Origin: a virus
Lineage: Duplodnaviria > Caudoviricetes
Strand: one strand, 5' to 3'
IMG/VR virus record: IMGVR_UViG_3300028888_000055
Length of the DNA stretch: 64,000 nucleotides
Shown: piece by piece, positions 1-64,000 of the stretch
Layout: every line of letters starts with the position of its first letter
Position numbering within the stretch: position 1 is the stretch's first letter
Program-made: the position numbers and the translations under genes
The notes under the pieces: model-generated
Database searches by the model: none
What the model saw: the letters and a program-made list of their open reading frames with translations, nothing else
Told to the model about the DNA's origin: nothing

Positions 1-1
1 G

Positions 2-421
2 CAATCCATCGTAATTGAGTTGATAAAAAGTAATATGTTGGAGCCTGATATTGCTACGGAGGCGATTACAAGTAGAAGTCTTACAGAGCTTAAAGATATA
101 GTGAACAAAGCTTGGGCTAAAAAGAAAGAAGAGAATAATCAAATAGCTTAGCTTGGACAGCAGTTAGAAGAAGCACAAAAGCAAATAAATCAACTAACAC
201 AATAGAACCAATAGTTGCAAGCTAAAGTAAGTAATTTTGAAGAAGAAAGGCTTAAGATTGAAAGAGAACGTATGCAAATAGACTCTCAAATACGATGGTT
301 CCAGGCTCAAACTGAAAGATCTTACAAGAATGATTCTATTGAGGTTAACCGTCAAAAGGTTCAAATTGAATTAGAACAGCTTAATGATGGTAATCCTTAT
401 AACGACGAAGTTAAGTACTAA
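2..421 (+). CDS. Portal protein, C-terminal part (5' truncated by window)
   Basis: Open from base 2 with 3 TAG read as Q: ...KKKEENNQIAQLGQQLEEAQKQINQLTQQNQQLQAKV...ELEQLNDGNPYNDEVKY-TAA. Q-rich coiled coil resembling the C-terminal barrel of crAss portals; lies upstream of the capsid module. Confidence 0.65.
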
Positions 422-747
422 TGGAGCAAATAATTAATTTAATAGTAAATAGTTTTGATTTTGGGTATATGTTTTCTGTAAACGTATTAGCCTATTTACT
501 AATAAAAGTTTTAGATACAATAAATGGTAAGAAAGCTGTTCCTGTATGGTAGAAACGTCTTATAGCGGTTTTAGCGGGCGTTATTTTAGGAGCTATTATA
601 ATTATTTTCTAGGGCTTTAGCGTTCAAATATTATATAGCTTTATTTTAAGTTTAATCAGCTGGGATGTACTTTTTAAACCATTACTTAAGAAATTTAAAA
701 ATTTAGACTACTTTAAAGAAAATGAAAACGATCCTGACTTTGAGTAA
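421..747 (+). CDS. Small membrane protein, putative holin (108 aa)
   Basis: ATG overlaps the portal TAA (TAATG). MEQIINLIVNSFDFGYMFSVNVLAYLLIKVL...RLIAVLAGVILGAIIIIFQGFSVQILYSFILSLISW...KKFKNLDYFKENENDPDFE. About 3 hydrophobic segments plus a charged C-tail; 2 TAG. Missing from the ORF track. Confidence 0.6.
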
Positions 748-1591
748 AAAATGTGGATGTACTTTAAACATAGATGGTGCAGATCGTTGTGATTACATAG
801 ATTTAGTTAATCAGACATTATTCGATTTTACTTATGATAATACTGTTAGTGTAAACTTTTTATATTCAGTTGAGTGTGGAGAAGAAACTACTCCTGTTTT
901 AAACGATGATGGAATGTCTCCTTATAGCGTAATTATTCACGCGTTAGATGGAGCGAGACAAAAGGATCATGACGAAATAAAGCTAAAGAATGATGGCTGG
1001 TATAGAATAATTCACGCCGTACTTCCAACTAAAAAGGCTATAGAAGAAATGTAGTTATAGAAAGGAACGGTGATAGATAGTTTCATAACAGTAACTGGTT
1101 TTGACATCCCAGATCTCGTATATGCTTTTGATACAGAAGAATATAAGCTAGTTAAAGCAAATATAGTAACTATACAAACAATTACAGATGGGAAGTTAGA
1201 ATTCAAGAAGGTATTTACCTGGAAACAAGCATGCTGGGAAGAAATTATTGAAACTATTAATAGCCCATTATCTTCTACTGTTACTTATTGTGGAAAAGAT
1301 TATTTCAACTACTGTAAGTTGGAATAGGCTTATATGGATAAAATTAATGATTTAATTAAATTATATACTGGAGAAAATGGTATATGTATTAAGAATTGTG
1401 ATTCTTTTTCTAAAGATAATAATACTGATATATAGATAAGAGATTATTTTTGGATGGCAATGAATGCTATTAAATATTGTGTAGATATGGGAATGTATTG
1501 CAAAGCATTATCTATATTAAAATGTGTTGAAGCATGTAATATTTATAGCTCTAAATCAACTAGTAACAATGGAGACTGCGGATGTTCTTAA
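722..1591 (+). CDS. Hypothetical structural protein with C-terminal DCGCS (289 aa)
   Basis: Track ORFs 722-1054 and 1070-1327 are in one frame, joined across TAG, and continue to TAA at 1589-1591. Cys-rich. Confidence 0.75.
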
Positions 1592-1757
1592 GGATTTAAA
1601 GTTATAGGTTATTTAGGATGTGTCTGATTTATGTAAACGATTAGGCAATGGTTATTCTAAAAATTGTTATGAACCTACTCTTCAGAAGATTTCATTAATT
1701 GAGAATTACGAAAACTTAGATAATGGTAAAACATATTTACAATTATTTTTAAATTGA
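1569..1757 (+). CDS. Small hypothetical protein (62 aa)
   Basis: METADVLKDLKLQVIQDVSDLCKRLGNGYSKNCYEPTLQKISLIENYENLDNGKTYLQLFLN-TGA; 2 TAG; fills the gap exactly up to the next ATG at 1759. Confidence 0.65.
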
Positions 1758-1758
1758 T

Positions 1759-4068
1759 ATGGCAAAAAAGAATTGTACATGTTCCTAGTTATAGGAAACA
1801 ATCGACAAAATTTTTATAGATGACAGTTGCTGCTGCCAAAATACAGTAGTGACTCCTACTGATAATTGCTGCAATTGTGAACCAGTAATAGATTTAATAG
1901 ACACAGATAAGTTTGCATGTGCATCATTTGGTAAAGATCGCAATCTTAAATATAGAATAATAAGAGAAGAATGGCTGACAGGAGGAACTAATTCTAAGGA
2001 AGTATATGAAACTATTATAGAATGTCAAGCTTCTGGATCTATGCTGCTTATAAAAGTTATAAGAAATGATGTAAACGAAAATAGCAAAAATTATGTATTA
2101 CCTCCTTTAGAAGTTTCTTAGGATGTAGAATCAGGAGTATACTTTATAAAGTACTTGAAGTTTATAGGAGGAAATCTTCATTTATGCACATATACAATTA
2201 GATAGATTGACAATGATGGAGTGATCTTCTATGAGACTTCTTGGGAATCTAAAGCAATAGATGACTTTGATATTACTCAGTATTATACTAAAGATGAAAT
2301 CAATAATAAATTTGTTACTATAACTTATTTAACAAATAATTATTATACTGGTGATACTATTGATGCAGATTTTTATAGAAGAAGCGTTTTATACAGAAAA
2401 GATGAAATAGATGATATGTTTGCCAGAAAAATACTTTGGGAAAAGGGTAATGGCAGTATGTCTACTCAAAGAATTGGAGCACATTGTACCGCCAATGGTG
2501 ATGCCTCATTTGTAACAGGTTATAAAAATTCAGGAAGTGGTAATGGTGCTTCAGTTACTGGTAATAATAATACGGTTTCAGGAGATTATTCATTTGCTAC
2601 TGGACATGATAATATCATTGAAGGTAAAAGTAACTTTACAGCTGGTTATAGTAATCGTCTTGAATCTAATTATTCTATGGCCACAGGGTGGAATAATACA
2701 ATAAACGGTAACTACTCAGAAGCTTTAGGTGCTAGTAATACAATAGACGGAAACTGCAACTTTGCAGGAGGACAAAACAATATTATAAGTGAGGACAGTG
2801 ATACCAGTACTGCTTTTGGTTATAATAATCAAATATCTAGTAATTCATCTGCCGCATTTGGTTACCAGAATAAAATTATTGGTACAACTGATGAGAAGGG
2901 AAATAGACACGGCTCACGTTCATTCGCTGCTGGTAGAAATAATACAATAGAAGAAAGTAACTCTATGGCAGCTGGATCTTTAAATGTGGTAAAAGGTTCT
3001 AACTCTGCTGCTATAGGGGTTGAAAATGTTGTTAGTACTAATGTTTCATATGCAATAGGATATAATAATACTGCTAAGCGACACTACAGTTTAGCCTTAA
3101 ATCATCAAAGTAGAAGTCACGGTAGAGCAAGTATTGCTGCAGGTAGACGTTCATTTACCGATGGTACTGGAGCTTTCGCTATTGGTACTCCTATTAATGT
3201 ATATTATTATGCAACATTAGTAGCCCCTAACGCTTAGGGACCAACTGAGGATAATCCAACTTCAGATCCAGATTATGGATATCTTGTATTGACTGATATC
3301 TATGGTAATCGTGTCAATGTAGATCAAAACTCTATTCAAGCAAAACGTTTTACTTTTATAGCCGAAAATTCCTATTATGGAGAATTATCAATTGACTTAA
3401 CTGAAGCAGAAAAAGGAAATGCTCAATATACTACTCGTTTCCCAGAGTTTGGTGCATGGCCTCAACTTATAGATGTTAAATTTGTTTAGGGCCCATCTAA
3501 TAATACATATTTATATTTTAAACCCTCTGCTACTGATGATGTTGTTTGGTTATTTAAGAATACTATACGAGATGCGGAGGATAATTGGGCAGACGGTGTA
3601 CGTAATATAGGATATGCATCAGGATTTGATGGTTGTAAGGCCCTTGACCACGGTGGACAAGCTGTAGGTTATGGTACAGTAGCAAGCGGTATGGGTAGTC
3701 ATAGCGAAGGTATAAATACTTATACTTAGAATGATGGAGAACACGCTTGTGGAAAATATAATTATTCTGATAGTACTACTTTATTTTCAGTAGGTAGTGG
3801 TAACCAAGAATATGTTAATTATCATGATGGCACTGATATAACAATACATCGAAAAAATGCTCTTGAAATAACTAACGATAATAAAATTTATTTACGTTTT
3901 AAAGATGGAAATGGTAATGAAAATCTTTATGACTTGGGTAAGATGTTAGATCTCTTAATGAGCAATGTATTATCATCAGCGCAAATAGACAGTTTGAAAG
4001 TTACTAATAGACAAGAAGATATTGATAATGCAGACGGCCTAGTACCTCTGAGCCTTAAAGAATATTAA
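1759..4068 (+). CDS. Tail fibre/adhesin with YadA-head-like (Hep/Hag) beta-roll repeats (769 aa)
   Basis: Track ORFs 1849, 2221 and 3289 share a frame and are joined across TAG. About 14-aa repeats S(F/A)A.G..N.(I/V).G..S; C-terminal TLFSVGSG...RKNALEI; Cys-rich N-terminus; ends TAA. Confidence 0.8.
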
Positions 4069-4079
4069 TAAATATTATT

Positions 4080-7000
4080 ATGAGTAATTACGAAGTCGAT
4101 CCTAATATTAAATAGATATTAGATTTAAAAATCAATAAAGGAGTGTTTCCCCTTACAGTAGATAGTGCTGTAATAGCACATTCTCCTAATGGGGAAACCA
4201 CTTACTTAGATTCTGTTGTAGATTACCTATATCAATAGGTAGCTAATAAATTAAGATTATATACAGAGTAGGATGGAGCTTATACAAAAGGAAAAGCTTA
4301 TCCTGCTACTATGGGCGTACAAAATGCTAATAATATTAACGCTTTATAGGGTACTGTAAATAATTATGCTTCTATATTATCTGCGTTACAACAGCAAATT
4401 AATAATATGGACCCTACAGATGATATTACATCTATAAACAATACTATATAGAGATTGTGGGGTATCCTTAATAGTTTATCGGAAGCTTCTGAATATTCAT
4501 ATCAAGAAATTAAATTTTCTGACTCTTAGACTGTACCTCCTAGTGACCTTGATAACACCACTTATTGGAAGGCTAGACCACTAGATAATCCTCAACACTT
4601 GTGGTTAGGAATTAGAACAATAACAATTACAAGAGGAGAAGACGGTAGGCCTATAATAACTAAAGGAGATACTATGGTAGTATCCCTTCAAGGCCCTAAA
4701 GGAGAAAGAGGTGAAAAAGGAGAAAGAGGTGCAGATGGTAGTAAAGGTAGTACAGGAATTCCAGGAAAATCTTATAAACCTGTATTAATGTATAAATGGA
4801 CTGAATCTAGAACTTCTGCTCCAGCTACACCTACTGATCCAAGAAATTAGGGATGGACTGAAAGCCCTAACAATCCAGTAGGAGAAAACAAGTATCTTTG
4901 GATGACATAGAATCATCTAGATGTAAGTAACAATACTTATGTCAATCCTACTTGGTCAACACCTGTTTGTCTAAGTGGAGAAGATGGTGTAGGTTCAGAT
5001 GGAAAGGGAGTCGAATTTATTTATTTCTTGTCTAGTAGTCAAAATATTCCTTCTGTAGAAAGTTTAAATCGTTATTATAATAATGAAGATCCTAGATTTC
5101 AGCAGGATGATTTCCCATTTGGTGAAGATGGAGTTCCAATAGTTCCTACTGATGGATGGACTGACAACCCATCTGGAATTACCTAGGAATATCAATATGA
5201 ATATGCTTCTTTTAGAGAAGGTAGTGCTGGAAATTGGAAACCATTTAGTGCTCCATTTTTATGGTCAAGATGGGGAGAAAATGGTATTGATGGAGACGGC
5301 GTAGAATATATTTATTTTACAACAACAGGAGAAAAAGAATGGCCTGAAAGTGTTTCATACACTGATCCAATGAGTGAAGACCCAAGAGCTTGGACTAATT
5401 TAGATAGATTTCAAGAGGATGATTTTATCCCAACAGAGTAGTAGGATGAATGGTTTGATGAGCCTCAAGAATTAGACCCTATTTATACTCATCAGTATGT
5501 ATCCATGCGTAAGAAAACTAAAGTTGGTAAAGCTAAAAAATGGGGAGCATATACAATGCCTAAATTATGGAATGTATATTCTGGAACTGGGGATAGATAT
5601 GTAATGCTATATCAATGGACGGATACTAGAGAGGCTCCAGCGGCTCCTACTACAGGGAACTTAGGAAATTGGACAGAATCCCCAGGTAATGCTGATAATT
5701 AGTATTTATGGATGGTTGGAGGCTATGCTCGAGCAGAAGATAATTATGATTCAGGGTATATTACTGTATCTCAATGGTCATCTCCCGTATGTTTATCTGG
5801 TAATGACGGCGTAGGTACAGATGGTACTGGAATTGAATTTATATTCTTTAGAACTGATGATATTAACACATCACCAAGTGTAGCTGAAATGAATGCTTAT
5901 AAAGATGGCTCTGAACAATAGCAACAATGGTTCCAATATGAAGACTTCCCATTTATTGATGGAGATAATATATTTCATAATGGTTGGACAGATAATCCGC
6001 AAGGTATTACTCAAGACCAAAAGTATGAATGGGCTTCATTTAGACAAAGCAGTGGAGGGAGATGGGATTATTTCTGCACTCCATTCCGTTGGTCTATGTG
6101 GGGAGAAGATGGAGTAGATGGTGATGGAGTTGAATATATTTATTATCGCTGTAATAATGGTAATAGATGGACAGGTGTGACTCAAAGTGAGGATCCTGTT
6201 TAGCCTAAAGCACAGCCAAGTGATTCAAATTTTCAAAGTGATGATCCTGCCGATCCTAGAACGTGGTCAAATGATCCAGATTTTCAAAACCTAGAATTTA
6301 TTAAAGACGGTTAGGAATGGGATGGCTAGCCTAATACTCTTGGATGGAGTGATGATCCAAGAGGGGTAACAGAAAATAATATGTATGAGTATGTAAGTTC
6401 CCGTAAAAAAGAGCCAGATCCAAGTAATCCTCGTAAAAAAATCTGGGGAGAATATTCTCAACCAGTATTATGGGCTAAATTTGGAAAGAATGGACGTGAT
6501 GGTTAGGACGGACAGGCAGCTTCGCAAGGCTTAAGTGGTCCAGTTGTTCGATTTAGAGGAGCATATGATTCAAATATTCCTAGTACAGATAATCCCTATA
6601 TAAATTCTTCTTTAAATACAGTTCTTCCACCTACTGCTATTCGTTATATAGATGTAGTATATGTTGATGCTAATGGTCAAAAAACCTATTACATGGTAAG
6701 ACCTCAATAGGATGGAACGCGACATCCTACTACTGCTCCTACAAATACAGAAGATTGGGAAGAAGCTGTTGGATATTCATTTATTGCTGCGGAAGCCTTA
6801 TATGCACACAATGCACATATAGACAATTTATCAGGTTATGAATTTGTAGTACAAGACAATATTGATAACAATTATATTGTTGCTGGTATGACTGGAGGTA
6901 ATGTAGTAAATTCTGTTGTTAACAGTAATTACTAGGACAATCCTGTAAGAATTTGGGCAGGATCTCGTGCAAGGGAAGATATCGATTTGCAAGGGGAAAA

Positions 7001-8237
7001 TATTCCATTTAAAGTATTCCAAGACGGTAAGTTAAAAGCTACTAATGCAGAAATTAAGGGTGATTTATCATTAGATTCTTTGTCCCTTACAGGGAATGAG
7101 GGCTCTTATTATTATAATAAAGAGTCAATAACATTACCACAAGTTGATACCGATAAACATACAGTTATTTTTATAATAACTACATTTAATGCCACCAAAG
7201 TAAGTCCTCATTCTGGAGATGTTTTATTTGCTCTTTCTAATAATAATATTACAACAACTAACTCGGAAGTTAGTTTAAATAAATATAAAATATATTTAGC
7301 TATTAGTATTAAAGATGGGGCGAATTCAGGATGGCTTATTTAGGATCTTAACTCTATAGAGATACCTTCACAAACCTATTATTACTCAAAAGATATAATA
7401 AATAGAAATGAAGGAGAAGCCCTGCCTTCATGGACAGTAGTTGCTGACAGTCATGATGATCAAGCATTTATTCCACTAGAAGGGACTAATCAGTAGCTTT
7501 GTACATTTTCTACTTCTACTGATATTGCTTCTACTTCAATAACAGATACTCGTAAATTTACTATATCAGGAAGTTTATTATTTTCAGTACCTGGTAGAAA
7601 TGATCTTAGTGCTAGAATAACATTGAAAGAAGTCGATATAACAGACCTTGATAGTACTTTTACTGACACACACTTAAATTAGGATGGTTCTATTAACGGA
7701 AAAATTACAGTACGAAATATTATTAATATTTACTTGTAGAACATGAATTAGTTAGTTCTTGATACTGGAGGCTAGATTACTAAATAGGATTCAACAATAT
7801 GGATAAAGCCAACTTTATTTAGTATAGGAGAATCTACTTCAGTGACTGTTAGACCTTCTATAATGTTAGTAGAATCTTTTCATTATACATCTTCTACAAA
7901 TCATGTTGCCCCAACAACGACTAATACAGTTAGTTCTAATGGATTTGTCATAAAAGATGGCAGCATAGTAGCAACTGATATGCCTGAGGGGGCTACTGTA
8001 AATATGAAAGATTGTATCGTTTATAAAGATGTAACTGGAACAGCTGCTTAGGAACAATATGAAGTAGTTAACTTTGGAGCTTCTAATGTAACTATTGGAA
8101 ATATAACAGTAAATCCTAATGAACCAACAATAATAAAAGCTAAACCTAATGTGCATATAGATTTTTCTGATATTACAGCAATAGATGCTTCAGGTATTAT
8201 AGATCCTGCAGAACAAGGAGATCCAGTTAATCATTAA
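4080..8237 (+). CDS. Large tail fibre protein with collagen-like segment and duplicated Trp/Pro-rich modules (1385 aa)
   Basis: Track ORFs 4599, 5505, 5712, 6987 and 7842 are all in one frame. GPKGERGEKGERGADG collagen stretch; repeated WTD/ExP...W..P..W...GEDGVDGDGVEYIY modules; TAA at 8235-8237. Confidence 0.8.
4770..6490 (+). repeat. Intragenic tandem duplication (about 825-bp unit, two diverged copies)
   Basis: LMYKWTESRTSAPATPT / MLYQWTDTREAPAAPTT; WSTPVCLSGEDGVGSDG / WSSPVCLSGNDGVGTDG; WTDNPSGIT / WTDNPQGIT; WGENGIDGDGVEYIY / WGEDGVDGDGVEYIY. Confidence 0.8.
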
Positions 8238-8276
8238 TATTTTTATTAAAATTTTTTAACTGTTAAAAAATTGTAG

Positions 8277-8284
8277 TATATTTG
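8277..8284 (+). promoter_or_regulatory. Bacteroidetes housekeeping-sigma -7 promoter element (TATATTTG)
   Basis: TAnnTTTG followed by CA, in an AT-rich intergenic gap 43 nt before ATG 8327. Confidence 0.6.
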
Positions 8285-8326
8285 CAGTATTATTTAGATA
8301 TAAGTTTATTTTAAATTTAATTAAAA

Positions 8327-8599
8327 ATGTTTATGAAAGTATTTTATGCATTATTGATGGCACTTATCACATTTGTAATTGGTTTAATTCCAATGTTAAT
8401 GGGTGCTCCTGTAGCTGCTGGTATGGTAGTTGCTGCAATTGGCGGTGTACTTGCAGCTGGTAGTTATTGGTTTGGTGCTAGTGTAGAAGGCAACTACGGC
8501 TTTACTAAGCAGTCTTGGATTGCTATGGCTATTCAGGCAGTTGGTATTGTTTTAGGCGTAGCTGTTGCAGGTGGTATCTTCTTATTCCCAGGTGTATAA
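8327..8599 (+). CDS. Small 3-TM membrane protein, holin candidate (90 aa)
   Basis: Almost entirely hydrophobic and Gly/Ala-rich; no TAG; ends TAA. Confidence 0.7.
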   Translation: MFMKVFYALLMALITFVIGLIPMLMGAPVAAGMVVAAIGGVLAAGSYWFGASVEGNYGFTKQSWIAMAIQAVGIVLGVAVAGGIFLFPGV

Positions 8600-8859
8600 T
8601 GTTTTAGCTTGATAAACTATGTCATTTTGCTGCCTGTTTATTAATTACATTAATTTGGGGAGCATTAACTTGGGCCATTACTCCAACTGTTGGAGCTATT
8701 TTAATTAGCGGAGCAGGTGCTGGTTTAGGCGCAGGTTTTGGAAAAGAATATGGTGATTTAGTTGCTAAAGATAATACTTGGGATTGGAAAGATATTATTG
8801 CAGATGTTGTAGGAGTAGCAGTAGCAGTATTGATACTTCTAATAATAATGATATTATAA
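8599..8859 (+). CDS. VanZ/YfiM-like small membrane protein (86 aa)
   Basis: MFQLDKLCHFAAC...GKEYGD...WDWKDIIADVVG. The DK..HF / KE..D / W...D..AD..G pattern is typical of VanZ-like proteins. TAG at codon 3; TAATG coupling with the previous gene. Confidence 0.65.
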
Positions 8860-8860
8860 T

Positions 8861-8897
8861 ATTATTACATAGGAGAGTAATTCTCCTATGTAATAAT
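8861..8897 (+). terminator. Perfect 16-bp hairpin, probable intrinsic terminator
   Basis: attattacataggaga-gtaat-tctcctatgtaataat immediately after the stop at 8859. Confidence 0.7.
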
Positions 8898-8917
8898 TTA
8901 CATTATTTTCGTAAAAA

Positions 8918-9364
8918 ATGGATAATTTAATAAGAGTAAAACAGATAATAGACCATATAACTAAAGAGCCTTACTATCCTACTAGTCATGCGATAGCTGT
9001 TGGATATACTGATGCAAATGGAGAATGTACGACAGTTTAGGACGCTTTGGATACTTTAAGGAATGCTTTTGAAACATTAAATAAATTTTATCTTACACTT
9101 GGTTATAATTCGGATTAGGCTTTTCCAGGAAATGAAGGTAAAGCGTTGCAAGATCAATTTGCATCCTTAACTGTAGATGATGCTTTAAGTCTAGAATCTA
9201 CAAAACCAGTATAGAATAAAGTTATAACAGAAGCAGTAAATTAGTTATTTAGTTGTATTACTGATAGAGTGTGTTATTGCACACCTCGAGATGTACATTA
9301 TATAAAATATTAGGTAATCGATTCTCCTGATATTAATGGAGAAATTACTTATTCTCACATTTAA
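8918..9364 (+). CDS. Small fibre-associated protein (148 aa)
   Basis: MDNLIRVKQIIDHITKEPYYPTS...AFPGNEGKALQ...VDDALSLESTKPVQNKVITEA; several TAG; TAA at 9362-9364. Missing from the ORF track. Confidence 0.7.
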
Positions 9365-9374
9365 CTAATTAGCA

Positions 9375-11555
9375 ATGAATACAAACAACGCTGTACAATT
9401 ACAAGATAAGATAGATGGACACGACATTTATCCTAGAACATTAGCATCTTTGGTACAAACCTCTGATGGTTCAAATATCGAAGATGGAAAAGCTAATAAG
9501 AGTGATGTTTATACTAAAAATTAGGTAAATGCACTTTTAGAAGATAAATAGAATACCTTAGTAAGTGGTTCTAATATTAAAACAATAAATGGACAATCCA
9601 TATTAGGAGATGGCAATATTACTGTGGCTGCAGATTCGGATAAAATAAAGCAACCTTATGCTACAGAAGATACAAATTATAGAATATTATTAAATGGAGA
9701 ACCCAATAATTATGATGATACTAAGCAATCTGTAGCTCAAGCTTCTGATGTTAGTATTAATCCTGTTTTAAGATAGACAACTTTTTATTCAAATAAAGAC
9801 TAGCGTTCGTATCCTATTAAAATTACAGACGGAAAAATAACTTTTGGAGATCCCGCTAATTATATAGATGAAGATAATTACACTGGAACTGCTGATAAAG
9901 CAACTAAGGATGCTTCTGGAAATGTAATTTCTGAAACTTATATGACTAAACGCGCCGCACAAGAAGAGTTAGCTGAAAAATAGGATATTTTAGAAAGTGG
10001 TATTAATATTAAAACTGTTAATAATCAGTCATTACTTGGCAGAGGAAATGTTGTAATTGATTCTGCCCCCGATTTAAGTAATTATTATACTAAAGATGAA
10101 GTAGATAGATCCTTAAGAGGAAAACAGAATACTTTAACTTTTGATGAAACTCCACAAAGAAACAGTCCTAATGTTGTAAAGAGTGGAGGCGTTGAAAGTG
10201 CTTTAGCAGCAAAACAAAACGTTCTTGTTAGTGGCTAGTCTATCAAGACTATTAATGGAGAATCTATTTTAGGAAGTGGCAATATTGATACTTAGGTTAT
10301 ACAAAATCTAAATAATCAAAGTACTCCAAGACATTTCTTAATGAGTACAGTAGCTCATAGCGGTGATGCGGGTGATACCGATTATTCTGATGAAGTAGCA
10401 TTTACTCCTACTACAAGAATTTTTACAATTATTACAACTAAAGATCCTGATAGTGAGACACCAATTTCTTATCCTGTAAATATAGAAAACGGTGGTATGA
10501 CTTTCGGATACTTAGGTAATGAGGGACATATTGATGCTGAAGAATATACTGGTAGAGCTTTAGGTTCTGAAACTCAAATTATGGAAACTCTAGCAGTTGC
10601 CGACATGGAAAATGTTGGATTAAATGACGGTGCTGCCAAGATTGGATTTTATAATGATGATACTGATGAAAATATTACAGTAAGAGAAGGTATTCTTAGT
10701 AAATAGGATAAATTAGTTAGTGGCACTAATATAAAAACAATCAATAATTCTTCCATTTTGGGAAGTGGTAATTTAGCCTTAGCAGGTTTAGATGAAGCTA
10801 CAAGCAAATCTATCATTTATAAGGCTTTAAAGCAAGGAGAAGAACAAATGCTAGTACTAAAATCTATGGGAAATTTAGATATTATACCTTTAGATTCTAG
10901 TTTAGAGCAATTTGATTTAAATGAAGATGGTACTATCAACTATTCCGAAATTTCAATAATATATGCTATATTATTAGGTCGACCATACGATGGTTTCTAT
11001 TATAAAGTAACCCATCAAACTGAAGGAGATCCAACTTCTCCATTACTTTTACAAAAGTCTGAAGATAATAGAACTTGGACAACTGTAGTAGGCAAAAATC
11101 CAGACATAGTTGATAACGACGGTGCAGTGACAGCGGCTGAAGTTAGTGAGCTTTATAATATAATAGAAACTGTATCTACTCAACAGGGAATTGCCTATGA
11201 TCGTTCGGAATTTACTGGAAGCACTACTGTATTTTCCGCATATGATTCAAAAGAAAAGAAAATTATAATAGGCTATAATTTTGAAAGATATATTGATCCT
11301 ACATATGATAGGGATACTTATACCTTATTAAAATTAGATCCAAGTCCTAATGTTATATATTGTAACTCTTTCAATAATAAGTTATATCGTTGGAATAAAA
11401 ATTCTGAAACAATGGTAGAAATTAACTTAGCTGTACCCACAGAATTAAATAATCTTTTAACTCGCGTAGAACAAGTAGAAAGATAGATAGAAAACTATGA
11501 AGGAACAGTAAGTAGTGACGATCCTACTACTCCTGTAGGCCCATCTAAGCAGTAA
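9375..11555 (+). CDS. Fibre protein with four KQxxLxSGxNIKTIN repeats and a dockerin-like EF-hand pair (726 aa)
   Basis: Track ORFs 10341 and 10758 are in frame with ATG 9375. Repeats at about 9546, 9978, 10212 and 10701; TAA at 11553-11555. Confidence 0.8.
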
Positions 11556-11598
11556 TCAAAAAATAATAAAATAACATAATAAATAAATATGAATTAAT

Positions 11599-12711
11599 AT
11601 GGCAATGACAGTAAATGACATTGATGATTACAATGACGACATCTTTGAAGAAGATCCTGTAGAAGATGGAGATAATTATCAAGAAGAAAATCAGGACGTA
11701 GATCCATTTGATGATGAAGATTTTAGTGAAGATTATGAAGATGGTGAAATTTATGGAGACCCAGAAGGTGAAGATGACGATGCCAATTCTGAAGAGTCTA
11801 TAACAGATAAATTTTTAAGAACTAAGGGCATTAATCCTAGAGCTGTTAAATTTGAAAGTTCTGATGGTTATACTGAATAGGACTTTAATGATTTATCAGA
11901 AGAAGAACAACTTCAAATTCTTCAATCTAGTGAATTGGATGATGATTATGGCTTAACAGACGATGAAATTAATGTAATTAATTCAATGCGTCGTAATAAT
12001 TGGAGTCCTTCTGATTACAATAATTATATAGCAAACTTGGCTATTAAAAATTATGTAAGTCAACAACAAAGTTTAGATGAACCAATATATAATATAGATA
12101 ATTTTTCAGACGAAGAATTATATTTGATTGATTTAAAACAGTAGATTCCCGACATTACAGATGAAGAAGCTTATAACGAATTAGATAATGCGAAACTTAA
12201 TCCTGAAGTTTTCAATAAACGAATCCAGAGTTTAAGAGAAGAGTATAAAGATAGAGAAGACTCTATACGAGAAAGAGCAGAAGCAGATGCTAAAGCGGCT
12301 GCAGATGCTCAAATGGAACAGTTTAGTAATACTATTTTAAATACTATAGAACAAAATTCCGTTATCGATTTAGGAGATTCTTCATTAGAAATGTCAAACG
12401 AAGATAAAAACGTTGTAGCAAACTTTTTATTAGGTAAAGACCAGGCAGGAGTAAGACACGTTGCGAGAGCCTTAAATGATCCCAAATCTTTAGTTGAGAT
12501 GGCTTGGTATTTAACTAGAGGAAGAGAAGCGTTTAATACTTTATAGAATTACTATAAGTAGAAAATTACTGAAACAGCTAGACGTAATTATACAAAAGGT
12601 TATGAAGATGCCTCTGGTGGTCGTAAAGCTAATTCTGCCAAGGCCGTAGTAAAAAGATCCAAGAAAAATGCTCCCTTAAACAGGGAATTAACTATAGACG
12701 ATATAGATTAA
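11599..12711 (+). CDS. Acidic putative capsid scaffold protein (370 aa)
   Basis: Track ORFs 11599, 11935 and 12313 share a frame. Very D/E-rich N-terminus, coiled coil, directly upstream of the MCP as in crAss-like phages. Confidence 0.7.
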
Positions 12712-12728
12712 TTTAAAATTTAAATAAT

Positions 12729-14150
12729 ATGATAGTAGCAAATTTTGTAACAAATCGCCCAACTATGAGCGAAACCCGCACATATGAGGATTTTTACAAG
12801 TTCCTCGGTGCAAAGCCTACTCGTCTCGGTGTTGTTTCGAGACTTTATCCCGAATTAACTGCTTCTTATTTAACTGAATCTTTAAGAAATATTTTCTACA
12901 TGGATTCTAAGTCAAATAACAAGTATAGAAACATCGACTCAATGTACTTTGAGTGGGAAGTAGAAACTAATTATATCAAACGTGTTGAACTCGCAGCAAC
13001 TCCAGAAGGTGACGGCTGCAATGGTACTTCTATTTTCTTTGCTTTCAAAGAAAATTATTATCAGAAATACGACATTTGGAAGGCTGATAATACTTTCGAA
13101 CAGTTCCAGGTAATTTCTCGTCCTATCCGTAAGGCTGACGATTACTGGGTGCTTGAATGTCGTTTAATTACTACTGATCTTAACGATAAGATTGATCCTA
13201 ATGATTATCACGCTGGTGATACTACTCGCTTCCAGAGTAATGCAATGCCTGAATTACACGAAGAAGGCTATGTTAAGTATCAGTCTAACGTAGAACGTCA
13301 TCGTGGTTACATCTCAACTCACCGTGTTGATGATACTTATTCAGCTCTTTATAAGGCTCATGAAAATGTATTCATCTCGATTGGTAAGGGTGACGGTAAC
13401 GGTAAGATGAAAGAAACCATGTATAAGATGGATACTGTAGAGAAGAACCTTCTCCAGAACTTCTTATATGTTCGTAACAATGGTTTACTTTTCAACAAGT
13501 GTAATGTTGATAAGAATGGTAAGGCCACTATTAGCGATCCTGACACTGGTCGTCCTATCTACATTGGCGACGGTATTATTCCTCAAGTAGAACGCTTCGC
13601 TTCGAAGTATGTTTATAACACTCTTTCTGTTGATGCATTCCAAACTGCAATCAGCATGATGTGTCAGAAGGCTGAAAAGGCTGAAGGTAACAAGTTCGTC
13701 TTCATCTGCAACGAAAAGATGTGGCACGATATCCAGAGAACTCTTGGTTCTTGGCTTGCTAACTTCAAGACTTGTGGTACTTATTTGTGGTCTAAGGCCG
13801 CTAATGGCTATGTAAATGTTGGCGCAACATTCAATAGCTATGAATATGCAGGCAATACTATCTCATTCAAGGTAGATAGAACCTTCTCTCGTGAGTATGG
13901 TGACAACAAGGGCTTTGGTTTATTCTTAGACCTTACTGCTGACAAGACTAGTGGAGAACCTGCTATCGAGATGTTCTCGCTTAAGGGTGGCGACTTCATC
14001 AGCAATAAACTTCCTGGTGTTGGTGGTCTTGATGGTTTAAGCTCTGGCTTGGTTGCAAGTACAGTAGCAGGTAGTAAGCTCATTAACTGGGGTTACTCAG
14101 GTGTAGCTGTATTCAATCCTTACAGAAGCTTCATCTTAAGAGAGGCGTAA
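12729..14150 (+). CDS. Major capsid protein (473 aa)
   Basis: Size, position after the scaffold-like gene, strongly biased high-expression codon usage (aag/ttc/cgt/ggt), crAss-MCP-like motifs (GRPIYIGDGIIPQVERF; GVAVFNPYRSFIL) and a downstream terminator. No TAG. Confidence 0.88.
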   Translation: MIVANFVTNRPTMSETRTYEDFYKFLGAKPTRLGVVSRLYPELTASYLTESLRNIFYMDSKSNNKYRNIDSMYFEWEVETNYIKRVELAATPEGDGCNGTSIFFAFKENYYQKYDIWKADNTFEQFQVISRPIRKADDYWVLECRLITTDLNDKIDPNDYHAGDTTRFQSNAMPELHEEGYVKYQSNVERHRGYISTHRVDDTYSALYKAHENVFISIGKGDGNGKMKETMYKMDTVEKNLLQNFLYVRNNGLLFNKCNVDKNGKATISDPDTGRPIYIGDGIIPQVERFASKYVYNTLSVDAFQTAISMMCQKAEKAEGNKFVFICNEKMWHDIQRTLGSWLANFKTCGTYLWSKAANGYVNVGATFNSYEYAGNTISFKVDRTFSREYGDNKGFGLFLDLTADKTSGEPAIEMFSLKGGDFISNKLPGVGGLDGLSSGLVASTVAGSKLINWGYSGVAVFNPYRSFILREA

Positions 14151-14159
14151 TCACATAAT

Positions 14160-14205
14160 ATTAATAATTGGGGAATACTAAATTTCCCCAATTATTAATT
14201 TTTTT
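14160..14205 (+). terminator. Intrinsic terminator after MCP
   Basis: attaataattggggaa-tactaaat-ttccccaattattaat followed by a T run. Confidence 0.8.
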
Positions 14206-14218
14206 AAACTTGAATTAT

Positions 14219-14539
14219 ATGGCAAAATTAAATAAAGGGTTTTTCCTAAAAATCCCTTATGGTAATTAGACATATAAGGGACAGAGTGCTGCAGATGTAA
14301 GTGAACTTATTCAACTTATAGAAGATTTGCAAGAAGAATTAGCAGATTTAAAGACAAAAGCTGAAAATTTAGCAGATCAAGTTGAAGCACAAGAAGATAC
14401 AATCAATAACATTGTAACAGCTATAGATGCAGACGAAAATGGAGATTTAGGAGATGTTAAAAAGATATTTGATTTTCTTGATACAAATAAAGATAAAGAC
14501 TTAGCTCAAAACGACAGAGTCGGTTGGGTAGAGGATTAA
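14219..14539 (+). CDS. Small coiled-coil structural protein (106 aa)
   Basis: ATG 14219, single TAG at codon 17, in frame with track ORF 14327; ends VGWVED-TAA. Confidence 0.7.
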
Positions 14540-14576
14540 AAAACTTTTATATTAACTTTTTAATTTTTTAAATTTT

Positions 14577-15878
14577 ATGGCTTTAATACAATTTAAAAGA
14601 GGCGCTATTGCTCAAAGAGGCGATTCTGGTGCCAATGGTTTAGTTTACTTTGCAACAGATACTCAGGAACTTTTCATGGCTGATGCAACTGGTAACTGGA
14701 AGAAGTATGGTGATGGTGCTACACCAGTAACTGATGTTACATACTCTGAGGGTACATTTACTGTAACTAAGAGTCAAAATGGTACTCCGACTACATTTAC
14801 TATAACTCCTAGCGATTTAGGATTAGAAGGTGGTTCAGCTACTATTGCTTCTAAAAATGGAAATGTTGTAACTCTCAAGGCTGGCTTGGCCCAAAGCGAT
14901 TCTACTTTAGCTATTAGTAATAATTCAGGAACTGATATTACATTAGCTGCAGTCGCTTCGACTGGTGATGCCGAAGATATTACTGTAGATTCTGATTCTT
15001 ATGGCGGGTCATCAAACGTTACTAACCTTCAAGCCGCTCTGGATAATTTAGCTGATGCTGTTGATGCTGCTGCCGCTGGTGGTGTCCTTTCGCTTGCTGG
15101 AGGTACAGGTACTGGATCCGCTACAGGTGTAAGTGTAAGTGTTTCTCCAAATCAGTCTACTGGAGCTGTTACCTTAGGTGTAACTGTTGATGATAGTGCT
15201 CTTGATACTTATATTACAGGAAAGGTTGCTGGTTTATGGCATTTCAAGGGAACTGTTGCTACTGTAGCTGCTCTCGATAATGTTTCTAATCCTGCTGAAG
15301 GTGATGTATATCAAGTAACTGCTGATGGTAGTGAATATGCTTATAATGGCTCTGCATGGGTTGAACTTGGTACAGTTATGGATCTTTCTGCCTATACAGT
15401 AAAGAGCGTAGATACAACTGCTTCTAATGGTATTAACTTAAGCAATACTAATGGTGTAGTTGATGTAGTTGTAACTCCTGGTAGTGTTGCTGCTAATAAT
15501 ACTAGCGTTGTTCTTGGTGGGGATGTTTATACTGCAATCAATAATGCTATCACTGGTTTAGATAGTGATGCTTCTCTTTCTAATACTGATGCTGCTGCAG
15601 TAACTGGTGCTACAAAGACCTCTTATGGTAAGGCCCTTACTAAGGTCGTAATGTCTGACGGTGCTCTCCAAGATGTTGGCTCTAACGCTTCTGAAGAACA
15701 ATCGTTTGACTTGGCAGGTGCTGCAAATGCTGCTTATACTGATGCTGTTGCTCACACTGTTAATGGTAGAGCTTTATCAACTAATCCAACCTTAAGTGCT
15801 AACGATATTCAAGTCAAAACAACAGGCACTCCAACTGCGGGTTCTGTAAATGCATATCTTACTTGGATTGAAGCATAA
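14577..15878 (+). CDS. Ala/Thr-rich head fibre/decoration protein (433 aa)
   Basis: N-terminal IQFKRG...GLVYFATDTQELF, internal FKGTV...GDVYQV...EYAYNGSAWVELG fibre module; high-expression codon usage; no TAG. Confidence 0.7.
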   Translation: MALIQFKRGAIAQRGDSGANGLVYFATDTQELFMADATGNWKKYGDGATPVTDVTYSEGTFTVTKSQNGTPTTFTITPSDLGLEGGSATIASKNGNVVTLKAGLAQSDSTLAISNNSGTDITLAAVASTGDAEDITVDSDSYGGSSNVTNLQAALDNLADAVDAAAAGGVLSLAGGTGTGSATGVSVSVSPNQSTGAVTLGVTVDDSALDTYITGKVAGLWHFKGTVATVAALDNVSNPAEGDVYQVTADGSEYAYNGSAWVELGTVMDLSAYTVKSVDTTASNGINLSNTNGVVDVVVTPGSVAANNTSVVLGGDVYTAINNAITGLDSDASLSNTDAAAVTGATKTSYGKALTKVVMSDGALQDVGSNASEEQSFDLAGAANAAYTDAVAHTVNGRALSTNPTLSANDIQVKTTGTPTAGSVNAYLTWIEA

Positions 15879-15898
15879 TCCAATTTTACAATATAAAA

Positions 15899-15930
15899 AA
15901 TAAGGGGGAATTATACTCCCCCTTATTATT
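15899..15930 (+). terminator. Hairpin terminator
   Basis: aataaggggga-attatac-tcccccttatt. Confidence 0.7.
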
Positions 15931-15955
15931 ATTAATCTTTTAATTTAAATTTACA

Positions 15956-17275
15956 ATGAGTTTAGTTAAATTTGTTAAGGGCGACACTACAAGTAATAGT
16001 AGTACATATACAAGACAAGGAACGGGTAATATAGAATTTGACTCAACAACTAAGAAAATATACCTTGATGGTATGGATTATACTGGTGAGGTTGAAGATG
16101 AATTATTAGAAAACTCAAATAATCCCGTTTCTTCTAGTGCACTTTATGAAGTTATTACACAAAATGAATTAACTACAGCTGCTGCATTAACTGAACATGA
16201 AGACGCTATTTCCGATATAAATACTGCTTTAAATAATAAGCAGGATGCACTTACGTTTGACACAACCCCTACTACAAGCAGTACTAATCCAGTAACCTCA
16301 GGTGGTATTAAGACATATGTTGATAATAATTCTCCTTTAAAAGTTACTATCACTTATAATCAAGTTGCTGGTGCGGAGGCTTACTTATCTGACAAAAAAT
16401 ATAGTGTAATTAAAACAGCAATAACTAACGGTAGAGTTGTCAAACTTTATTATAATAATAAAGAGTTCGATCTTAAAGCTATTGATTCAACTGAAGTTAC
16501 CTTTGAACGTAATGAAAATGACAATACTTATACTAGTATTAAAATAACAAATGTGAATCATGTTCAAGTAACAACTGGTACAACGCTTGTTAGTGGCACT
16601 AATATCAAGACTGTAAACAGTAATTCATTGTTGGGAAGTGGAGACATATCACTAGACGCAGACAATCTTTCAATGACTACTGCTGATCCTAATGGTAACT
16701 GGGATGCTAATGATAGTATAGAAGATGCTGTAATTGCAAACAGTAATGCCATTAATGATTTAGACAGTAACAAGCAAGATACTCTTGTAAGTGGTACTAA
16801 TATTAAGACCATAAACAGAAACTCATTGTTAGGCAGTGGAAATGTTCAACTTGACGGCAGCAACCTGATCTATACTGGAAGTGAAAGTTATAACTTACAA
16901 GCCAGTGATACGATAGACCAAAGTCTTGATACTCTTGATGAGATAACATACAACAAACAAGATAGATTAGTTAGTGGCACTAATATTAAAACTATAAATG
17001 ATCAAAGTCTACTTGGTAGTGGAAATTTAGATCTAAATCCTTTAATATTTATTACTTTTTGGACAATTGACCGACCTGTTTCACCTTCAAATAGTCAATA
17101 CTGGTATAATCCTGCACAAAATGAACTTTAGGTGTATAATGGGAGTACTTGGACATCAGTTACACTTAGTTAGCAAAAATTATATATACGCTTAGCAACT
17201 AATGAAATATATCGTTATGATGGTAGGGAAATGGTTCGAATGACTCTAAATCCAACTTCTATTGTAACTACATAA
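15956..17275 (+). CDS. Fibre protein with three LVSGTNIKTIN repeats (439 aa)
   Basis: Track ORF extended through 2 TAG to TAA 17273-17275. The extension (KLYIRLATNEIYRYDGREMV) resembles the C-terminus of 9375-11555 (VIYCNSFNNKLYRWNKNSETMV). Confidence 0.8.
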
Positions 17276-17317
17276 TAATATATAGGAAAAAAGTAAAGAC
17301 TAAATAAAATAAAACTA

Positions 17318-17698
17318 ATGGCAATAAAACAACTTAAAGACAGTACTGGTACCAATTTTTATCCTTATACAGAAGTAAATGCCATTGTTGATGCTGAAAC
17401 TATAAATAAAATTCCACAGGTAATAGGAACTTCTGCAGCTTCTGTCACCATTGATCCTTACAAATTCTATGACTTTGGAACAGTTTCACAATCAATGACA
17501 ATTGTGTTTAATACTTCTGCAGAGGTTAGTGGTTATATGAAAGAATATATGATAAGATTTGTTGCAGGAAATGGTTGTAATATTACATTACCTAATGGAA
17601 CATTATGGAGTGGGGGCTCTGCTCCCATATTTACTGCAACACATACATATGAAATTGATATTGTAAATGGGTGTGCTGTAGTAGGAGAGTTTTATTGA
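17318..17698 (+). CDS. Small fibre/adaptor protein (126 aa), paralogue of 19143-19820
   Basis: MAIKQLKDSTGTNFYPYT...EYMIRFVAG...ITLPNGTLWSGGSAP...YEIDIVNG-TGA. Confidence 0.75.
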   Translation: MAIKQLKDSTGTNFYPYTEVNAIVDAETINKIPQVIGTSAASVTIDPYKFYDFGTVSQSMTIVFNTSAEVSGYMKEYMIRFVAGNGCNITLPNGTLWSGGSAPIFTATHTYEIDIVNGCAVVGEFY

Positions 17699-17718
17699 TA
17701 TATAAACTTTTTTGAATT

Positions 17719-18930
17719 ATGCACGTATTAAGAAGACTATTATTGATGGTGAGAGAAGTTATAATTCCTCCAACACCAGGACACATACTTACTATACAAG
17801 GTGTAAATAGTATTGAATCAACTAATGTTCAATACTCTGCCATCTATGATAACTCACCAGTTAGTTCAGGTATGACTTGGTCAATTATCTCTGGATCTCA
17901 ATATGCCTCAATAGATAACTCTGGTGAAGTTATTATATTGTCTGGAGCTAATAACTCCACAGTGATTATACAAGTGTCATATTTAGGAATGACCGCAACT
18001 AAGACAATATCATTAACATATAAGTCAGGAACTACTTCACAAACTGAGACAACAACCACAACAGATCCTGAGACTGGAGAATAGACTACTAAAACAACTA
18101 CTACAACTACCAATCAAGATGGTTCTTCAATAACTACTACAACAACTGTAACTACTGATGAGAATGGTGATGTAACAGGAAGTAGTGAAACTGAAACTAA
18201 TGTTGCAGTTGATGGTTCATCATCAACAACTACTACTAATTACGATGAGGATGGAGATCCGACATCAGGAACTAATAATACTATTGATACATTAGGTAAC
18301 TCTAATACCCAGGAAGTTGTATATGATGAAAATGGCAATACTACTGTAACATCATATATTATTGATACTACAGGCAATGAACAAGGAACTGGTGAAACTA
18401 TTACAGGAACAGGTGTTAATACTGAATTCATCCCATTTGATGGAACTTCGGGATTTGAAATGCATATACGATTCTATTCAAGAAAACAAGACCAACCAAA
18501 TCCACCAATCGTTACTGATACTGAGGATACTAGTTCAAATTATCACTTTACTATTCTTTGTGCTAAAGATCCTCGTTCACCATATCCTGGATTCCATATT
18601 CGTTGGACATTATCTAGAACAAATTATAATAGTGGAAACCTTGTATTAGGATATAGGGGTAGAACAGGTAGTTCAAAAAATCAGTCTCTGGCAATATCAA
18701 AAAATAATGATATGTATGATTTTACTATTACTTATGATCCTGAACTTAAGAAATATCCAAGTAAATTTAGATGTGTTGATAATTTAAATGGTGGAGCACT
18801 AGTTACATTAAATCTTGATTTTAATGCGATTAATTATGAATGTACATTAGGTTATAATATAAATCAACAAGGTCAACCATATCGTTACTCTAATTTAACT
18901 ATATACGAATTTAGTATTAATAAATTATGA
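17719..18930 (+). CDS. Ig-like plus Thr-rich repeat protein, putative receptor-binding/adhesin (403 aa)
   Basis: Track ORFs 17719-18084 and 18460-18930 are in one frame, joined by a single TAG. TWSIISGSQYASIDNSG Ig-like domain followed by TTTT-D/N-x-DG hairpin repeats. Confidence 0.75.
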
Positions 18931-19052
18931 ATTGCGTAAGAAGGCAATTATTAATGATAGAAAAGGCTAAGATAGATTTACTAGTGAACCTAATGGAGTT
19001 ACATTTGAATTAGGTACATTTACAAATCAATAAAATAGCCCACCAACATTAA
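18927..19052 (+). pseudogene. Probable remnant of a paralogue of 17719-18930
   Basis: ATGA-coupled 41-aa ORF MNCVRRQLLMIEK... echoes MHVLRRLLLMVRE and then degenerates. Confidence 0.35.
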
Positions 19053-19142
19053 GCATGGAGGTTATTGATTTTAACGTACATAAATTATAAGATTCATAAA
19101 AATAAAAATTATTCATAGGACAATTATTAATATTAAGTGAGT

Positions 19143-19820
19143 ATGGCAAGAAAACAACTTAAAGATAGTGCTGGTGTAGACTTTTACCCGTATACCGATT
19201 TAGAGAGTGTTATTGATGAAAGTAATAACACATTAGCATCAATATTATCTGAAAAACAGGATACGTTGGTTAGTGGGACTAACGTTAAGACAATAAATAG
19301 CGCCTCCCTTTTAGGGAGTGGCAATATTGCGATTAACGGAGGCACATTAGCCTACACAGGTGTTGACTTGTATGACACGGTAACGGGGGGAACTGTTGAT
19401 GATGAAATTGATGCGTTAGATGCAAGGAAGGCGAGGGAAATAACCTTCACAAAAAAGACGGGTAGTACGTCAATAACATTTACATCGTCATCGCAAATAT
19501 ACGGACGACGAGTGTACTGTCTTTCTTCAAATGCTACCACTTGGCAGGCGATAAACTCTTTAACGTTTAACACGGGTTCGTTCAATACAGTGCAATGGAC
19601 TCAAATAACTCCTGCTATTGGGGGAACATTGCCTGCGGTTGGCGATAGGGTGTCGGAGTATTACTGCATATTCTTTGCAGGAGTAAACGATATGCCAATC
19701 ACTTTCCCCTCCAATATAAAATGGGAGAATGGTGAGAAACCCACAATAAAAGCAAATGATTTTTGCGAACTTGTAATAAGAAATGGTATTGCATCACTTA
19801 GGAGGACGATAATACAATAA
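19143..19820 (+). CDS. Fibre/adaptor protein with atypical codon usage (225 aa)
   Basis: MARKQLKDSAGVDFYPYT, one KQDTLVSGTNVKTIN repeat, C-terminal ITFPSNIKWENGEKP; many ACG/GCG/GGG codons; no TAG. Confidence 0.8.
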   Translation: MARKQLKDSAGVDFYPYTDLESVIDESNNTLASILSEKQDTLVSGTNVKTINSASLLGSGNIAINGGTLAYTGVDLYDTVTGGTVDDEIDALDARKAREITFTKKTGSTSITFTSSSQIYGRRVYCLSSNATTWQAINSLTFNTGSFNTVQWTQITPAIGGTLPAVGDRVSEYYCIFFAGVNDMPITFPSNIKWENGEKPTIKANDFCELVIRNGIASLRRTIIQ

Positions 19821-19889
19821 AATAAACAACGAGGCCTAGCGCATTTTAACTAAAATTAATTATTTAATACTTTAAATATATATTGTAAT

Positions 19890-20702
19890 ATGCAAACATT
19901 AAAAAAAGGCAGTAAAGGTAATGATGTAAAGAAACTTTAGGCATTACTAAAAGTGACAACTGACGGCTTCTTTGGTCCTAAAACAGAAGCTGCAGTTAAA
20001 CAATTTCAAAAAGATAAAGGCTTAGAAATTGATGGTATCTGTGGTCCCAAGACATGGGCTGCTTTAGGCGTAAGTACAGAACCAGTTAATAATTCTAAAG
20101 TAGTAGATCCTAGTGTAATATATGCCCCATTAAAGCATTGTATTACTAGTACTCCTAACAGAAATATTAAATATATTGCTATTCACTATACAGCTGGTGC
20201 AAGTTCAGCTCCTGGTCGTGCAATAGGGATGAAAAATAGTTGGGAAAAATCAAGACGTGCAAGTGCAGATTTTGGTATTGATGATAGGGATATTGTTCAA
20301 TTCAACCCTGACTTGAAAAACTATAAATGTTGGAGCGTTGGAGATAAGAAGAATCCCTATGGCGGTGGTGGTAGCTTATATGGCATCGCAACTAATGGCA
20401 ACACAATATCTATAGAGATTTGCTCTAATTTAAAACCTGGGTATAGTGCTTCAAAAGTCAATCACGAAGGATGGTATTACACTGATGCAGCACTAGCGAA
20501 TGCAATAAAGTTAGTTAAAATCTTAATGAAAAGATTTAACATACCTGTCGAACGTGTAGTTCGACACTATGACATTAGTGGTAAAATTTGCCCAGGAATT
20601 GTTGGTTGGAATAATCATACTCTTTATGATAAAAATGGCAATGCATTAAAAACAAAAAATAATTCCAGAAAGTGGGAAGAATTTAAAAAGAAATTAATAT
20701 AA
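19890..20702 (+). CDS. Endolysin: PG_binding_1 domain plus N-acetylmuramoyl-L-alanine amidase (Amidase_2) (270 aa)
   Basis: LKKGSKGNDVKKL[TAG]ALL...DGFFGPKTEAAVKQFQ...DGICGPKTW; amidase Zn motifs IAIHYT, ISIEIC, VVRHYD..GKICPG. Confidence 0.9.
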
Positions 20703-20704
20703 TA

Positions 20705-20736
20705 TTTGTTTATATTTTTATTATTTTATAATTTTG
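20705..20736 (+). promoter_or_regulatory. Complete Bacteroidetes promoter TTTG-N20-TAATTTTG
   Basis: TTTG at 20705-20708 and TAnnTTTG at 20729-20736, spacing 20 nt, upstream of ATG 20786. Confidence 0.7.
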
Positions 20737-20785
20737 CATTATATATCCAAAGATTTATATATAAATTTAAATTACAAATGAAATA

Positions 20786-21646
20786 ATGACAATGGAAAAA
20801 AATTTAATTGTTTTAAGAAGCGTATACGGTAAAGTAGGATAGATTTACTACATTCAGCCAGTAAAAGATCCTAAGACTGGTCGTTTTCCTGATTGCGTCA
20901 GGAGAGTAAATAGTATGGGTGACATGATTATGTCAGACGAAGATAGAAATTCTGGTAAGGTTTTAATTCCAGAAAATAGAGTATTTGAGATTCAAGATGG
21001 TATTCAATTTGATTTGGAAGATCCATATCAGAAAGCAGAATGGGAATGTATTCGTTACGCTCCTATTATAGCCCCTTCTAGAGACGCTCGTGACAGTCAT
21101 GGTAATTTACTTATCGACGGTGAGATTGCAGAAGGTAAAACTAATGCTCGTTATGGTATTGCTGAACTTTATGTAGAAGCTCCTGGTGTAGAAGTAACTA
21201 AGAAAGTTAGTAAAACTAAACAAATCTTCGATGCTCAATCTTATATCTTTAATGATACTAAGGGTGCAGAAGGACGAGTACTTAAAGCTCGCTTGTTAGG
21301 TAAGAATATGCGTAATGCTCCTGACTCAGAAGTAACAGAATACTTACTTAATATCGCATCCAAAGATCCTAAACGTATCATAGACCTTTATACAGGTACA
21401 GATATGTCTTTACGTTTGCTCTTAATAGAAGCACGCGAAAAACATGTTATTGTTGTTAAAAATAAAGTCTATGTTTATGGAGACGATATTGTTTTAGGTA
21501 TCTCTGACGATGCAGTAATCGCTTTCTTAAAGGATCCAAAGAATGCTAAACTTCTTGAACTTATAAAGAGAGATACTTATCCTGAGCTCGAGGAAGACAC
21601 TGAGGAAACTCCTAAGTCTAAAACCAAAGAAGCTAAGAAAAAATAA
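20786..21646 (+). CDS. Conserved crAss-like capsid-module protein (286 aa)
   Basis: ATG 20786 (or 20792), one TAG, in frame with track ORF 20915; basic C-tail. Confidence 0.75.
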
Positions 21647-21660
21647 TAATTATTTATATT

Positions 21661-22677
21661 ATGACCGCAAGACAAGTATATGAAGCAATGCTTGTGGAGC
21701 TAAACAAAACAGAGGCTCCCAGCTTGTTGTTGGAAGACTTTAATTATTTCTTCAATAAAGCTATTTCCCAATATATAAATTTACACTATAATATTTATGA
21801 TACTAGTCAACAAACTACAGATGATTTAAGAGTTTTAAAAGCAACTGCTGTTCTTAAACCAGTTAAATTGGAAGACGAAAATAACAATAATAAATATGGT
21901 GTAAAGACTAGTAATTCTTTATATAGTAATATATGGGAAGTAGAACTACCAGAAGATTATTTACATATACTAAATTGTATATGCGAATATAAAGTTAAGA
22001 AGCGTTTTAAATGTTATAATGCAGGTGAGTTATGGGCGCAACCTGCTTCTAGACTTACTTCTGATATGTGGTCGTAGGTTATCAACAATTTCTATATGCG
22101 CCCATCATATAGAAACCCATATTACTTTATCCATAACGTCAATCCTGTAAGAGAGGATGAAGGTTATTCTTCTGTTCAAGTTCCTACTAATCCTTATTAG
22201 GAAGCTAAAGAAGGACAAAGCAATTTAGGAACTGGTACAGACCCTGATGTAGTTGTTAAGGTAGAGAATGATATAGAAAAGATAGAACCAACAGGTTTAT
22301 CTAGAATCCTTCATACTCTTGAAAGCACAGAAAGGGAGGACCAAGTAGAACATTATCCAACCATAAGATATGGCAATCCCTCACAAGTCCGAATGGAGAT
22401 TCGGTATGGGAAGGATGATGGGATATTTGAATTGGATAAAGTTTATGTAGACTATTTAAAGACTCCGCAACATATTAGATTAACTCAAGAACAAATAGAT
22501 TTAACTGAAGACACATCATAGATCTTGGAATTTCCAGATTATGTTTGTCAAGAGATAATAAATGGGCTGGTACGACTCGTCATGGAAAATGCGAGTGATT
22601 AGAGATTATAGACCCACATGGGTATAAATACAACTGTTGCCACGCCAGGCCAGCAACAGGAATCTAAACAAAATTAA
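21661..22677 (+). CDS. Putative tail ring / head-tail connector protein (338 aa)
   Basis: Read through TAG to TAA 22675-22677. Motifs EDFNYFFNKA, LPEDYLH, VDYLKTP and LEFPDYVCQEII resemble crAss ring (tail tubular-like) proteins. Confidence 0.65.
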
Positions 22678-22682
22678 GAAAT

Positions 22683-23879
22683 ATGTTTAATTTTACAACC
22701 ACAACATTGATCCATTCAAGAGATCAATTCGAAGCTAATCCAAACGAAACTAATCAAGTTTTTCGTGTAAATGGTGTTAATCTTTTTAAGAAAGATAATG
22801 TTGTAGCTATCTACAGAAGCCGTTATGTAGACCCTTTAAACGGTAAACTCGAAGTAGTTGTTCCTACAGGCGAAAAATCTGACAGATACAGATTGAAGTT
22901 CTATCTCCGTCGTTCTGGTGATAACAACTCTTACTACTCTAACGATTTCGTATTCAAAGGCAAAGAATTTGTTTACGAATGGACAGGCAAGCAGGACACT
23001 GCTGAAAAGGTAGCTAAGCTTATTCATAAGATTCAGAGACTTTATGGTGATATCTATTTAAAGGTTTACGTTGATGATGAATCTGGCAAGCTCGTATTCG
23101 AAAGCGATAACTACGGTTTGTTTACCACTGCATCACTTGAAAAGTGGGTAGAAACTGAACCAGATTGCTGTGTTTACAGAGAACCAGGTCATTGGGAAGT
23201 TATCGATGAAATTACTGAAGAAGATCCTGTACAGAAGGATGGCCGCGAAAATTGCAGCACTACTACAGACAAGGAATTTTATGAACTTACTGTAGAATCT
23301 GAAGGCAAACAGCTTAAGATTACTAAGTGTATTAATGGCGTAGGTACTTACTGGCAGATTATGAAGGATCTTCGCTTACCAACTATGGAAAATAGCCGTC
23401 CTTGGAACATCGTTGCTACTCAGCAAGAAATGCCTATCCCAGGAAACAAGTATGTACAGTATACTTTACATTATGTATCTTGTCGCGGTATCCTCGGTGG
23501 TTCAGCTGTAGGTGAAGTAACTCACTCGAAGACTACTCACGTATTCTTTGTACCTGCTGACTGCTGCTGCGAAGGCCTTGATGGAGAATTCCAAGCTGCT
23601 TTGAAGGAAGCTTTCGGTGATGACATTATTGAAGAAGCTCCACACGATGATCCAGTTCAGCAGCCATATCTTCAGGATACAATTGATATGAAGGCTGAAT
23701 CGGCTACTTATACTGCTAAAGAAACTAGTGATGAGAATTCTGAAGGTGGTGAAGGTGGTAACAGTACTGGTGGAAATTCAGAACCAACTAATGGTGGTGG
23801 CACTACAGAACCAACCGAACCAGGTAATCCTGCAGATCATTCAGACAATCCAACTGAACCAAAACCAGAAAATCCCTAA
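22683..23879 (+). CDS. Abundant structural protein, putative auxiliary capsid protein (398 aa)
   Basis: MCP-like codon bias, no TAG, low-complexity E/G/P/T C-tail, followed by a terminator. Confidence 0.6.
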   Translation: MFNFTTTTLIHSRDQFEANPNETNQVFRVNGVNLFKKDNVVAIYRSRYVDPLNGKLEVVVPTGEKSDRYRLKFYLRRSGDNNSYYSNDFVFKGKEFVYEWTGKQDTAEKVAKLIHKIQRLYGDIYLKVYVDDESGKLVFESDNYGLFTTASLEKWVETEPDCCVYREPGHWEVIDEITEEDPVQKDGRENCSTTTDKEFYELTVESEGKQLKITKCINGVGTYWQIMKDLRLPTMENSRPWNIVATQQEMPIPGNKYVQYTLHYVSCRGILGGSAVGEVTHSKTTHVFFVPADCCCEGLDGEFQAALKEAFGDDIIEEAPHDDPVQQPYLQDTIDMKAESATYTAKETSDENSEGGEGGNSTGGNSEPTNGGGTTEPTEPGNPADHSDNPTEPKPENP

Positions 23880-23904
23880 TCTAAAAAGATTAATTTAAAT
23901 AAAC

Positions 23905-23940
23905 AAGGCGGTGTGCTAGAATAAGCCGCCGCCTTCTTTT
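23905..23940 (+). terminator. GC-rich hairpin terminator
   Basis: aaggcggtg...cgccgcctt followed by ctttt. Confidence 0.75.
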
Positions 23941-23951
23941 AATTATAAAGT

Positions 23952-24632
23952 ATGGTATATTCAAAGTTAGCATCTGCAATTTATAACGATATAGTATCGG
24001 GTTTATAGGGCTACACTTCGACTCCCACATTATCTTTGGAGTAGTTAGAAGATGATATTGTAGATGAAAGATTAGCCTTAATAAAAGAGTATTCTTTAAA
24101 AGGAATTATTTAGAAAAACGATCTGCTACGAGCAATTAATTGTATTCCAGTAGATTGTAAATCTATTGAAAACTGCGATGCTTGTTCAGGAGATAATTTT
24201 GAAGGTACTCCAACTATGCATTTTGAAATGCCTCCAATATTAACTGAATTCGGAGGAGGCATTGAGTACATTGGGTCTGCAGATATGCAACAACCCTTCT
24301 TATGGTATACTAATCCTTCAGTGATGCGATACCATAAATATAGAAAAAGAAACAAGAATAGACCTTATGTCTATATAAATATGGCACCTAATAGTAATAA
24401 AATGTATGATTGCTATGTTTATAATGCTCCATTCTTAAAAAGAATATCTGTATTAGGTATTTTTAAAGATGAGCGACTGCTTAAGGAATTCGGATGTGAC
24501 TGTACAGACGAAGATGCAACACAGTCTTCTTTTATGAATGCCGAGATTAAAGATAGAGTAATATAGAAAAAAATCAAATATTATAGATAGCTTGCTACTG
24601 GACCTAGACCAAACGACCAAGTACCTAAATAA
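23952..24632 (+). CDS. Putative tail ring protein (226 aa)
   Basis: MVYSKLASAIYNDIVSGLQG...LEQLEDDIVDER...PRPNDQVPK-TAA; includes track ORF 24216. Confidence 0.65.
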
Positions 24633-24634
24633 TT

Positions 24635-25324
24635 ATGGAAGCTTTTTATTCTGCCTATACATAGGCTAATTTATTATATGGACTTGAAATGAGTCCTGAA
24701 GACTTTGAGGAAATAGGACTTATTGCTTGGAATAGAATAGGCAATAAGCAAACTAGATTATATAGATACTCTATAGATGTAGACTGTTCTACAAAAGCAG
24801 TAACTCTTCCTTGTAATTGTGATGAAATAGAAGCTGTGACTTTACCTTATGAAGATTGGAATTATGTTACCAATACAACAGCTAATGGGGATTATGATTC
24901 TCAATTTACTGAGAATTATATAGAAATAAGAAAACACGAATAGGACCCTTTTTATATACATGGAAGATATGTAAAATATGAGAGAGTGGGAGATACTCTT
25001 TATTTAGACAAAGACTGTGGTTTAATTAATATTTTATACAAGGGAGTTGAAATGGATGACGACGGTCTTCCCTTGTTAAATAATAAAGAAGTTGATGCCA
25101 TAGCATGTTTTTGCGCTTTTGTAGTATTACATAAAAGAGCCATAGCATCTAATAATTCTGCATTATTACAGTAGGCTTAGTTATTAGAAACCAGATGGGC
25201 AAAGATGTGTGATGCGGCACGAGTAGCACCAAGTATGAGTCAGAATGACTTCAATAGAATACTTGATGCTAAATCATCTTGGAATAGAAAAATATTTAAT
25301 AAATCTTATAAACCACTTAAATAA
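24635..25324 (+). CDS. Putative tail ring / tubular protein (229 aa)
   Basis: Track ORFs 24689 and 24986 joined across TAG; LPCNCDEIEAV and ILYKGVEMDDDGLPLL motifs. Confidence 0.65.
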
Positions 25325-25764
25325 TGAGGTATGCTACAGGATACTGCATGAATGCAGTAGACGTAATGAAAGGATTTCCAGCTAATAAAACTGTTATAAC
25401 TGCCAAGGAATGTGAGAAAATAATGAAGAATAGGCATAAGGAAAAATTAGCGGAACGAATATGGAAAGCTAATATAGCAATGGTATTAGATGATGTTATA
25501 GATAATAGTGATACATTCGTATTGCCTACTGCTTCTAAAAAAGCAGAAATATATATTAAAAGTTATCCTAGAGAAGAGTTCGTCTAGGGAAGAAAAAATG
25601 GCAAATGGAAGGACATAGATTATCTAGCATCTAATTTTACTGGAGCACAAATGATGTTTAAATATTAGAATGGTGGGGTTTTTAAGGAAAAACCTATTTA
25701 TGTAGATGCAGGGCGAAAACAAAGAATCGCTGATAGACTTAATTCTGGTAAAGCATATTATTAA
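25324..25764 (+). CDS. Basic protein, IHF/HU-like candidate (146 aa)
   Basis: TAATG-coupled on both sides; 2 TAG. Sits where crAss-like phages carry an IHF-like gene pair before the tail stabilisation gene. Confidence 0.5.
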
Positions 25765-26312
25765 TGATAAAGACTGTAGAAGACTATTATGATCGCTTAT
25801 ATGAGATGTTCCCAGAAGTTCCAAAAGAAGACGTTAGACGATCTGTAAATTATGGATGGAGGAAATTCTACTGGTATAATCTTAGAGGCTGTGACGTACA
25901 AATTAAGAGTGCAAATAATGACTTTTGGATGCACTGTGGTATTCTCACCAAAGACTCAATAAAACATTTCAATCTATATAAACAGAAATTGTCTACTAAA
26001 GTCAGATTAAAGTATGCTAAAAAATATAAAGATTGGGACGGCTTTTATTATTCAGTTATTGACGAAGACACTTATCAAAATATTAAAGATAAACAATCTT
26101 TTGATACAATATTAAAAGATAAATGTATATTTAAAATATTAGATGAGTGTAAATTGTATTATAATGATGCTCGATATTTTATAAAATTTAAAATGAATGA
26201 GGATGTTGGATGGAAAAAGTTATTCCAAGATTTAGAATGTAAAGATTGTGAAATAGTATATAAACGAACTAAAGGTTTAACCCTTAAAGATTTAATCAAT
26301 TATAAATTATGA
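25764..26312 (+). CDS. Basic protein, second IHF-like candidate (182 aa)
   Basis: Intact ORF with no TAG; ATGA overlap with the next gene. Assignment is positional. Confidence 0.5.
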   Translation: MIKTVEDYYDRLYEMFPEVPKEDVRRSVNYGWRKFYWYNLRGCDVQIKSANNDFWMHCGILTKDSIKHFNLYKQKLSTKVRLKYAKKYKDWDGFYYSVIDEDTYQNIKDKQSFDTILKDKCIFKILDECKLYYNDARYFIKFKMNEDVGWKKLFQDLECKDCEIVYKRTKGLTLKDLINYKL

Positions 26313-29300
26313 AAGAATAGGCAGTAAATACATTTAAAGGTGGTTTAGTAATGGATCTTAATCCAATAGCTGGAGATGGTACTACATTATCAAACGCTTT
26401 AAATGCTACATTTATAACTAATAATGGCAATGAATTAATGCTATAGAATGATATGGGTAATGGTCGCATTAACAAAGTGCGACTAGATGAGGGTTATATA
26501 CCTGTAGGAATAAAAGAACACGGAGGGATTATCTATATAGCATCTTATAATCCTGAAAATAAAAAAGGACAAATAGGATCTTTCCCTTATCCTAAAGTAG
26601 AATGGGATAACAGTGATTTTGTTGATAAAGATCCAGACATGGAGGAAAATAGACGATTATCCTTTATTTACGGGGATAATACTATTACTAGTACTTCTTT
26701 ATGTGATAACTAGACTGTAACTTTTAATGAGATTGTTAATAACTCTTAGAAAGTAAAATTATTTATAATAGTCGATGATAAGGGAGAAAAGGTATAGGCT
26801 AAATTTAAACAAGGGGACTATTTCTCTTTAACTTTTGATCCTGAAACTTCAAAGTATTTAAAATCTGATAACATTGAAGCGTCTATAGTAAGTAAAACGG
26901 CTTCTGATTATATTACATTATATACTATAAGCAAAGAAGAATTATCAGAAGATGGAACTACAATCTCCGCTACATATAATTATTCTTACTCTGGGACCTT
27001 ATTTTTATAGGTATCCTTAAATGTACCAGATACATTTGACATGAGTTATACATATAATAATGGAAAGTTTACTGTTTATCCTTATGCTTATAATTCTGAA
27101 AATCCAGAAATATATACTACTATAACTGATGCAATACCAGTTAATGGTAGTTAGCATGTATCTAATTTTGATTGTGGAACTTCAATTAGCTTAGGACTCG
27201 GAGAATTTTATTTATATCCCGTAACTTAGGATAAAGGTTATTTGGACTACTTAAAATAGAAGGTTTATTTAAATTTAAAAAATAATAATATATTCAAGTA
27301 TACTTTTAATGATGAACTCTTGGATTTATATTGGGATATTTACACAGATAAATCAGAGTATTAGGGAGGTACAGGTATAAGTTATAGATTTACTTATAAT
27401 TTTTATGATTTAGAAACTGCTAGTAGTGTAAAAACATTACAAGCTTTGCAACAATTATCTCCTACACAACAAGTAATTAAAGAGGGATATACTGCAGTAT
27501 CTGGAGTAAGAAATATTAAATGTTCTTTACCATCAGATACAATATATGTATTATTAATTACTGTTGCTAAAAAATCTTAGGATACTTATAGTGAAGATAC
27601 TCCTTGTTTTGGGGGTTTTGTATATGGTACTCCAAGATATAATGATTTCTTTGATTCTGAAGATAATTTTAATAATATTAAAGAAGGAGTTCATGCAATA
27701 CCATATTCATTTAATCGTCAATTATTAGAATTAAGTAGAACTGCATTTAATAATAGACACTATTTACAGAATCCTGATACATAGGAAAACTATTGGGAAG
27801 ATGTTCAAGGGGTCGTATTATTTAGTGATAACCCAATTGCGCTTTCTGCTTTTCCTATAGCTTATAGTACTGAAGTAGGAGTAACTATGGCTAAAACAGA
27901 AGAACCTGTTGTTGTATCTCCTAGCTAGAGTGGTTAGAATGTTAATTTTATTTATGACTCGGATCAATTTTCTATAGAATCTTCAAAATTCAATGTTAAT
28001 TTAAAGGATGATGAAGTAGAAGTAAGTGATATTCCAGCAAGAAATGAAAATACTAGAATTATAACTTCTTTAGATTAGAATGCTTATAAGGAATATGAAC
28101 AAGAGGAAGATCATATTACTTTCTATAGATATATTAGTTCTGAAAGTAGTGATGGTTAGGCTCAATAGACTAGAACATTTAAATAGCTTATGCCTATATT
28201 TAATCCTAATATGACTAATTATGAAGAAGTATTTGGATTTGATCATACAGATTCAGCTGTTACTGCAGTATTAGGATCTAAGAAGTATTTAAATAAAACT
28301 AATTCGTCATTATTGTCAGTTGGATCGAATATACATGGCGAAGCGACTAGAGTTGGAGAGAGTGAAGGTAATGCTTCTCCTGGAGTAATAAAACAATTCT
28401 TATTACTACATAGCAAAGAATATAGAGGTTAGGATGTATCTTCTATATTTGATCTATTTGGAGGCGGTGTAAAAGAAGGTGGTACTAGAGATGAAGGATC
28501 TTTAAGAATAGAAGACATTAATTATATTCCTAAGAGAAAATATAGTGGGTTAGATTGGGACGGTACATGGGATGAATTTGATCATCTTTGTAGATTTTTA
28601 ATACCTTCATGTCTTACTTACACCAAACAGCCTTTATTATTACCATTACCTTCAAATACTATAGGGTTATTTTATGATAGAGGCTATCAAGAAAATTATA
28701 ATGAAGATAGAACTAAATTTCCAATAAACGATTGCTGGTCTGCAGATAGGTTAAAAACAAGAGAGCACGATTTATTAATTCCAGCTTTTAAAAAATTATT
28801 CTGTTTATTAAGTCAAATATTTACGTTACAAACTCAAGAAGCTTATACTTATGTTGTAGGCCCAAGTGAAGTAACAGTTAATTATAATATACAAGACGAC
28901 TCATATGTTAAATATATTGTATCTTTATAGAATCAAGATATTTTTATTGATGATAATATCTAGATTAATTTAAACGAGGTTATAAAGTACTTAAAAAATA
29001 ATAACTTAATTGTATTACCTCAAAATTATATTGGCAGATTAAAATTATAGGAATTATAGGATAGTTATTTCTTCTATGGTAGAGAAGTAAATATGGATAG
29101 TGATTTATATAATAATGTCTTATCTCAATATATTACAGCATATGATGAAGCCGTAGTAATAGACAATTCATCTGGGTATTCTCCTAATGATATTTACTAT
29201 TTAAATGCTCTTAAAATATATAAAAAACATCCATCTAGTGATGATATAAAACAATTTGATTACAGGGGTGCACATAATAGAATAGTCAATAATAAAAATT

Positions 29301-29878
29301 ATCCTTTGGATGATGGTTATGACGGAGCATAGGTAATCGATGGGGATTATAATCAGATATGGGAAGATCTAGATATTTACTACAATCCAGCATATAATTG
29401 TTATTAGTATGATTTATCTAAAGAGAATTTTATGCGTATGCTTACAAAGTCTGTTAATAATAGTTAGAATTTTATACTGGATTGGGCAGGGAACTGTTGG
29501 CAAATCCCTGCTTTAATTAATAGTTTTATGACAGTAGAAGAAGCTAAAACTACTTCTGGTTCAGTACTTGATACATATTCAAATAATTATATAGTACTTA
29601 GAAACTTAAATACTGTTTCTTCCACTTGGACAAAAGGATCAGATACCTCGGGCCCAAATTTTGCTAAAATTAATCTAGGATTTAGAGGATGTAATGTAGC
29701 CTACACTACTCCAAAAGTAGAAAGAAAAGTTTCAACCTTAGACTTTTTTAAAGCAATAAATGGCAAAATAAAGGAAATAGTAAACTTATACAATCATAAT
29801 AAGGTAGCTATGAATGGAGGATATAACCCACCAGAAGAACCAGAAGTAGAACCTGAAGTAGAACCAGAAACCACCTAA
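26309..29878 (+). CDS. Tail stabilisation/muzzle-like protein, N-terminal part plus large variable region (1189 aa)
   Basis: NTFKGGLVMDLNP...NALNATFITNNGNELMLQNDMGN...PVGIKEHGGIIYI...GQIGSFPYP. Track ORFs 26453, 28190, 29093 and 29528 share a frame; ends TAA. Confidence 0.75.
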
Positions 29879-29897
29879 AATTTAATATTGATAACTT

Positions 29898-32800
29898 ATG
29901 GCAACTAAACCTATTATAAATTTAACTGATTTAAATGCCGACATAGTAGCTTTAAAAGGATCATTAGTATATGATTATAATCCATTAAGGGTTTTCAAAA
30001 TAGAATCCCCTAATATGGAATATTCTAACTATACAATTGATAGCAGTATGTCTTGGGGCGACTTGTAGGAGCATAACGGAACTCTTACCATACTTTCTAA
30101 TACTGGAAAGTATGACACTTTAGTATGTAATAATAAGGTTATTAGTATATTAGGGGAAGAAGTATCAGAGACTTATTTAAAAAATAACTATGTATGGGAG
30201 GATGATAAATTAGTAACATTTAAACCAGGCGAAGAAGATGATAATATAAGCATTGGAAAAATTGTAAATCTTGATACTCAATTATTAAATTTTGATATAA
30301 CCAAACCGTTAACGATTGACGCGCAAGATTCTTATGATGGAACTGTTAATCTCATATATGATGACGGCTTTTCTATTCCTAAGTTAATAAATACCAGATT
30401 TTCAACAATTGGGGATAATAAATATCAAATAATAGATAGAGAAGGAGAAGACGATACAAATTTATATCCTTAGAATTCTTTTGAAAGCTCTATTGCTTTA
30501 CAAAAAATAACTAAAGGAATTGTCGATATTGAATTTAGAGGGGTAAATGGTAATGGAAATCTCCCTATCGGTAATTATGTATTTTATTTTAAGTTATCTG
30601 ACGAAGATCAAAATCCTACAGATTTTATAGGTGAATCGTCGGTAGTAACTTGTCATAATGGTAATCTTTTAGATCCATTTTCTGTAGAAGGAGGAGTGGA
30701 AGACTAGAATAGTCATAAGCAAGTACATTTTGTATTAAAGAACATTGATTCCGCTTATAATAGAGTTATTGTATATTATACAAGAACCACTTCATCTTCT
30801 ACAGGAGTATTACAAGTTGAACATAAGATGTTACTAGAATCTTATGATATTTATAATGGATCAGCGAATATTACCATAACTGGATATGAACCAACTAATC
30901 CCGTAGATGAGTCTGAAATTAATACATCTTATGAAATAGTAGGTAGTGCAAAAGCTTAGGCTATTTGTAACAATAGATTATTCTTAGGAAATATTAAAAA
31001 ACCAGAAATTAATTATAAAGCTTTAAAAAATTTAGCTTTACACTTTTATCCACATGTATTTCGCCAATCTGTGGGATATGTGGATAAGGATTATAATATT
31101 TCTTCTGGCAATGAAGGTATCTATCCTGGAGAGTATTATAATACCAAAAATATCTATCATTATACTGGTTACTGGAATGATGAAATATATAGATTTGGTA
31201 TTGTATTTATTATGAAGGATGGATCTTTATCTCCAGTATTTAATATTAGAGGAAGATGTAATGTTACTACGGAAGAAGAGGAAACTAATCCCGATGTAAA
31301 TAAAGTAAAAGCCTTAAAATTATTTCCTTCTGATAATATAAGCGAACTAGATAATCCTGATGTGCTTGATTATATCTATGAGGTACCATATGATTTGGAT
31401 CATTATACTATTAATAATGAGGCATATTAGGAATCTGTTAGTAATACTATTTTTACTAAGTTAGAGAACACAAGAGGTGTATTTAACATTAATTCTAAAA
31501 AATCTTAGTTAACTCCAACTGATACTTATGCATACGGTATAAAAATCAGTGTAGATGATGATAGGGTTATAAAAATACTATAGTCGTTTACTAAAGGCTA
31601 TTTTATAGTTCGATAGAAAAGATTAGCCACTACATTATGTTAGGCTATTACTATAGGAACAGATAGAATAAGTCACCTGCCTTTGTTGCCAGTGCCCTAG
31701 GGATACTTAACTGAAGGTTTTCTTGATTCTAATAGAATATTAAATAATTCCTTCCAATCCAGAACCATTGTAGGAACAAATGCTGTACAAGGTTCTGCAG
31801 CTATTTGTCCAGAATATGAATTAAGATAGAATTACTTTAATTCTCTATTTACTTCAACTAATTATTCTGTTCAATTAGCTCTTGACTAGTATAAAGATTA
31901 TACTTTGGATAACTCTAATAATTATTTTTATCCTACAAATGCTTATATATAGTCAAATAAAGATTTTTTAGGTAAAGTTTATATACAAGCGGTTCCAGAT
32001 TCTACAACAGCCATAAAGAATAAGTCTTTGGTTTATTCTTCTAAAGCAGGTGAAGCTGAAGAAGCTAAAAGATTTAGTTATGTATTCAATAAGAGAAAAA
32101 CTGAAAAGAATACATCAATAGCTAGAGGAGCCTGGAGTCCTTATATAGGATTAGAATCTACGAGGGTTGGAATTATTGAGAATTTAAGAAGAATAGACAT
32201 AAAAATGCCTGATTATTCTAGTTCTAATCTAGAAGATATGTTTCATATTCGTTATCAGGATTCTAATGCTTTTTATGCAGTCTCAGAGAGAAAATCTTTT
32301 GATATTTATGATATTAAAGAAAGCTCAACTATTAAAAGTTTGGATTTAATTACAGTCTTTAGAGGTGACTGCTTTATATGTAACTTTACACATAGAATGG
32401 TTAGAAATTTCCAGGATCCTTCTTTCCCAGTAAATGATGATATTTTAGACACCGAAACCTGGAAAACCCATTATAAATTAAATAAAGGTGGTAAGAGTTC
32501 TAATAAAGAAGATACTTCTATTACCTTTAAGATAGATAGCGAAGGTAAAGTAAGTTCTGTTCCTAATGAAGATGTAGATGTATCAGAAACAGCTAAAATA
32601 AATCGAGGCGATGTAAATGCTGTTAAAATCGGACACTGGGTTACATTTAAAATAATGTCCAACTTTAACCTTTCAATGAGAAGTGTGGACGAAACTCATC
32701 TTGATGAAGTAGCAACTACACATAAAGGAAGAACCTTCTATCCTTTATATCCTATGAGTACAGAAGGCACAAATAAAGTTCCTGAAGCCTTTATTATGAA

Positions 32801-34994
32801 TGAAGGATATGGTAGAACTACATCAGACCAACATAGATTATTAAGTAAAGAATATCCAACTGAAAGAACTGATTTCAGTACCAGGATAATGTACTCTGAA
32901 TTAGGAGTAAATAATGCAATATCTAATAATCTAAGAATTTTTAAATCTGGAAATCATCAAGATTATTCTACAAACTATGGACAACTAGTTAAACTTATAA
33001 CTTAGAATAGTTATTTAGTGTGCATATTTGAACATGGTATAGGGACAATAGAAATCAACGAACGTGCTGCCATAAATCAAACTAAAACAGAACAAGTTTA
33101 TATTAAATCTGTAAGTGTATTGCCAGAAAAGATGTCTATGCTTCATCTAGATTTTGGTAGTCAATGGCCTGAAAGTGTGATTTCTACTCCTACTGGAATA
33201 TACGGTGTAGATACTGTAGCTAAAGTTATTTGGAGATTAACTGTTAATGGTGGAGTTGAAACTTTATCTGATTTTAAAGTACAAAATTTCTTAAATAATA
33301 ATATAACATTCTCTCTTCAAGAAACTTCTCCAATTGTAGGTATTAGAAATGTAAAAACTCACTATAACGCCTTTAAAAAAGATGTAATATTTACATTTTA
33401 TGATGATATAAATGCTGTAGAGGATAAAGCCTGGAGTCTATGTTATAATGAAGATACAAATGTTAAGACATTTACAACTTTCTATTCTTGGCTTCCTTCT
33501 TACTCTGCAAATATTGATAATGTATTCTTTACATTTGATAGGTAGGCATCGAGAGAACTAGCTATGTTATATGATTACTAGGGCAAATTAAAATTGTCTA
33601 GTGATGATAATTATTCTTACTCTGATCTTCATCTTTTTAATAAAGATGCTGCTAGTATAAAGGATAGTAATATATGTAAAGCACATATTACTTATACTGG
33701 AGCCTCAGATTATGAATTAGCTATAGACAATAAGTATATTTCTGATAAAATATTTAGTTTAGAAAAAGAAGACGAAAATAATTATTATACATTGACTTTA
33801 TATGAAAAGGGCTTAAATTCTGATGTTTATCATATCCCTATTATTGTAAAAGAATACTAGACTGATAATAGAGGACAAAGGATGGTATTAAGAACACTAA
33901 ATACTACCTTAATGATATGTACAGAATCATATCGTACTAAATTATAGAATTACATATGGAAGCATGGTTAGGCAGGGTTAATGTAGCTTGATACAGAAAT
34001 AAAACCAACAAACTGGTATGGTAAATAGCATCCATTTGAATTTGAATTTGTAGTAAATAAGGATATTTATAGTCATAAAATATTTGAAAACCTAATTATT
34101 TTATCAAATAAAACAAAACCAGAGTCCTTACATTTTGAAGTTGTTGGAGAAGTTTATACCTTTGCAAAAGATAAACTAAATATGTTCTATCGCCAGGAAG
34201 CTACCAAATAGCTATACTAGTATTACGGTTACGATATTACATATAATAAAGAATATCTTAAATTAAATCCTGAACATAGATGGGATAAGTATAGTGGATA
34301 TTTTGATAAATCTATAATATTTCCATTAAGAGTTACTAGACAGGATTCCTTAAATGAAGTTTATGATTATTATCAAAAAATGACTTCTAATTCTCTGGAT
34401 TATCAATCTTTATCTGGAGCAGAAATTACCTATGATAAACTATTAAATGACTTTAATGTAAATGTTCATATCCCTGTATATCCTTTAGGAGGACACGAAG
34501 AAGTTAAGATAACTCCTGAACAATATGAATATTATAAGAAAACAAATGTATAGGTAAGAAAAGAAGGCGATAATTATTATAAGTTAGTACCTTATGGTAG
34601 AAGATTAGGAAATGCTCAATATAATGAAGATAGATGGCTGATTCAAATTCCATCTATAAACTACGTTGAGAAAAATGAAAATAAAGAGGCTTGGATTAAT
34701 GATGTTCCGCCTTTGAATGTTTACTATAATCCTTTACCAGAAGACGGTCCTATTAATGATTATATTGATGATTCCGAGCAAACTAATCCTTTCCCAGATA
34801 AAAATATATTTATAAATAATGATGGTACTTCTTTATATAAATATGATAATATAAAGCAAATAAATATATCTGACTGGGGAAATTATAAATAGACTCGCTT
34901 AAGGGATAAATATATGAAGATAAAAATTAGATATGATGGGGAAGATTTAGCTGTTATTGCCGCTATTGTAACCCTATTTTAGAAAAGCGCTTAA
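29898..34994 (+). CDS. Tail stabilisation/muzzle-like protein, main part (1698 aa)
   Basis: SYDGTVNLI...PKLINTRF, NRLFLGN, EIYRFGIVFI, FRGDCFI, FGSQW.ESV, WYGKQHPFEFEFVV, RLRDKYMKIKIRY. Track ORFs 31071, 32028, 33018 and 33594 share a frame. Confidence 0.8.
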
Positions 34995-35004
34995 TAAATA
35001 AATT

Positions 35005-36129
35005 ATGGCAAATACAGACGGAGGATCAGCTATTAGTGAAGCAACGAAAAGTTTAGGATCTAATATGCAAAAGTTCGGCATGATGGCCGACGCTGTTGGA
35101 AGTTTTATTCCATCTAACTATAATATGGGGAAATATGGAAAAGGTAAACTAGCAAGCTAGTTGGATAGTACCTATGATACTATATCTAATGCAGCTATGT
35201 CATTAGGCCCATATGGAATGATAGCAGGTGGAGTAATGAAAGGCCTTGGGTTACTTAATAAAGGTTTAGGAGCTATTGGCGGTGGCACAGACTAGATGAC
35301 CACCACTGACGCTATCTTAAATAGTAGTTTTTTAGGATGGACTCCTATAGGAATGATTAATGGTTTCGGAGGTGCTAGAGCTAGCAATTATAATAGAGAT
35401 GATGAAATTGACGCTAATTCTGGAGGTTCATATCAAGGTTTTCTTTCTGCGGAAGATGAGGCAAGTGAAAAAGCTGGTAAAAAATATGGTCTTTTCTCAA
35501 AAGGAGCATTAAATAAAGCAAATGAATTAATCGATAAAGTATCCGTATAGCAGATACAATTAGGAGCAATTGAAGATACTAATAAGTTAAATTAGAATAT
35601 TGCACAGAACAATGCTCCATTTATTTCTATGCGATCTTAGATTGCCAACGATGGTGGTTTACAATATGCTAGAATAGGAAAAGAAGGTATGACTTTTGAT
35701 AAAGCAATGGTGTTTGCTAAACATGTATTATAGCGAAGACCAGTTAGAAAGTTGGAAAAAGGCGATAAGAATAGTAAAGTAAAGAAGAATACTCCTTACT
35801 CTTTACCCGAATTACCTTTACTGAAACAAGGAGGCTCCTTTAACGTAATTCCTGATGGTTCTCTTCATAAAAATAAACATCATCTTGATGAAATTGATGA
35901 GAAATTTGAGGATGTTACAACAAAGGGTATACCCGTTATTACAGAACAAAATGGAGAAGTAATACAACATGCTGAAGTAGAAAAAGAAGAAATAATCTTC
36001 AGATTAGAAACAACTAAGAAAATTGAAGAATTAATGAAAGAAAATACTGATGAGGCAGCTATTGAAGCAGGAAAACTTCTCGTTAAAGAGATATTACATA
36101 ATACTAAAGACAACGCTAATATTATATAA
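35005..36129 (+). CDS. Putative virion cargo/ejection protein (374 aa)
   Basis: Gly-rich hydrophobic N-half; KQGGSFNVIPDGSLH...GIPVI...AEVEKEEIIF. Track ORFs 35296 and 35752 joined. Confidence 0.65.
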
Positions 36130-36131
36130 TT

Positions 36132-37601
36132 ATGCCAAATCGTTATACATCACCTTACACAGAATACGATAAATTGTTTGAACCTTATACAGATGACCAA
36201 GAGCGTTTGTAGGACTTGTTAGCGCAAATGAATTATCCTGAAATTGTATAGGCTGGTTCTGAATAGGATTATGGGCAGCGATTTAAGTGGGGAAAATATG
36301 GATTGGGAAACTTATATCAAAGAAACCATACTATGCCAAATGGTACAGAATATACCGCCGAAGATAATGCACATTTTCTTATTATCCCCTTTATGCGCCC
36401 TTAGATAGGTTATGAACCAAATACTCTAAAGGCACCAAGTGCATAGTAGCGCACAACATATGAAGAATTTCCACACGCATATTTATTCAACAATGGCATG
36501 CAAAACTATGCAGAATCTCTGTAGGATTTTCTAGTATCTGGCAGAGAACAAGATTATTTAAATCCTTTCACAATGGAAGGATTCACGCATGGACTTTTTA
36601 GTGATAATACCATAAATGCCAAAGAAAAGCAAAAAAGGTTTAAGATCACTAAAAAATTAACAAAAGATTTAGGATTAGAAAATCTACTAGTAGATTTTAA
36701 TGGTGATAAACAAAAGGATTATGTTATTCCAGGTTTTAATAATGATCATGGTCCAGTTGGCGGACAATATTGGGTAGAAGCTTATCGAAGAGGAAAAATA
36801 AATTAGGAAACATTGGATAAAGCTCTTAAAATAGTTTCAGATTATCATCAAAATGGAAGAAAAGACGCTTATTATGATGCGGCTTGGAAAGCTAATAAAT
36901 AGAATTATGCAGAGCAACTTCGTAAATTAGGTTTTACTGACGGAGGTGATTTAATAAGATTTGCAACGCCTACTTTAAGTATAATTAATTTTGTTGGAGA
37001 AAGTGGCAATATAATATCTACGAAACGTGAACTTGCTAAAAAAGAAAAAGAATTAGAAAAAGCTTATAAAAATAAAGAAATAACTAAAGATCAATATAAT
37101 AAAATCAAGAAACAATATGAACTTGCTAATAAATCTTTACACAAAAAAATACACGCCACTATTGGGAACGATTTTTCTAATGCAGTAAAAGAAACTAAAC
37201 AAGGAAATCTTAAACAAGCAGCTAAATCTGCAGGTAAAGGACTTCTCAAAGTAGCAGATTCTTCAGCAGGAGCAGGACAATCAGCAAGTAATATTATGTA
37301 GAATTTTATAGCAAATTAGCTTACTTAGGAAACTAAAAAAGCTATTAAGAAAGGTGTATACGATGCTACAGATTATGTTATGGATAAATCTCCCTAGTGG
37401 CTTAAAAATGCAAATAAGAAAGCTAATCCATATGCAAAGAAGGCAATAACATCTACATGGAACTGGATTCCTGAAGGCAGTTTCAAAGACGCTTTAAGAG
37501 ATAACAAATTAATGAGATTTGGACGTGATTGGGCTAAACGTTATGGTCTGTGGAAGAAAAACGGCGGTGTATTAAATATATAGGATATGTTAATTTATTA
37601 A
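36132..37601 (+). CDS. Hypothetical cargo protein with zincin-like EExxH motif (489 aa)
   Basis: Open with TAG=Q, including a TAGTAG at 36444-36449. YEEFPHAY...MEGFTH; C-terminal KKNGGVL. Confidence 0.65.
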
Positions 37602-37608
37602 ATTCTGT

Positions 37609-38268
37609 ATGGAAGAAAATTTTGATATTGAACTTGCTAAAGATGGTACTACTATAGAAAAAATTGACAATGAGACTTCTAGTTCTATAGATATCGAAAT
37701 TGGAAATAAAAAATATACAGTACAACTTGCAAAGACAGAAAAAGAAAAAGAAAAAGGTTTAATGGGTAAACAATCCTTACCAAAGAATGAAGGAATGTTA
37801 TTTATATATGATGAACCTCAAACAGTTGGTTTTTGGATGAAAGACACTCATATACCTTTAGATATTATCTTTATTGATGAAGACTGCGAAGTTATTTCTA
37901 TTTATAAAGCCAAGCCATTAGATAAAACCATTGTTGAAGAGGATGATGTAAAATATGTATTAGAAGTAAATCAAGATTCTGGTATAAAAGAGGGAGATGA
38001 GTTAGAGTACGATGAAGACCCTGATGAAGATTTACCTACTATGAAAGTTATAGGGCCCAATGGTGAAACTTAGATGGAACTTGAGGGTGGAGAAAGAATA
38101 TTTAGTAGAAAAAATACCAGAACTTTAATCAGAATGGCAAAAAGAGCTGAAGAATCTAATTCTGATACAGACTATAAACGATTAGGTAAAAAAATATTCA
38201 AATATATTGAAATACAAGATAATAGAGAGCCAGAATACGTAGAGTTAAAAACTGACTCCGATGATTAA
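37609..38268 (+). CDS. DUF192-domain protein with C-terminal extension (219 aa)
   Basis: KGLMG...GMLFIY...FWMKDTHIPLDIIFID...YVLEVN is the DUF192 signature. A single TAG joins it to MELEGGERIFSR. Confidence 0.8.
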
Positions 38269-38308
38269 TAATTATGATTAATTATTTTATCATAAAAATA
38301 ATTTTTTA

Positions 38309-38316
38309 TAAATTTG
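38309..38316 (+). promoter_or_regulatory. Bacteroidetes -7 promoter element (TAAATTTG)
   Basis: TAnnTTTG in the intergenic gap, 31 nt before ATG 38348. Confidence 0.55.
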
Positions 38317-38347
38317 TAGCAGTTTAACTGTTAAACATTATTTTATT

Positions 38348-38665
38348 ATGAGAATTGTAAACAAATACAGAAAATTTCAAGACGGTGGAGCTATGCCTCC
38401 CGAAGGTGCCCCTATGGAAGCTCCTATGGAAGCTCCAATGGAAGGAGCACCCGCACCTGAAGAAGGTGGCGATCCTTTAACACAAATCTTACAAGTTGCA
38501 GCTATGGCTTTGCAAAATCAAGACTGTGAAGCAGCTATGGCAGTATGCCAAGCTTTTATTGAATTAGCTCAAGGCGGACCTCAAGGCGGTGCTCCAGCAC
38601 CTGCACCAGAAGGTGAACCTACATTTGCTAGATACGGAGCTAAACTCGTAAGGGTTAGAAGATAA
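38348..38665 (+). CDS. Small Pro/Ala-rich protein with KFQDGG motif and APME x3 repeat (105 aa)
   Basis: Intact ORF with no TAG; has its own promoter and terminator. Confidence 0.8.
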   Translation: MRIVNKYRKFQDGGAMPPEGAPMEAPMEAPMEGAPAPEEGGDPLTQILQVAAMALQNQDCEAAMAVCQAFIELAQGGPQGGAPAPAPEGEPTFARYGAKLVRVRR

Positions 38666-38687
38666 ACTTAACTTTAAGGTTTATAAT

Positions 38688-38722
38688 AGGGGCTTATATG
38701 TTTAGCTATAAGTCCCTTTTAT
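38688..38722 (+). terminator. Hairpin terminator
   Basis: aggggcttata-tgtttagc-tataagtccct-ttt (one G:U pair). Confidence 0.65.
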
Positions 38723-38738
38723 TTAATTTATAGTAACT

Positions 38739-41700
38739 ATGGCATAGGTAATAGAAAAATTTAAAGAAGGAAAAAGCATATCATCTAAAAAAGGAACTTC
38801 TAAAAAAGTAGCTTCTAAAAAGCCAGTTCCTAAAAAAGAACCTTCTAGTAAAAAAGCTGAAGCTGTGGAAGAAGCAGTAGAGGTCATGACCCCTCCTTAG
38901 GTAGCACAAGCTCCTCAGACTCCAGTAGTAGACGATTATACTATACATTATAATGATAAAGAATACGATCCTACTTGGGTAAGGGATTACGTAGAAAAAA
39001 ATGTTAATACTTTTATTAACAATGAAAATATGACATAGGGACAAGCAGAAAAATTTAGAGATACTATTAAGGATGTTATATTACCTAGCATAGATGCTAA
39101 AGTTTTAGACTTTTCAGATCCTTATACTTTAAATGTCCCTACAAATAATTCTAGTGACGGATATTATAATAAAGCTGGGTCAGGAATATTTAGTTATGAT
39201 ATAACTGATGATAATAAAGCAGGAATGATAGCCGCTACTAGATATTTACGTTCTTTATTGAGTTCTCCTGATGCAATATCTAAAAAACCAAAAGAAGCCT
39301 ACAATGGTGATAAGGTTTTAGTCAAAGCACTGGCTGAAAAATTAGGAAATGGAAACCCTGCTGCATTTAAGTCTGTTTGGGAGGCATACACTCCAAAAGA
39401 ACGCAGAAAAGCTTTGCAAGAAGTTTTAGGAAGTTTGGATTATAATAACATATTTAAACTTTATAATTTTGATGAAACTAATACTAGAGATGCTGCTGCT
39501 TTGCATGCGGCAGTTGCCAATTTACAATATGCTTTAAAACATGATAAAGCTAAAGATGATAAATTGGATTCTTCTACATTTGCAGCTGCTGGTAAAGTAG
39601 GTATTAGTTTACTAAAATCTCTTCTTTATGGAGAGGAAAAGAAACAAGCACCTCCTGTTACTCCAGTAGATGCTACTGGTGGCGCAGGTGCAGGAGCTGC
39701 AGGTGGAGCGGCAGGAACAGGGCAACAAGGTGCTGCTGGTACACAAACTGGACAAACGGCTAATGGAATTTCTTAGGCGGATATACAAGCTGCTAATAAA
39801 GTAATTTCAATATTTAGAGAACTTGAATCAGGAACTTCTTCATAGAAAATTATACTTACTCCAGACTCTAAGTACGTAGTAAATAAAGGAATGGTAAATT
39901 CTGGAACCCAACTAAAAAAAGATATTGCAGCCCTTAAGAAAGAACCCCTAGTATTTAATGGTAAAAAGTATGGATGGGGGGACCTAATAAACCATACTAA
40001 TACACATATATTTAAAAATTTAGCAAATGGCAAGTTAAATGAACAAGATTCTAGTAAATGGAATAAACTTGATAAAACAGCCATTAAATTATACTTTTAT
40101 TATTTACAATCATAGAATCCAGAGGCCGAACATGTGTTTGCATATTATGAACCTAGCACTAAAAAGGTAATTGTTGCAAATCTTAAGGATAACACATTCT
40201 CTGTTGGACAGCTTGGCATAGATCAGATATATGCTTCTCCTGATGGTAAGAAAGAAATTGATAAAATATTAAGTGCAAATAATCTAACTTATGATAAATA
40301 TCTACAAATATTAAGTAGTGTTCCTTCTAGTAAAAAAGGAGGAGCATTAAAACGTAAATATTTAGAAGGTGGAAAAGCTGATGAGTATGCTCAACAAGTT
40401 GATGCTGCTATAAAAGCTAATAATGATGCTGCAAAGCCAGAAGGCATGGATCAGAAAACGTGGGATGCTAAAACCAAATTAATGGCAGATGAAGAGGGCA
40501 TAAATCTTTCTGGCACAGATATTACTAGACTGACTGCTCTTGCATAGGATATTGTAGCTTTAGGAGCTTCCTTTGCTGGTCCTTATGGTATGGCAGCTGC
40601 TGGAGCATTAGGAATAACAAGTGCTCTTACTGACTTAGGTGCTGACATATTCGATGATAGTGTAACCACAGGAGAAGTGTTAACAAATCTGGCAGTTAAT
40701 TTAGGTTTAGGAATTGCAGGCGCACTTCCTGGAGGTAAGCTAGGTTCTTTAGGTGCTAAATTAGTTAAATGGGGCCCTAAACTAGCAAAAGCTGCAATGT
40801 TATATGGAGGTGTGAAGATGGGAATGGATGTTATATAGACTCTAAACAGAGGAAGCTAGGTAGGATGGAATAACCTTTCAAAAGATGATTGGAATAATTT
40901 AATTAGAGCAGCACAGCTTATTATAGGAGGTAAAGCCTCTACTAGAGTAGCTAAAGCAAGAGCAGGAGCTTTAGAGTATACTAATTCCAATAGAACAACT
41001 AAAACAGCTGATGTAGGTTCTGTAACTCTTAAAGGTAAATTTAAACAACCTACTAATAATACTGGAGGAGTATTTAAAAGTGGTAAAGAACTTAAATTTG
41101 ATCTTACTAATCCAGAACATGCAGCACACTGGGAGGCTTTAAAAGGTAAAGCAACTAATGCTGAGCGTGTAGCATATTTGAAAGAAAAAGGACTTATAGC
41201 TAATGAAGCTGGTCAAAAAATACGAGGAACTGGACCTAAATGGTTAACAAACTGGCTTTTTGGTAATGAAACTGGAATGTTTAGAACGAGAACAGGACGT
41301 CTTTATAATTGGGAAGAATTTAAAGCTGCTAATCCAAACTGGAAAACAATTATTAAAGGTGGTAAAGAAGGTCGAGACTTATTTATTGATAGGGAAATTA
41401 AGTCTCCGTGGTTAGTACCAGATTGGCTTGACGTAAGAAGATACATACCAGGAATGTCAGGAAGAATAGGTCTTCTTCAAGAGAAAGATATGATAAGAGG
41501 GTATCTAGAGAATTTACGTCATACAGATCCTGATGAATACTTGAGAGCTATACGTGAAATAGACAGTACCATAAGAACAAAGAGATGGAAAATCCTTAAA
41601 AAGATGGATGAACGTGCTGTTAAAGCTGCAAAGAGACACATGAAATGGTTCCCAAGATACTTTGAACCCAAAAATTAGCCTATTGGTCCTACTGGTAGTC

Positions 41701-43574
41701 CTATATAGTCTGTTGATCCTCGTAGTGTCCCTGATAGATAGTGGGAATAGGGCAGTCTATTTAAAAACGGAGGTATTCTTTCTTCAGATGTTCAATTTGC
41801 TAAGTAGGTATTATCATATAGAGGAGGTGGTAGATCTTCTAGAAATAATCAGCCTTCTAGAGGCAGTCAATCTTCAGGAATTATGTATTCTTCTGTAATT
41901 AGTTCTCCAGAATACAGAAGAGCCTGGGAAAAAATATTAGATGAATTGGATACTAATCCTAATTCTAATATACTAGAACAGATAAATGATCTTTAGAAAT
42001 CTTGGCAAACTAATAGTAATACCTTATTTGGAAGTGCTGGATGGAATGGAACAGACAAAAAAGGTAATGGAGCAGTCACTGCTCGCAGAAAAATATTTAA
42101 CAATACTGAATTAGGTAAAGCTATAAATACTATTATAAGAGCTAACGATGGTTTAGATGATTATTTTGGTCCTTTAGAAAATGTTAGACATTTTGGTAAA
42201 AAAGAGCACCTTTCTTAGGTATCTAGAATGATCTAGGACATAATAAAAAATGGTCAAAAAAATAAAAAATACAAAAATATAAAATCATTTAAAGTAGTTA
42301 ATAATAATGGTGTACTAGGATTTCAATTAAATACTTCTGGTAAATCAACAGGTACAAATATTAAAAACACAGAAGGCAAAGGTACAGATGTTACTAGTCC
42401 AACTAGTGCTGATAATATAGCTAGCGCTGTAGAAGCTGTTAAGGGCTAGGTTAAGGGTTAGACTGATGCTAAACCAAAGGATCAGTCTGTTTCTGGAACA
42501 TCAGTTGATGTTGGAACTCCTTTATCGACAAAAAGCGATAAAAAGGTTAATATAAATCTTCCATAGTTATATGCTGATCTTAGATACAAAGACAGTATAA
42601 ATGCTCAAAAACGTGTAAATGATTTATATCATACTTATAAAATAGGATTTGATGACCCAACAAGGCAATCATTTATATATAATGATAACTATTCTCTTCT
42701 TAAGAAAATGGAGCAACAAGCAGCTTCTAATCTTAATACTATACAAGGAGGAGCCTTATCAACCGATCCTTCTGTAAATAATGCTGCCTTATTAGAAGGA
42801 ATTAGAGAAAATAATAAAGCATTGGCAGATGCAAGAGTACAAACAGATGCTAATATTAGAGAAAATAATAAGTAGAATCAGACTATAGCAGATGCTAATG
42901 CGAAAGAAGCAGTTGAGACAGCAAATAGGAATCGTGCAGAACTTGATAAGTTTAACAACGGGATGGTAGACATCGATATTACTAACGAATTAGCTTTACA
43001 TAATAGTAAGGATCGTTACATGGCTGAACAACAACAAATTGCTACTCAGAAACAAATGCTTGCTAATGCAATGGATTATAGTAAATACACTGAAGCTTCA
43101 AATGCTCAAGTATTCCATGAACAGTCTGAACTTGCTAAATTGGCGAGAAAAGAAATGGCCGATTTACTAGAGAGACTTAAGAAAGAAAATCCAGGAAAAT
43201 CTCAGGAGGAAATTTATAATGATCCAGAACTTGTAGCACTCTCTCAATCGTTCTAGAAACAAATGCATGAAATAGTATCTAGACATAGAATAAATAGTGC
43301 AGATTATTTAGGCTCATTAATATCATTTAATCCTTATACTTGGGTAAGACCTGATAATGTGACATTTGATGTTTCTTATACTCCTTCGTTTAAATCAAGT
43401 ACTCCAACAAATACAAGAGTAACAGTTGGAAAAAAAGGACTTAAATTAGGAAAAGGTGGTGAAGCTAAATATTCATATGATAAAGCGAAAGAAGCATATT
43501 TAAAATTCTTAAGAGATGATTATAAATAGGTAAGTAAACGCAATGCGAAAGTATTGCATGGTCAATATAAGTAA
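38739..43574 (+). CDS. Large virion cargo/ejection protein with Gly-rich membrane segment (1611 aa)
   Basis: Track ORFs 39225, 39891, 40134, 40590, 41178, 42963 and 43263 are all in frame with ATG 38739. Hydrophobic GxxxG helices at about 40510-40830. Confidence 0.75.
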
Positions 43575-43575
43575 T

Positions 43576-45393
43576 ATGAATATAATTCCTAAACATTAGA
43601 GCGGAGGTCCTGTAACGATTGTTTATCAACCGTTAGAGAGGCCTCTTGCTTCTTTAACAATGGCAGCATATGCTGCTGGTGATAGTCACGCTAATGCTTC
43701 TTCTGCTTCTGGAGGAGAAGCAACATCATCTTCATCTTCTAAATCTAAGTCAGATGAAGGACTTTTAACAAAAGACTTAATTAAAGAAGCTTATACTAAA
43801 GGATTACCAAGCGATGTAGCTGAATTTATGAGCAAAGTAAATATCTTTGGTAATGATCTGTTTGGATTAAGTAATGGATTATCTTCTTCTAATTATAAAT
43901 AGTTAGTATCAATGCTATCTAGTTTGTAGTTAAATAAAGAACAATACACTAAGGCTTTAGAACACGCTACTTCTAAAAATACACTTAATGAACCTGCAAT
44001 CACATCCGATGGTAAAGTATTTGTACTAGGAAGCGATGGTTTAATTACCAAGAGTGTATCAGAAGTAGGCAAGGATGAAAAAACATTAAGTGTAGGCGAA
44101 TTAAGTTAGTTGAGAGCTTATTCTAAAGACCTGGCATTTGATAATGGCACATTAACTAATGCAATAGCAGGAAGTATAAGCATACAGGATGTCTTTAAAA
44201 GCATTCAAGATATAGTAAGTAAGATAGGTAACTCAGAAGTAGAAAGCGAAGTTATAGGTAGAAAAAGCGGAAAAGCGGTTACTAAGGGACTTGAAGCCCT
44301 TTTAAGCGAGGCTGAAGATGGTACTTATAAAATCAAACAAGAGAATAAAAATCAAGTAGCTCAAGCGAAAGTTGCCTTACAATATATATTAGCATCTTTG
44401 CCTACTAATCAATAGGCATTGCTTTAGGAATATGCAAGAAGACATGGTATGGATACTTCTCAAGGACCTTTAGTATTGATTAAGAGTTTCATACAAGGAC
44501 AATTAAGTGATGTATCTAAATTAACTATTGCATCTGCTCCTAATAGTAGTAGCTCTGGGGATGGAAGTGATGGTAGTAATAAGAAAACAAAGATGACATT
44601 CCCAATGTAGTTAATTACTGGTGATGGATTAGCCCATAGTACAGAACTTATATCATTTGGAACTGGCGAAGCATATAGTGTAGATGTACAAAGTTCTCCA
44701 CAGATACCTTTAGCATCTGGCGGTATTGTTAAAGCTGGAGATGCCTCTAAGATTTTGGAGAGTCAGTTGGGTGGAATTATAGAATCGGATTCTATACATG
44801 TTGGAGAACAACTTATAAGTCCTATGGCATTATCTAGAATGTATTATGACGGCTCTGGTGTTAAGGCTATGTGGTTACCTGTAAAGAAGGATAATAATGG
44901 TAAAGACATGCCTAATATGGATTTGATGAAGAAGTTCATGGAAGTACAGCAGAGAATTAAGAATTTAAGTACACCTCCTACACCTCAACAAGTAAATGCT
45001 ATGCTTAGAGAGGCAGGTTTATCGGACTACTATTCTGCAGATGGTCAAGTATTAAGTAATTACAGACGATTCGCTGTAATATCAGTATTAGGAGATGAAG
45101 CCGCTTTCAAAGATCCTGATGAAAGTAAAGCCTTTACTGAAGTTGACGATGATGCTATTCGTGAAACATTTAGTAGAAGTTTAGGTACTGAAAAGAACCC
45201 TCTTAAGATAGAAGGCGATCTTTATAGAACTAATCTATTTATTCCATTGTATGATAGTCCTTCACTTGCTAGACAGGCAGGAGGAAATCCTGGATGGGTG
45301 CCAGATAATGGATGGTAGGCCGAAGAACAAGCCTATTCAGAAGTACAAGCTTAGAAAAATTTTAAACAACCACAACCTAAAAGTGCATTATAA
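43576..45393 (+). CDS. Virion cargo protein (605 aa)
   Basis: MNIIPKHQSGG...; track ORFs 43660, 44110 and 44755 in frame; TAA 45391-45393. Confidence 0.75.
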
Positions 45394-45395
45394 TA

Positions 45396-48300
45396 ATGGA
45401 TAATAAGCAGAATGATTGGGTATTGGCTACATTAGCAAACCCAGACTTTAATTTTACTGACTTTAGTGCTGTAGGCATTACTGCCGATAATACTTCACTA
45501 TATGACAGACAAAAATATTTAAATAGCAATTTAATTCAAAATACCCCTGAGTTTTAGACTGAGGGGCATTTTGATGAAGCAAAGTTCAATACTTTTTATG
45601 ATAATGCTTTGAAAGACTATAACGCGTTATCTGAGCATACTGACCAACAAAACGTTAGCCAGGCTATGTTCAGCTATAACAACATATGGGTAGACAAAGA
45701 AAAAAGGAAAAAGTAGGTGGATTTTAATGTAGTAAAAATTAATAATCCCGATAGACGAAACTTTGGTATAGAAAGAATAGGATATATTAGTAATCCTACA
45801 ATGACCCCAGAAGAAATTGCTCAAAATGAAAAAGTATGGGACAATGCTACTCATTCTTGGAAGGAATCTCCCAATGATGCTTGGTTATTTAGAAACTGGC
45901 TTGATCCTGTAGCCTTAGCAGTATATGACACAGACGTTGATGCCGATGGCAATCCTACAACTGATGAGTCAAAAATAGCTCATAGAAAAGGAGAATATAA
46001 AATTAATCCTGATACTGGAACATACTATTATGAAACATTAAATGGTAAAACACCACATGATAGATAGGTTCTTACTATGTTTGATGTAATTACTAAGGAT
46101 GGTTCTGCAGCAAATAAATATGATTTCTTTGATGCGGATGGTGTAAATAAAAGTATAATTGGTACAGTAGCAAAGAATGTCGTGCGTATAGCTCCTGCAT
46201 TTATAAAATATGTGAAGGGTCCCTATATAGCATTAAATGTTGCTCTTGAAGCTGCAAAATTTCTACCTACTATATATAAATCTACTTTCGGATTGGTGTC
46301 AGAAGACAATTCTGCAGCTAATGGTATAGAAGCCTTTGCCATGTAGTTTGATAATAATAAATCATCCTTAGAAGGACAGCAAAGTTTCTTCTCTTCCGAA
46401 AGTATAGTTAATATGATTGGTGATGTTGCTAGTTAGTTAATACAATAGCGTTGGTTATTTACAAAAGCTCCTAGAGCTTTTAAGAAGTATGATATTACAG
46501 GAACAGCCGAAAAACCTTCTCAATTACAATTAGCAGCAAACGAAAAAGCTAATCAATGGGCATCAGACTTAATATAGAAAGGTATTGCTGGTGAAACTAT
46601 GATAACAGCAGATGAAGCTGTTGCAGCTTCTTTAGCTAAAGCAAGTGTTTGGCAGGAAAATTATATAAAGGAATATCAGGAGATAGGTAAGTATATATCC
46701 AGGTTATATATGACTGGTACTTCGTCTTATCAAGCATATGAAGATGCTAAAGCTGAAGGTGCAACTGATGCAGAAGCAGCTGCATTATTCTGGGGATATT
46801 TCGCTGGTATGTATGGAATTATGTCTAAGGATATCGGTGAACACGTATTACCAGAATTACGTATGCAGAAACGTGAAATTCGTGATATCTTATTAAAAGC
46901 AAACGAATAGGGATTAAAGAAGGGAGTGACAAAAGCTGCTACTACATCTACTGCAGAAGAAGTTAGTAAATTCAAAGGCATATTTTAGAAAGCAGGTAAA
47001 AAAGCACAAGAAATATGGCAAAAGGCTTCTTCTCCTACAATTGCTGGAGGTTCTTCTATAATGGCTAATATGTTAGCAGAAGGTGTAGAAGAAGTTTCAG
47101 AAGAAGTAGTATATGACTTAACAAGAGCTACTTTTAATGTTCTTAATAATTTTAGAGGGGGAAAAACTCAATTATCTGCATTTGATAATGCATTAGAACG
47201 CTATGGTAGTTCATTTTTTGGTGGCTTCATTGGCGGTGGTATCTTCGAAGGTATTAATGTAAAAGAGCACATAAATTCTAATATTAATAGGCCATACGAT
47301 CCAACTAACAAAGAGGCAAATGAGTCTCTTATTTATATGATTCGTAATGGAGAGAAGAAATAGGTACTAGAATCGTTAGAGTATCTTCGTAAGCATGGAA
47401 TGCTTGGCGATACCAATTTAAGTGCTGATATAGACCATATTGAAGGAGACCAAGTTGTTTATAAGCCTGGTACACAAACTGACAATCAAAATGAGTTTGC
47501 TTATAAATTGATGAAAAACTACATAAATAACATCGACACTGTATTATCCGAAGAAAATATGCAACTTGGTGATGACAACCTAATTAGTGGTGAGGGTGTT
47601 ACACAGAACGATGTTATTAAGTATTTAAGATCTTCTTATTTAATTTCGTCTAGTCCGTCTGTAGGTAAGATGTTGTAGGATTACAACAGTATGGGAGATC
47701 GTTTTGTAGCTTTACATAGTGAGTTAAACGAACTTAACCTAATGGATGACCAGAAAAAACGTGCAGACGTTCATTGGCAAGAAAAAGTAGATCGTGTTTA
47801 GAAAGACTTGGATGAACTAAGAAAAAAGAGAGAAGAATATCTTAGTGATGAAAATTAGAAATATTACACAGGTTTAATGATGTTTAACGGTAATAGTGAA
47901 ATTGCTAATGCTTTCACTCATGTAACTTACCGTTCTTTTGCCGAAGCAAAATTTAAAAAAGACTTTGAAGATCTTACTGATTATGAAAAGGAATATGCTC
48001 GACAGTCTTATGAAAGTTATTTAGCTTTGGAAGCCAATGAAAAAATGGCAAAGGCTTATGAAGTATTTATGAACTTAAATAGACGCTTCGGAGCATCTTT
48101 AGAAGCCATAGGACATAATGCAGAAGCTTACGCAGAAGCTCGTAGAAAAGTATTAGAATCTGTAGTAGAATTTGATGAAATTAATCCAGAAACAGGAGAA
48201 GTAGCTCTAGATGATGATGGATAGCCAAAAAAATAGAAGCTTAACTTGGCTGGTATTATTGTTAAGATGTTTGGAGATTATAACCAAACAGATGAACAAG

Positions 48301-51300
48301 TACAATAGAGAGCAAGAGAGCTTATTAAATATGCCAATCCATTTAGCGAATTACGCAGATTCGTTTTATAGGGAGCTGGAAAAATTTCACAACATTCTCA
48401 CGTAAACGATCCTGCAGTAACTGCTGCTTTTGAATAGGGTAATCCAAATATAGATATCCAAAGAGGGGCTGGTAATAATCCATATTATGACCAAGCTATC
48501 AAGATTATGGATACCTTTATATAGAATCTTTAGTATCTTATAGGTGATGGTGGCAGAGTAGACGAAGAAGTTGCAAATTCTATACGTGATATAAAGAATG
48601 AATTAATAAAAATTGAAGGTAATTTGTTGTTGCAAGACGTCATCATGGGAGATGATTTTATTCAGAATTCAGATGCAAGTTTTGCATTATTCGATAAGTT
48701 CTTTACTGGTTTAACTTTAGATAATTTAAACGATAGATACCAGGATTTACGTTAGCATTACAATGAAATATTAGCAGAAGCTTAGCAAGATGACCCAGCT
48801 TCGGTTGCTGCTGTACAAGCTTTATTACAAGAATTTGATGATAGAATTAGTCGTTTTACACAAGCTAATGCTGACTTAATTTAGAAAAATACTACTATAA
48901 ATGGTCTATTGGCACAACAAATAGATAATCCTATCTTTAAAGTTTTAAATGAATTAGCTATTACTACTACTGGAAATCCAAGAAGTGTTATAGCATTATT
49001 AAGGGAAATTGAGTAGCAGTTCATCTTAAAAACAAAAGATGGTGATATTAGTAAATTCCTTCTTGATGGTACTATTACAAGAGATGATATAAAAAATGCC
49101 GAAACTTTAATTACTCAAGTTTAGGCGATGATTAGAGCTGCGCAGGTTGATAAATTATATAAAGAAAATCCTTTTAGTTTCAATTCATCTATGAATGCAA
49201 TAGGTGGAGACGAGAAATTAGGAGAAATTGACCATATTACAGCTTCTTTACTTATCAGTGACCTTGAAGCCTTTAAACGTAAATTAAACTTTGTTAAGAG
49301 CTTACATGATATTAATGATAAGGCTTCTTTAAAAGAACATACTGAAGTAGGAGTTAATTTAAATTACCTTGCTTATGATTTAATAGGTAATCCTGACAGT
49401 GAATTATATAAAACTATTTCTGTAAATGGAGCGGGCGAGAGAGTAATTAAGGATAAAGTTGTTAATGGTCAAGCTATTCTAGAAAAAGGATCTGAGTTAG
49501 ATAAGGCTATAACAGCTGCTGAAACTTTAAAAAAATATACAGAAGATCCTAAAAGACCTACTAATATTCCATTAGAAGATCAAATAGCTATAGCAAAAGA
49601 AAAACTCAACATTGAAAATGCATTATACGATAGAGTTTAGGAACTTATTAATTCTGGTAATACTGCAGAAGAACGAGAGCAGATTAAAGAAGAATTAATA
49701 TCAGTATTATTCTCTAAATATATTTCTAACGCTGAAAATATTGGTATAAATAACTAGCCAATTAAAAAGGATTCTACTACAATGGGCGACAGTGTAGAAT
49801 TATCCTATTTAACTTCTATTATAGCATATAAGTCTGGCGATTTCTTATACAAATACCATGCTCTTCTAGAGAAAAAGAATTCAAATTTAGCACCACTTCC
49901 CGCACAAACTTTGAGTGTCCAAATCTGTTATGCAATGACACAGAATAAGGACTTATTTAATTCTGTATTAAAAGCATTAAATGTAGAAGATTATGGCAGA
50001 ACTCCTATGGATAGTTTTATAATGGTAGCAGGTATTCCTGGCGCAGGTAAAACTTCAGCGGTATCTAAAATGGTATACGATATGGCTAAAGCAGATAATC
50101 CTAAAGTCAGAACTATGACTGTTGGACCTACTAATACTCAAGTGCAAAACTTAGTTAAAGCTTTAAATCCTTCTACTAAACGCAATAATCCATTTACAAA
50201 GGATGAACTGCTAGAATTCTTAGGAACAAACGAAGAAGCCATAAATGCTTCTGATGCTATGGAATTCACAGACTTTGATGACGGTAGAATCTATTATCGC
50301 CTTAAATAGGAGATTATAGATGGCCTAGATACAAGTGTTAAGCCAGATATAATCTTTATCGACGAGTCTACCATCTTTACAAATGCTGAATTACAATTGA
50401 TTAAAGGCTATGCTAACAGAGTAGGAGCAGTTGTAATAATAACAGGTGACTTACAACAGAGTGCTAGAAGAATGTTCTGGAATCATAATAATAACAACGA
50501 TGAAACTAGAACATTGTATAATTCAATTACTACTTGTGTTCCTTTCTGTGCTCCTCCGCTTAGTGTATCTATGAGAGCTTCTAATTCAAATAAAAGAGAT
50601 AATACCAATGCTACTAGCGAGTTAGCATAGAATTTTACAATGCAAAGTATAAGAGATCGCAATTTTTCTGGTACTACAGAAGTATTAGATTATATTAGAG
50701 ATCTTTTATCTAAGGCTAAAATTAAAGGTTCAATAGATCCTACAGGAGCAATAAAAGGTGACTTGCTTTATGATAAACCTGATTTAACTACCCCAGAAGG
50801 TAGAAGTGCATTCAAAAAGCAAGTATAGCAAATGATTGATACTTTGGCTGAAGGGGAAAAGATAGGCTGCATTTATGAAGATGAGTCTTCTGAAATCTAT
50901 AAGTTCTTAACTGAAAACTTCAGTGCCGATAAAATCGAAATGATTAATAAACTTGAGTTTTATTCTGAAGCTAAAGCTCAAGGTAGCGAACATCAATATT
51001 TTATAATTGATGTAAACTGGGATGGAAAGTATTAGAATTTACTAAGTAATACCAACTTAACCCCTGAAATAATAAATGATATATTATCATTTATACAATC
51101 ATTACATACAACTATTTCTCGTTCTAAATAGGGATCTGTCATTATAGATAATGGCTTAACTAACTTATTAGGATTGGATGTATTCACAACCATAGATTAT
51201 AACCAAGTAAATGAAGTTAGACCTTCTGAGGAAATGCTAGAGTTATATAGAAATGAACAAACTGCTATATTTGAAGCTGTATTAAGTGGCTATACTCCAA

Positions 51301-54300
51301 CTGATCCTACAGCAGTAGCGGCTGCTACAGAAGGTGCAACAGAAGGAGAAGGAGAAGAAGGCGGTGAAGAAGGCGAAGGTGAAGGTGAAGAAGGTGAAGG
51401 CGAAGAAAACGATGACAATGATGATGGTGGTGAAGAAGACGACGGTGAAGGGGAACAAGATGTAGATTTAGTTCCTATCAGTGAAATGAAGGTACCATTT
51501 AAGAATAAAGTAGTAGTAGTATTAAAGTTAAAGAAAGACCAAATTGACTATGTACTAGAAAATGGATACCTTATTAAATCTGATCCAGTTGTTGTAACTA
51601 ATAAAACTACCTTAAAAACCGCTGTATAGAATATTAGAAATGATTTGATTGCAGGAGTAGCTGTTATACCCGCTGGAACAGAATTAGCTACAAAGATTTA
51701 GAACGGTGAGAATGATATAAGTATTCCTGCTGAATATATATATCCTAAATTTACTAAAGACGTAGTAAAGAAATCTAAAGGCAAATCTAAAACTCCTAGT
51801 ACAAAAAATAAAAATACTAAATTTGATGTAGGGGATATTATTACGATTAAACAATAGAAAGGTAAAAAAGCTTCTACTATTTAGTATAAAATATAGGATA
51901 TATCATCTAAGAAAATATTTAGTAAGAAAACAAAACGTTGGTCTACTAAACAAGTATATAAGTTACAACAAGTAGGTAAACCTGCTAATGTAAAAGAATG
52001 GACTGCGGATTTTGTAGATAGTAATTATAAGAAAGTAAAAAGTGCAACTGCTTCTAAAACTACTAAAAAGCAAGTATCTACTTTAGAGAAGATAATGGCG
52101 AGAGAAATTAAACCTGCAACTACAGGAGATACTGCTCCAGTATCTGATACTGAGTTATAGAATATTCTTAATTATGCTGATAACTAGGTAATGGGAGTTA
52201 AGTTATATTCTGGTTTATGTTTCAGAAGCGGTATAGGATTTAATGTTAATCCTAATACTGATACCTTTACTTTGACTTAGCTTGGCCCATTAGGAAGAGA
52301 TGAAGAAAATCTTTCTGATTTAAGTGGTCTTATATTGCCTTTCTTAAGCATAGTGGATACTAGTGGTAACCCATTACAGTATGACCATACTACAATGTCT
52401 GCTGTAACATCAGGAAATGATTTAGTAATATTATAGAAGGGTACGAGCAATGTTATTGGTAAAGTAAATAATCCAACTTTGCCTGTTAAATTGTTAAGTG
52501 AACTTGAAGTTACTCAAGCAAATCTCAGGTCATTATTAATGTTTAATAATGGAGATTTAAAAGAATTGCATAAAGATATCTATGGAGAGGTCTATAATCT
52601 ATATGCTAATAATTCAGCATTACTACAAACTACTAAAGATTTAACTAAGATACCTTTATTACAGAGGTTATTTTAGTTATCTAAAAATGCAGGTCCAGGA
52701 TAGTTTACTTTCAAATTAAAAATATTTAATAAAGATAACTTTGAGCCAGCCGTTGACAAAGTATTAAGAATGGGCAACTCTGCAGTTCCTAATTCTAAAT
52801 TATTAGTATATTCTATAGAAGGATGTATGGAAATAACTATGGGCGTATTTCCAAATCCTACAACTGTAGAGGCTTATGTATCTAACTTAGAAAAGATATA
52901 TAGGTCAATGAAAACAGAAGATAAAAATAAAGCACGCTTAAGTAAAGCAATAGCTTAGTTAAGGAATACTTTAACTGTAGTTTATTCTATAAATTCCAAA
53001 TCCAATAGTTTACAACAAACTACATACTGGGATTTAGGAGAATTTAACTTGGCCGAACATCGTGTAACTAATACAAAGAGAAGCCCAATTTAGTTTGCTT
53101 TAGGAAATGGAGAAACTCAAATGGATTTTGCTCAATTTAAGGAAGATCCAGATATTATTTGCTCTGATCCTTTCCTATTTACAGACGCTTATAAAAATGC
53201 TGGTTTAGTTGATCCTTCAACTGCAGGTAAAGCTGTTGTATTCTATACTACAGATTTAAATCTTTACTATGGTTTTGAGAACGGTAAATTAACAGTTGCA
53301 AATAGTAAAAAGAATGATTCATTTAAGAAGATAACTAAATCTAATAGTAATGAATTATACTCTTTATGGGCTACTGTTAGAGAATAGGCTGTTGCTTCAG
53401 GTAATATGGATGATTTAAATGCTTTAGGAGACAAAATTACAATGGTTGTTTTATCTCCAAAAGGCGTATCCTTAGAAGAATTCGTAACTCAAGCTATTAA
53501 ATTAAAAGAATCTATGAGAAATGGTGTAAAATATATTACTCCTGCGGGAAATATAAACACCTATACTAGAATTATAGAATTCTTAATTAATACTAATATA
53601 GAAGTAAAGAAATTCTTAGCCAAAATAAATAAGGATGGTGGGAAATCTTCTTATTCTTATGGCACATTATTTAGTGTTAATGGAACAAATGCAACTATTA
53701 ATTTCAACACTGTAGACGAAGTTAAATAGTTCCACGACGACTTAACATAGATGCTTTCTGGTATATTTACAACCATAGATTCTAATATTAATCTAGCTGA
53801 TTATGGTATTGGTAAATCTACATCTACTAAGAAATTAGAGAGTGCTTTAGGAAAACTATTAGTTGAAGTTATCGGAGACCAAGACTTAATAAAGGAATTT
53901 ATTGATAGTGGTAGAGTTGGGTATTCAGCTAAAGGTACTGGAAATACCATAAAAACAACTTTTAGTGGATCACATTGGTATGAAGTATTCTCTTCTATAG
54001 TTAGCTACTTTACAAATAATGTAAATGTTGATGATACTGAAATTGCTGAAAATAGAAAAGATTTCTTAAGTAAGTTAGAAGCTTTACGACAAGTGGACGC
54101 CATTGATAAAGAAAATCCATTAAAATTTGGAATCTTCTATAATCCAAGGTTTAAACCAAATCCTAATTTTAACCCTTCTAAAAAGGAAATGGCTTATCCA
54201 GCAATAGATCTCGAAGACCATTTCTATGTTTCAGTTGTACCTCAAACTCCTGACTTTGTATTACCCTTAGCAACACTAAGTAAAGTAAGTAGTACTTCAA

Positions 54301-55367
54301 GTTCGGATAATGTAGGCGCTACTGCTGCTCCAACTTCGGTAGCAAAAGCAGTGGCGGCTGCTCCTGCTGCACCTGCTTCAACTTCGGAAGCTGAAAAAAA
54401 ACTTGAAATATTTACTAGAGCTATTGATAAATACAAACCATTTTTAATTGATGTTTTAACTAACCCCACACAGAGAAATACTCCTCTTGATCCTACTTTA
54501 ATTCCACTTCTAGAACAAACCATAAATGATGTTATAGATTCAAAAAAAGAGCATTATATATAGATTTTAAAGACATCTACAGAGCATATTACATAGGATT
54601 TAAATACAAAAGGAGATAATTCTATATATGCAATAGAAGGAAAAATAACAGAAAAACTTCATGAATCACTAATATCATAGCTACTTATAGATATTATTAC
54701 AGAAGCCAATAATAGAATTCCAGACTTAAATATTTCTACTGTTGTGGTGGGTAATTAGGATGACGGCATTAGTACTCTTGAAAACGAGTTACATTCTAGA
54801 AAAAATTATAAAAATACTGATTTCAATAATCCATTAGCTGAAACATAGTTAGTTAAGGATGGTAAAGATTATTTCTTATATTATAAAGAAGACGGAATAG
54901 CTTACAGAGTTAAAATAACTATGTAGGACGGCTATGTACGAGATGTCAGAAGAAAAGTTATAAGTGCATCAGAATTTCCAGGGGCAGCTCCAACCGTAGA
55001 GCCAGAACAAAAATCTGATTCTTTAGAATTAATTCCTAAAATAATAGATAGCATTAATTCTGTTGAACCTCAAAGAGAAGGAGGAATACCAGAAGAAATG
55101 TTAAATATATTTAATGGAATTAAACAAAGTCTAGTAGAAGCTGTTACAGATTCAATCACTAGTGATCCTGAAGTCTTAAATGCAGCCGTATAGAAGTGGC
55201 AACTTGGTATGAGTATGTTAGAAAATCTAAAGAATATGTATTAGATAACTTCTAATTTAGAGGCTGTTATAGCTGAGCATATGAAAGAATTAAATTCGCA
55301 ACAAACTTCAGAAGACATTTGCGTAGATGCTCAAAACTTAGTAATTTTGTTGAATAAAATAATTTAA
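45396..55367 (+). CDS. Giant virion cargo protein containing an SF1 helicase-like P-loop domain (3323 aa)
   Basis: 17 track ORFs from 45717 to 53751 share this frame; the larger gaps were translated by hand and contain only TAG. AEGVEEVSEE motif; GIPGAGKTS, IFIDES, GDLQQ, AQGSE, TTISRS. Confidence 0.82.
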
Positions 55368-55380
55368 AATTAATATTCAA

Positions 55381-58300
55381 ATGAACGGACAATGTAGTTT
55401 AAATGATTCAAATATATATGCACTCTTAAATAAGTTATTAGTCCCAGGTAGAAACCTAGACAATACCTATAAAGAAATAGGTAAGACTTTAGTAGAAGCA
55501 GGATATGACTTATCTGAAGATAACAGAGAACATTTGGCAGAAGCAATGCTTACTTGGAGGAATAGTAATCTTCCAATAGCATTGTTTTCTCCTGGTTCTG
55601 AAAATCAAATATATCTAAGTGCATTAGCTGCTGATAGTAAAGAGTTGTAGTATGCTTTAACTTCTATTATTCATTGGAATGGAGATACTAAACCAGAAGA
55701 TACTAAATAGATGGATATAGTTGATTAGGATAATAACGACAATGACACTGTTGATATTACTACTCGTATTAAGGAAAATCAATTAGACGATATTTACTAG
55801 CAGGCAGCAGAAGCTAAAACTTTAATGTAGCAATCTTTTAAAAGAAATATTGTTAGTTCCTTATTAGTAAATTTTAAAATAGGCCAAATTCCAACAACTG
55901 CTGAACAAGTTAACAACAACATTGCTTCTTATAAAGAAGAATTGGTTAATACTATTGTTGATTATGCTAATACTTATGCAGAAAGGAATCTTGCTGTTTA
56001 GATGTATAACGAAGATGGTACTTTAAATATTAGCGGATATAGAACAGTTGAAGAATTAGCAAAGCATCTTTTTGAAAATACTACAGATATCGAACTTATC
56101 GATGCTTTTAAAATGCGAAATGATTCTCCAAAGTCTAGAGCATTTCTCGACGCTTTTAACGCTTGGATAATTCTAAATAACTTTGATATGCTATTGAAAG
56201 CAGAATTAAAGGATTCTGTCAACATTAAGAAAAGTCTTTTAGATGCTCAAGTAGATAAAGATGTTGTAAAATATTAGCTTGTAGATGAATCTGAATTAGT
56301 AAAAACTTGGAGAAATTCAGAGGATGTAAATGCTTTAAAAGAACTTGGTAATATAACTACATTGCTTATTTCTTCTACTCCCATGTATGATTACAATAAG
56401 GGTAAACCTTATTTACAACCTGGGAAGTATATAGACCCAAATGTCTTTTTCTTTGCATTTGCTGATATATTAAGAATACCAGCTATTAAGAGGATTTCTG
56501 AAAACAAACGCTATAATTCTTTGGAAATTATTCCTCAAATTATAGATGCTGTTTTAGCTACACCTTCTTTGGGACCTAATACTAATCTGATACACAGTAT
56601 AATGTATTCTGTTCAGTAGCACTTCTTTAGAACTTCTGGTAGAGGAGCCGACCAGGACTATTCTCTAGCAGAAATTATACTTAAGGATCAGAATTCGGAA
56701 GGTTATTCTGTAAATAAAAATTATTTGAATTATGTTGCATCTGCTATAGATAAAACCATACGAAATCTATACTTAACCTATAATTCAAATAGAGAAACTG
56801 GAGTAATTGAAACTAGAGTTTCTACGGATGTATCAGCTTCTAATAGCGAATTTGATATTAGAAATTCTATTGAGAGCCCAAATAAGATGCTCCTTCCTTC
56901 TTAGAGAGACCAGTTAATAAATACATATGTTCTTAACAATAAAGAATACTATGATACTTTATCTGAAGAAGAGCAAGAAAAAATTGGATATGACCCACAA
57001 TTGAGTTCATATCCAAGTTTATGGTCTATATCTACCGCTATTACTATGGGAGGGGCTCCTGCTAAATTAATAATACGCGTATTTAATGATATTACTTCTG
57101 ATAGTGGTCAAAATAATAAATCAATTCATTCTATAAGTATAGAAGATGAAAATGGAAACGTATCTACTATATTTAATAATAAAGATGGTTTTCTTCCAGA
57201 GACTCCAGAGGCAATACTACAAAATGTAGAATCTGTCATAATGGATATGATAGATGATACATTAAAGCAGAACTTCAAGACTAATCCTGAGTTCTTTAAT
57301 GCTTACATGTAGAATCTTCCTAATAAGGAAAATGGGCAACAGTAGTCGCATTTAGAGGGCTTATTATACTTAATTCCAATGGCTAATAGAGTATTAATTA
57401 AACATACTTTAGAAGCCAAGAATTTAGCAGAAAATACTTCATTATTAGACAAAGTATATAGAATCGATCCTATCTATAAATTTTAGAATGGAAAACAGAA
57501 ACCCTATTTATCCCTTTAGAAACGATTAAAAGTAATAATGGATACAAAGGGTGATAAGACTGTTGTAAAATTCTTAGGAAATGCTAAGATGGTAATTACG
57601 GGAGAAATTGCAAAGTCTACATCTAAGAATATTGAAGGTAATACTGTTTCTAACAATGGTTTAACTAACCTTATGAGTACTGTCGCTTTAGTATTTGAAG
57701 ACTCTAGAAAGAGATTAGCTACAGAGCAAGACGACAGTATGGAAGATCCTCACTACCGTAATTCTTGTTTACGAAATTGTGTTTTTGTATTACATCCTGA
57801 ATTTTTGCATGGAGTAGTGCAGAAACAAGGAGCTAAAAGTAAAGACGGATTATCTAGTAAATTAGATAAGAAATTTAATGTTGCAGAATCCCTAGAAAGC
57901 GCAATAAAATTTGATTTCTTAATTAACTATGGTTTAGATCCATCTAACTCTTAGCAAGGTATAATCAGAATTCAGCCTACGGATTATTCTGATAAGACTA
58001 CTGATTATCTTCTTGAATTAAATGGAAACATTCCAATTGCAAATAATAAAAGTTTAGTTGGAATGTCTTGTGCCGAAGTAGAAGAATTGCACAGGGTTCA
58101 AATGGATAGTATGTATAGTACTATGCGTAACAACATAGGAAAAGACTACCATGATACATTATTTACTTTTGTATTAGCTAATGCTGATATATTGGGGTTA
58201 AATCCATAGTATTTAATGCAATTGGATCAACGAGGCGACTATTCTACATATTATACTTTTTATACATAGGTAGTATTTAAAGCTATTAATGATAATATTA

Positions 58301-61300
58301 ACAATTTACAAGTAGACGGCAAAACTTATACTGACCCAAGGAAGTTATATAGAGATTTAGCCAGAATAAATAATACTACAGTAATTACTAATGTACATTT
58401 TGATGATAAGGCTAAAGTCTTAACTACTAATAATATTATTGATTATTATTTCCGTGTATTTGGGAATAAGGGAATATATGATTATGTTCTTAAGAGAAAT
58501 CAATTGCGCTTTATCAAGGACGTTTCTTCTTATGTTAATTTTAGATGGTCTACTCAAAAAGGCATTGACCCTATCTTGGAAAATGCTGTAAAGAGACTAG
58601 TAAGTAATGGTACTATCGGCGATGAAGAAATGTTCATACGTAATTGGGTAGACCACAGGACTGGCGATCTCGTATTAGCTAAACTAAATACAGACGAAGG
58701 GTCTATATCTTTGACTAAAACCGACTTAAAGAAATTAAAACTTTCTGATCTAATTTATGGCGATAATTTTGGATTTGAATTAAATCCAATTCTTAGAGCT
58801 TTTTTTGCTATTGATACAATGGTATCACAGCAGTTTATTAGTTCTACTGTTGGAGGTAACTTCGTACATAAAAATAACTTTGGAAAAAATCCTGACGTCA
58901 ATCCTTTATGGGAAAATGTAAAATTATTCGAGGAAGGTACTGAAGAATTTAATATTGCTTTAAATGAGTACTTAGATGCGGTAGAAGTAGAAGATGCGGG
59001 TAGACTGTTAACTCAGTATAAACGTATGGTTATTTATCCTGCAACTATGCACCCATTATACCAAATGGCATTAGAAGGCGTTCCCACATATTATAATATA
59101 GCAAGTATAGATGATGTTCAAGCTAATACTTGGGATTATATTAGTGGAGATTATGATAGTGACGGGAAACAAAAGACTATAGATGCTCATGACGGTTCTG
59201 GTATGGTAGATCCTGGATTTGCTATCCTTGAGAATGGATCATTACAAGGTGCTCACGTAGGTATTGATAAAAAACCTATTGGACACAGTATGGATGATTC
59301 ATATATGGTTGAAACGGAGCTAAAATACGCCTTATTCGCGATTACTAATTGGAAGGTTAGGAATTCTAGTAATAGAGTAGGGGAACATTATGGTATTAAT
59401 TATGACCTTATTCGTAGAAAGATGGGTAGCTCTGAATATGGACGAGGATGGCCCGCTGATTTGGATATAGACATTACCACTAAATTTAATGGCGAGAAAA
59501 TTGATTTGGATGACTTACAATCTACATACTTCTATGATCCTAAGCTTGACAGTTATTTCCAAATTGTAGGAATACAAAAATTACCTGATGTTAAGAATGG
59601 TTATATATTTACATACTAGCAAGTAGATGAATTTGCAAAACCTATAGGAAAGCCAATAGAAGCAGCATAGCCACTTATAATTGATAGCAATTATTCATTG
59701 TGGAAAGCTTTAGGTGGCGAATGGTCTTGCTCGATTTATGATGGTAAACTCGTAGAAGATGAATCATCTAACTATAATTGGGCTTACTTTGCAAACAATA
59801 TAGGATTTATAAGAACAAAACAAAATCCTATAGCTATGCATGAGATAGATTATACTGAAAATGATTTACTTGATGAAAGTGATATTACTACCGATGATAA
59901 TGGTAAAAAATCCTTCCCAGTAGTTTTAACTTAGAAGGATATATATCAACCTCTTAAATATTCAGGAATACAATATGCAGTAAATGTATCTGGTATTAAG
60001 AATGGTCAAGTGAACACAAATCCAGTACAATCTCATTATGACCAGAATCCTTTAAGGAGTTTCCGTATTTTGACTAAACATCTTGGAGTCCAAATGAATG
60101 CCGATCACCATGCTGATGATGCAGAACTTACTGAGATGTCTCAGGTAATTTCTGCTTTGGAAGCTAACGGTTGGGCCCATGATCTAGTTAAATAGATTTA
60201 CGAAGACCTGGGAAGTATAGTATTGTAGACCTTAGAACAAGAAATTAAAGCTCTGAAAGTTTTCTTAAAGACAGGTGACAATACAGAAATATATCGAATT
60301 GTAGGTAAATCCTTTATAAAATCCTTTGGTAAGGATGGAGGGCAAGATACTCTTACTGCTAGTATGATGAATAATATCATCAAGGAATTAAACGGAGAAG
60401 ACAATATAGAAAATATTGAATAGAAATTGCCTTTCAGTGACACTTCTGTATTATCCTCTGTAGTTGGTAGTATTACTTCTAACATCAATAAGACAGCTAT
60501 TAAAAGAAAATATTCTGGTTTGGCTGCCGTCCTTGTACCTGCATATGATATTATCAAAGTTTATAAACAAAGACTAGAGGATGGTTCAACGAAAGATGCT
60601 CTTAATGGTGACATCCTAAAAGCCGATACTGATCTAGAAGCTCAAACAGACACAGGCGATTTAATGTCAGCTAAGAACCTAGAATTAGGATTATCTTATA
60701 TAGTATATGAAAATCTTGCACTAGACCCACAGCCATTAAAGAAAGTCACAATTGACGGTAAAGAGTACTATGTAGGGCATGATGAAAATAGTATATTAGT
60801 TTTATTTGATAAATATGGCGCAGTTCAAAACATTCATATGCCTTATTGGGTGCAAGAACAATATGCTGCTGGACAATTACCTAATTTAACTGTTACATTG
60901 GATACAATTAACGACTATAAGAAGTTTAAGCGTTCCCAATTATAGTTTAAAGAGGATTATGCAGCAGGTAGAAATCTATAGCCATCTAAAACTAGTTTCT
61001 AGGTTAGAGAAGAAGAAGGCACTATATACAATATATTTGACGTTGATGAAATCGAACAAAAAATAAAATTTAGAGAATTTTATGATGCATTTAAAAAGAT
61101 TCCTGTAATGAATTACAAGAATTTCTTTAATAAAAATGATGCTTTGTTCGATATAATCAATAGAAATCCAAATCCTAGAATAGTATCTATATACACTAAA
61201 ATTAGAAATTTAACATCTAAAGACGTATTAACTACTAATGATGATGTAATGATTTAGAAGTATATGGATATATTAGAAGTGGAGTTTGCTAATTAGGTAG

Positions 61301-64000
61301 TAATGGCTTTCCAAAACTTGCACGAATAGCATATAGTGCATATGGGAGGAGAAACATTTAATGTCATTCCAGAAACAGTCGAAGTTAAACCTGCTGAGTT
61401 AGTTGTATCTAAAATATATGCAACTAAATTTGGAATAAAAAAGGGCGATAACTTAAATACTATTGATCTTTAGTATTTCATCGACCAACAAAAAGAAAAC
61501 TTCGTACCTAAAACGGAATTATATGATATAATGCTCCGCAGAGATAATGGAAGACATACTTATGTCCTATTGAGTAAACATAAAGACGAGTTATTAAATA
61601 AGCATTTTGTAAAAGTAAATCCACCTACTCGCGTAGACTCTATTACTGGCGATGTAATAAGGTTAAACGAATTAGAAGAGGATATGATGCCATTTAATAA
61701 CTGTGAATTATATGTTAAAGACGGAATAGAAGTAATTGTAACAGATGATCCTGCTGATTTAGTAGACGATGCTTTTGAGTATTCTTCATATGATATAAAC
61801 CCATCTAGTAAATTTGGATTAGAGGACTTAAAAATATTCGATACAATTCCTCTGAAGAGAATAGCACTAGAGCAGAGAGAAAATTATATTAATAATTTAG
61901 CTCAGAAAAAGTGGACTTCTTTTTAGCAGTCATTAGAATTTATAGCTGCTCGTATTCCTGCTCAGGCCTTGCAATCTTTTATGCCTATGAAGGTAGTAGG
62001 ATTCACTGATTCTGAAGAAAACAAAGCTTATGTTTCCCATTTTTAGACTTATCTCCAAGGTTCTGACTACGATATTGATAAAGTATATTTAATGGGTAAC
62101 GAGTTTACAGAATCTGGAATCTATATTGGCTGGAGTCCATTCTTTAACTTAAATAGTTTACAGAAGTTAAAGATTTCCCAGGAAATTCCTATGCCAAATG
62201 GTTTAGAATACTCGCTGGTTTCTAAGCAAGATGCTGCTGAAAATGTCTAGGATATAACAGAAGATATAATTAATCTTAAATTAGCAGAACTTAATTACGG
62301 ATAGGATAGTATTTAGTATTTAACTACAATTAAGAACCTTCTTGTTAAGATTTAGTAGAATAAAAATTCAGAATTAGCAGTAGATTATGCTTCATTAGCA
62401 GACACTTTCATAAAAGAAGGTATTGCTCATGATCCTACAGCGTCTTTACAGTTTGTTTAGGATGAATCTGAGAGAATACTTGATATGATTAATAGGCATT
62501 CTTCCTATTTTAAAACAGTTAAGAATAAGGATATGCGCTTAAAAATGACTAAGAATTCTGTCACATCCAAGATGTATAAAACTGCTAATCTTCCAGAAAA
62601 TACTTATGCTGCTTATAGTCCTATTGAGATGGGAGAAACTAGAGAAGCTGCCACTAAGTCTTAGATGGGTGAAGCTGAGAAAGATTACACTACCTTTAAT
62701 CCAGTGTCTAAGTTTATGATGCATTATCAAAACATGATGGGTAAAGATGGTATTGGTATATCGGCGGTAGGAGAAAAAGTATTATTCTGTTTGTAGTTCT
62801 ACTTTAACGAAGCTGCAAGACTAGATTCAAATTTAGACGATCTTAATTCTGACGAATTTAAATACTAGAGAAATGCATTCTTCCATAAGTAGCTGGATAT
62901 AATAGCTTCTGGTACGGATAGAATGACTGTAATTCGCAACCTTATTGCAAATATTAATTTGAGAAATAATGATCATATATGGGCTCAAATTATTAATTCT
63001 AATGTAGCTGAATTAGAGAGTTTAATGCAAACAAGCCAGGATAAAGAAAGGATTGCATTTTTACAAGATATGATATTGCTTCAATTAAATTATATGAAAG
63101 ACAGTTCTCTTGTAAATAGTTCTCTTCTTTCTGCGGCAACTGATAATGCTAAAGAGCTTATCCTTGCAAAAATTAATGCTAACCCTGATATGATGAAAGT
63201 TTATACCTATGGTATAATATTAGGAATTGACTTTACAGATATAGCAAACTTGATGACATCTCCTACTATAAATGCTGTTAATTAGTTAAGTGATGTTAAT
63301 ATATTTGAGAAGGATAGCTTAGTATCTGCCATTACATCTTCTTTAAATTCTCTTAAGAAGGGTATAAATCCAGGGGAATACCTTAATACTACTGATATAG
63401 AAATAATCGAAGACTTACTTTTTAAAGTACCAAACGGAGACTCTAGAAGACTAGATTTACAGGAGCTTATTCGTAAATCCAAAACATCTAGTGTAGAAGG
63501 ACATACTACATTTAAGCAAGATTTAGATAGCGTAAATAAGGGAGAAGTTAGTTGGGAGCAATTTGCAGCAAATTGGTCAGTTAAAATCTATAGCATCATT
63601 AAGCTAATGGACGGCTTAAGTGGTTCTAACCCTTCTCCAAGTATTCAATAGCTTTACAGATATTTATTTAAGATGCAAGAATGGTTAGATATCGTAAAGG
63701 ATATTGACTAGAGAACCCTTCTCACCTTTAAGGATATGTTAGATTCAGCAGAAGAATTTGTTACTTTTGGTGCTATTTTGGGTATTAATTAGGGCATTAG
63801 AACTGATGTTGATGGTAAACTAGCATATTTAAATAGAATAGAGAATGTATTTAAAAATAGATTCGATAAAGGAGCTTCTACAAATGTAAGTGATATTCTA
63901 GCTGCTAAACCTTATTATGTAAAATTCTATGGCGGAGAGCAAGAGGCTAGAAATTACATAGAAGCTACTGTTAAGAAGGCGGATTCTTTAGGAATCTATA
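55381..64000 (+). CDS. Virion-packaged single-chain RNA polymerase (crAss-like, >2870 aa, 3' truncated)
   Basis: All + track ORFs from 55381 to 62923 are in one frame. ARIPAQALQS, catalytic GSDYDIDK (DYDID at 62065-62079), DAHDG and SAATDNAK motifs match the two-barrel RNAP of phi14:2/crAss-like phages. Confidence 0.9.

Follow-up and report, generated by a model that had tools for sequence, protein, structure and literature searches.

TAG as a glutamine codon in the late genes of a ruminant-gut crAss-like phage

TAG is a sense codon that stands for glutamine (Gln) in the 64-kb stretch of DNA analysed here (the window), which we are highly confident is the late gene block of a large ruminant-gut crAss-like phage, encoding virion, lysis and giant injected proteins and using UAA or, rarely, UGA as stops. 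The TAG-to-Gln recoding is real and is a new case of an already well-described phenomenon; the original prediction rightly noted that such recoding is known from crAss-like phages, and the pattern described in Yutin et al. 2021 (PMC7886860) and Borges et al. (10.1101/2021.08.26.457843) matches. For annotation, the consequence is that table 11 breaks the 35 late genes into approximately 60 fragments and loses the giant proteins (over 3,000 aa), which are restored when TAG is read as Gln. The phage adds a ruminant-gut lineage to the TAG-recoding crAss-like phages. It also has a useful set of close relatives for studying the origin of code changes, some standard-code and some recoded, among which the capsid tree shows at least three switches. 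No new question is opened, given that the phenomenon, the late-gene bias and the suppressor tRNAs have all been published.

Gene content of the window

With TAG as a sense codon, and only then, 35 co-directed genes on the + strand tile 98% of the window (Table 1), and those that do not overlap are separated by gaps of 2–206 bases. The DNA is AT-rich (GC = 32.8%), and the 35 gene frames hold 291 TAG, 467 CAA and 133 CAG codons, which makes TAG 33% of the Gln codons in these late genes.

The capsid gene matches the Pfam family PF23898 (Crass_capsid) at 65.1 bits (cut-off 27; E = 5.4e-18), also matches the phrog_11589 major head protein and is about 22% identical to the capsid genes of cr115_1, cr4_1 and other named crAss-like phages. 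Both crAss_MUZ (101.7 bits) and CrAss_Ring_1 (29.9 bits) are likewise above the cut-off of 27, with CrAss_Ring_2 falling under it at 24.3 bits. Judged by sequence, the capsid, ring, muzzle and giant proteins are of crAss-like type. The giant ORF that runs past the window end contains a DYDID motif at 62065; DxDxD is used as a criterion for the giant virion RNA polymerase of crAss-like phages in Yutin et al. 2021 (PMC7886860), and the encoded protein is a candidate for this enzyme. The 1,611-aa protein is probably a cargo or ejection protein. A megablast search with 24 kb of the window against deposited phages returned a single weak match of 945 bases; relatives were gathered via the capsid protein.

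Table 1 Features of the window, with coordinates and the basis of each assignment
Feature	Position	Strand	Basis
Late/structural gene block	1..64000	+	ORF tables under alternative codes
Fibre-like protein, 1,385 aa, collagen-like stretch and internal duplicated unit, 27 TAG	4080..8237	+	
Tail-fibre-like protein, 726 aa, K-Q-D/N-x-L-V/E-S-G repeats	9375..11555	+	phrog_16348
Major capsid protein	12729..14150	+	Pfam Crass_capsid, phrog_11589
TAG-poor block, 11 genes including capsid	12729..23879	+	Codon counts
Fibre paralogue, K-Q-D/N-x-L-V/E-S-G repeat, Q = CAA at 16775 and 16958	15956..17275	+	
Fibre paralogue, K-Q-D/N-x-L-V/E-S-G repeat, Q = CAG at 19257, 0 TAG	19137..19820	+	
Endolysin, sole TAG at 19938 (codon 17)	19890..20702	+	PG_binding_1 and Amidase_2
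Two tail ring protein genes (CrAss_Ring_2, CrAss_Ring_1), 5 and 4 TAG	23952..25324	+	Pfam
1,189-aa protein, no known family matched, 26 TAG in 52 Gln codons	26309..29878	+	
Muzzle protein, 26 TAG	29898..34994	+	crAss_MUZ
1,611-aa protein, 23 TAG	38739..43574	+	
Giant protein, 3,323 aa, AAA_30 domain, 56 TAG	45396..55367	+	
Giant protein, >2,873 aa, runs past window end, 45 TAG	55381..63999	+	

TAG is a sense codon read as glutamine

We compared coding density between codes. Under table 11, ORFs of 100 aa or more cover 33.7 kb, the longest being 477 aa, compared with 66.1 kb and 3,328 aa when TAG is sense. As controls, treating TGA as sense yields 34.9 kb with a longest ORF of 477 aa, and treating TAA as sense 43.0 kb with one of 535 aa. 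The read-through signal greatly exceeds chance expectation and is specific to + strand TAG. The 35 gene frames contain 291 internal TAG and not one internal TAA or TGA, and the genes terminate at TAA (31) or TGA (3), the remaining gene leaving the window. The original prediction, which had the whole window recoded, holds up here: coding cover is restored only with TAG as sense, and every complete gene stops at TAA or TGA. Its statement that true gene ends are TAA or TGA stands as well, but not that they are often coupled as TAATG or ATGA, given that the 34 junctions contain only three TAATG overlaps and one ATGA overlap.

Whether the TAGs might be misread CAGs, which the original prediction had named as grounds for rejection, was checked on assembled contigs, in which stretches left uncovered by a run say nothing; the outcome favours the prediction. 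Exact-pattern scans matched the window start to a single separate contig of 4.4 kb (L001, 99.8% identity) and found the window end in neither the viral nor the metagenome contigs. L001 keeps 14 of 14 TAG, and an RNA library from another sample and study (run X2) yielded identical contig pieces with all 28 covered TAG retained; 28 of the 56 TAG in the giant gene at 45396..55367 lie within the X2 pieces listed, and none is changed. Systematic sequencing or assembly error, for which nothing speaks beyond the one-base distance between TAG and CAG, is vanishingly improbable, given that the TAGs recur in L001, X2 and a recoded relative (G001, 146 of 219), all of these being assembled contigs rather than raw reads.

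A true stop at TAG, with the window as a decaying or fragmented region of pseudogenes, would account for the short pieces (no more than 477 aa) into which table 11 splits the genes. This reading is already contradicted and exceedingly improbable: the frames are interrupted by TAG alone (291 compared with no TAA or TGA), tblastn matches against a standard-code relative continue in frame through 138 TAG sites, relatives keep the TAG positions or exchange them with Gln codons, and the same pattern is found in complete relatives with terminal repeats.

The identity of the residue can be read from homologues, close relatives and the window itself. At sites aligned with TAG, three standard-code relatives have Q at 36 of 138, 35 of 131 and 26 of 137 positions (26%, 27% and 19%) over a background of approximately 3.7% (binomial P = 3e-20, 2e-20 and 5e-12). 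Hence homologues do show a preference for Gln, the absence of which had been named as grounds for rejecting the assignment. The same relatives have Q at 26%, 33% and 28% of the sites where the window uses CAA or CAG. In the muzzle, 8 of 24 TAG sites aligned with a standard-code relative are Q. In the 87%-identical G001, the 219 aligned window TAG are matched by 146 TAG, 29 CAG, 19 CAA and 25 other codons, so that 48 of the 73 changed codons are CAG or CAA, and in the reverse direction 26 of 329 window CAA and 24 of 101 window CAG are TAG in G001. In a further recoded relative, MT835492.1, window TAG is most often opposite a stop symbol (11 of 82) and next most often opposite Q (8).

The evidence internal to the window, on which the original prediction had largely rested, proved accurate in every coordinate. 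A regular-expression scan finds seven K-Q-D/N-x-L-V/E-S-G repeats whose Q position is TAG three times, CAA three times and CAG once, and never another residue. In the tail-fibre-like gene this Q is TAG at 9549, 9981 and 10704 and CAA at 10215, and the Gln codons of the two paralogues fall at the same repeat position. TAG 5184 lies opposite CAA 6012 in the duplicated unit GWTDNP.GIT-Q of the fibre-like gene. TAG 19938, said to be the conserved Q of a peptidoglycan-binding motif, is within the PG_binding_1 domain of the endolysin, and with the query translated as TAG = X its column is Q in the five best PDB homologues (5/5). Paralogy, homologue columns, exchange between TAG and CAG or CAA and the PG_binding_1 column all agree on Gln.

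Another amino acid at TAG, for example Glu, Lys, Leu or pyrrolysine, is very unlikely. After Q, the residues most often seen at TAG-aligned columns are E, K, S and D, the isotype of a CUA tRNA is not readable from its sequence, and ARAGORN labels a CTA tRNA 'Pyl', although by convention. However, Q outscores every other residue in the three references, leading the next best by 41.5, 47.7 and 33.8 log-likelihood units (E by 41.5, 47.7 and 39.8, and K by at least 33.8), and the mix of residues found opposite TAG resembles that opposite the CAA and CAG sites of the window. The changed codons in G001 include 48 CAG or CAA compared with two AAG and at most one each of GAG and GAA, which are outside the eight commonest partners, and the paralogous repeat has Gln codons alone opposite TAG.

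Suppressor tRNA and uneven use of TAG

ARAGORN finds no tRNA in the 64-kb window and Rfam no family at gathering score, in line with the earlier statement that no suppressor tRNA is visible there. All three complete recoded relatives (G001, G002 and G003) encode a tRNA-CUA (anticodon CTA), in each case on the late strand, and the two standard-code relatives, with 34 and 22 tRNAs, have none. In the closest complete relative this tRNA lies on the late strand approximately 12.7 kb upstream of the point matching the window start. The isotype of this tRNA is assigned neither by nearest-neighbour identity nor by the 5' base: its nearest non-suppressor neighbours are a mixture of Gln, Met, Arg and Ala tRNAs at 67–73% identity, and its 5' U is common to three of four tRNA-Gln(ttg) and also to some Ile, Met, Pro and Trp tRNAs. 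Searches for a release factor (PF00472) and for GlnRS/GluRS (PF00749) found none in five relatives.

From the relatives we infer that a phage-encoded amber-suppressor tRNA(CUA) decodes UAG, and the literature suggests that host GlnRS probably charges it with Gln. Translation terminates at UAA and rarely at UGA, and UAG makes up about one-third of the Gln codons. It is also conceivable, if unlikely, that TAG means Gln in a phage without its own suppressor tRNA, through a host suppressor, a divergent undetected tRNA or other read-through. Consistent with this are the lack of a tRNA in the 64-kb window, the imperfect agreement between recoding and detectable suppressors described in Yutin et al. 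2021 (PMC7886860), and MT835492.1, which is recoded but has no tRNA-CUA among its five tRNAs by ARAGORN, so that a phage-borne suppressor is either not universal or not always detectable. Against it, 3 of 3 complete recoded relatives carry the tRNA, including G001 of the fully supported five-row clade of the window, and synteny would put the gene outside the window, by the distance given above.

The relatives with terminal repeats measure 160.7 kb (G001), 178.3 kb and 178.7 kb. The two of about 178 kb are rated 100% complete and have 23–35 tRNA matches per genome, compared with nine in G001. The G001 capsid gene is split by two inserts, the first with a 368-aa ORF without a Pfam match and one with a GIY-YIG/NUMOD1 endonuclease-like ORF. 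Runs X3 and X4 represent diverged relatives. The code changes on the capsid tree fall between close relatives. We considered one pair, L055 (recoded) and L009 (standard), as a snapshot of a recent switch and rejected it; the capsid C-termini are near-identical but the flanks are just 75–84% identical.

Recoding follows the late strand in G001 and MT835492.1, and across the complete relatives it is mostly a feature of that strand and not of the whole genome. The early/late split is not absolute, given that a few early-strand ORFs of G001 also have in-frame TAG. Since the standard code suffices to read the early genes, the late proteins would reach full length only when the suppressor is available; going by the literature, this dependence would act as a translational timing gate.

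Within the window, TAG is unevenly used. The block at 12729–23879 has 11 TAG compared with 107 CAA or CAG, and the rest of the window 280 compared with 493 (chi-square P = 1e-8), such that TAG makes up 9% of Gln codons in the capsid block and 36% elsewhere, including the giant and minor proteins. Eight of the 35 genes, including the one for the major capsid protein, lack TAG, and the capsid gene is also TAG-free in 10 of 14 recoded relatives. All ten Gln codons of the window's capsid gene are CAA or CAG (eight CAG), and its GC3 is 0.376 compared with approximately 0.2 elsewhere. This gene is uninterrupted. The endolysin, with one TAG in five Gln codons, is not TAG-enriched. Position within genes is uniform (KS P = 0.77), with no clustering near gene starts.

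The capsid-block proteins, the most abundant in the virion, avoid TAG, probably because suppression would have to compete with host release factor 1 and would be inefficient. We tentatively suggest, as a possibility well short of even odds, that TAG is sorted by gene and acts as a codon-level dial for the yield or timing of abundant virion proteins compared with suppressor-dependent ones. If true, the capsid, for example, could be produced ahead of the suppressor or without needing it, and such a gene-sorted dial would reach further than the published 'late-gene gate'.

Comparison with known systems

At UAG, the E. coli supE-type tRNA-Gln(CUA) competes with release factor 1 and inserts Gln. 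Read-through by supE is occasional, whereas UAG is here a regular codon (33% of late-gene Gln) and the tRNA is phage-borne in relatives.

With introns, many tRNAs and frequent code switches, the relatives of the window would fit the Zeta group. Yutin et al. 2021 (PMC7886860) give Zeta genomes a size of 145–192 kb and numerous introns and inteins, with the TAG and standard codes switching over short distances and no recoded stops in the capsid coding sequence. The size of about 178 kb and the 23–35 tRNA matches of two relatives, the capsid inserts of G001, the short-range switching of codes and the capsid gene free of TAG would be in keeping with Zeta, but unlike Zeta are the uninterrupted capsid gene of the window and G001, with 160.7 kb and nine tRNA matches.

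Late-gene TAG-to-Gln recoding ('code 15') is known in crAss-like phages from Yutin et al. 2021 (PMC7886860) and Borges et al. (10.1101/2021.08.26.457843), and for other crAss-like phages proteomic data reportedly confirm Gln at TAG (Peters et al. 2022, PMC9523058). Borges et al. (10.1101/2021.08.26.457843) report TAG-biased lysis genes, in contrast to the single TAG among five Gln codons in the endolysin here. Further differences are that the five relatives yielded no release-factor or synthetase gene and that the phage of the window comes from the ruminant rather than the human gut. Shared are in-frame TAG in structural, lysis and giant-protein genes, Gln at homologous positions, an AT-rich genome in which TAG is almost never a stop, code switches between close relatives and, in the relatives of the window, a suppressor tRNA(CUA) and early genes that fit the standard code. 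Compared with the code-15 crAss-like phages, there is no difference in kind.

Reading frames of the window

The window has a G+C content of 32.8%. Under the standard code (table 11), 62 stop-to-stop frames of 100 aa or more are found on its + strand; they cover 33.7 kb, with a longest frame of 477 aa. With TAG alone read as sense the count falls to 43 frames, the coverage rises to 66.1 kb and the longest frame grows to 3,328 aa. The gain was not comparable in the controls with TGA (34.9 kb, longest 477 aa) or TAA (43.0 kb, longest 535 aa) as sense, and the minus strand has almost no frames under either the standard or the TAG-sense reading. With TAG as Gln, 35 co-directed genes occupy 98.05% of the window, with either a small overlap or a gap of 2-206 bases between neighbours. 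These genes contain 291 in-frame TAG codons, and neither TAA nor TGA occurs inside any of them. Of the 34 complete genes, 31 stop at TAA, 3 at TGA and none at TAG. The original prediction also had gene ends often coupled as TAATG or ATGA. Such overlaps are present, but at 4 of 34 junctions 'often' was too generous. Two genes have their last TAG close to the TAA stop, 4 codons ahead of it in the gene at 29898-34994 and 6 codons ahead in the gene at 36132-37601; on sequence alone, the final residues of these two may or may not be translated.

Identity of the residue encoded by TAG

Glutamine had been proposed from paralogy within the window, and all nine site coordinates behind that proposal proved correct in the sequence. 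A pattern scan of the window found seven copies of the fibre repeat, in which the codon after lysine is TAG three times (9549, 9981 and 10704), CAA three times (10215, 16775 and 16958) and CAG once (19257), with no other residue in any copy. TAG 5184 and CAA 6012 do occupy equivalent places in the duplicated unit of a 1,385-aa fibre-like protein. TAG 19938, said to encode the conserved Q of a PG-binding motif, is codon 17 of the endolysin (PG_binding_1 and Amidase_2 domains); with this codon entered as X in a structure search, the column holds Q in 5/5 of the best-aligned PG-binding domains of solved structures.

Homologues outside the window give the same residue. By capsid protein, the nearest deposited phage is MT835470.1 (76% identity). 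It uses the standard code, and its late half is 84-100% covered by long ORFs already under table 11. Window genes were translated with X at each TAG and compared with it by tblastn, retaining matches at E < 1e-20. Q stands opposite 36 of the 138 aligned TAG sites (26.1%), against a background Q frequency of 3.8% (binomial P = 3e-20), and opposite 25.9% of 316 of the window's own CAA/CAG sites. The other partners at TAG sites are gaps (15), E (12), S and D (10 each), R (9), N and P (7 each), K and G (6 each), and others in smaller numbers. When a likelihood was computed for all 20 residues from their observed substitution profiles, Q came out best, with E next at 41.5 log units lower. Two standard-code relatives on other branches of the capsid tree agree: G005 has Q at 35/131 TAG sites (runner-up E at -47.7) and G006 at 26/137 (runner-up K at -33.8). 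A Gln preference at TAG-aligned columns was thus found in all three standard-code relatives, and the interpretation of TAG as Gln is supported. In G001 (L104), a complete recoded relative of 160.7 kb with approximately 87% nucleotide identity to the window, 219 window TAG codons align with TAG (146), CAG (29), CAA (19) or other codons (25); in reverse, G001 has TAG at 26 of 329 window CAA and 24 of 101 window CAG codons. Given this exchange in both directions, TAG drifts among Gln codons like the members of the pairs GAA/GAG and AAA/AAG.

A systematic assembly error at the TAG codons is opposed by independent contigs that retain them, a comparison made on contigs after assembly and not on raw reads. 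L001, another IMG/VR contig, matches window 1-2933 at 99.8% identity and has TAG at 14 of 14 codons. X2, a public run of a sheep-gut RNA library that belongs to a different study and sample, contains 77% of the sampled words of the gene at 45396-55367. Between the window and the eight contig pieces listed for this run there is 1 base difference in total (C>T); the pieces cover 28 of the 56 TAG codons of this gene, all 28 unchanged. Given possible DNA carry-over in the RNA library, we make no claim of transcription. Summed contig depth spikes at window 51057-51389 in three of four runs, up to 1,011 in X2, with none in X4, a run with diverged relatives. This region encodes a part of the 3,323-aa protein that is acidic and of low complexity (Gly/Glu/Asp), and the spike most likely stems from unrelated repeats of other organisms, not from the phage.

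Decoding of TAG

The original prediction saw no suppressor tRNA in the window, and scans of the 64 kb for tRNAs and Rfam families were indeed empty. A tRNA with anticodon CTA is present in all three complete recoded relatives examined (G001, G002 and G003). It lies on the late-gene strand, away from the main tRNA array, which is on the opposite strand; the four sequences share 69-83% mutual identity. No tRNA-CTA was found among the 34 and 22 tRNAs of two standard-code relatives. The window corresponds to G001 138724-160728 plus 1-44261, which places the expected suppressor approximately 12.7 kb before the first base of the window and accounts for none being seen within it.

Features of the window and tRNA-CTA genes of complete recoded relatives
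Feature	Sequence	Coordinates	Strand	Basis
crAss-type major capsid protein	window	12729-14150	+	Pfam
Tail ring proteins	window	23952-25324	+	Pfam
Muzzle protein	window	29898-34994	+	Pfam
Endolysin	window		+	Pfam
DUF192 protein	window		+	Pfam
AAA_30 domain within 3,323-aa protein	window		+	Pfam
tRNA-CTA	G001	126017-126091	late strand	
tRNA-CTA	G002	~169.9 kb	late strand	
tRNA-CTA, two copies	G003	1.8-2.0 kb	late strand	

The + strand genes of G001 carry 411 TAG versus 830 CAA/CAG, with at least one TAG in 48 of 59 genes. Its minus-strand ORFs, some of them spurious, carry 57 versus 498, and of the 87 minus-strand ORFs read under the standard code only 3 stop at TAG. The minus-strand ORFs at 83884-85215, 88828-89844 and 66459-68432 have 2-6 in-frame TAG each. 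Because a few early-strand ORFs contain in-frame TAG, recoding is not strictly confined to the late strand. In MT835492.1, a recoded GenBank relative (121.6 kb; L005-L007), the early half is standard and the late half opens up only when TAG is read as sense. ARAGORN found five tRNAs (Asn, Asp, Met, Tyr and Ala) and no tRNA-CUA in this genome. Neither a release-factor nor a GlnRS/GluRS gene was found in the five relatives searched, and the isotype of the tRNA-CUA is not readable from its sequence. Together with the early-strand TAG codons, these results speak against a simple decoding picture. The early/late split itself is a published pattern (Yutin 2021, PMC7886860; Borges preprint, 10.1101/2021.08.26.457843), and by the published logic late proteins would stay incomplete until the suppressor is made.

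Two further ARAGORN calls concern the same relatives. On the minus strand of G002 (L136), 8350-8422 is called as a tRNA with anticodon TTA (ochre-suppressor type) in a genome that uses TAA as its gene terminator. The anticodon may be mis-called, the gene may be an inactive copy, or it may be a pre-emergent suppressor such as Yutin et al. 2021 (PMC7886860) describe. A 'tmRNA' call at G001 114250-114584, adjoining tRNA-Leu(taa), is probably false.

Gene content, TAG use and phage group

The last ORF of the window exceeds 2,873 aa, continues past the window end and has a DYDID (DxDxD) motif at 62065-62079. Yutin et al. 2021 (PMC7886860) describe DxDxD as the signature of the crAss-like RNA polymerase, and by this motif the ORF is a candidate crAss-type virion RNA polymerase. 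On the Pfam gene set, the window is the late block of a crAss-like phage. Among 83 rows (the window, 80 IMG/VR loci and two GenBank phages), TAG is needed as sense around the capsid gene in 14 and not in 69. In a tree of the C-terminal part of the capsid protein, which fixes neither a root nor a direction of code change, the window falls in a five-row clade with full support whose members are all recoded; over the whole tree at least three code changes are required.

TAG makes up 32.7% of Gln codons in the window genes and is absent from 8 of the 35. The 11-gene block at 12729-23879, which begins with the capsid gene and includes the endolysin, has 11 TAG versus 107 CAA/CAG, and the remainder has 280 versus 493 (P = 1e-8). 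None of the ten Gln codons of the capsid gene is TAG and eight are CAG; its GC3 of 0.376 is the window maximum. Of the 14 recoded rows, 10 have a TAG-free capsid gene and 4 have one with 2-4 TAG; Yutin et al. 2021 (PMC7886860) describe a Zeta genome whose capsid gene is free of stops. We read the depletion as the most abundant proteins avoiding an inefficiently decoded codon. Along gene length TAG positions are uniform, with no bias (KS P = 0.77).

Two inserts that interrupt the G001 capsid gene (146968-148260 and 148552-149543, approximately 1.3 and 1.0 kb) are absent from the window, where the insert points match 12971/12972 and 13264/13269. The 237-aa ORF of the second, with a NUMOD1 match of 26.6 bits and a near-threshold GIY-YIG match, resembles a homing endonuclease of a group I intron. 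TAG occurs in both insert ORFs and in none of the G001 capsid exons.

Reading TAG as sense is of practical value for annotation; its scientific interest is modest. As the original prediction held, the phenomenon is not new, TAG recoding being well described (Yutin 2021, PMC7886860; Borges, 10.1101/2021.08.26.457843; Peters 2022, PMC9523058), and the window is a further case, with the observation confirmed and the interpretation supported. By the group description in Yutin et al. 2021 (PMC7886860), the relatives resemble the Zeta group and may belong to it: two have terminal repeats, genomes of 178 kb and 25-30 tRNA matches, the G001 capsid gene is split by two inserts, one with a GIY-YIG/NUMOD1-like ORF, and the code switches between close relatives.

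Follow-up and report, generated by a model that had tools for sequence, protein, structure and literature searches.

In-frame TAG codons are frequent in the late genes of the phage described here, and the question raised by this locus is why four of these genes contain none and are each followed by a hairpin. The window (the whole stretch of 64,000 nucleotides analysed) comprises the late genes, those for the virion, of a large crAss-like gut phage which reads TAG as glutamine. In standard-code orthologues, Gln was the commonest residue opposite the TAGs of the window (66 of about 165), with the same share as opposite CAA/CAG positions. The phage appears to fit the Zeta group, the intron-split major capsid protein (MCP) gene of its relatives being among the grounds. 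Late-gene recoding of TAG to Gln has been described in gut phages of the crAss-like and other groups (Ivanova 2014; Yutin 2021, PMC7886860; Borges et al., 10.1101/2021.08.26.457843; Peters 2022, PMC9523058). As in those phages, the relatives of the window keep in-frame TAG to the late, virion-gene strand, and the minus-strand early genes of the closest complete relative, G001 (hereafter G1), and of G002 (G2) are almost TAG-free. In both G1 and G2, a suppressor tRNA(CTA) heads the late block, and standard-code and recoded phages are near kin: 70 of 82 related loci use the standard code, and recoding status on the MCP tree requires at least two to three changes.

Over the whole window, 291 of 891 Gln codons are TAG (0.327). 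The earlier note had listed four TAG-free genes, and exact counting bore this out (0 TAG in 43 Gln codons). All on the plus strand, these are the MCP gene (12729-14150, 473 aa; 0 TAG, 2 CAA, 8 CAG), a fibre-like protein gene (14577-15878, 433 aa; 0, 9 and 2), an auxiliary capsid protein gene, AUX (22683-23879, 398 aa; 0, 4 and 10), and a conserved 105-aa gene (38348-38665; 0, 8 and 0). For the four genes together, the depletion had a probability of 4e-8, or about 2e-3 after correction for picking 4 of 35 genes. With the hairpin as an independent criterion, the genes preceding a hairpin had 1 TAG in 44 Gln codons, against 290 in 846 elsewhere (Fisher, 5e-7). Other genes of the window (17318, 19137, 25764 and 8327) are TAG-free and have no hairpin.

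On its match to PF23898 Crass_capsid (65 bits, E 5.4e-18; phrog_11589), the product of 12729-14150 is assigned as the Crassvirales major capsid protein. For AUX, an AlphaFold model was built from 15 orthologues (pLDDT 66). Its best PDB match was 7qof_a (Foldseek E 4.9e-6; VIA Z 11.7, 252 residues aligned, 2-319 against 6-333), and both the length of this chain (333) and the FliD hits of the model agree with the published description of gp36. From this predicted fold, AUX is identified as an auxiliary capsid protein of the crAss001 gp36 type. Like gp36 of phicrAss001 (PDB 7QOF; PMC10172136), AUX has a FliD-like middle domain within a full-length fold match and is encoded a few genes downstream of the MCP; it differs by a sequence identity of about 12% and by an extra, disordered C-terminal tail of about 80 residues, acidic and Gly/Pro-rich. 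In crAss001, the MCP and gp36 are each present in 9 copies per asymmetric unit, i.e. 1:1 (PMC10172136).

In order to establish whether the depletion recurs, as the earlier note had asked, orthologues were examined in seven recoded lineages. The MCP orthologues carried 5 TAG in 100 Gln codons (31.9 expected) and those of AUX 5 in 71 (22.5 expected), counts as low being reached in none of 200,000 simulations for either family. The background rate in relatives, which that note had named as contrary to its proposal, was thus not observed, and the depletion is found in independent recoded lineages. It is leaky rather than absolute: in MT835492, the MCP has 4 TAG in 23 Gln codons and the 105-aa gene 4 in 17. 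Orthologues of the latter carried 0 of 9 in G1, 0 of 10 in G2, and about 15 of 176 in 13 distinct, clearly recoded loci (hand tally), against backgrounds of 0.27-0.67. The CAG preference of the window MCP (8 of 10) was not found in relatives.

This recurrence bears on a historical reading, in which TAG has not yet accumulated in the TAG-free genes because they came only recently from standard-code relatives or because constraint keeps them from changing. The predominance of standard-code loci and the repeated code changes on the MCP tree would favour it. However, many separate recoded lineages show the same depletion in the MCP, in AUX and in the 105-aa gene. The window MCP is 87% identical in DNA and 99.6% in protein to that of the related locus L001, with flanks of the same DNA identity; its synonymous sites have thus been replaced, nothing points to a recent swap, and eight of its ten Gln codons are CAG, a single transition away from TAG. 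Slow protein evolution is not the explanation either, since AUX is TAG-poor although it diverges fast (23-50% identity between lineages), whereas the better conserved families 23952 and 24635 (36-65% identity) are TAG-rich. Overall, the historical reading is judged very unlikely.

The fibre-like gene is a separate case, for which the same reading finds some ground. Its product is Ala/Gly/Ser/Thr-rich and lineage-specific; the ESM Atlas leads were Phage_tail_C, Phage_fiber_rpt and an Mtd_N head fibre, and no orthologue was found in 80 loci, G1 or G2. The gene belongs to a lineage-specific fibre and endolysin block (14219-20702, plus strand; endolysin from phrog_1493), absent from relatives, in which the orthologue of 20786 lies about 1 kb downstream of the MCP. 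The block is TAG-poor overall (5/64; without 14577-15878, 5/53 against 286/794 elsewhere, Fisher 3.5e-5) and perhaps recently imported; given the block rate, 0 of 11 TAG is unremarkable (P 0.34). A donor was searched for and none was found, which counts against import. The share of GGA, AAA, ATA, TTA and ACA in this gene is 0.26, the third lowest among genes of at least 100 codons. The earlier claim that neighbouring genes are rich in TAG stands only in part, as it fails here, and the equation of TAG-free hairpin genes with high-copy genes is supported for the MCP and AUX, the highest-copy virion genes, and not for 14577-15878, which shares the scarcity of TAG with its whole block.

The avoidance of TAG was then compared with codon usage in general. 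The TAG share of genes was correlated with the first principal component of non-Gln codon usage (rho -0.71, p 1e-5). In the MCP and AUX, C-ending two-fold codons, CGT, GGT over GGA and AAG over AAA are preferred, ATA is near-absent and CTA avoided; the NNC share is 0.48 and 0.40, respectively, against 0.19 elsewhere, and the MCP uses GGA 1/37, ATA 1/26 and AAA 5/33. The same bias, putatively host-like, is seen in standard-code relatives. Thus, general codon bias, proposed in the earlier note as the explanation that would displace its own, accounts for part of the TAG deficit. When two axes of codon usage were regressed out, the TAG counts of the four genes were still below prediction (4.2 TAG expected, probability of all zero 0.01), so that the avoidance of TAG is somewhat stricter than that of other codons in disfavour. 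Four neighbouring families (21661, 23952, 24635 and 25324) are TAG-enriched across the seven recoded lineages. In the 105-aa gene, general codon bias is slight (0.48 for GGA, AAA, ATA, TTA and ACA together, on 105 codons only).

The five codons GGA, AAA, ATA, TTA and ACA are among those read by phage tRNAs, the tRNA set being that of G1 (about 85-87% nucleotide identity to the window across most shared regions), not of the window's own genome: the MCP and AUX avoid five of its six sense codons, plus TAG. One could therefore suppose that the MCP, AUX and the 105-aa gene are translatable before, or without, the phage suppressor and other tRNAs, the shell protein preceding the code switch. The accepted model indeed explains TAG-free early genes by expression before that switch (Borges et al., 10.1101/2021.08.26.457843). 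The 105-aa gene, which encodes an Ala/Pro/Gly-rich protein with two conserved Cys and a basic C-terminus in the alignment, also forms a compact unit, between a TAAATTTG motif of Bacteroidetes type (38309-38316, plus strand, 39 nt upstream), a possible promoter, and a hairpin followed by TTTTATTT (38688-38717, plus strand, 22 nt past the stop). In 60 of 80 relatives, a TAnnTTTG motif is found no more than 90 nt before the orthologue of this gene, and in 79 of 80 a hairpin of dG -12 or below comes after that orthologue.

However, the early genes of G1 and G2 avoid TAG only; they use GGA, AAA and ATA at background and keep AT-rich usage, so that a gene expressed before the switch need not resemble the MCP or AUX. 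This difference points to expression level and not to pre-switch timing, and C-ending codons with CGT and GGT are a classic mark of high expression. Moreover, the MCP lacks a promoter-like motif of its own; it belongs to the late block, where TAG-bearing genes immediately precede it (11599-12711, 4 of 18). In tailed phages, the shell protein by itself cannot assemble without portal and scaffold. Early translation of these genes is accordingly judged quite unlikely.

The hairpins announced in the earlier note at 14160, 15899, 23905 and 38688 are all present, with perfect stems of 11-16 bp, dG of about -16 to -20.5 kcal/mol, and positions 9-25 nt past the stops. On the plus strand, the first (14160-14199; 16-bp stem then T7, terminator-like, dG -20.5) starts 9 nt past the MCP stop and is wholly intergenic, since the next gene starts at ATG 14219 and not at 14168. 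The second (15899-15927; GGGGG/CCCCC core, weak T tract, dG -16.9) lies 20 nt past 14577-15878, and the third (23905-23935; followed by CTTTT, terminator-like, dG -19.5 to -22.7) 25 nt past AUX. The post-MCP hairpin was present in 14 of 15 sampled relatives, recoded or not, with differing stem sequences (weak in locus L075, dG -7.1), and the post-AUX hairpin in 14 of 14, with compensatory stem changes. Standard-code relatives share the hairpins behind the MCP, AUX and the 105-aa gene, which are therefore older than the change of code and independent of it. They probably act as terminators or 3'-stabilisers. In G1 and G2, hairpins also follow some TAG-bearing genes (operon-end genes; G1 123585-125573, 10/29). 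Hairpin and codon bias are both missing from some TAG-free late genes.

A terminator directly behind a capsid gene has a counterpart in T-phi of phage T7, past gene 10. Likewise, the window MCP has a strong hairpin right behind it within a long co-directional late operon, which would be expected to enrich or stabilise capsid mRNA; some window hairpins differ in their weak T tracts, and termination is here predicted from sequence.

The earlier note had read these elements as a two-layer design for virion stoichiometry, in which terminators raise the mRNA of high-copy proteins and gene-by-gene TAG density, through competition of suppressor and release factor 1 (RF1), throttles low-copy ones. Both highest-copy shell proteins are indeed among the TAG-free hairpin genes, the avoidance of TAG exceeds general codon bias, and the four neighbouring families are consistently enriched; Borges et al. 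(10.1101/2021.08.26.457843) also proposed recoded stops as an extreme codon-based regulation and found a few TAG-preferring families. However, TAG density is not graded by copy number: one common TAG share, about 0.36, fits the rest of the late genes (chi2 30.6, df 20, p 0.06), whatever the likely copy number. Yield would track protein length instead. By simple arithmetic, proteins with 45-56 TAGs could be completed only if each TAG were read through with an efficiency of about 0.96-0.98 or more, and a few TAGs would then shift yield by some 5-15%, against a virion stoichiometry spanning about 50-100-fold. As hairpins and codon bias already exist in standard-code relatives, and the depletion is leaky in deeply recoded lineages, the two-layer design is not retained, and dosage control by TAG is unlikely.

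Selection acting through expression level, which keeps a poorly decoded TAG out of the MCP, AUX and the 105-aa gene, is the explanation that we favour, with a probability of roughly two in three; ordinary codon optimisation of highly expressed genes fits better than a special dosage switch. Hairpins, promoter-like motifs and the host-like bias of the MCP and AUX, found in standard-code relatives, predate recoding. After acquisition of an amber suppressor tRNA, TAG would have spread over most late genes, to about one third to one half of Gln codons, while selection growing with expression level excluded it from the most heavily translated ones. Because it depends on a phage-supplied tRNA, presumably competing with host RF1, TAG would behave as the worst non-optimal codon. 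The high expression of the three genes and the cost of decoding TAG are presumed here.

The family-conserved bias towards C-ending codons, CGT and GGT resembles translational selection in highly expressed phage structural genes; unlike in the ordinary case, the disfavoured set includes a reassigned stop and matches the codons of the phage's own tRNAs. In the T4-type picture that Borges et al. (10.1101/2021.08.26.457843) cite, the relation is the opposite one, with late genes adapted to the set of phage tRNAs. A TAG-free MCP was reported in an amber-recoded Segatella crassvirus, with host codon adaptation for efficient translation proposed (2026 bioRxiv preprint, 10.64898/2026.08.21.746148), and an MCP without reassigned stops in a Zeta phage (Yutin 2021, PMC7886860); as here, other late genes carry the reassigned codon. 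Those were single-genome remarks without statistics, whereas at least seven lineages are quantified here. The pattern is seen in AUX and in the 105-aa gene as well, and it is related to conserved hairpins and to the avoidance of codons that phage tRNAs read. In the data of Peters (PMC9523058), one MCP is identical under codes 11 and 15 and another is split in two by code 11, which is compatible with a leaky depletion. Recoding studies (Ivanova 2014; PMC7886860; 10.1101/2021.08.26.457843; PMC9523058) tested TAG-preferring families (lysis genes, tail tube) and stressed timing; what is seen here is a depletion of TAG in particular families of the recoded block (MCP, AUX, 105-aa gene), linked to a codon bias older than recoding.

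Of the about 24 strongest local hairpins (dG -16 or below), 5 fall in the intergenic DNA, which covers only about 2% of the window. The fifth (8865-8896, plus strand, dG -20.4) follows two small membrane-protein genes (8327-8599 and 8599-8859; 1 TAG in 3 Gln codons), beside which a TAnnTTTG motif lies at 8277. Four such motifs occur in the 1277 nt of intergenic DNA of the window (about 0.8 expected). The one at 20729-20736 (plus strand), of the Bacteroidetes -7-like type, lies 57 nt upstream of gene 20786, two genes upstream of AUX, and is a possible promoter of the unit from 20786 to AUX.

The long open reading frames of the window all lie on the + strand and remain open only if TAG is a sense codon, and 291 of the 891 glutamine codons across the window are in-frame TAGs (0.327). 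Opposite these TAGs, glutamine was the commonest residue in standard-code orthologues (66 of about 165), its share being the same as opposite CAA/CAG; TAG was therefore read as glutamine. No tRNA genes were found in the 64-kb window, and the suppressor tRNA and phage tRNA set considered here are those of two complete relatives, G001 (the closest, with about 85-87% DNA identity to the window over most shared regions) and G002. The tRNA(CTA) gene, located at 126017-126091 in G001 and at 169864-169938 in G002, heads the + strand late block in both genomes. Nearly all of the early minus-strand genes contain no TAG in these two relatives, where this was checked. IMG/VR relatives reach 160-190 kb and carry terminal repeats, and the major capsid protein gene of close relatives is split by inserts. 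These features fit the Zeta group, with genomes of 145-192 kb and many introns (Yutin et al. 2021, PMC7886860). TAG is not a sense codon in 70 of the 82 related loci, and on a quick tree of the major capsid protein the code changed at least two to three times.

The earlier note had reported four genes devoid of TAG, and this count was exact: 0/10 glutamine codons in 12729-14150, 0/11 in 14577-15878, 0/14 in 22683-23879 and 0/8 in 38348-38665, i.e. 0 of 43 versus 0.327 window-wide (P = 4e-8, or about 2e-3 when corrected for the choice of 4 genes among 35). When genes were selected by an independent criterion, the presence of an intergenic hairpin downstream, 1 TAG was counted in 44 glutamine codons versus 290 in 846 elsewhere (Fisher, 5e-7).

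PHROG and Pfam named only the major capsid protein (MCP) and the endolysin, and a PDB sequence search with the four proteins gave no matches for the MCP, 22683-23879 or 38348-38665; the Fab-like matches obtained with 14577-15878 were dismissed as chance. The assignment of 12729-14150 as the Crassvirales MCP, made by profile comparison, is secure (PF23898, 65.1 bits for a cut-off of 27, E = 5.4e-18, residues 68-381; phrog_11589, major head protein). The product of 22683-23879 had no match in PHROG or Pfam either, and a model was built from 15 orthologues (m4fbc71d5fa81, pLDDT 66). Over its full length, this model matched chain 7qof_a of the phicrAss001 capsid (7QOF, 333 residues), with a Foldseek E value of 4.9e-6 and probability 1.0, and a VIA Z of 11.7 (rmsd 4.5 over 252 aligned residues, model 2-319 versus chain 6-333). 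The next-best structural match was FliD D2-D3 (Z 6.5-6.9), and the comparison with gp36 indicated that the two-domain fold, a PH-like domain with an inserted FliD-like domain, is present. The protein gp36 is a 333-residue auxiliary capsid protein with 9 copies per asymmetric unit, equal to the MCP (Bayfield et al., PMC10172136). In crAss001 these two are followed in copy number by the head fibres, and lower values apply to the portal (12), the dodecameric ring proteins and cargo (about 6-12). Because the full-length match is followed by FliD, as in the description of gp36, 22683-23879 very probably encodes the second, gp36-type shell protein (AUX), which would sit on the capsid in a 1:1 ratio with the MCP. 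In relatives, the gene order is MCP, the orthologues of 20786 and 21661, then AUX; the crAss001 gp36 gene is located after gp32, and AUX likewise lies a few genes downstream of the MCP in the head module.

The gene at 38348-38665 encodes a conserved viral protein of 105 residues, largely disordered, with two invariant cysteines and a basic C-terminus, while ESM Atlas leads indicated that 14577-15878 is fibre-like. The presumption of high copy number is supported for two of the four genes, the MCP and, as the probable second shell protein, AUX.

To follow the conservation of the depletion, each recoded lineage was represented by a single locus, and the background was given by the remaining late genes shared at that locus. 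MCP orthologues contained 5 TAGs in 100 glutamine codons for 31.9 expected, and AUX orthologues 5 in 71 for 22.5 expected; in each case, none of 200,000 simulations gave a value as low. TAG was above expectation in the families of 21661, 23952, 24635 and 25324. For the 105-residue protein gene, a hand tally in a second collection of 80 loci gave about 15 TAGs in 176 glutamine codons over 13 distinct loci that are clearly recoded, with background values of 0.27-0.67. Depletion in these three families is leaky: in MT835492, which is among the most deeply recoded genomes, TAG enters both the MCP (4/23) and the 105-residue protein gene (4/17), and the orthologues are not fully TAG-free. Published proteomics of recoded crAss-like phages agrees with leaky depletion, as one MCP comes out the same whether code 11 or code 15 is applied, whereas code 11 splits another into two pieces (PMC9523058 supplements). 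That the proteins concerned simply evolve slowly was rejected as the cause, AUX being among the fastest-evolving families.

The case of 14577-15878 is different. It had been described as lying amid TAG-rich neighbours, which proved incorrect: the whole block 14219-20702, made of fibre-like genes and the endolysin, is TAG-poor (5/64; 5/53 without 14577, versus 0.36 elsewhere, Fisher 3.5e-5), and 0/11 is unremarkable at the block's own rate (P = 0.34). This block is missing from all sampled relatives (80 loci and the two complete genomes), in which no orthologue of 14577-15878 was found, and a search of 5.8 billion proteins returned only partial, N-terminal homologues of its product. It is reasonable to guess that the block was recently imported from a phage with the standard code; alternatively, the module may have been kept in a form that can move from one genetic code to another. 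Searches of IMG/VR with 14577, 17719 and 15956 gave no relatives that could point to a donor. Recent acquisition is likely for this block only. As the general reason for the lack of TAG it is most improbable, because depletion in the MCP, AUX and the 105-residue protein gene recurs across recoded lineages. A head-fibre role for 14577 would fit its position after the MCP, and the bias in its codons may point to a fairly high level of expression.

Codon usage was biased well beyond TAG. With glutamine codons left out, the TAG share of each gene followed the first codon-usage axis (rho -0.71, p = 1e-5), and MCP, AUX and 14577 were outliers on the second. The share of C-ending codons (NNC) was 0.48 in the MCP (p = 2e-16) and 0.40 in AUX (p = 1e-7) versus 0.19, and both genes favour C-ending two-fold codons, CGT, GGT and AAG, ATA, GGA and CTA being nearly absent. 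The combined share of GGA, AAA, ATA, TTA and ACA was 0.14 in the MCP, 0.18 in AUX and 0.26 in 14577, versus 0.38-0.64 in all other genes of at least 100 codons. For 14577 the bias is only partial, its NNC share not being raised; for 38348-38665, NNC was 0.47 on 15 codons (p = 0.014) and the five-codon share, at 0.48, was not lowered. The same bias was observed in standard-code relatives, where NNC was 0.43-0.60 in the MCP and 0.35-0.52 in AUX versus 0.14-0.40 in neighbouring genes.

GC3 alone does not explain the missing TAGs, since 14577 and 38348 are at background GC3 and owe their raised GC to amino-acid composition. General codon bias, named in the earlier note as a possible full explanation, is tracked by the TAG share, as the correlation indicates, and leaves a residue: when both axes were fitted, the four genes were still below the predicted number of TAGs (4.2 expected, P = 0.01). 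Among the disfavoured codons, it is TAG that is excluded most strictly.

It had also been proposed that the MCP could be made before the code switch, in which case the absence of TAG would reflect timing. However, the early genes of G001 and G002 shun TAG alone and use AT-rich codons at background rates. Since the MCP and AUX avoid both, their codon usage makes them look like highly expressed genes and not like pre-switch genes, and the timing explanation appears quite unlikely.

Next, we considered whether TAG density could be tuned to throttle low-copy proteins. The residual deficit that persists after fitting the codon axes would be expected from such a device. Nevertheless, when MCP, AUX, the 105-residue protein gene and the 14219-20702 block were left out, the 21 remaining genes, probably ranging from fibres and tail parts to cargo and giant polymerase-associated proteins, had a statistically uniform TAG share of 0.36 (chi2 = 30.6, df 20, p = 0.06). 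For proteins with 45-56 TAGs to be finished, read-through would have to be about 0.96-0.98 or better per TAG. About three TAGs in the MCP, the number given by the background rate, would then cost some 5-15% of its output, a loss that could be visible to selection on the most abundant protein and would be far too small for copy-number ratios of 50-100-fold. Graded control by TAG density is thus not borne out.

The second layer of the proposed design consisted of terminators. Hairpins directly after the four TAG-free genes were confirmed, with perfect stems, dG of -16 to -20.5 and a distance of 9-25 nt from the stop codons. A scan of the whole window gave about 24 local structures at dG <= -16, 5 of which fall within the intergenic 2% of the sequence; besides the four, there is one at 8865-8896, downstream of two genes for small membrane proteins. 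The sites are candidate Rho-independent terminators: stem-loops are clear at all of them, and the T tract that follows is good for 14160 (T7) and for 38688, of moderate quality for 23905 (CTTTTAATT) and poor for 15899. As the gene after the MCP begins at 14219, the 14160 hairpin is wholly intergenic. The motif TAnnTTTG, of Bacteroidetes type, occurs 4 times in the intergenic DNA of the window versus 0.8 expected: three copies are 39-57 nt upstream of genes 8327, 20786 and 38348, and the fourth (19000) is 137 nt before gene 19137. Motifs and hairpins together suggest putative promoter-to-hairpin units at 8277-8896, 20729-23935 (AUX being the last gene) and 38309-38717.

In sampled relatives, recoded or not, hairpins were present downstream of the MCP in 14 of 15 cases (weak in L075, dG -7.1) and downstream of AUX in 14 of 14, and the stems vary in sequence with pairing kept. 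For the 105-residue protein gene, a downstream hairpin was present in 79 of 80 loci and a TAnnTTTG motif at most 90 nt upstream in 60 of 80. Since they are shared by recoded and standard-code relatives alike, comparison of these loci identifies the hairpins and promoter-like motifs as ancestral family features and not as part of a recoding design. Together with the uniform TAG share and the small cost per TAG, this makes a designed throttle unlikely; the observation behind the earlier note is confirmed and its two-layer interpretation only partly supported. Furthermore, the association between hairpins and TAG-free genes did not reach significance overall in G001 and G002, since giant genes rich in TAG precede the hairpins that close the late operon. 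As a few TAG-free late genes of these genomes also have neither hairpin nor codon bias, the link holds within the three conserved families and does not extend to a general rule. Two strong hairpins, 43603-43646 and 45533-45576 (dG about -20), lie just past the preceding stop codon, inside giant cargo genes and within their first 60-180 nt; they were rejected as further terminators, being inside coding sequence, and a conserved N-terminal K-H-Q-S-G-G motif spans the former.

The explanation that we favour, with a probability of about 0.7, is that TAG, as a codon that would be poorly decoded, is kept from the shell genes by selection tied to expression level, in addition to putative transcription signals older than recoding. 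A reassigned stop would then behave as an ordinary, strongly disfavoured sense codon, which tempers models in which every in-frame TAG is a regulatory device and leads to a measurable prediction, the cost per TAG in the MCP. The core idea is already in print: a Zeta MCP without reassigned stops was remarked on by Yutin et al. (PMC7886860), and a TAG-free MCP in an amber-recoded crassvirus was ascribed to host codon adaptation (2026 preprint, 10.64898/2026.08.21.746148). Borges et al. looked only for families that prefer TAG and proposed recoded stops as an extreme codon-based regulator (10.1101/2021.08.26.457843). New here are the statistics by family, the inclusion of AUX and the 105-residue protein gene, and the connection of the depletion with ancestral hairpins and with phage-tRNA codons. 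In the annotation of a TAG-recoded crAss-like phage, a TAG-free late gene followed by a conserved hairpin is a good candidate for one of the most abundant virion proteins; this cue led to AUX, which sequence searches had missed, and flags the 105-residue protein as worth seeking in virion proteomes.

The tRNAs encoded by G001, at 109982-115337 (loci L089 and L092) and 126017-126091 (L106), read GGA, AAA, ATA, TTA and ACA, plus GAA and TAG. Whereas phage tRNAs are usually expected to serve highly expressed late genes, the first five of these are the sense codons most strongly avoided by MCP and AUX. As MCP and AUX avoid TAG and five of the six sense codons concerned, they would be translatable on host tRNAs alone. 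A tentative and rather doubtful extension is that late genes are written in two dialects, shell genes using host tRNAs only and all other late genes depending on the phage set, with the amber suppressor among them. If functional, such a split could shield shell synthesis from scarce phage tRNAs or RF1 competition, or order assembly, and would give phage tRNAs a role in resource partitioning; the apparent mismatch merits a family-wide test.

Several side observations concern the relatives. In addition to tRNA(CTA), G002 carries, at 141349-141421 and 157148-157224, a tRNA with the ochre-suppressor-like anticodon TTA and a second ARAGORN call, whose anticodon has four bases (ttca); TAA is apparently still the stop codon. 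A tmRNA-like ARAGORN call (tag peptide GGTLNIACWP) at 800-1134 of L092 (about 114250-114584 of G001), within the phage tRNA cluster, may be spurious or may represent a tRNA that contains an intron. TAG-free late-strand genes with 10-14 glutamine codons occur at 130700-131617 in G001 and at 13960-15189, 175198-176100 and 176363-177001 in G002. Their codon usage is ordinary and no hairpin follows them. Several lie towards the start of the late block, not far from the suppressor tRNA, and this second class of TAG-free late genes may reflect timing. In otherwise TAG-free early regions, TAG-rich minus-strand frames (for example 11/16 and 15/20) were observed at 112774-113934, 83884-85215 and 88828-89805 in G001 and at 146153-147925 and 173767-174711 in G002, one of them among tRNA genes. 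Homing endonucleases or intron frames are possible identities, as such frames prefer the recoded stop codon, TGA, in Agate phages (Borges et al., 10.1101/2021.08.26.457843).

In addition, the MCP gene is continuous in the window, while in the close relatives G001/L073 (L073 7426-8718 and 9013-10001) and L075 (5250-7613) it carries inserts of about 1-2.4 kb, located at two fixed sites (window 12971-12972 and 13267-13269), which fits the group I introns described in Zeta MCP genes (Yutin 2021, PMC7886860). Finally, the N-terminus of the 105-residue protein, K-F-Q-D-G-G (38348-38400), resembles K-H-Q(TAG)-S-G-G in the 616-residue protein encoded two genes downstream (43576-43615). F-Q-x-G-G is invariant among orthologues of the former, and the common motif may serve both proteins as a signal for packaging or processing.
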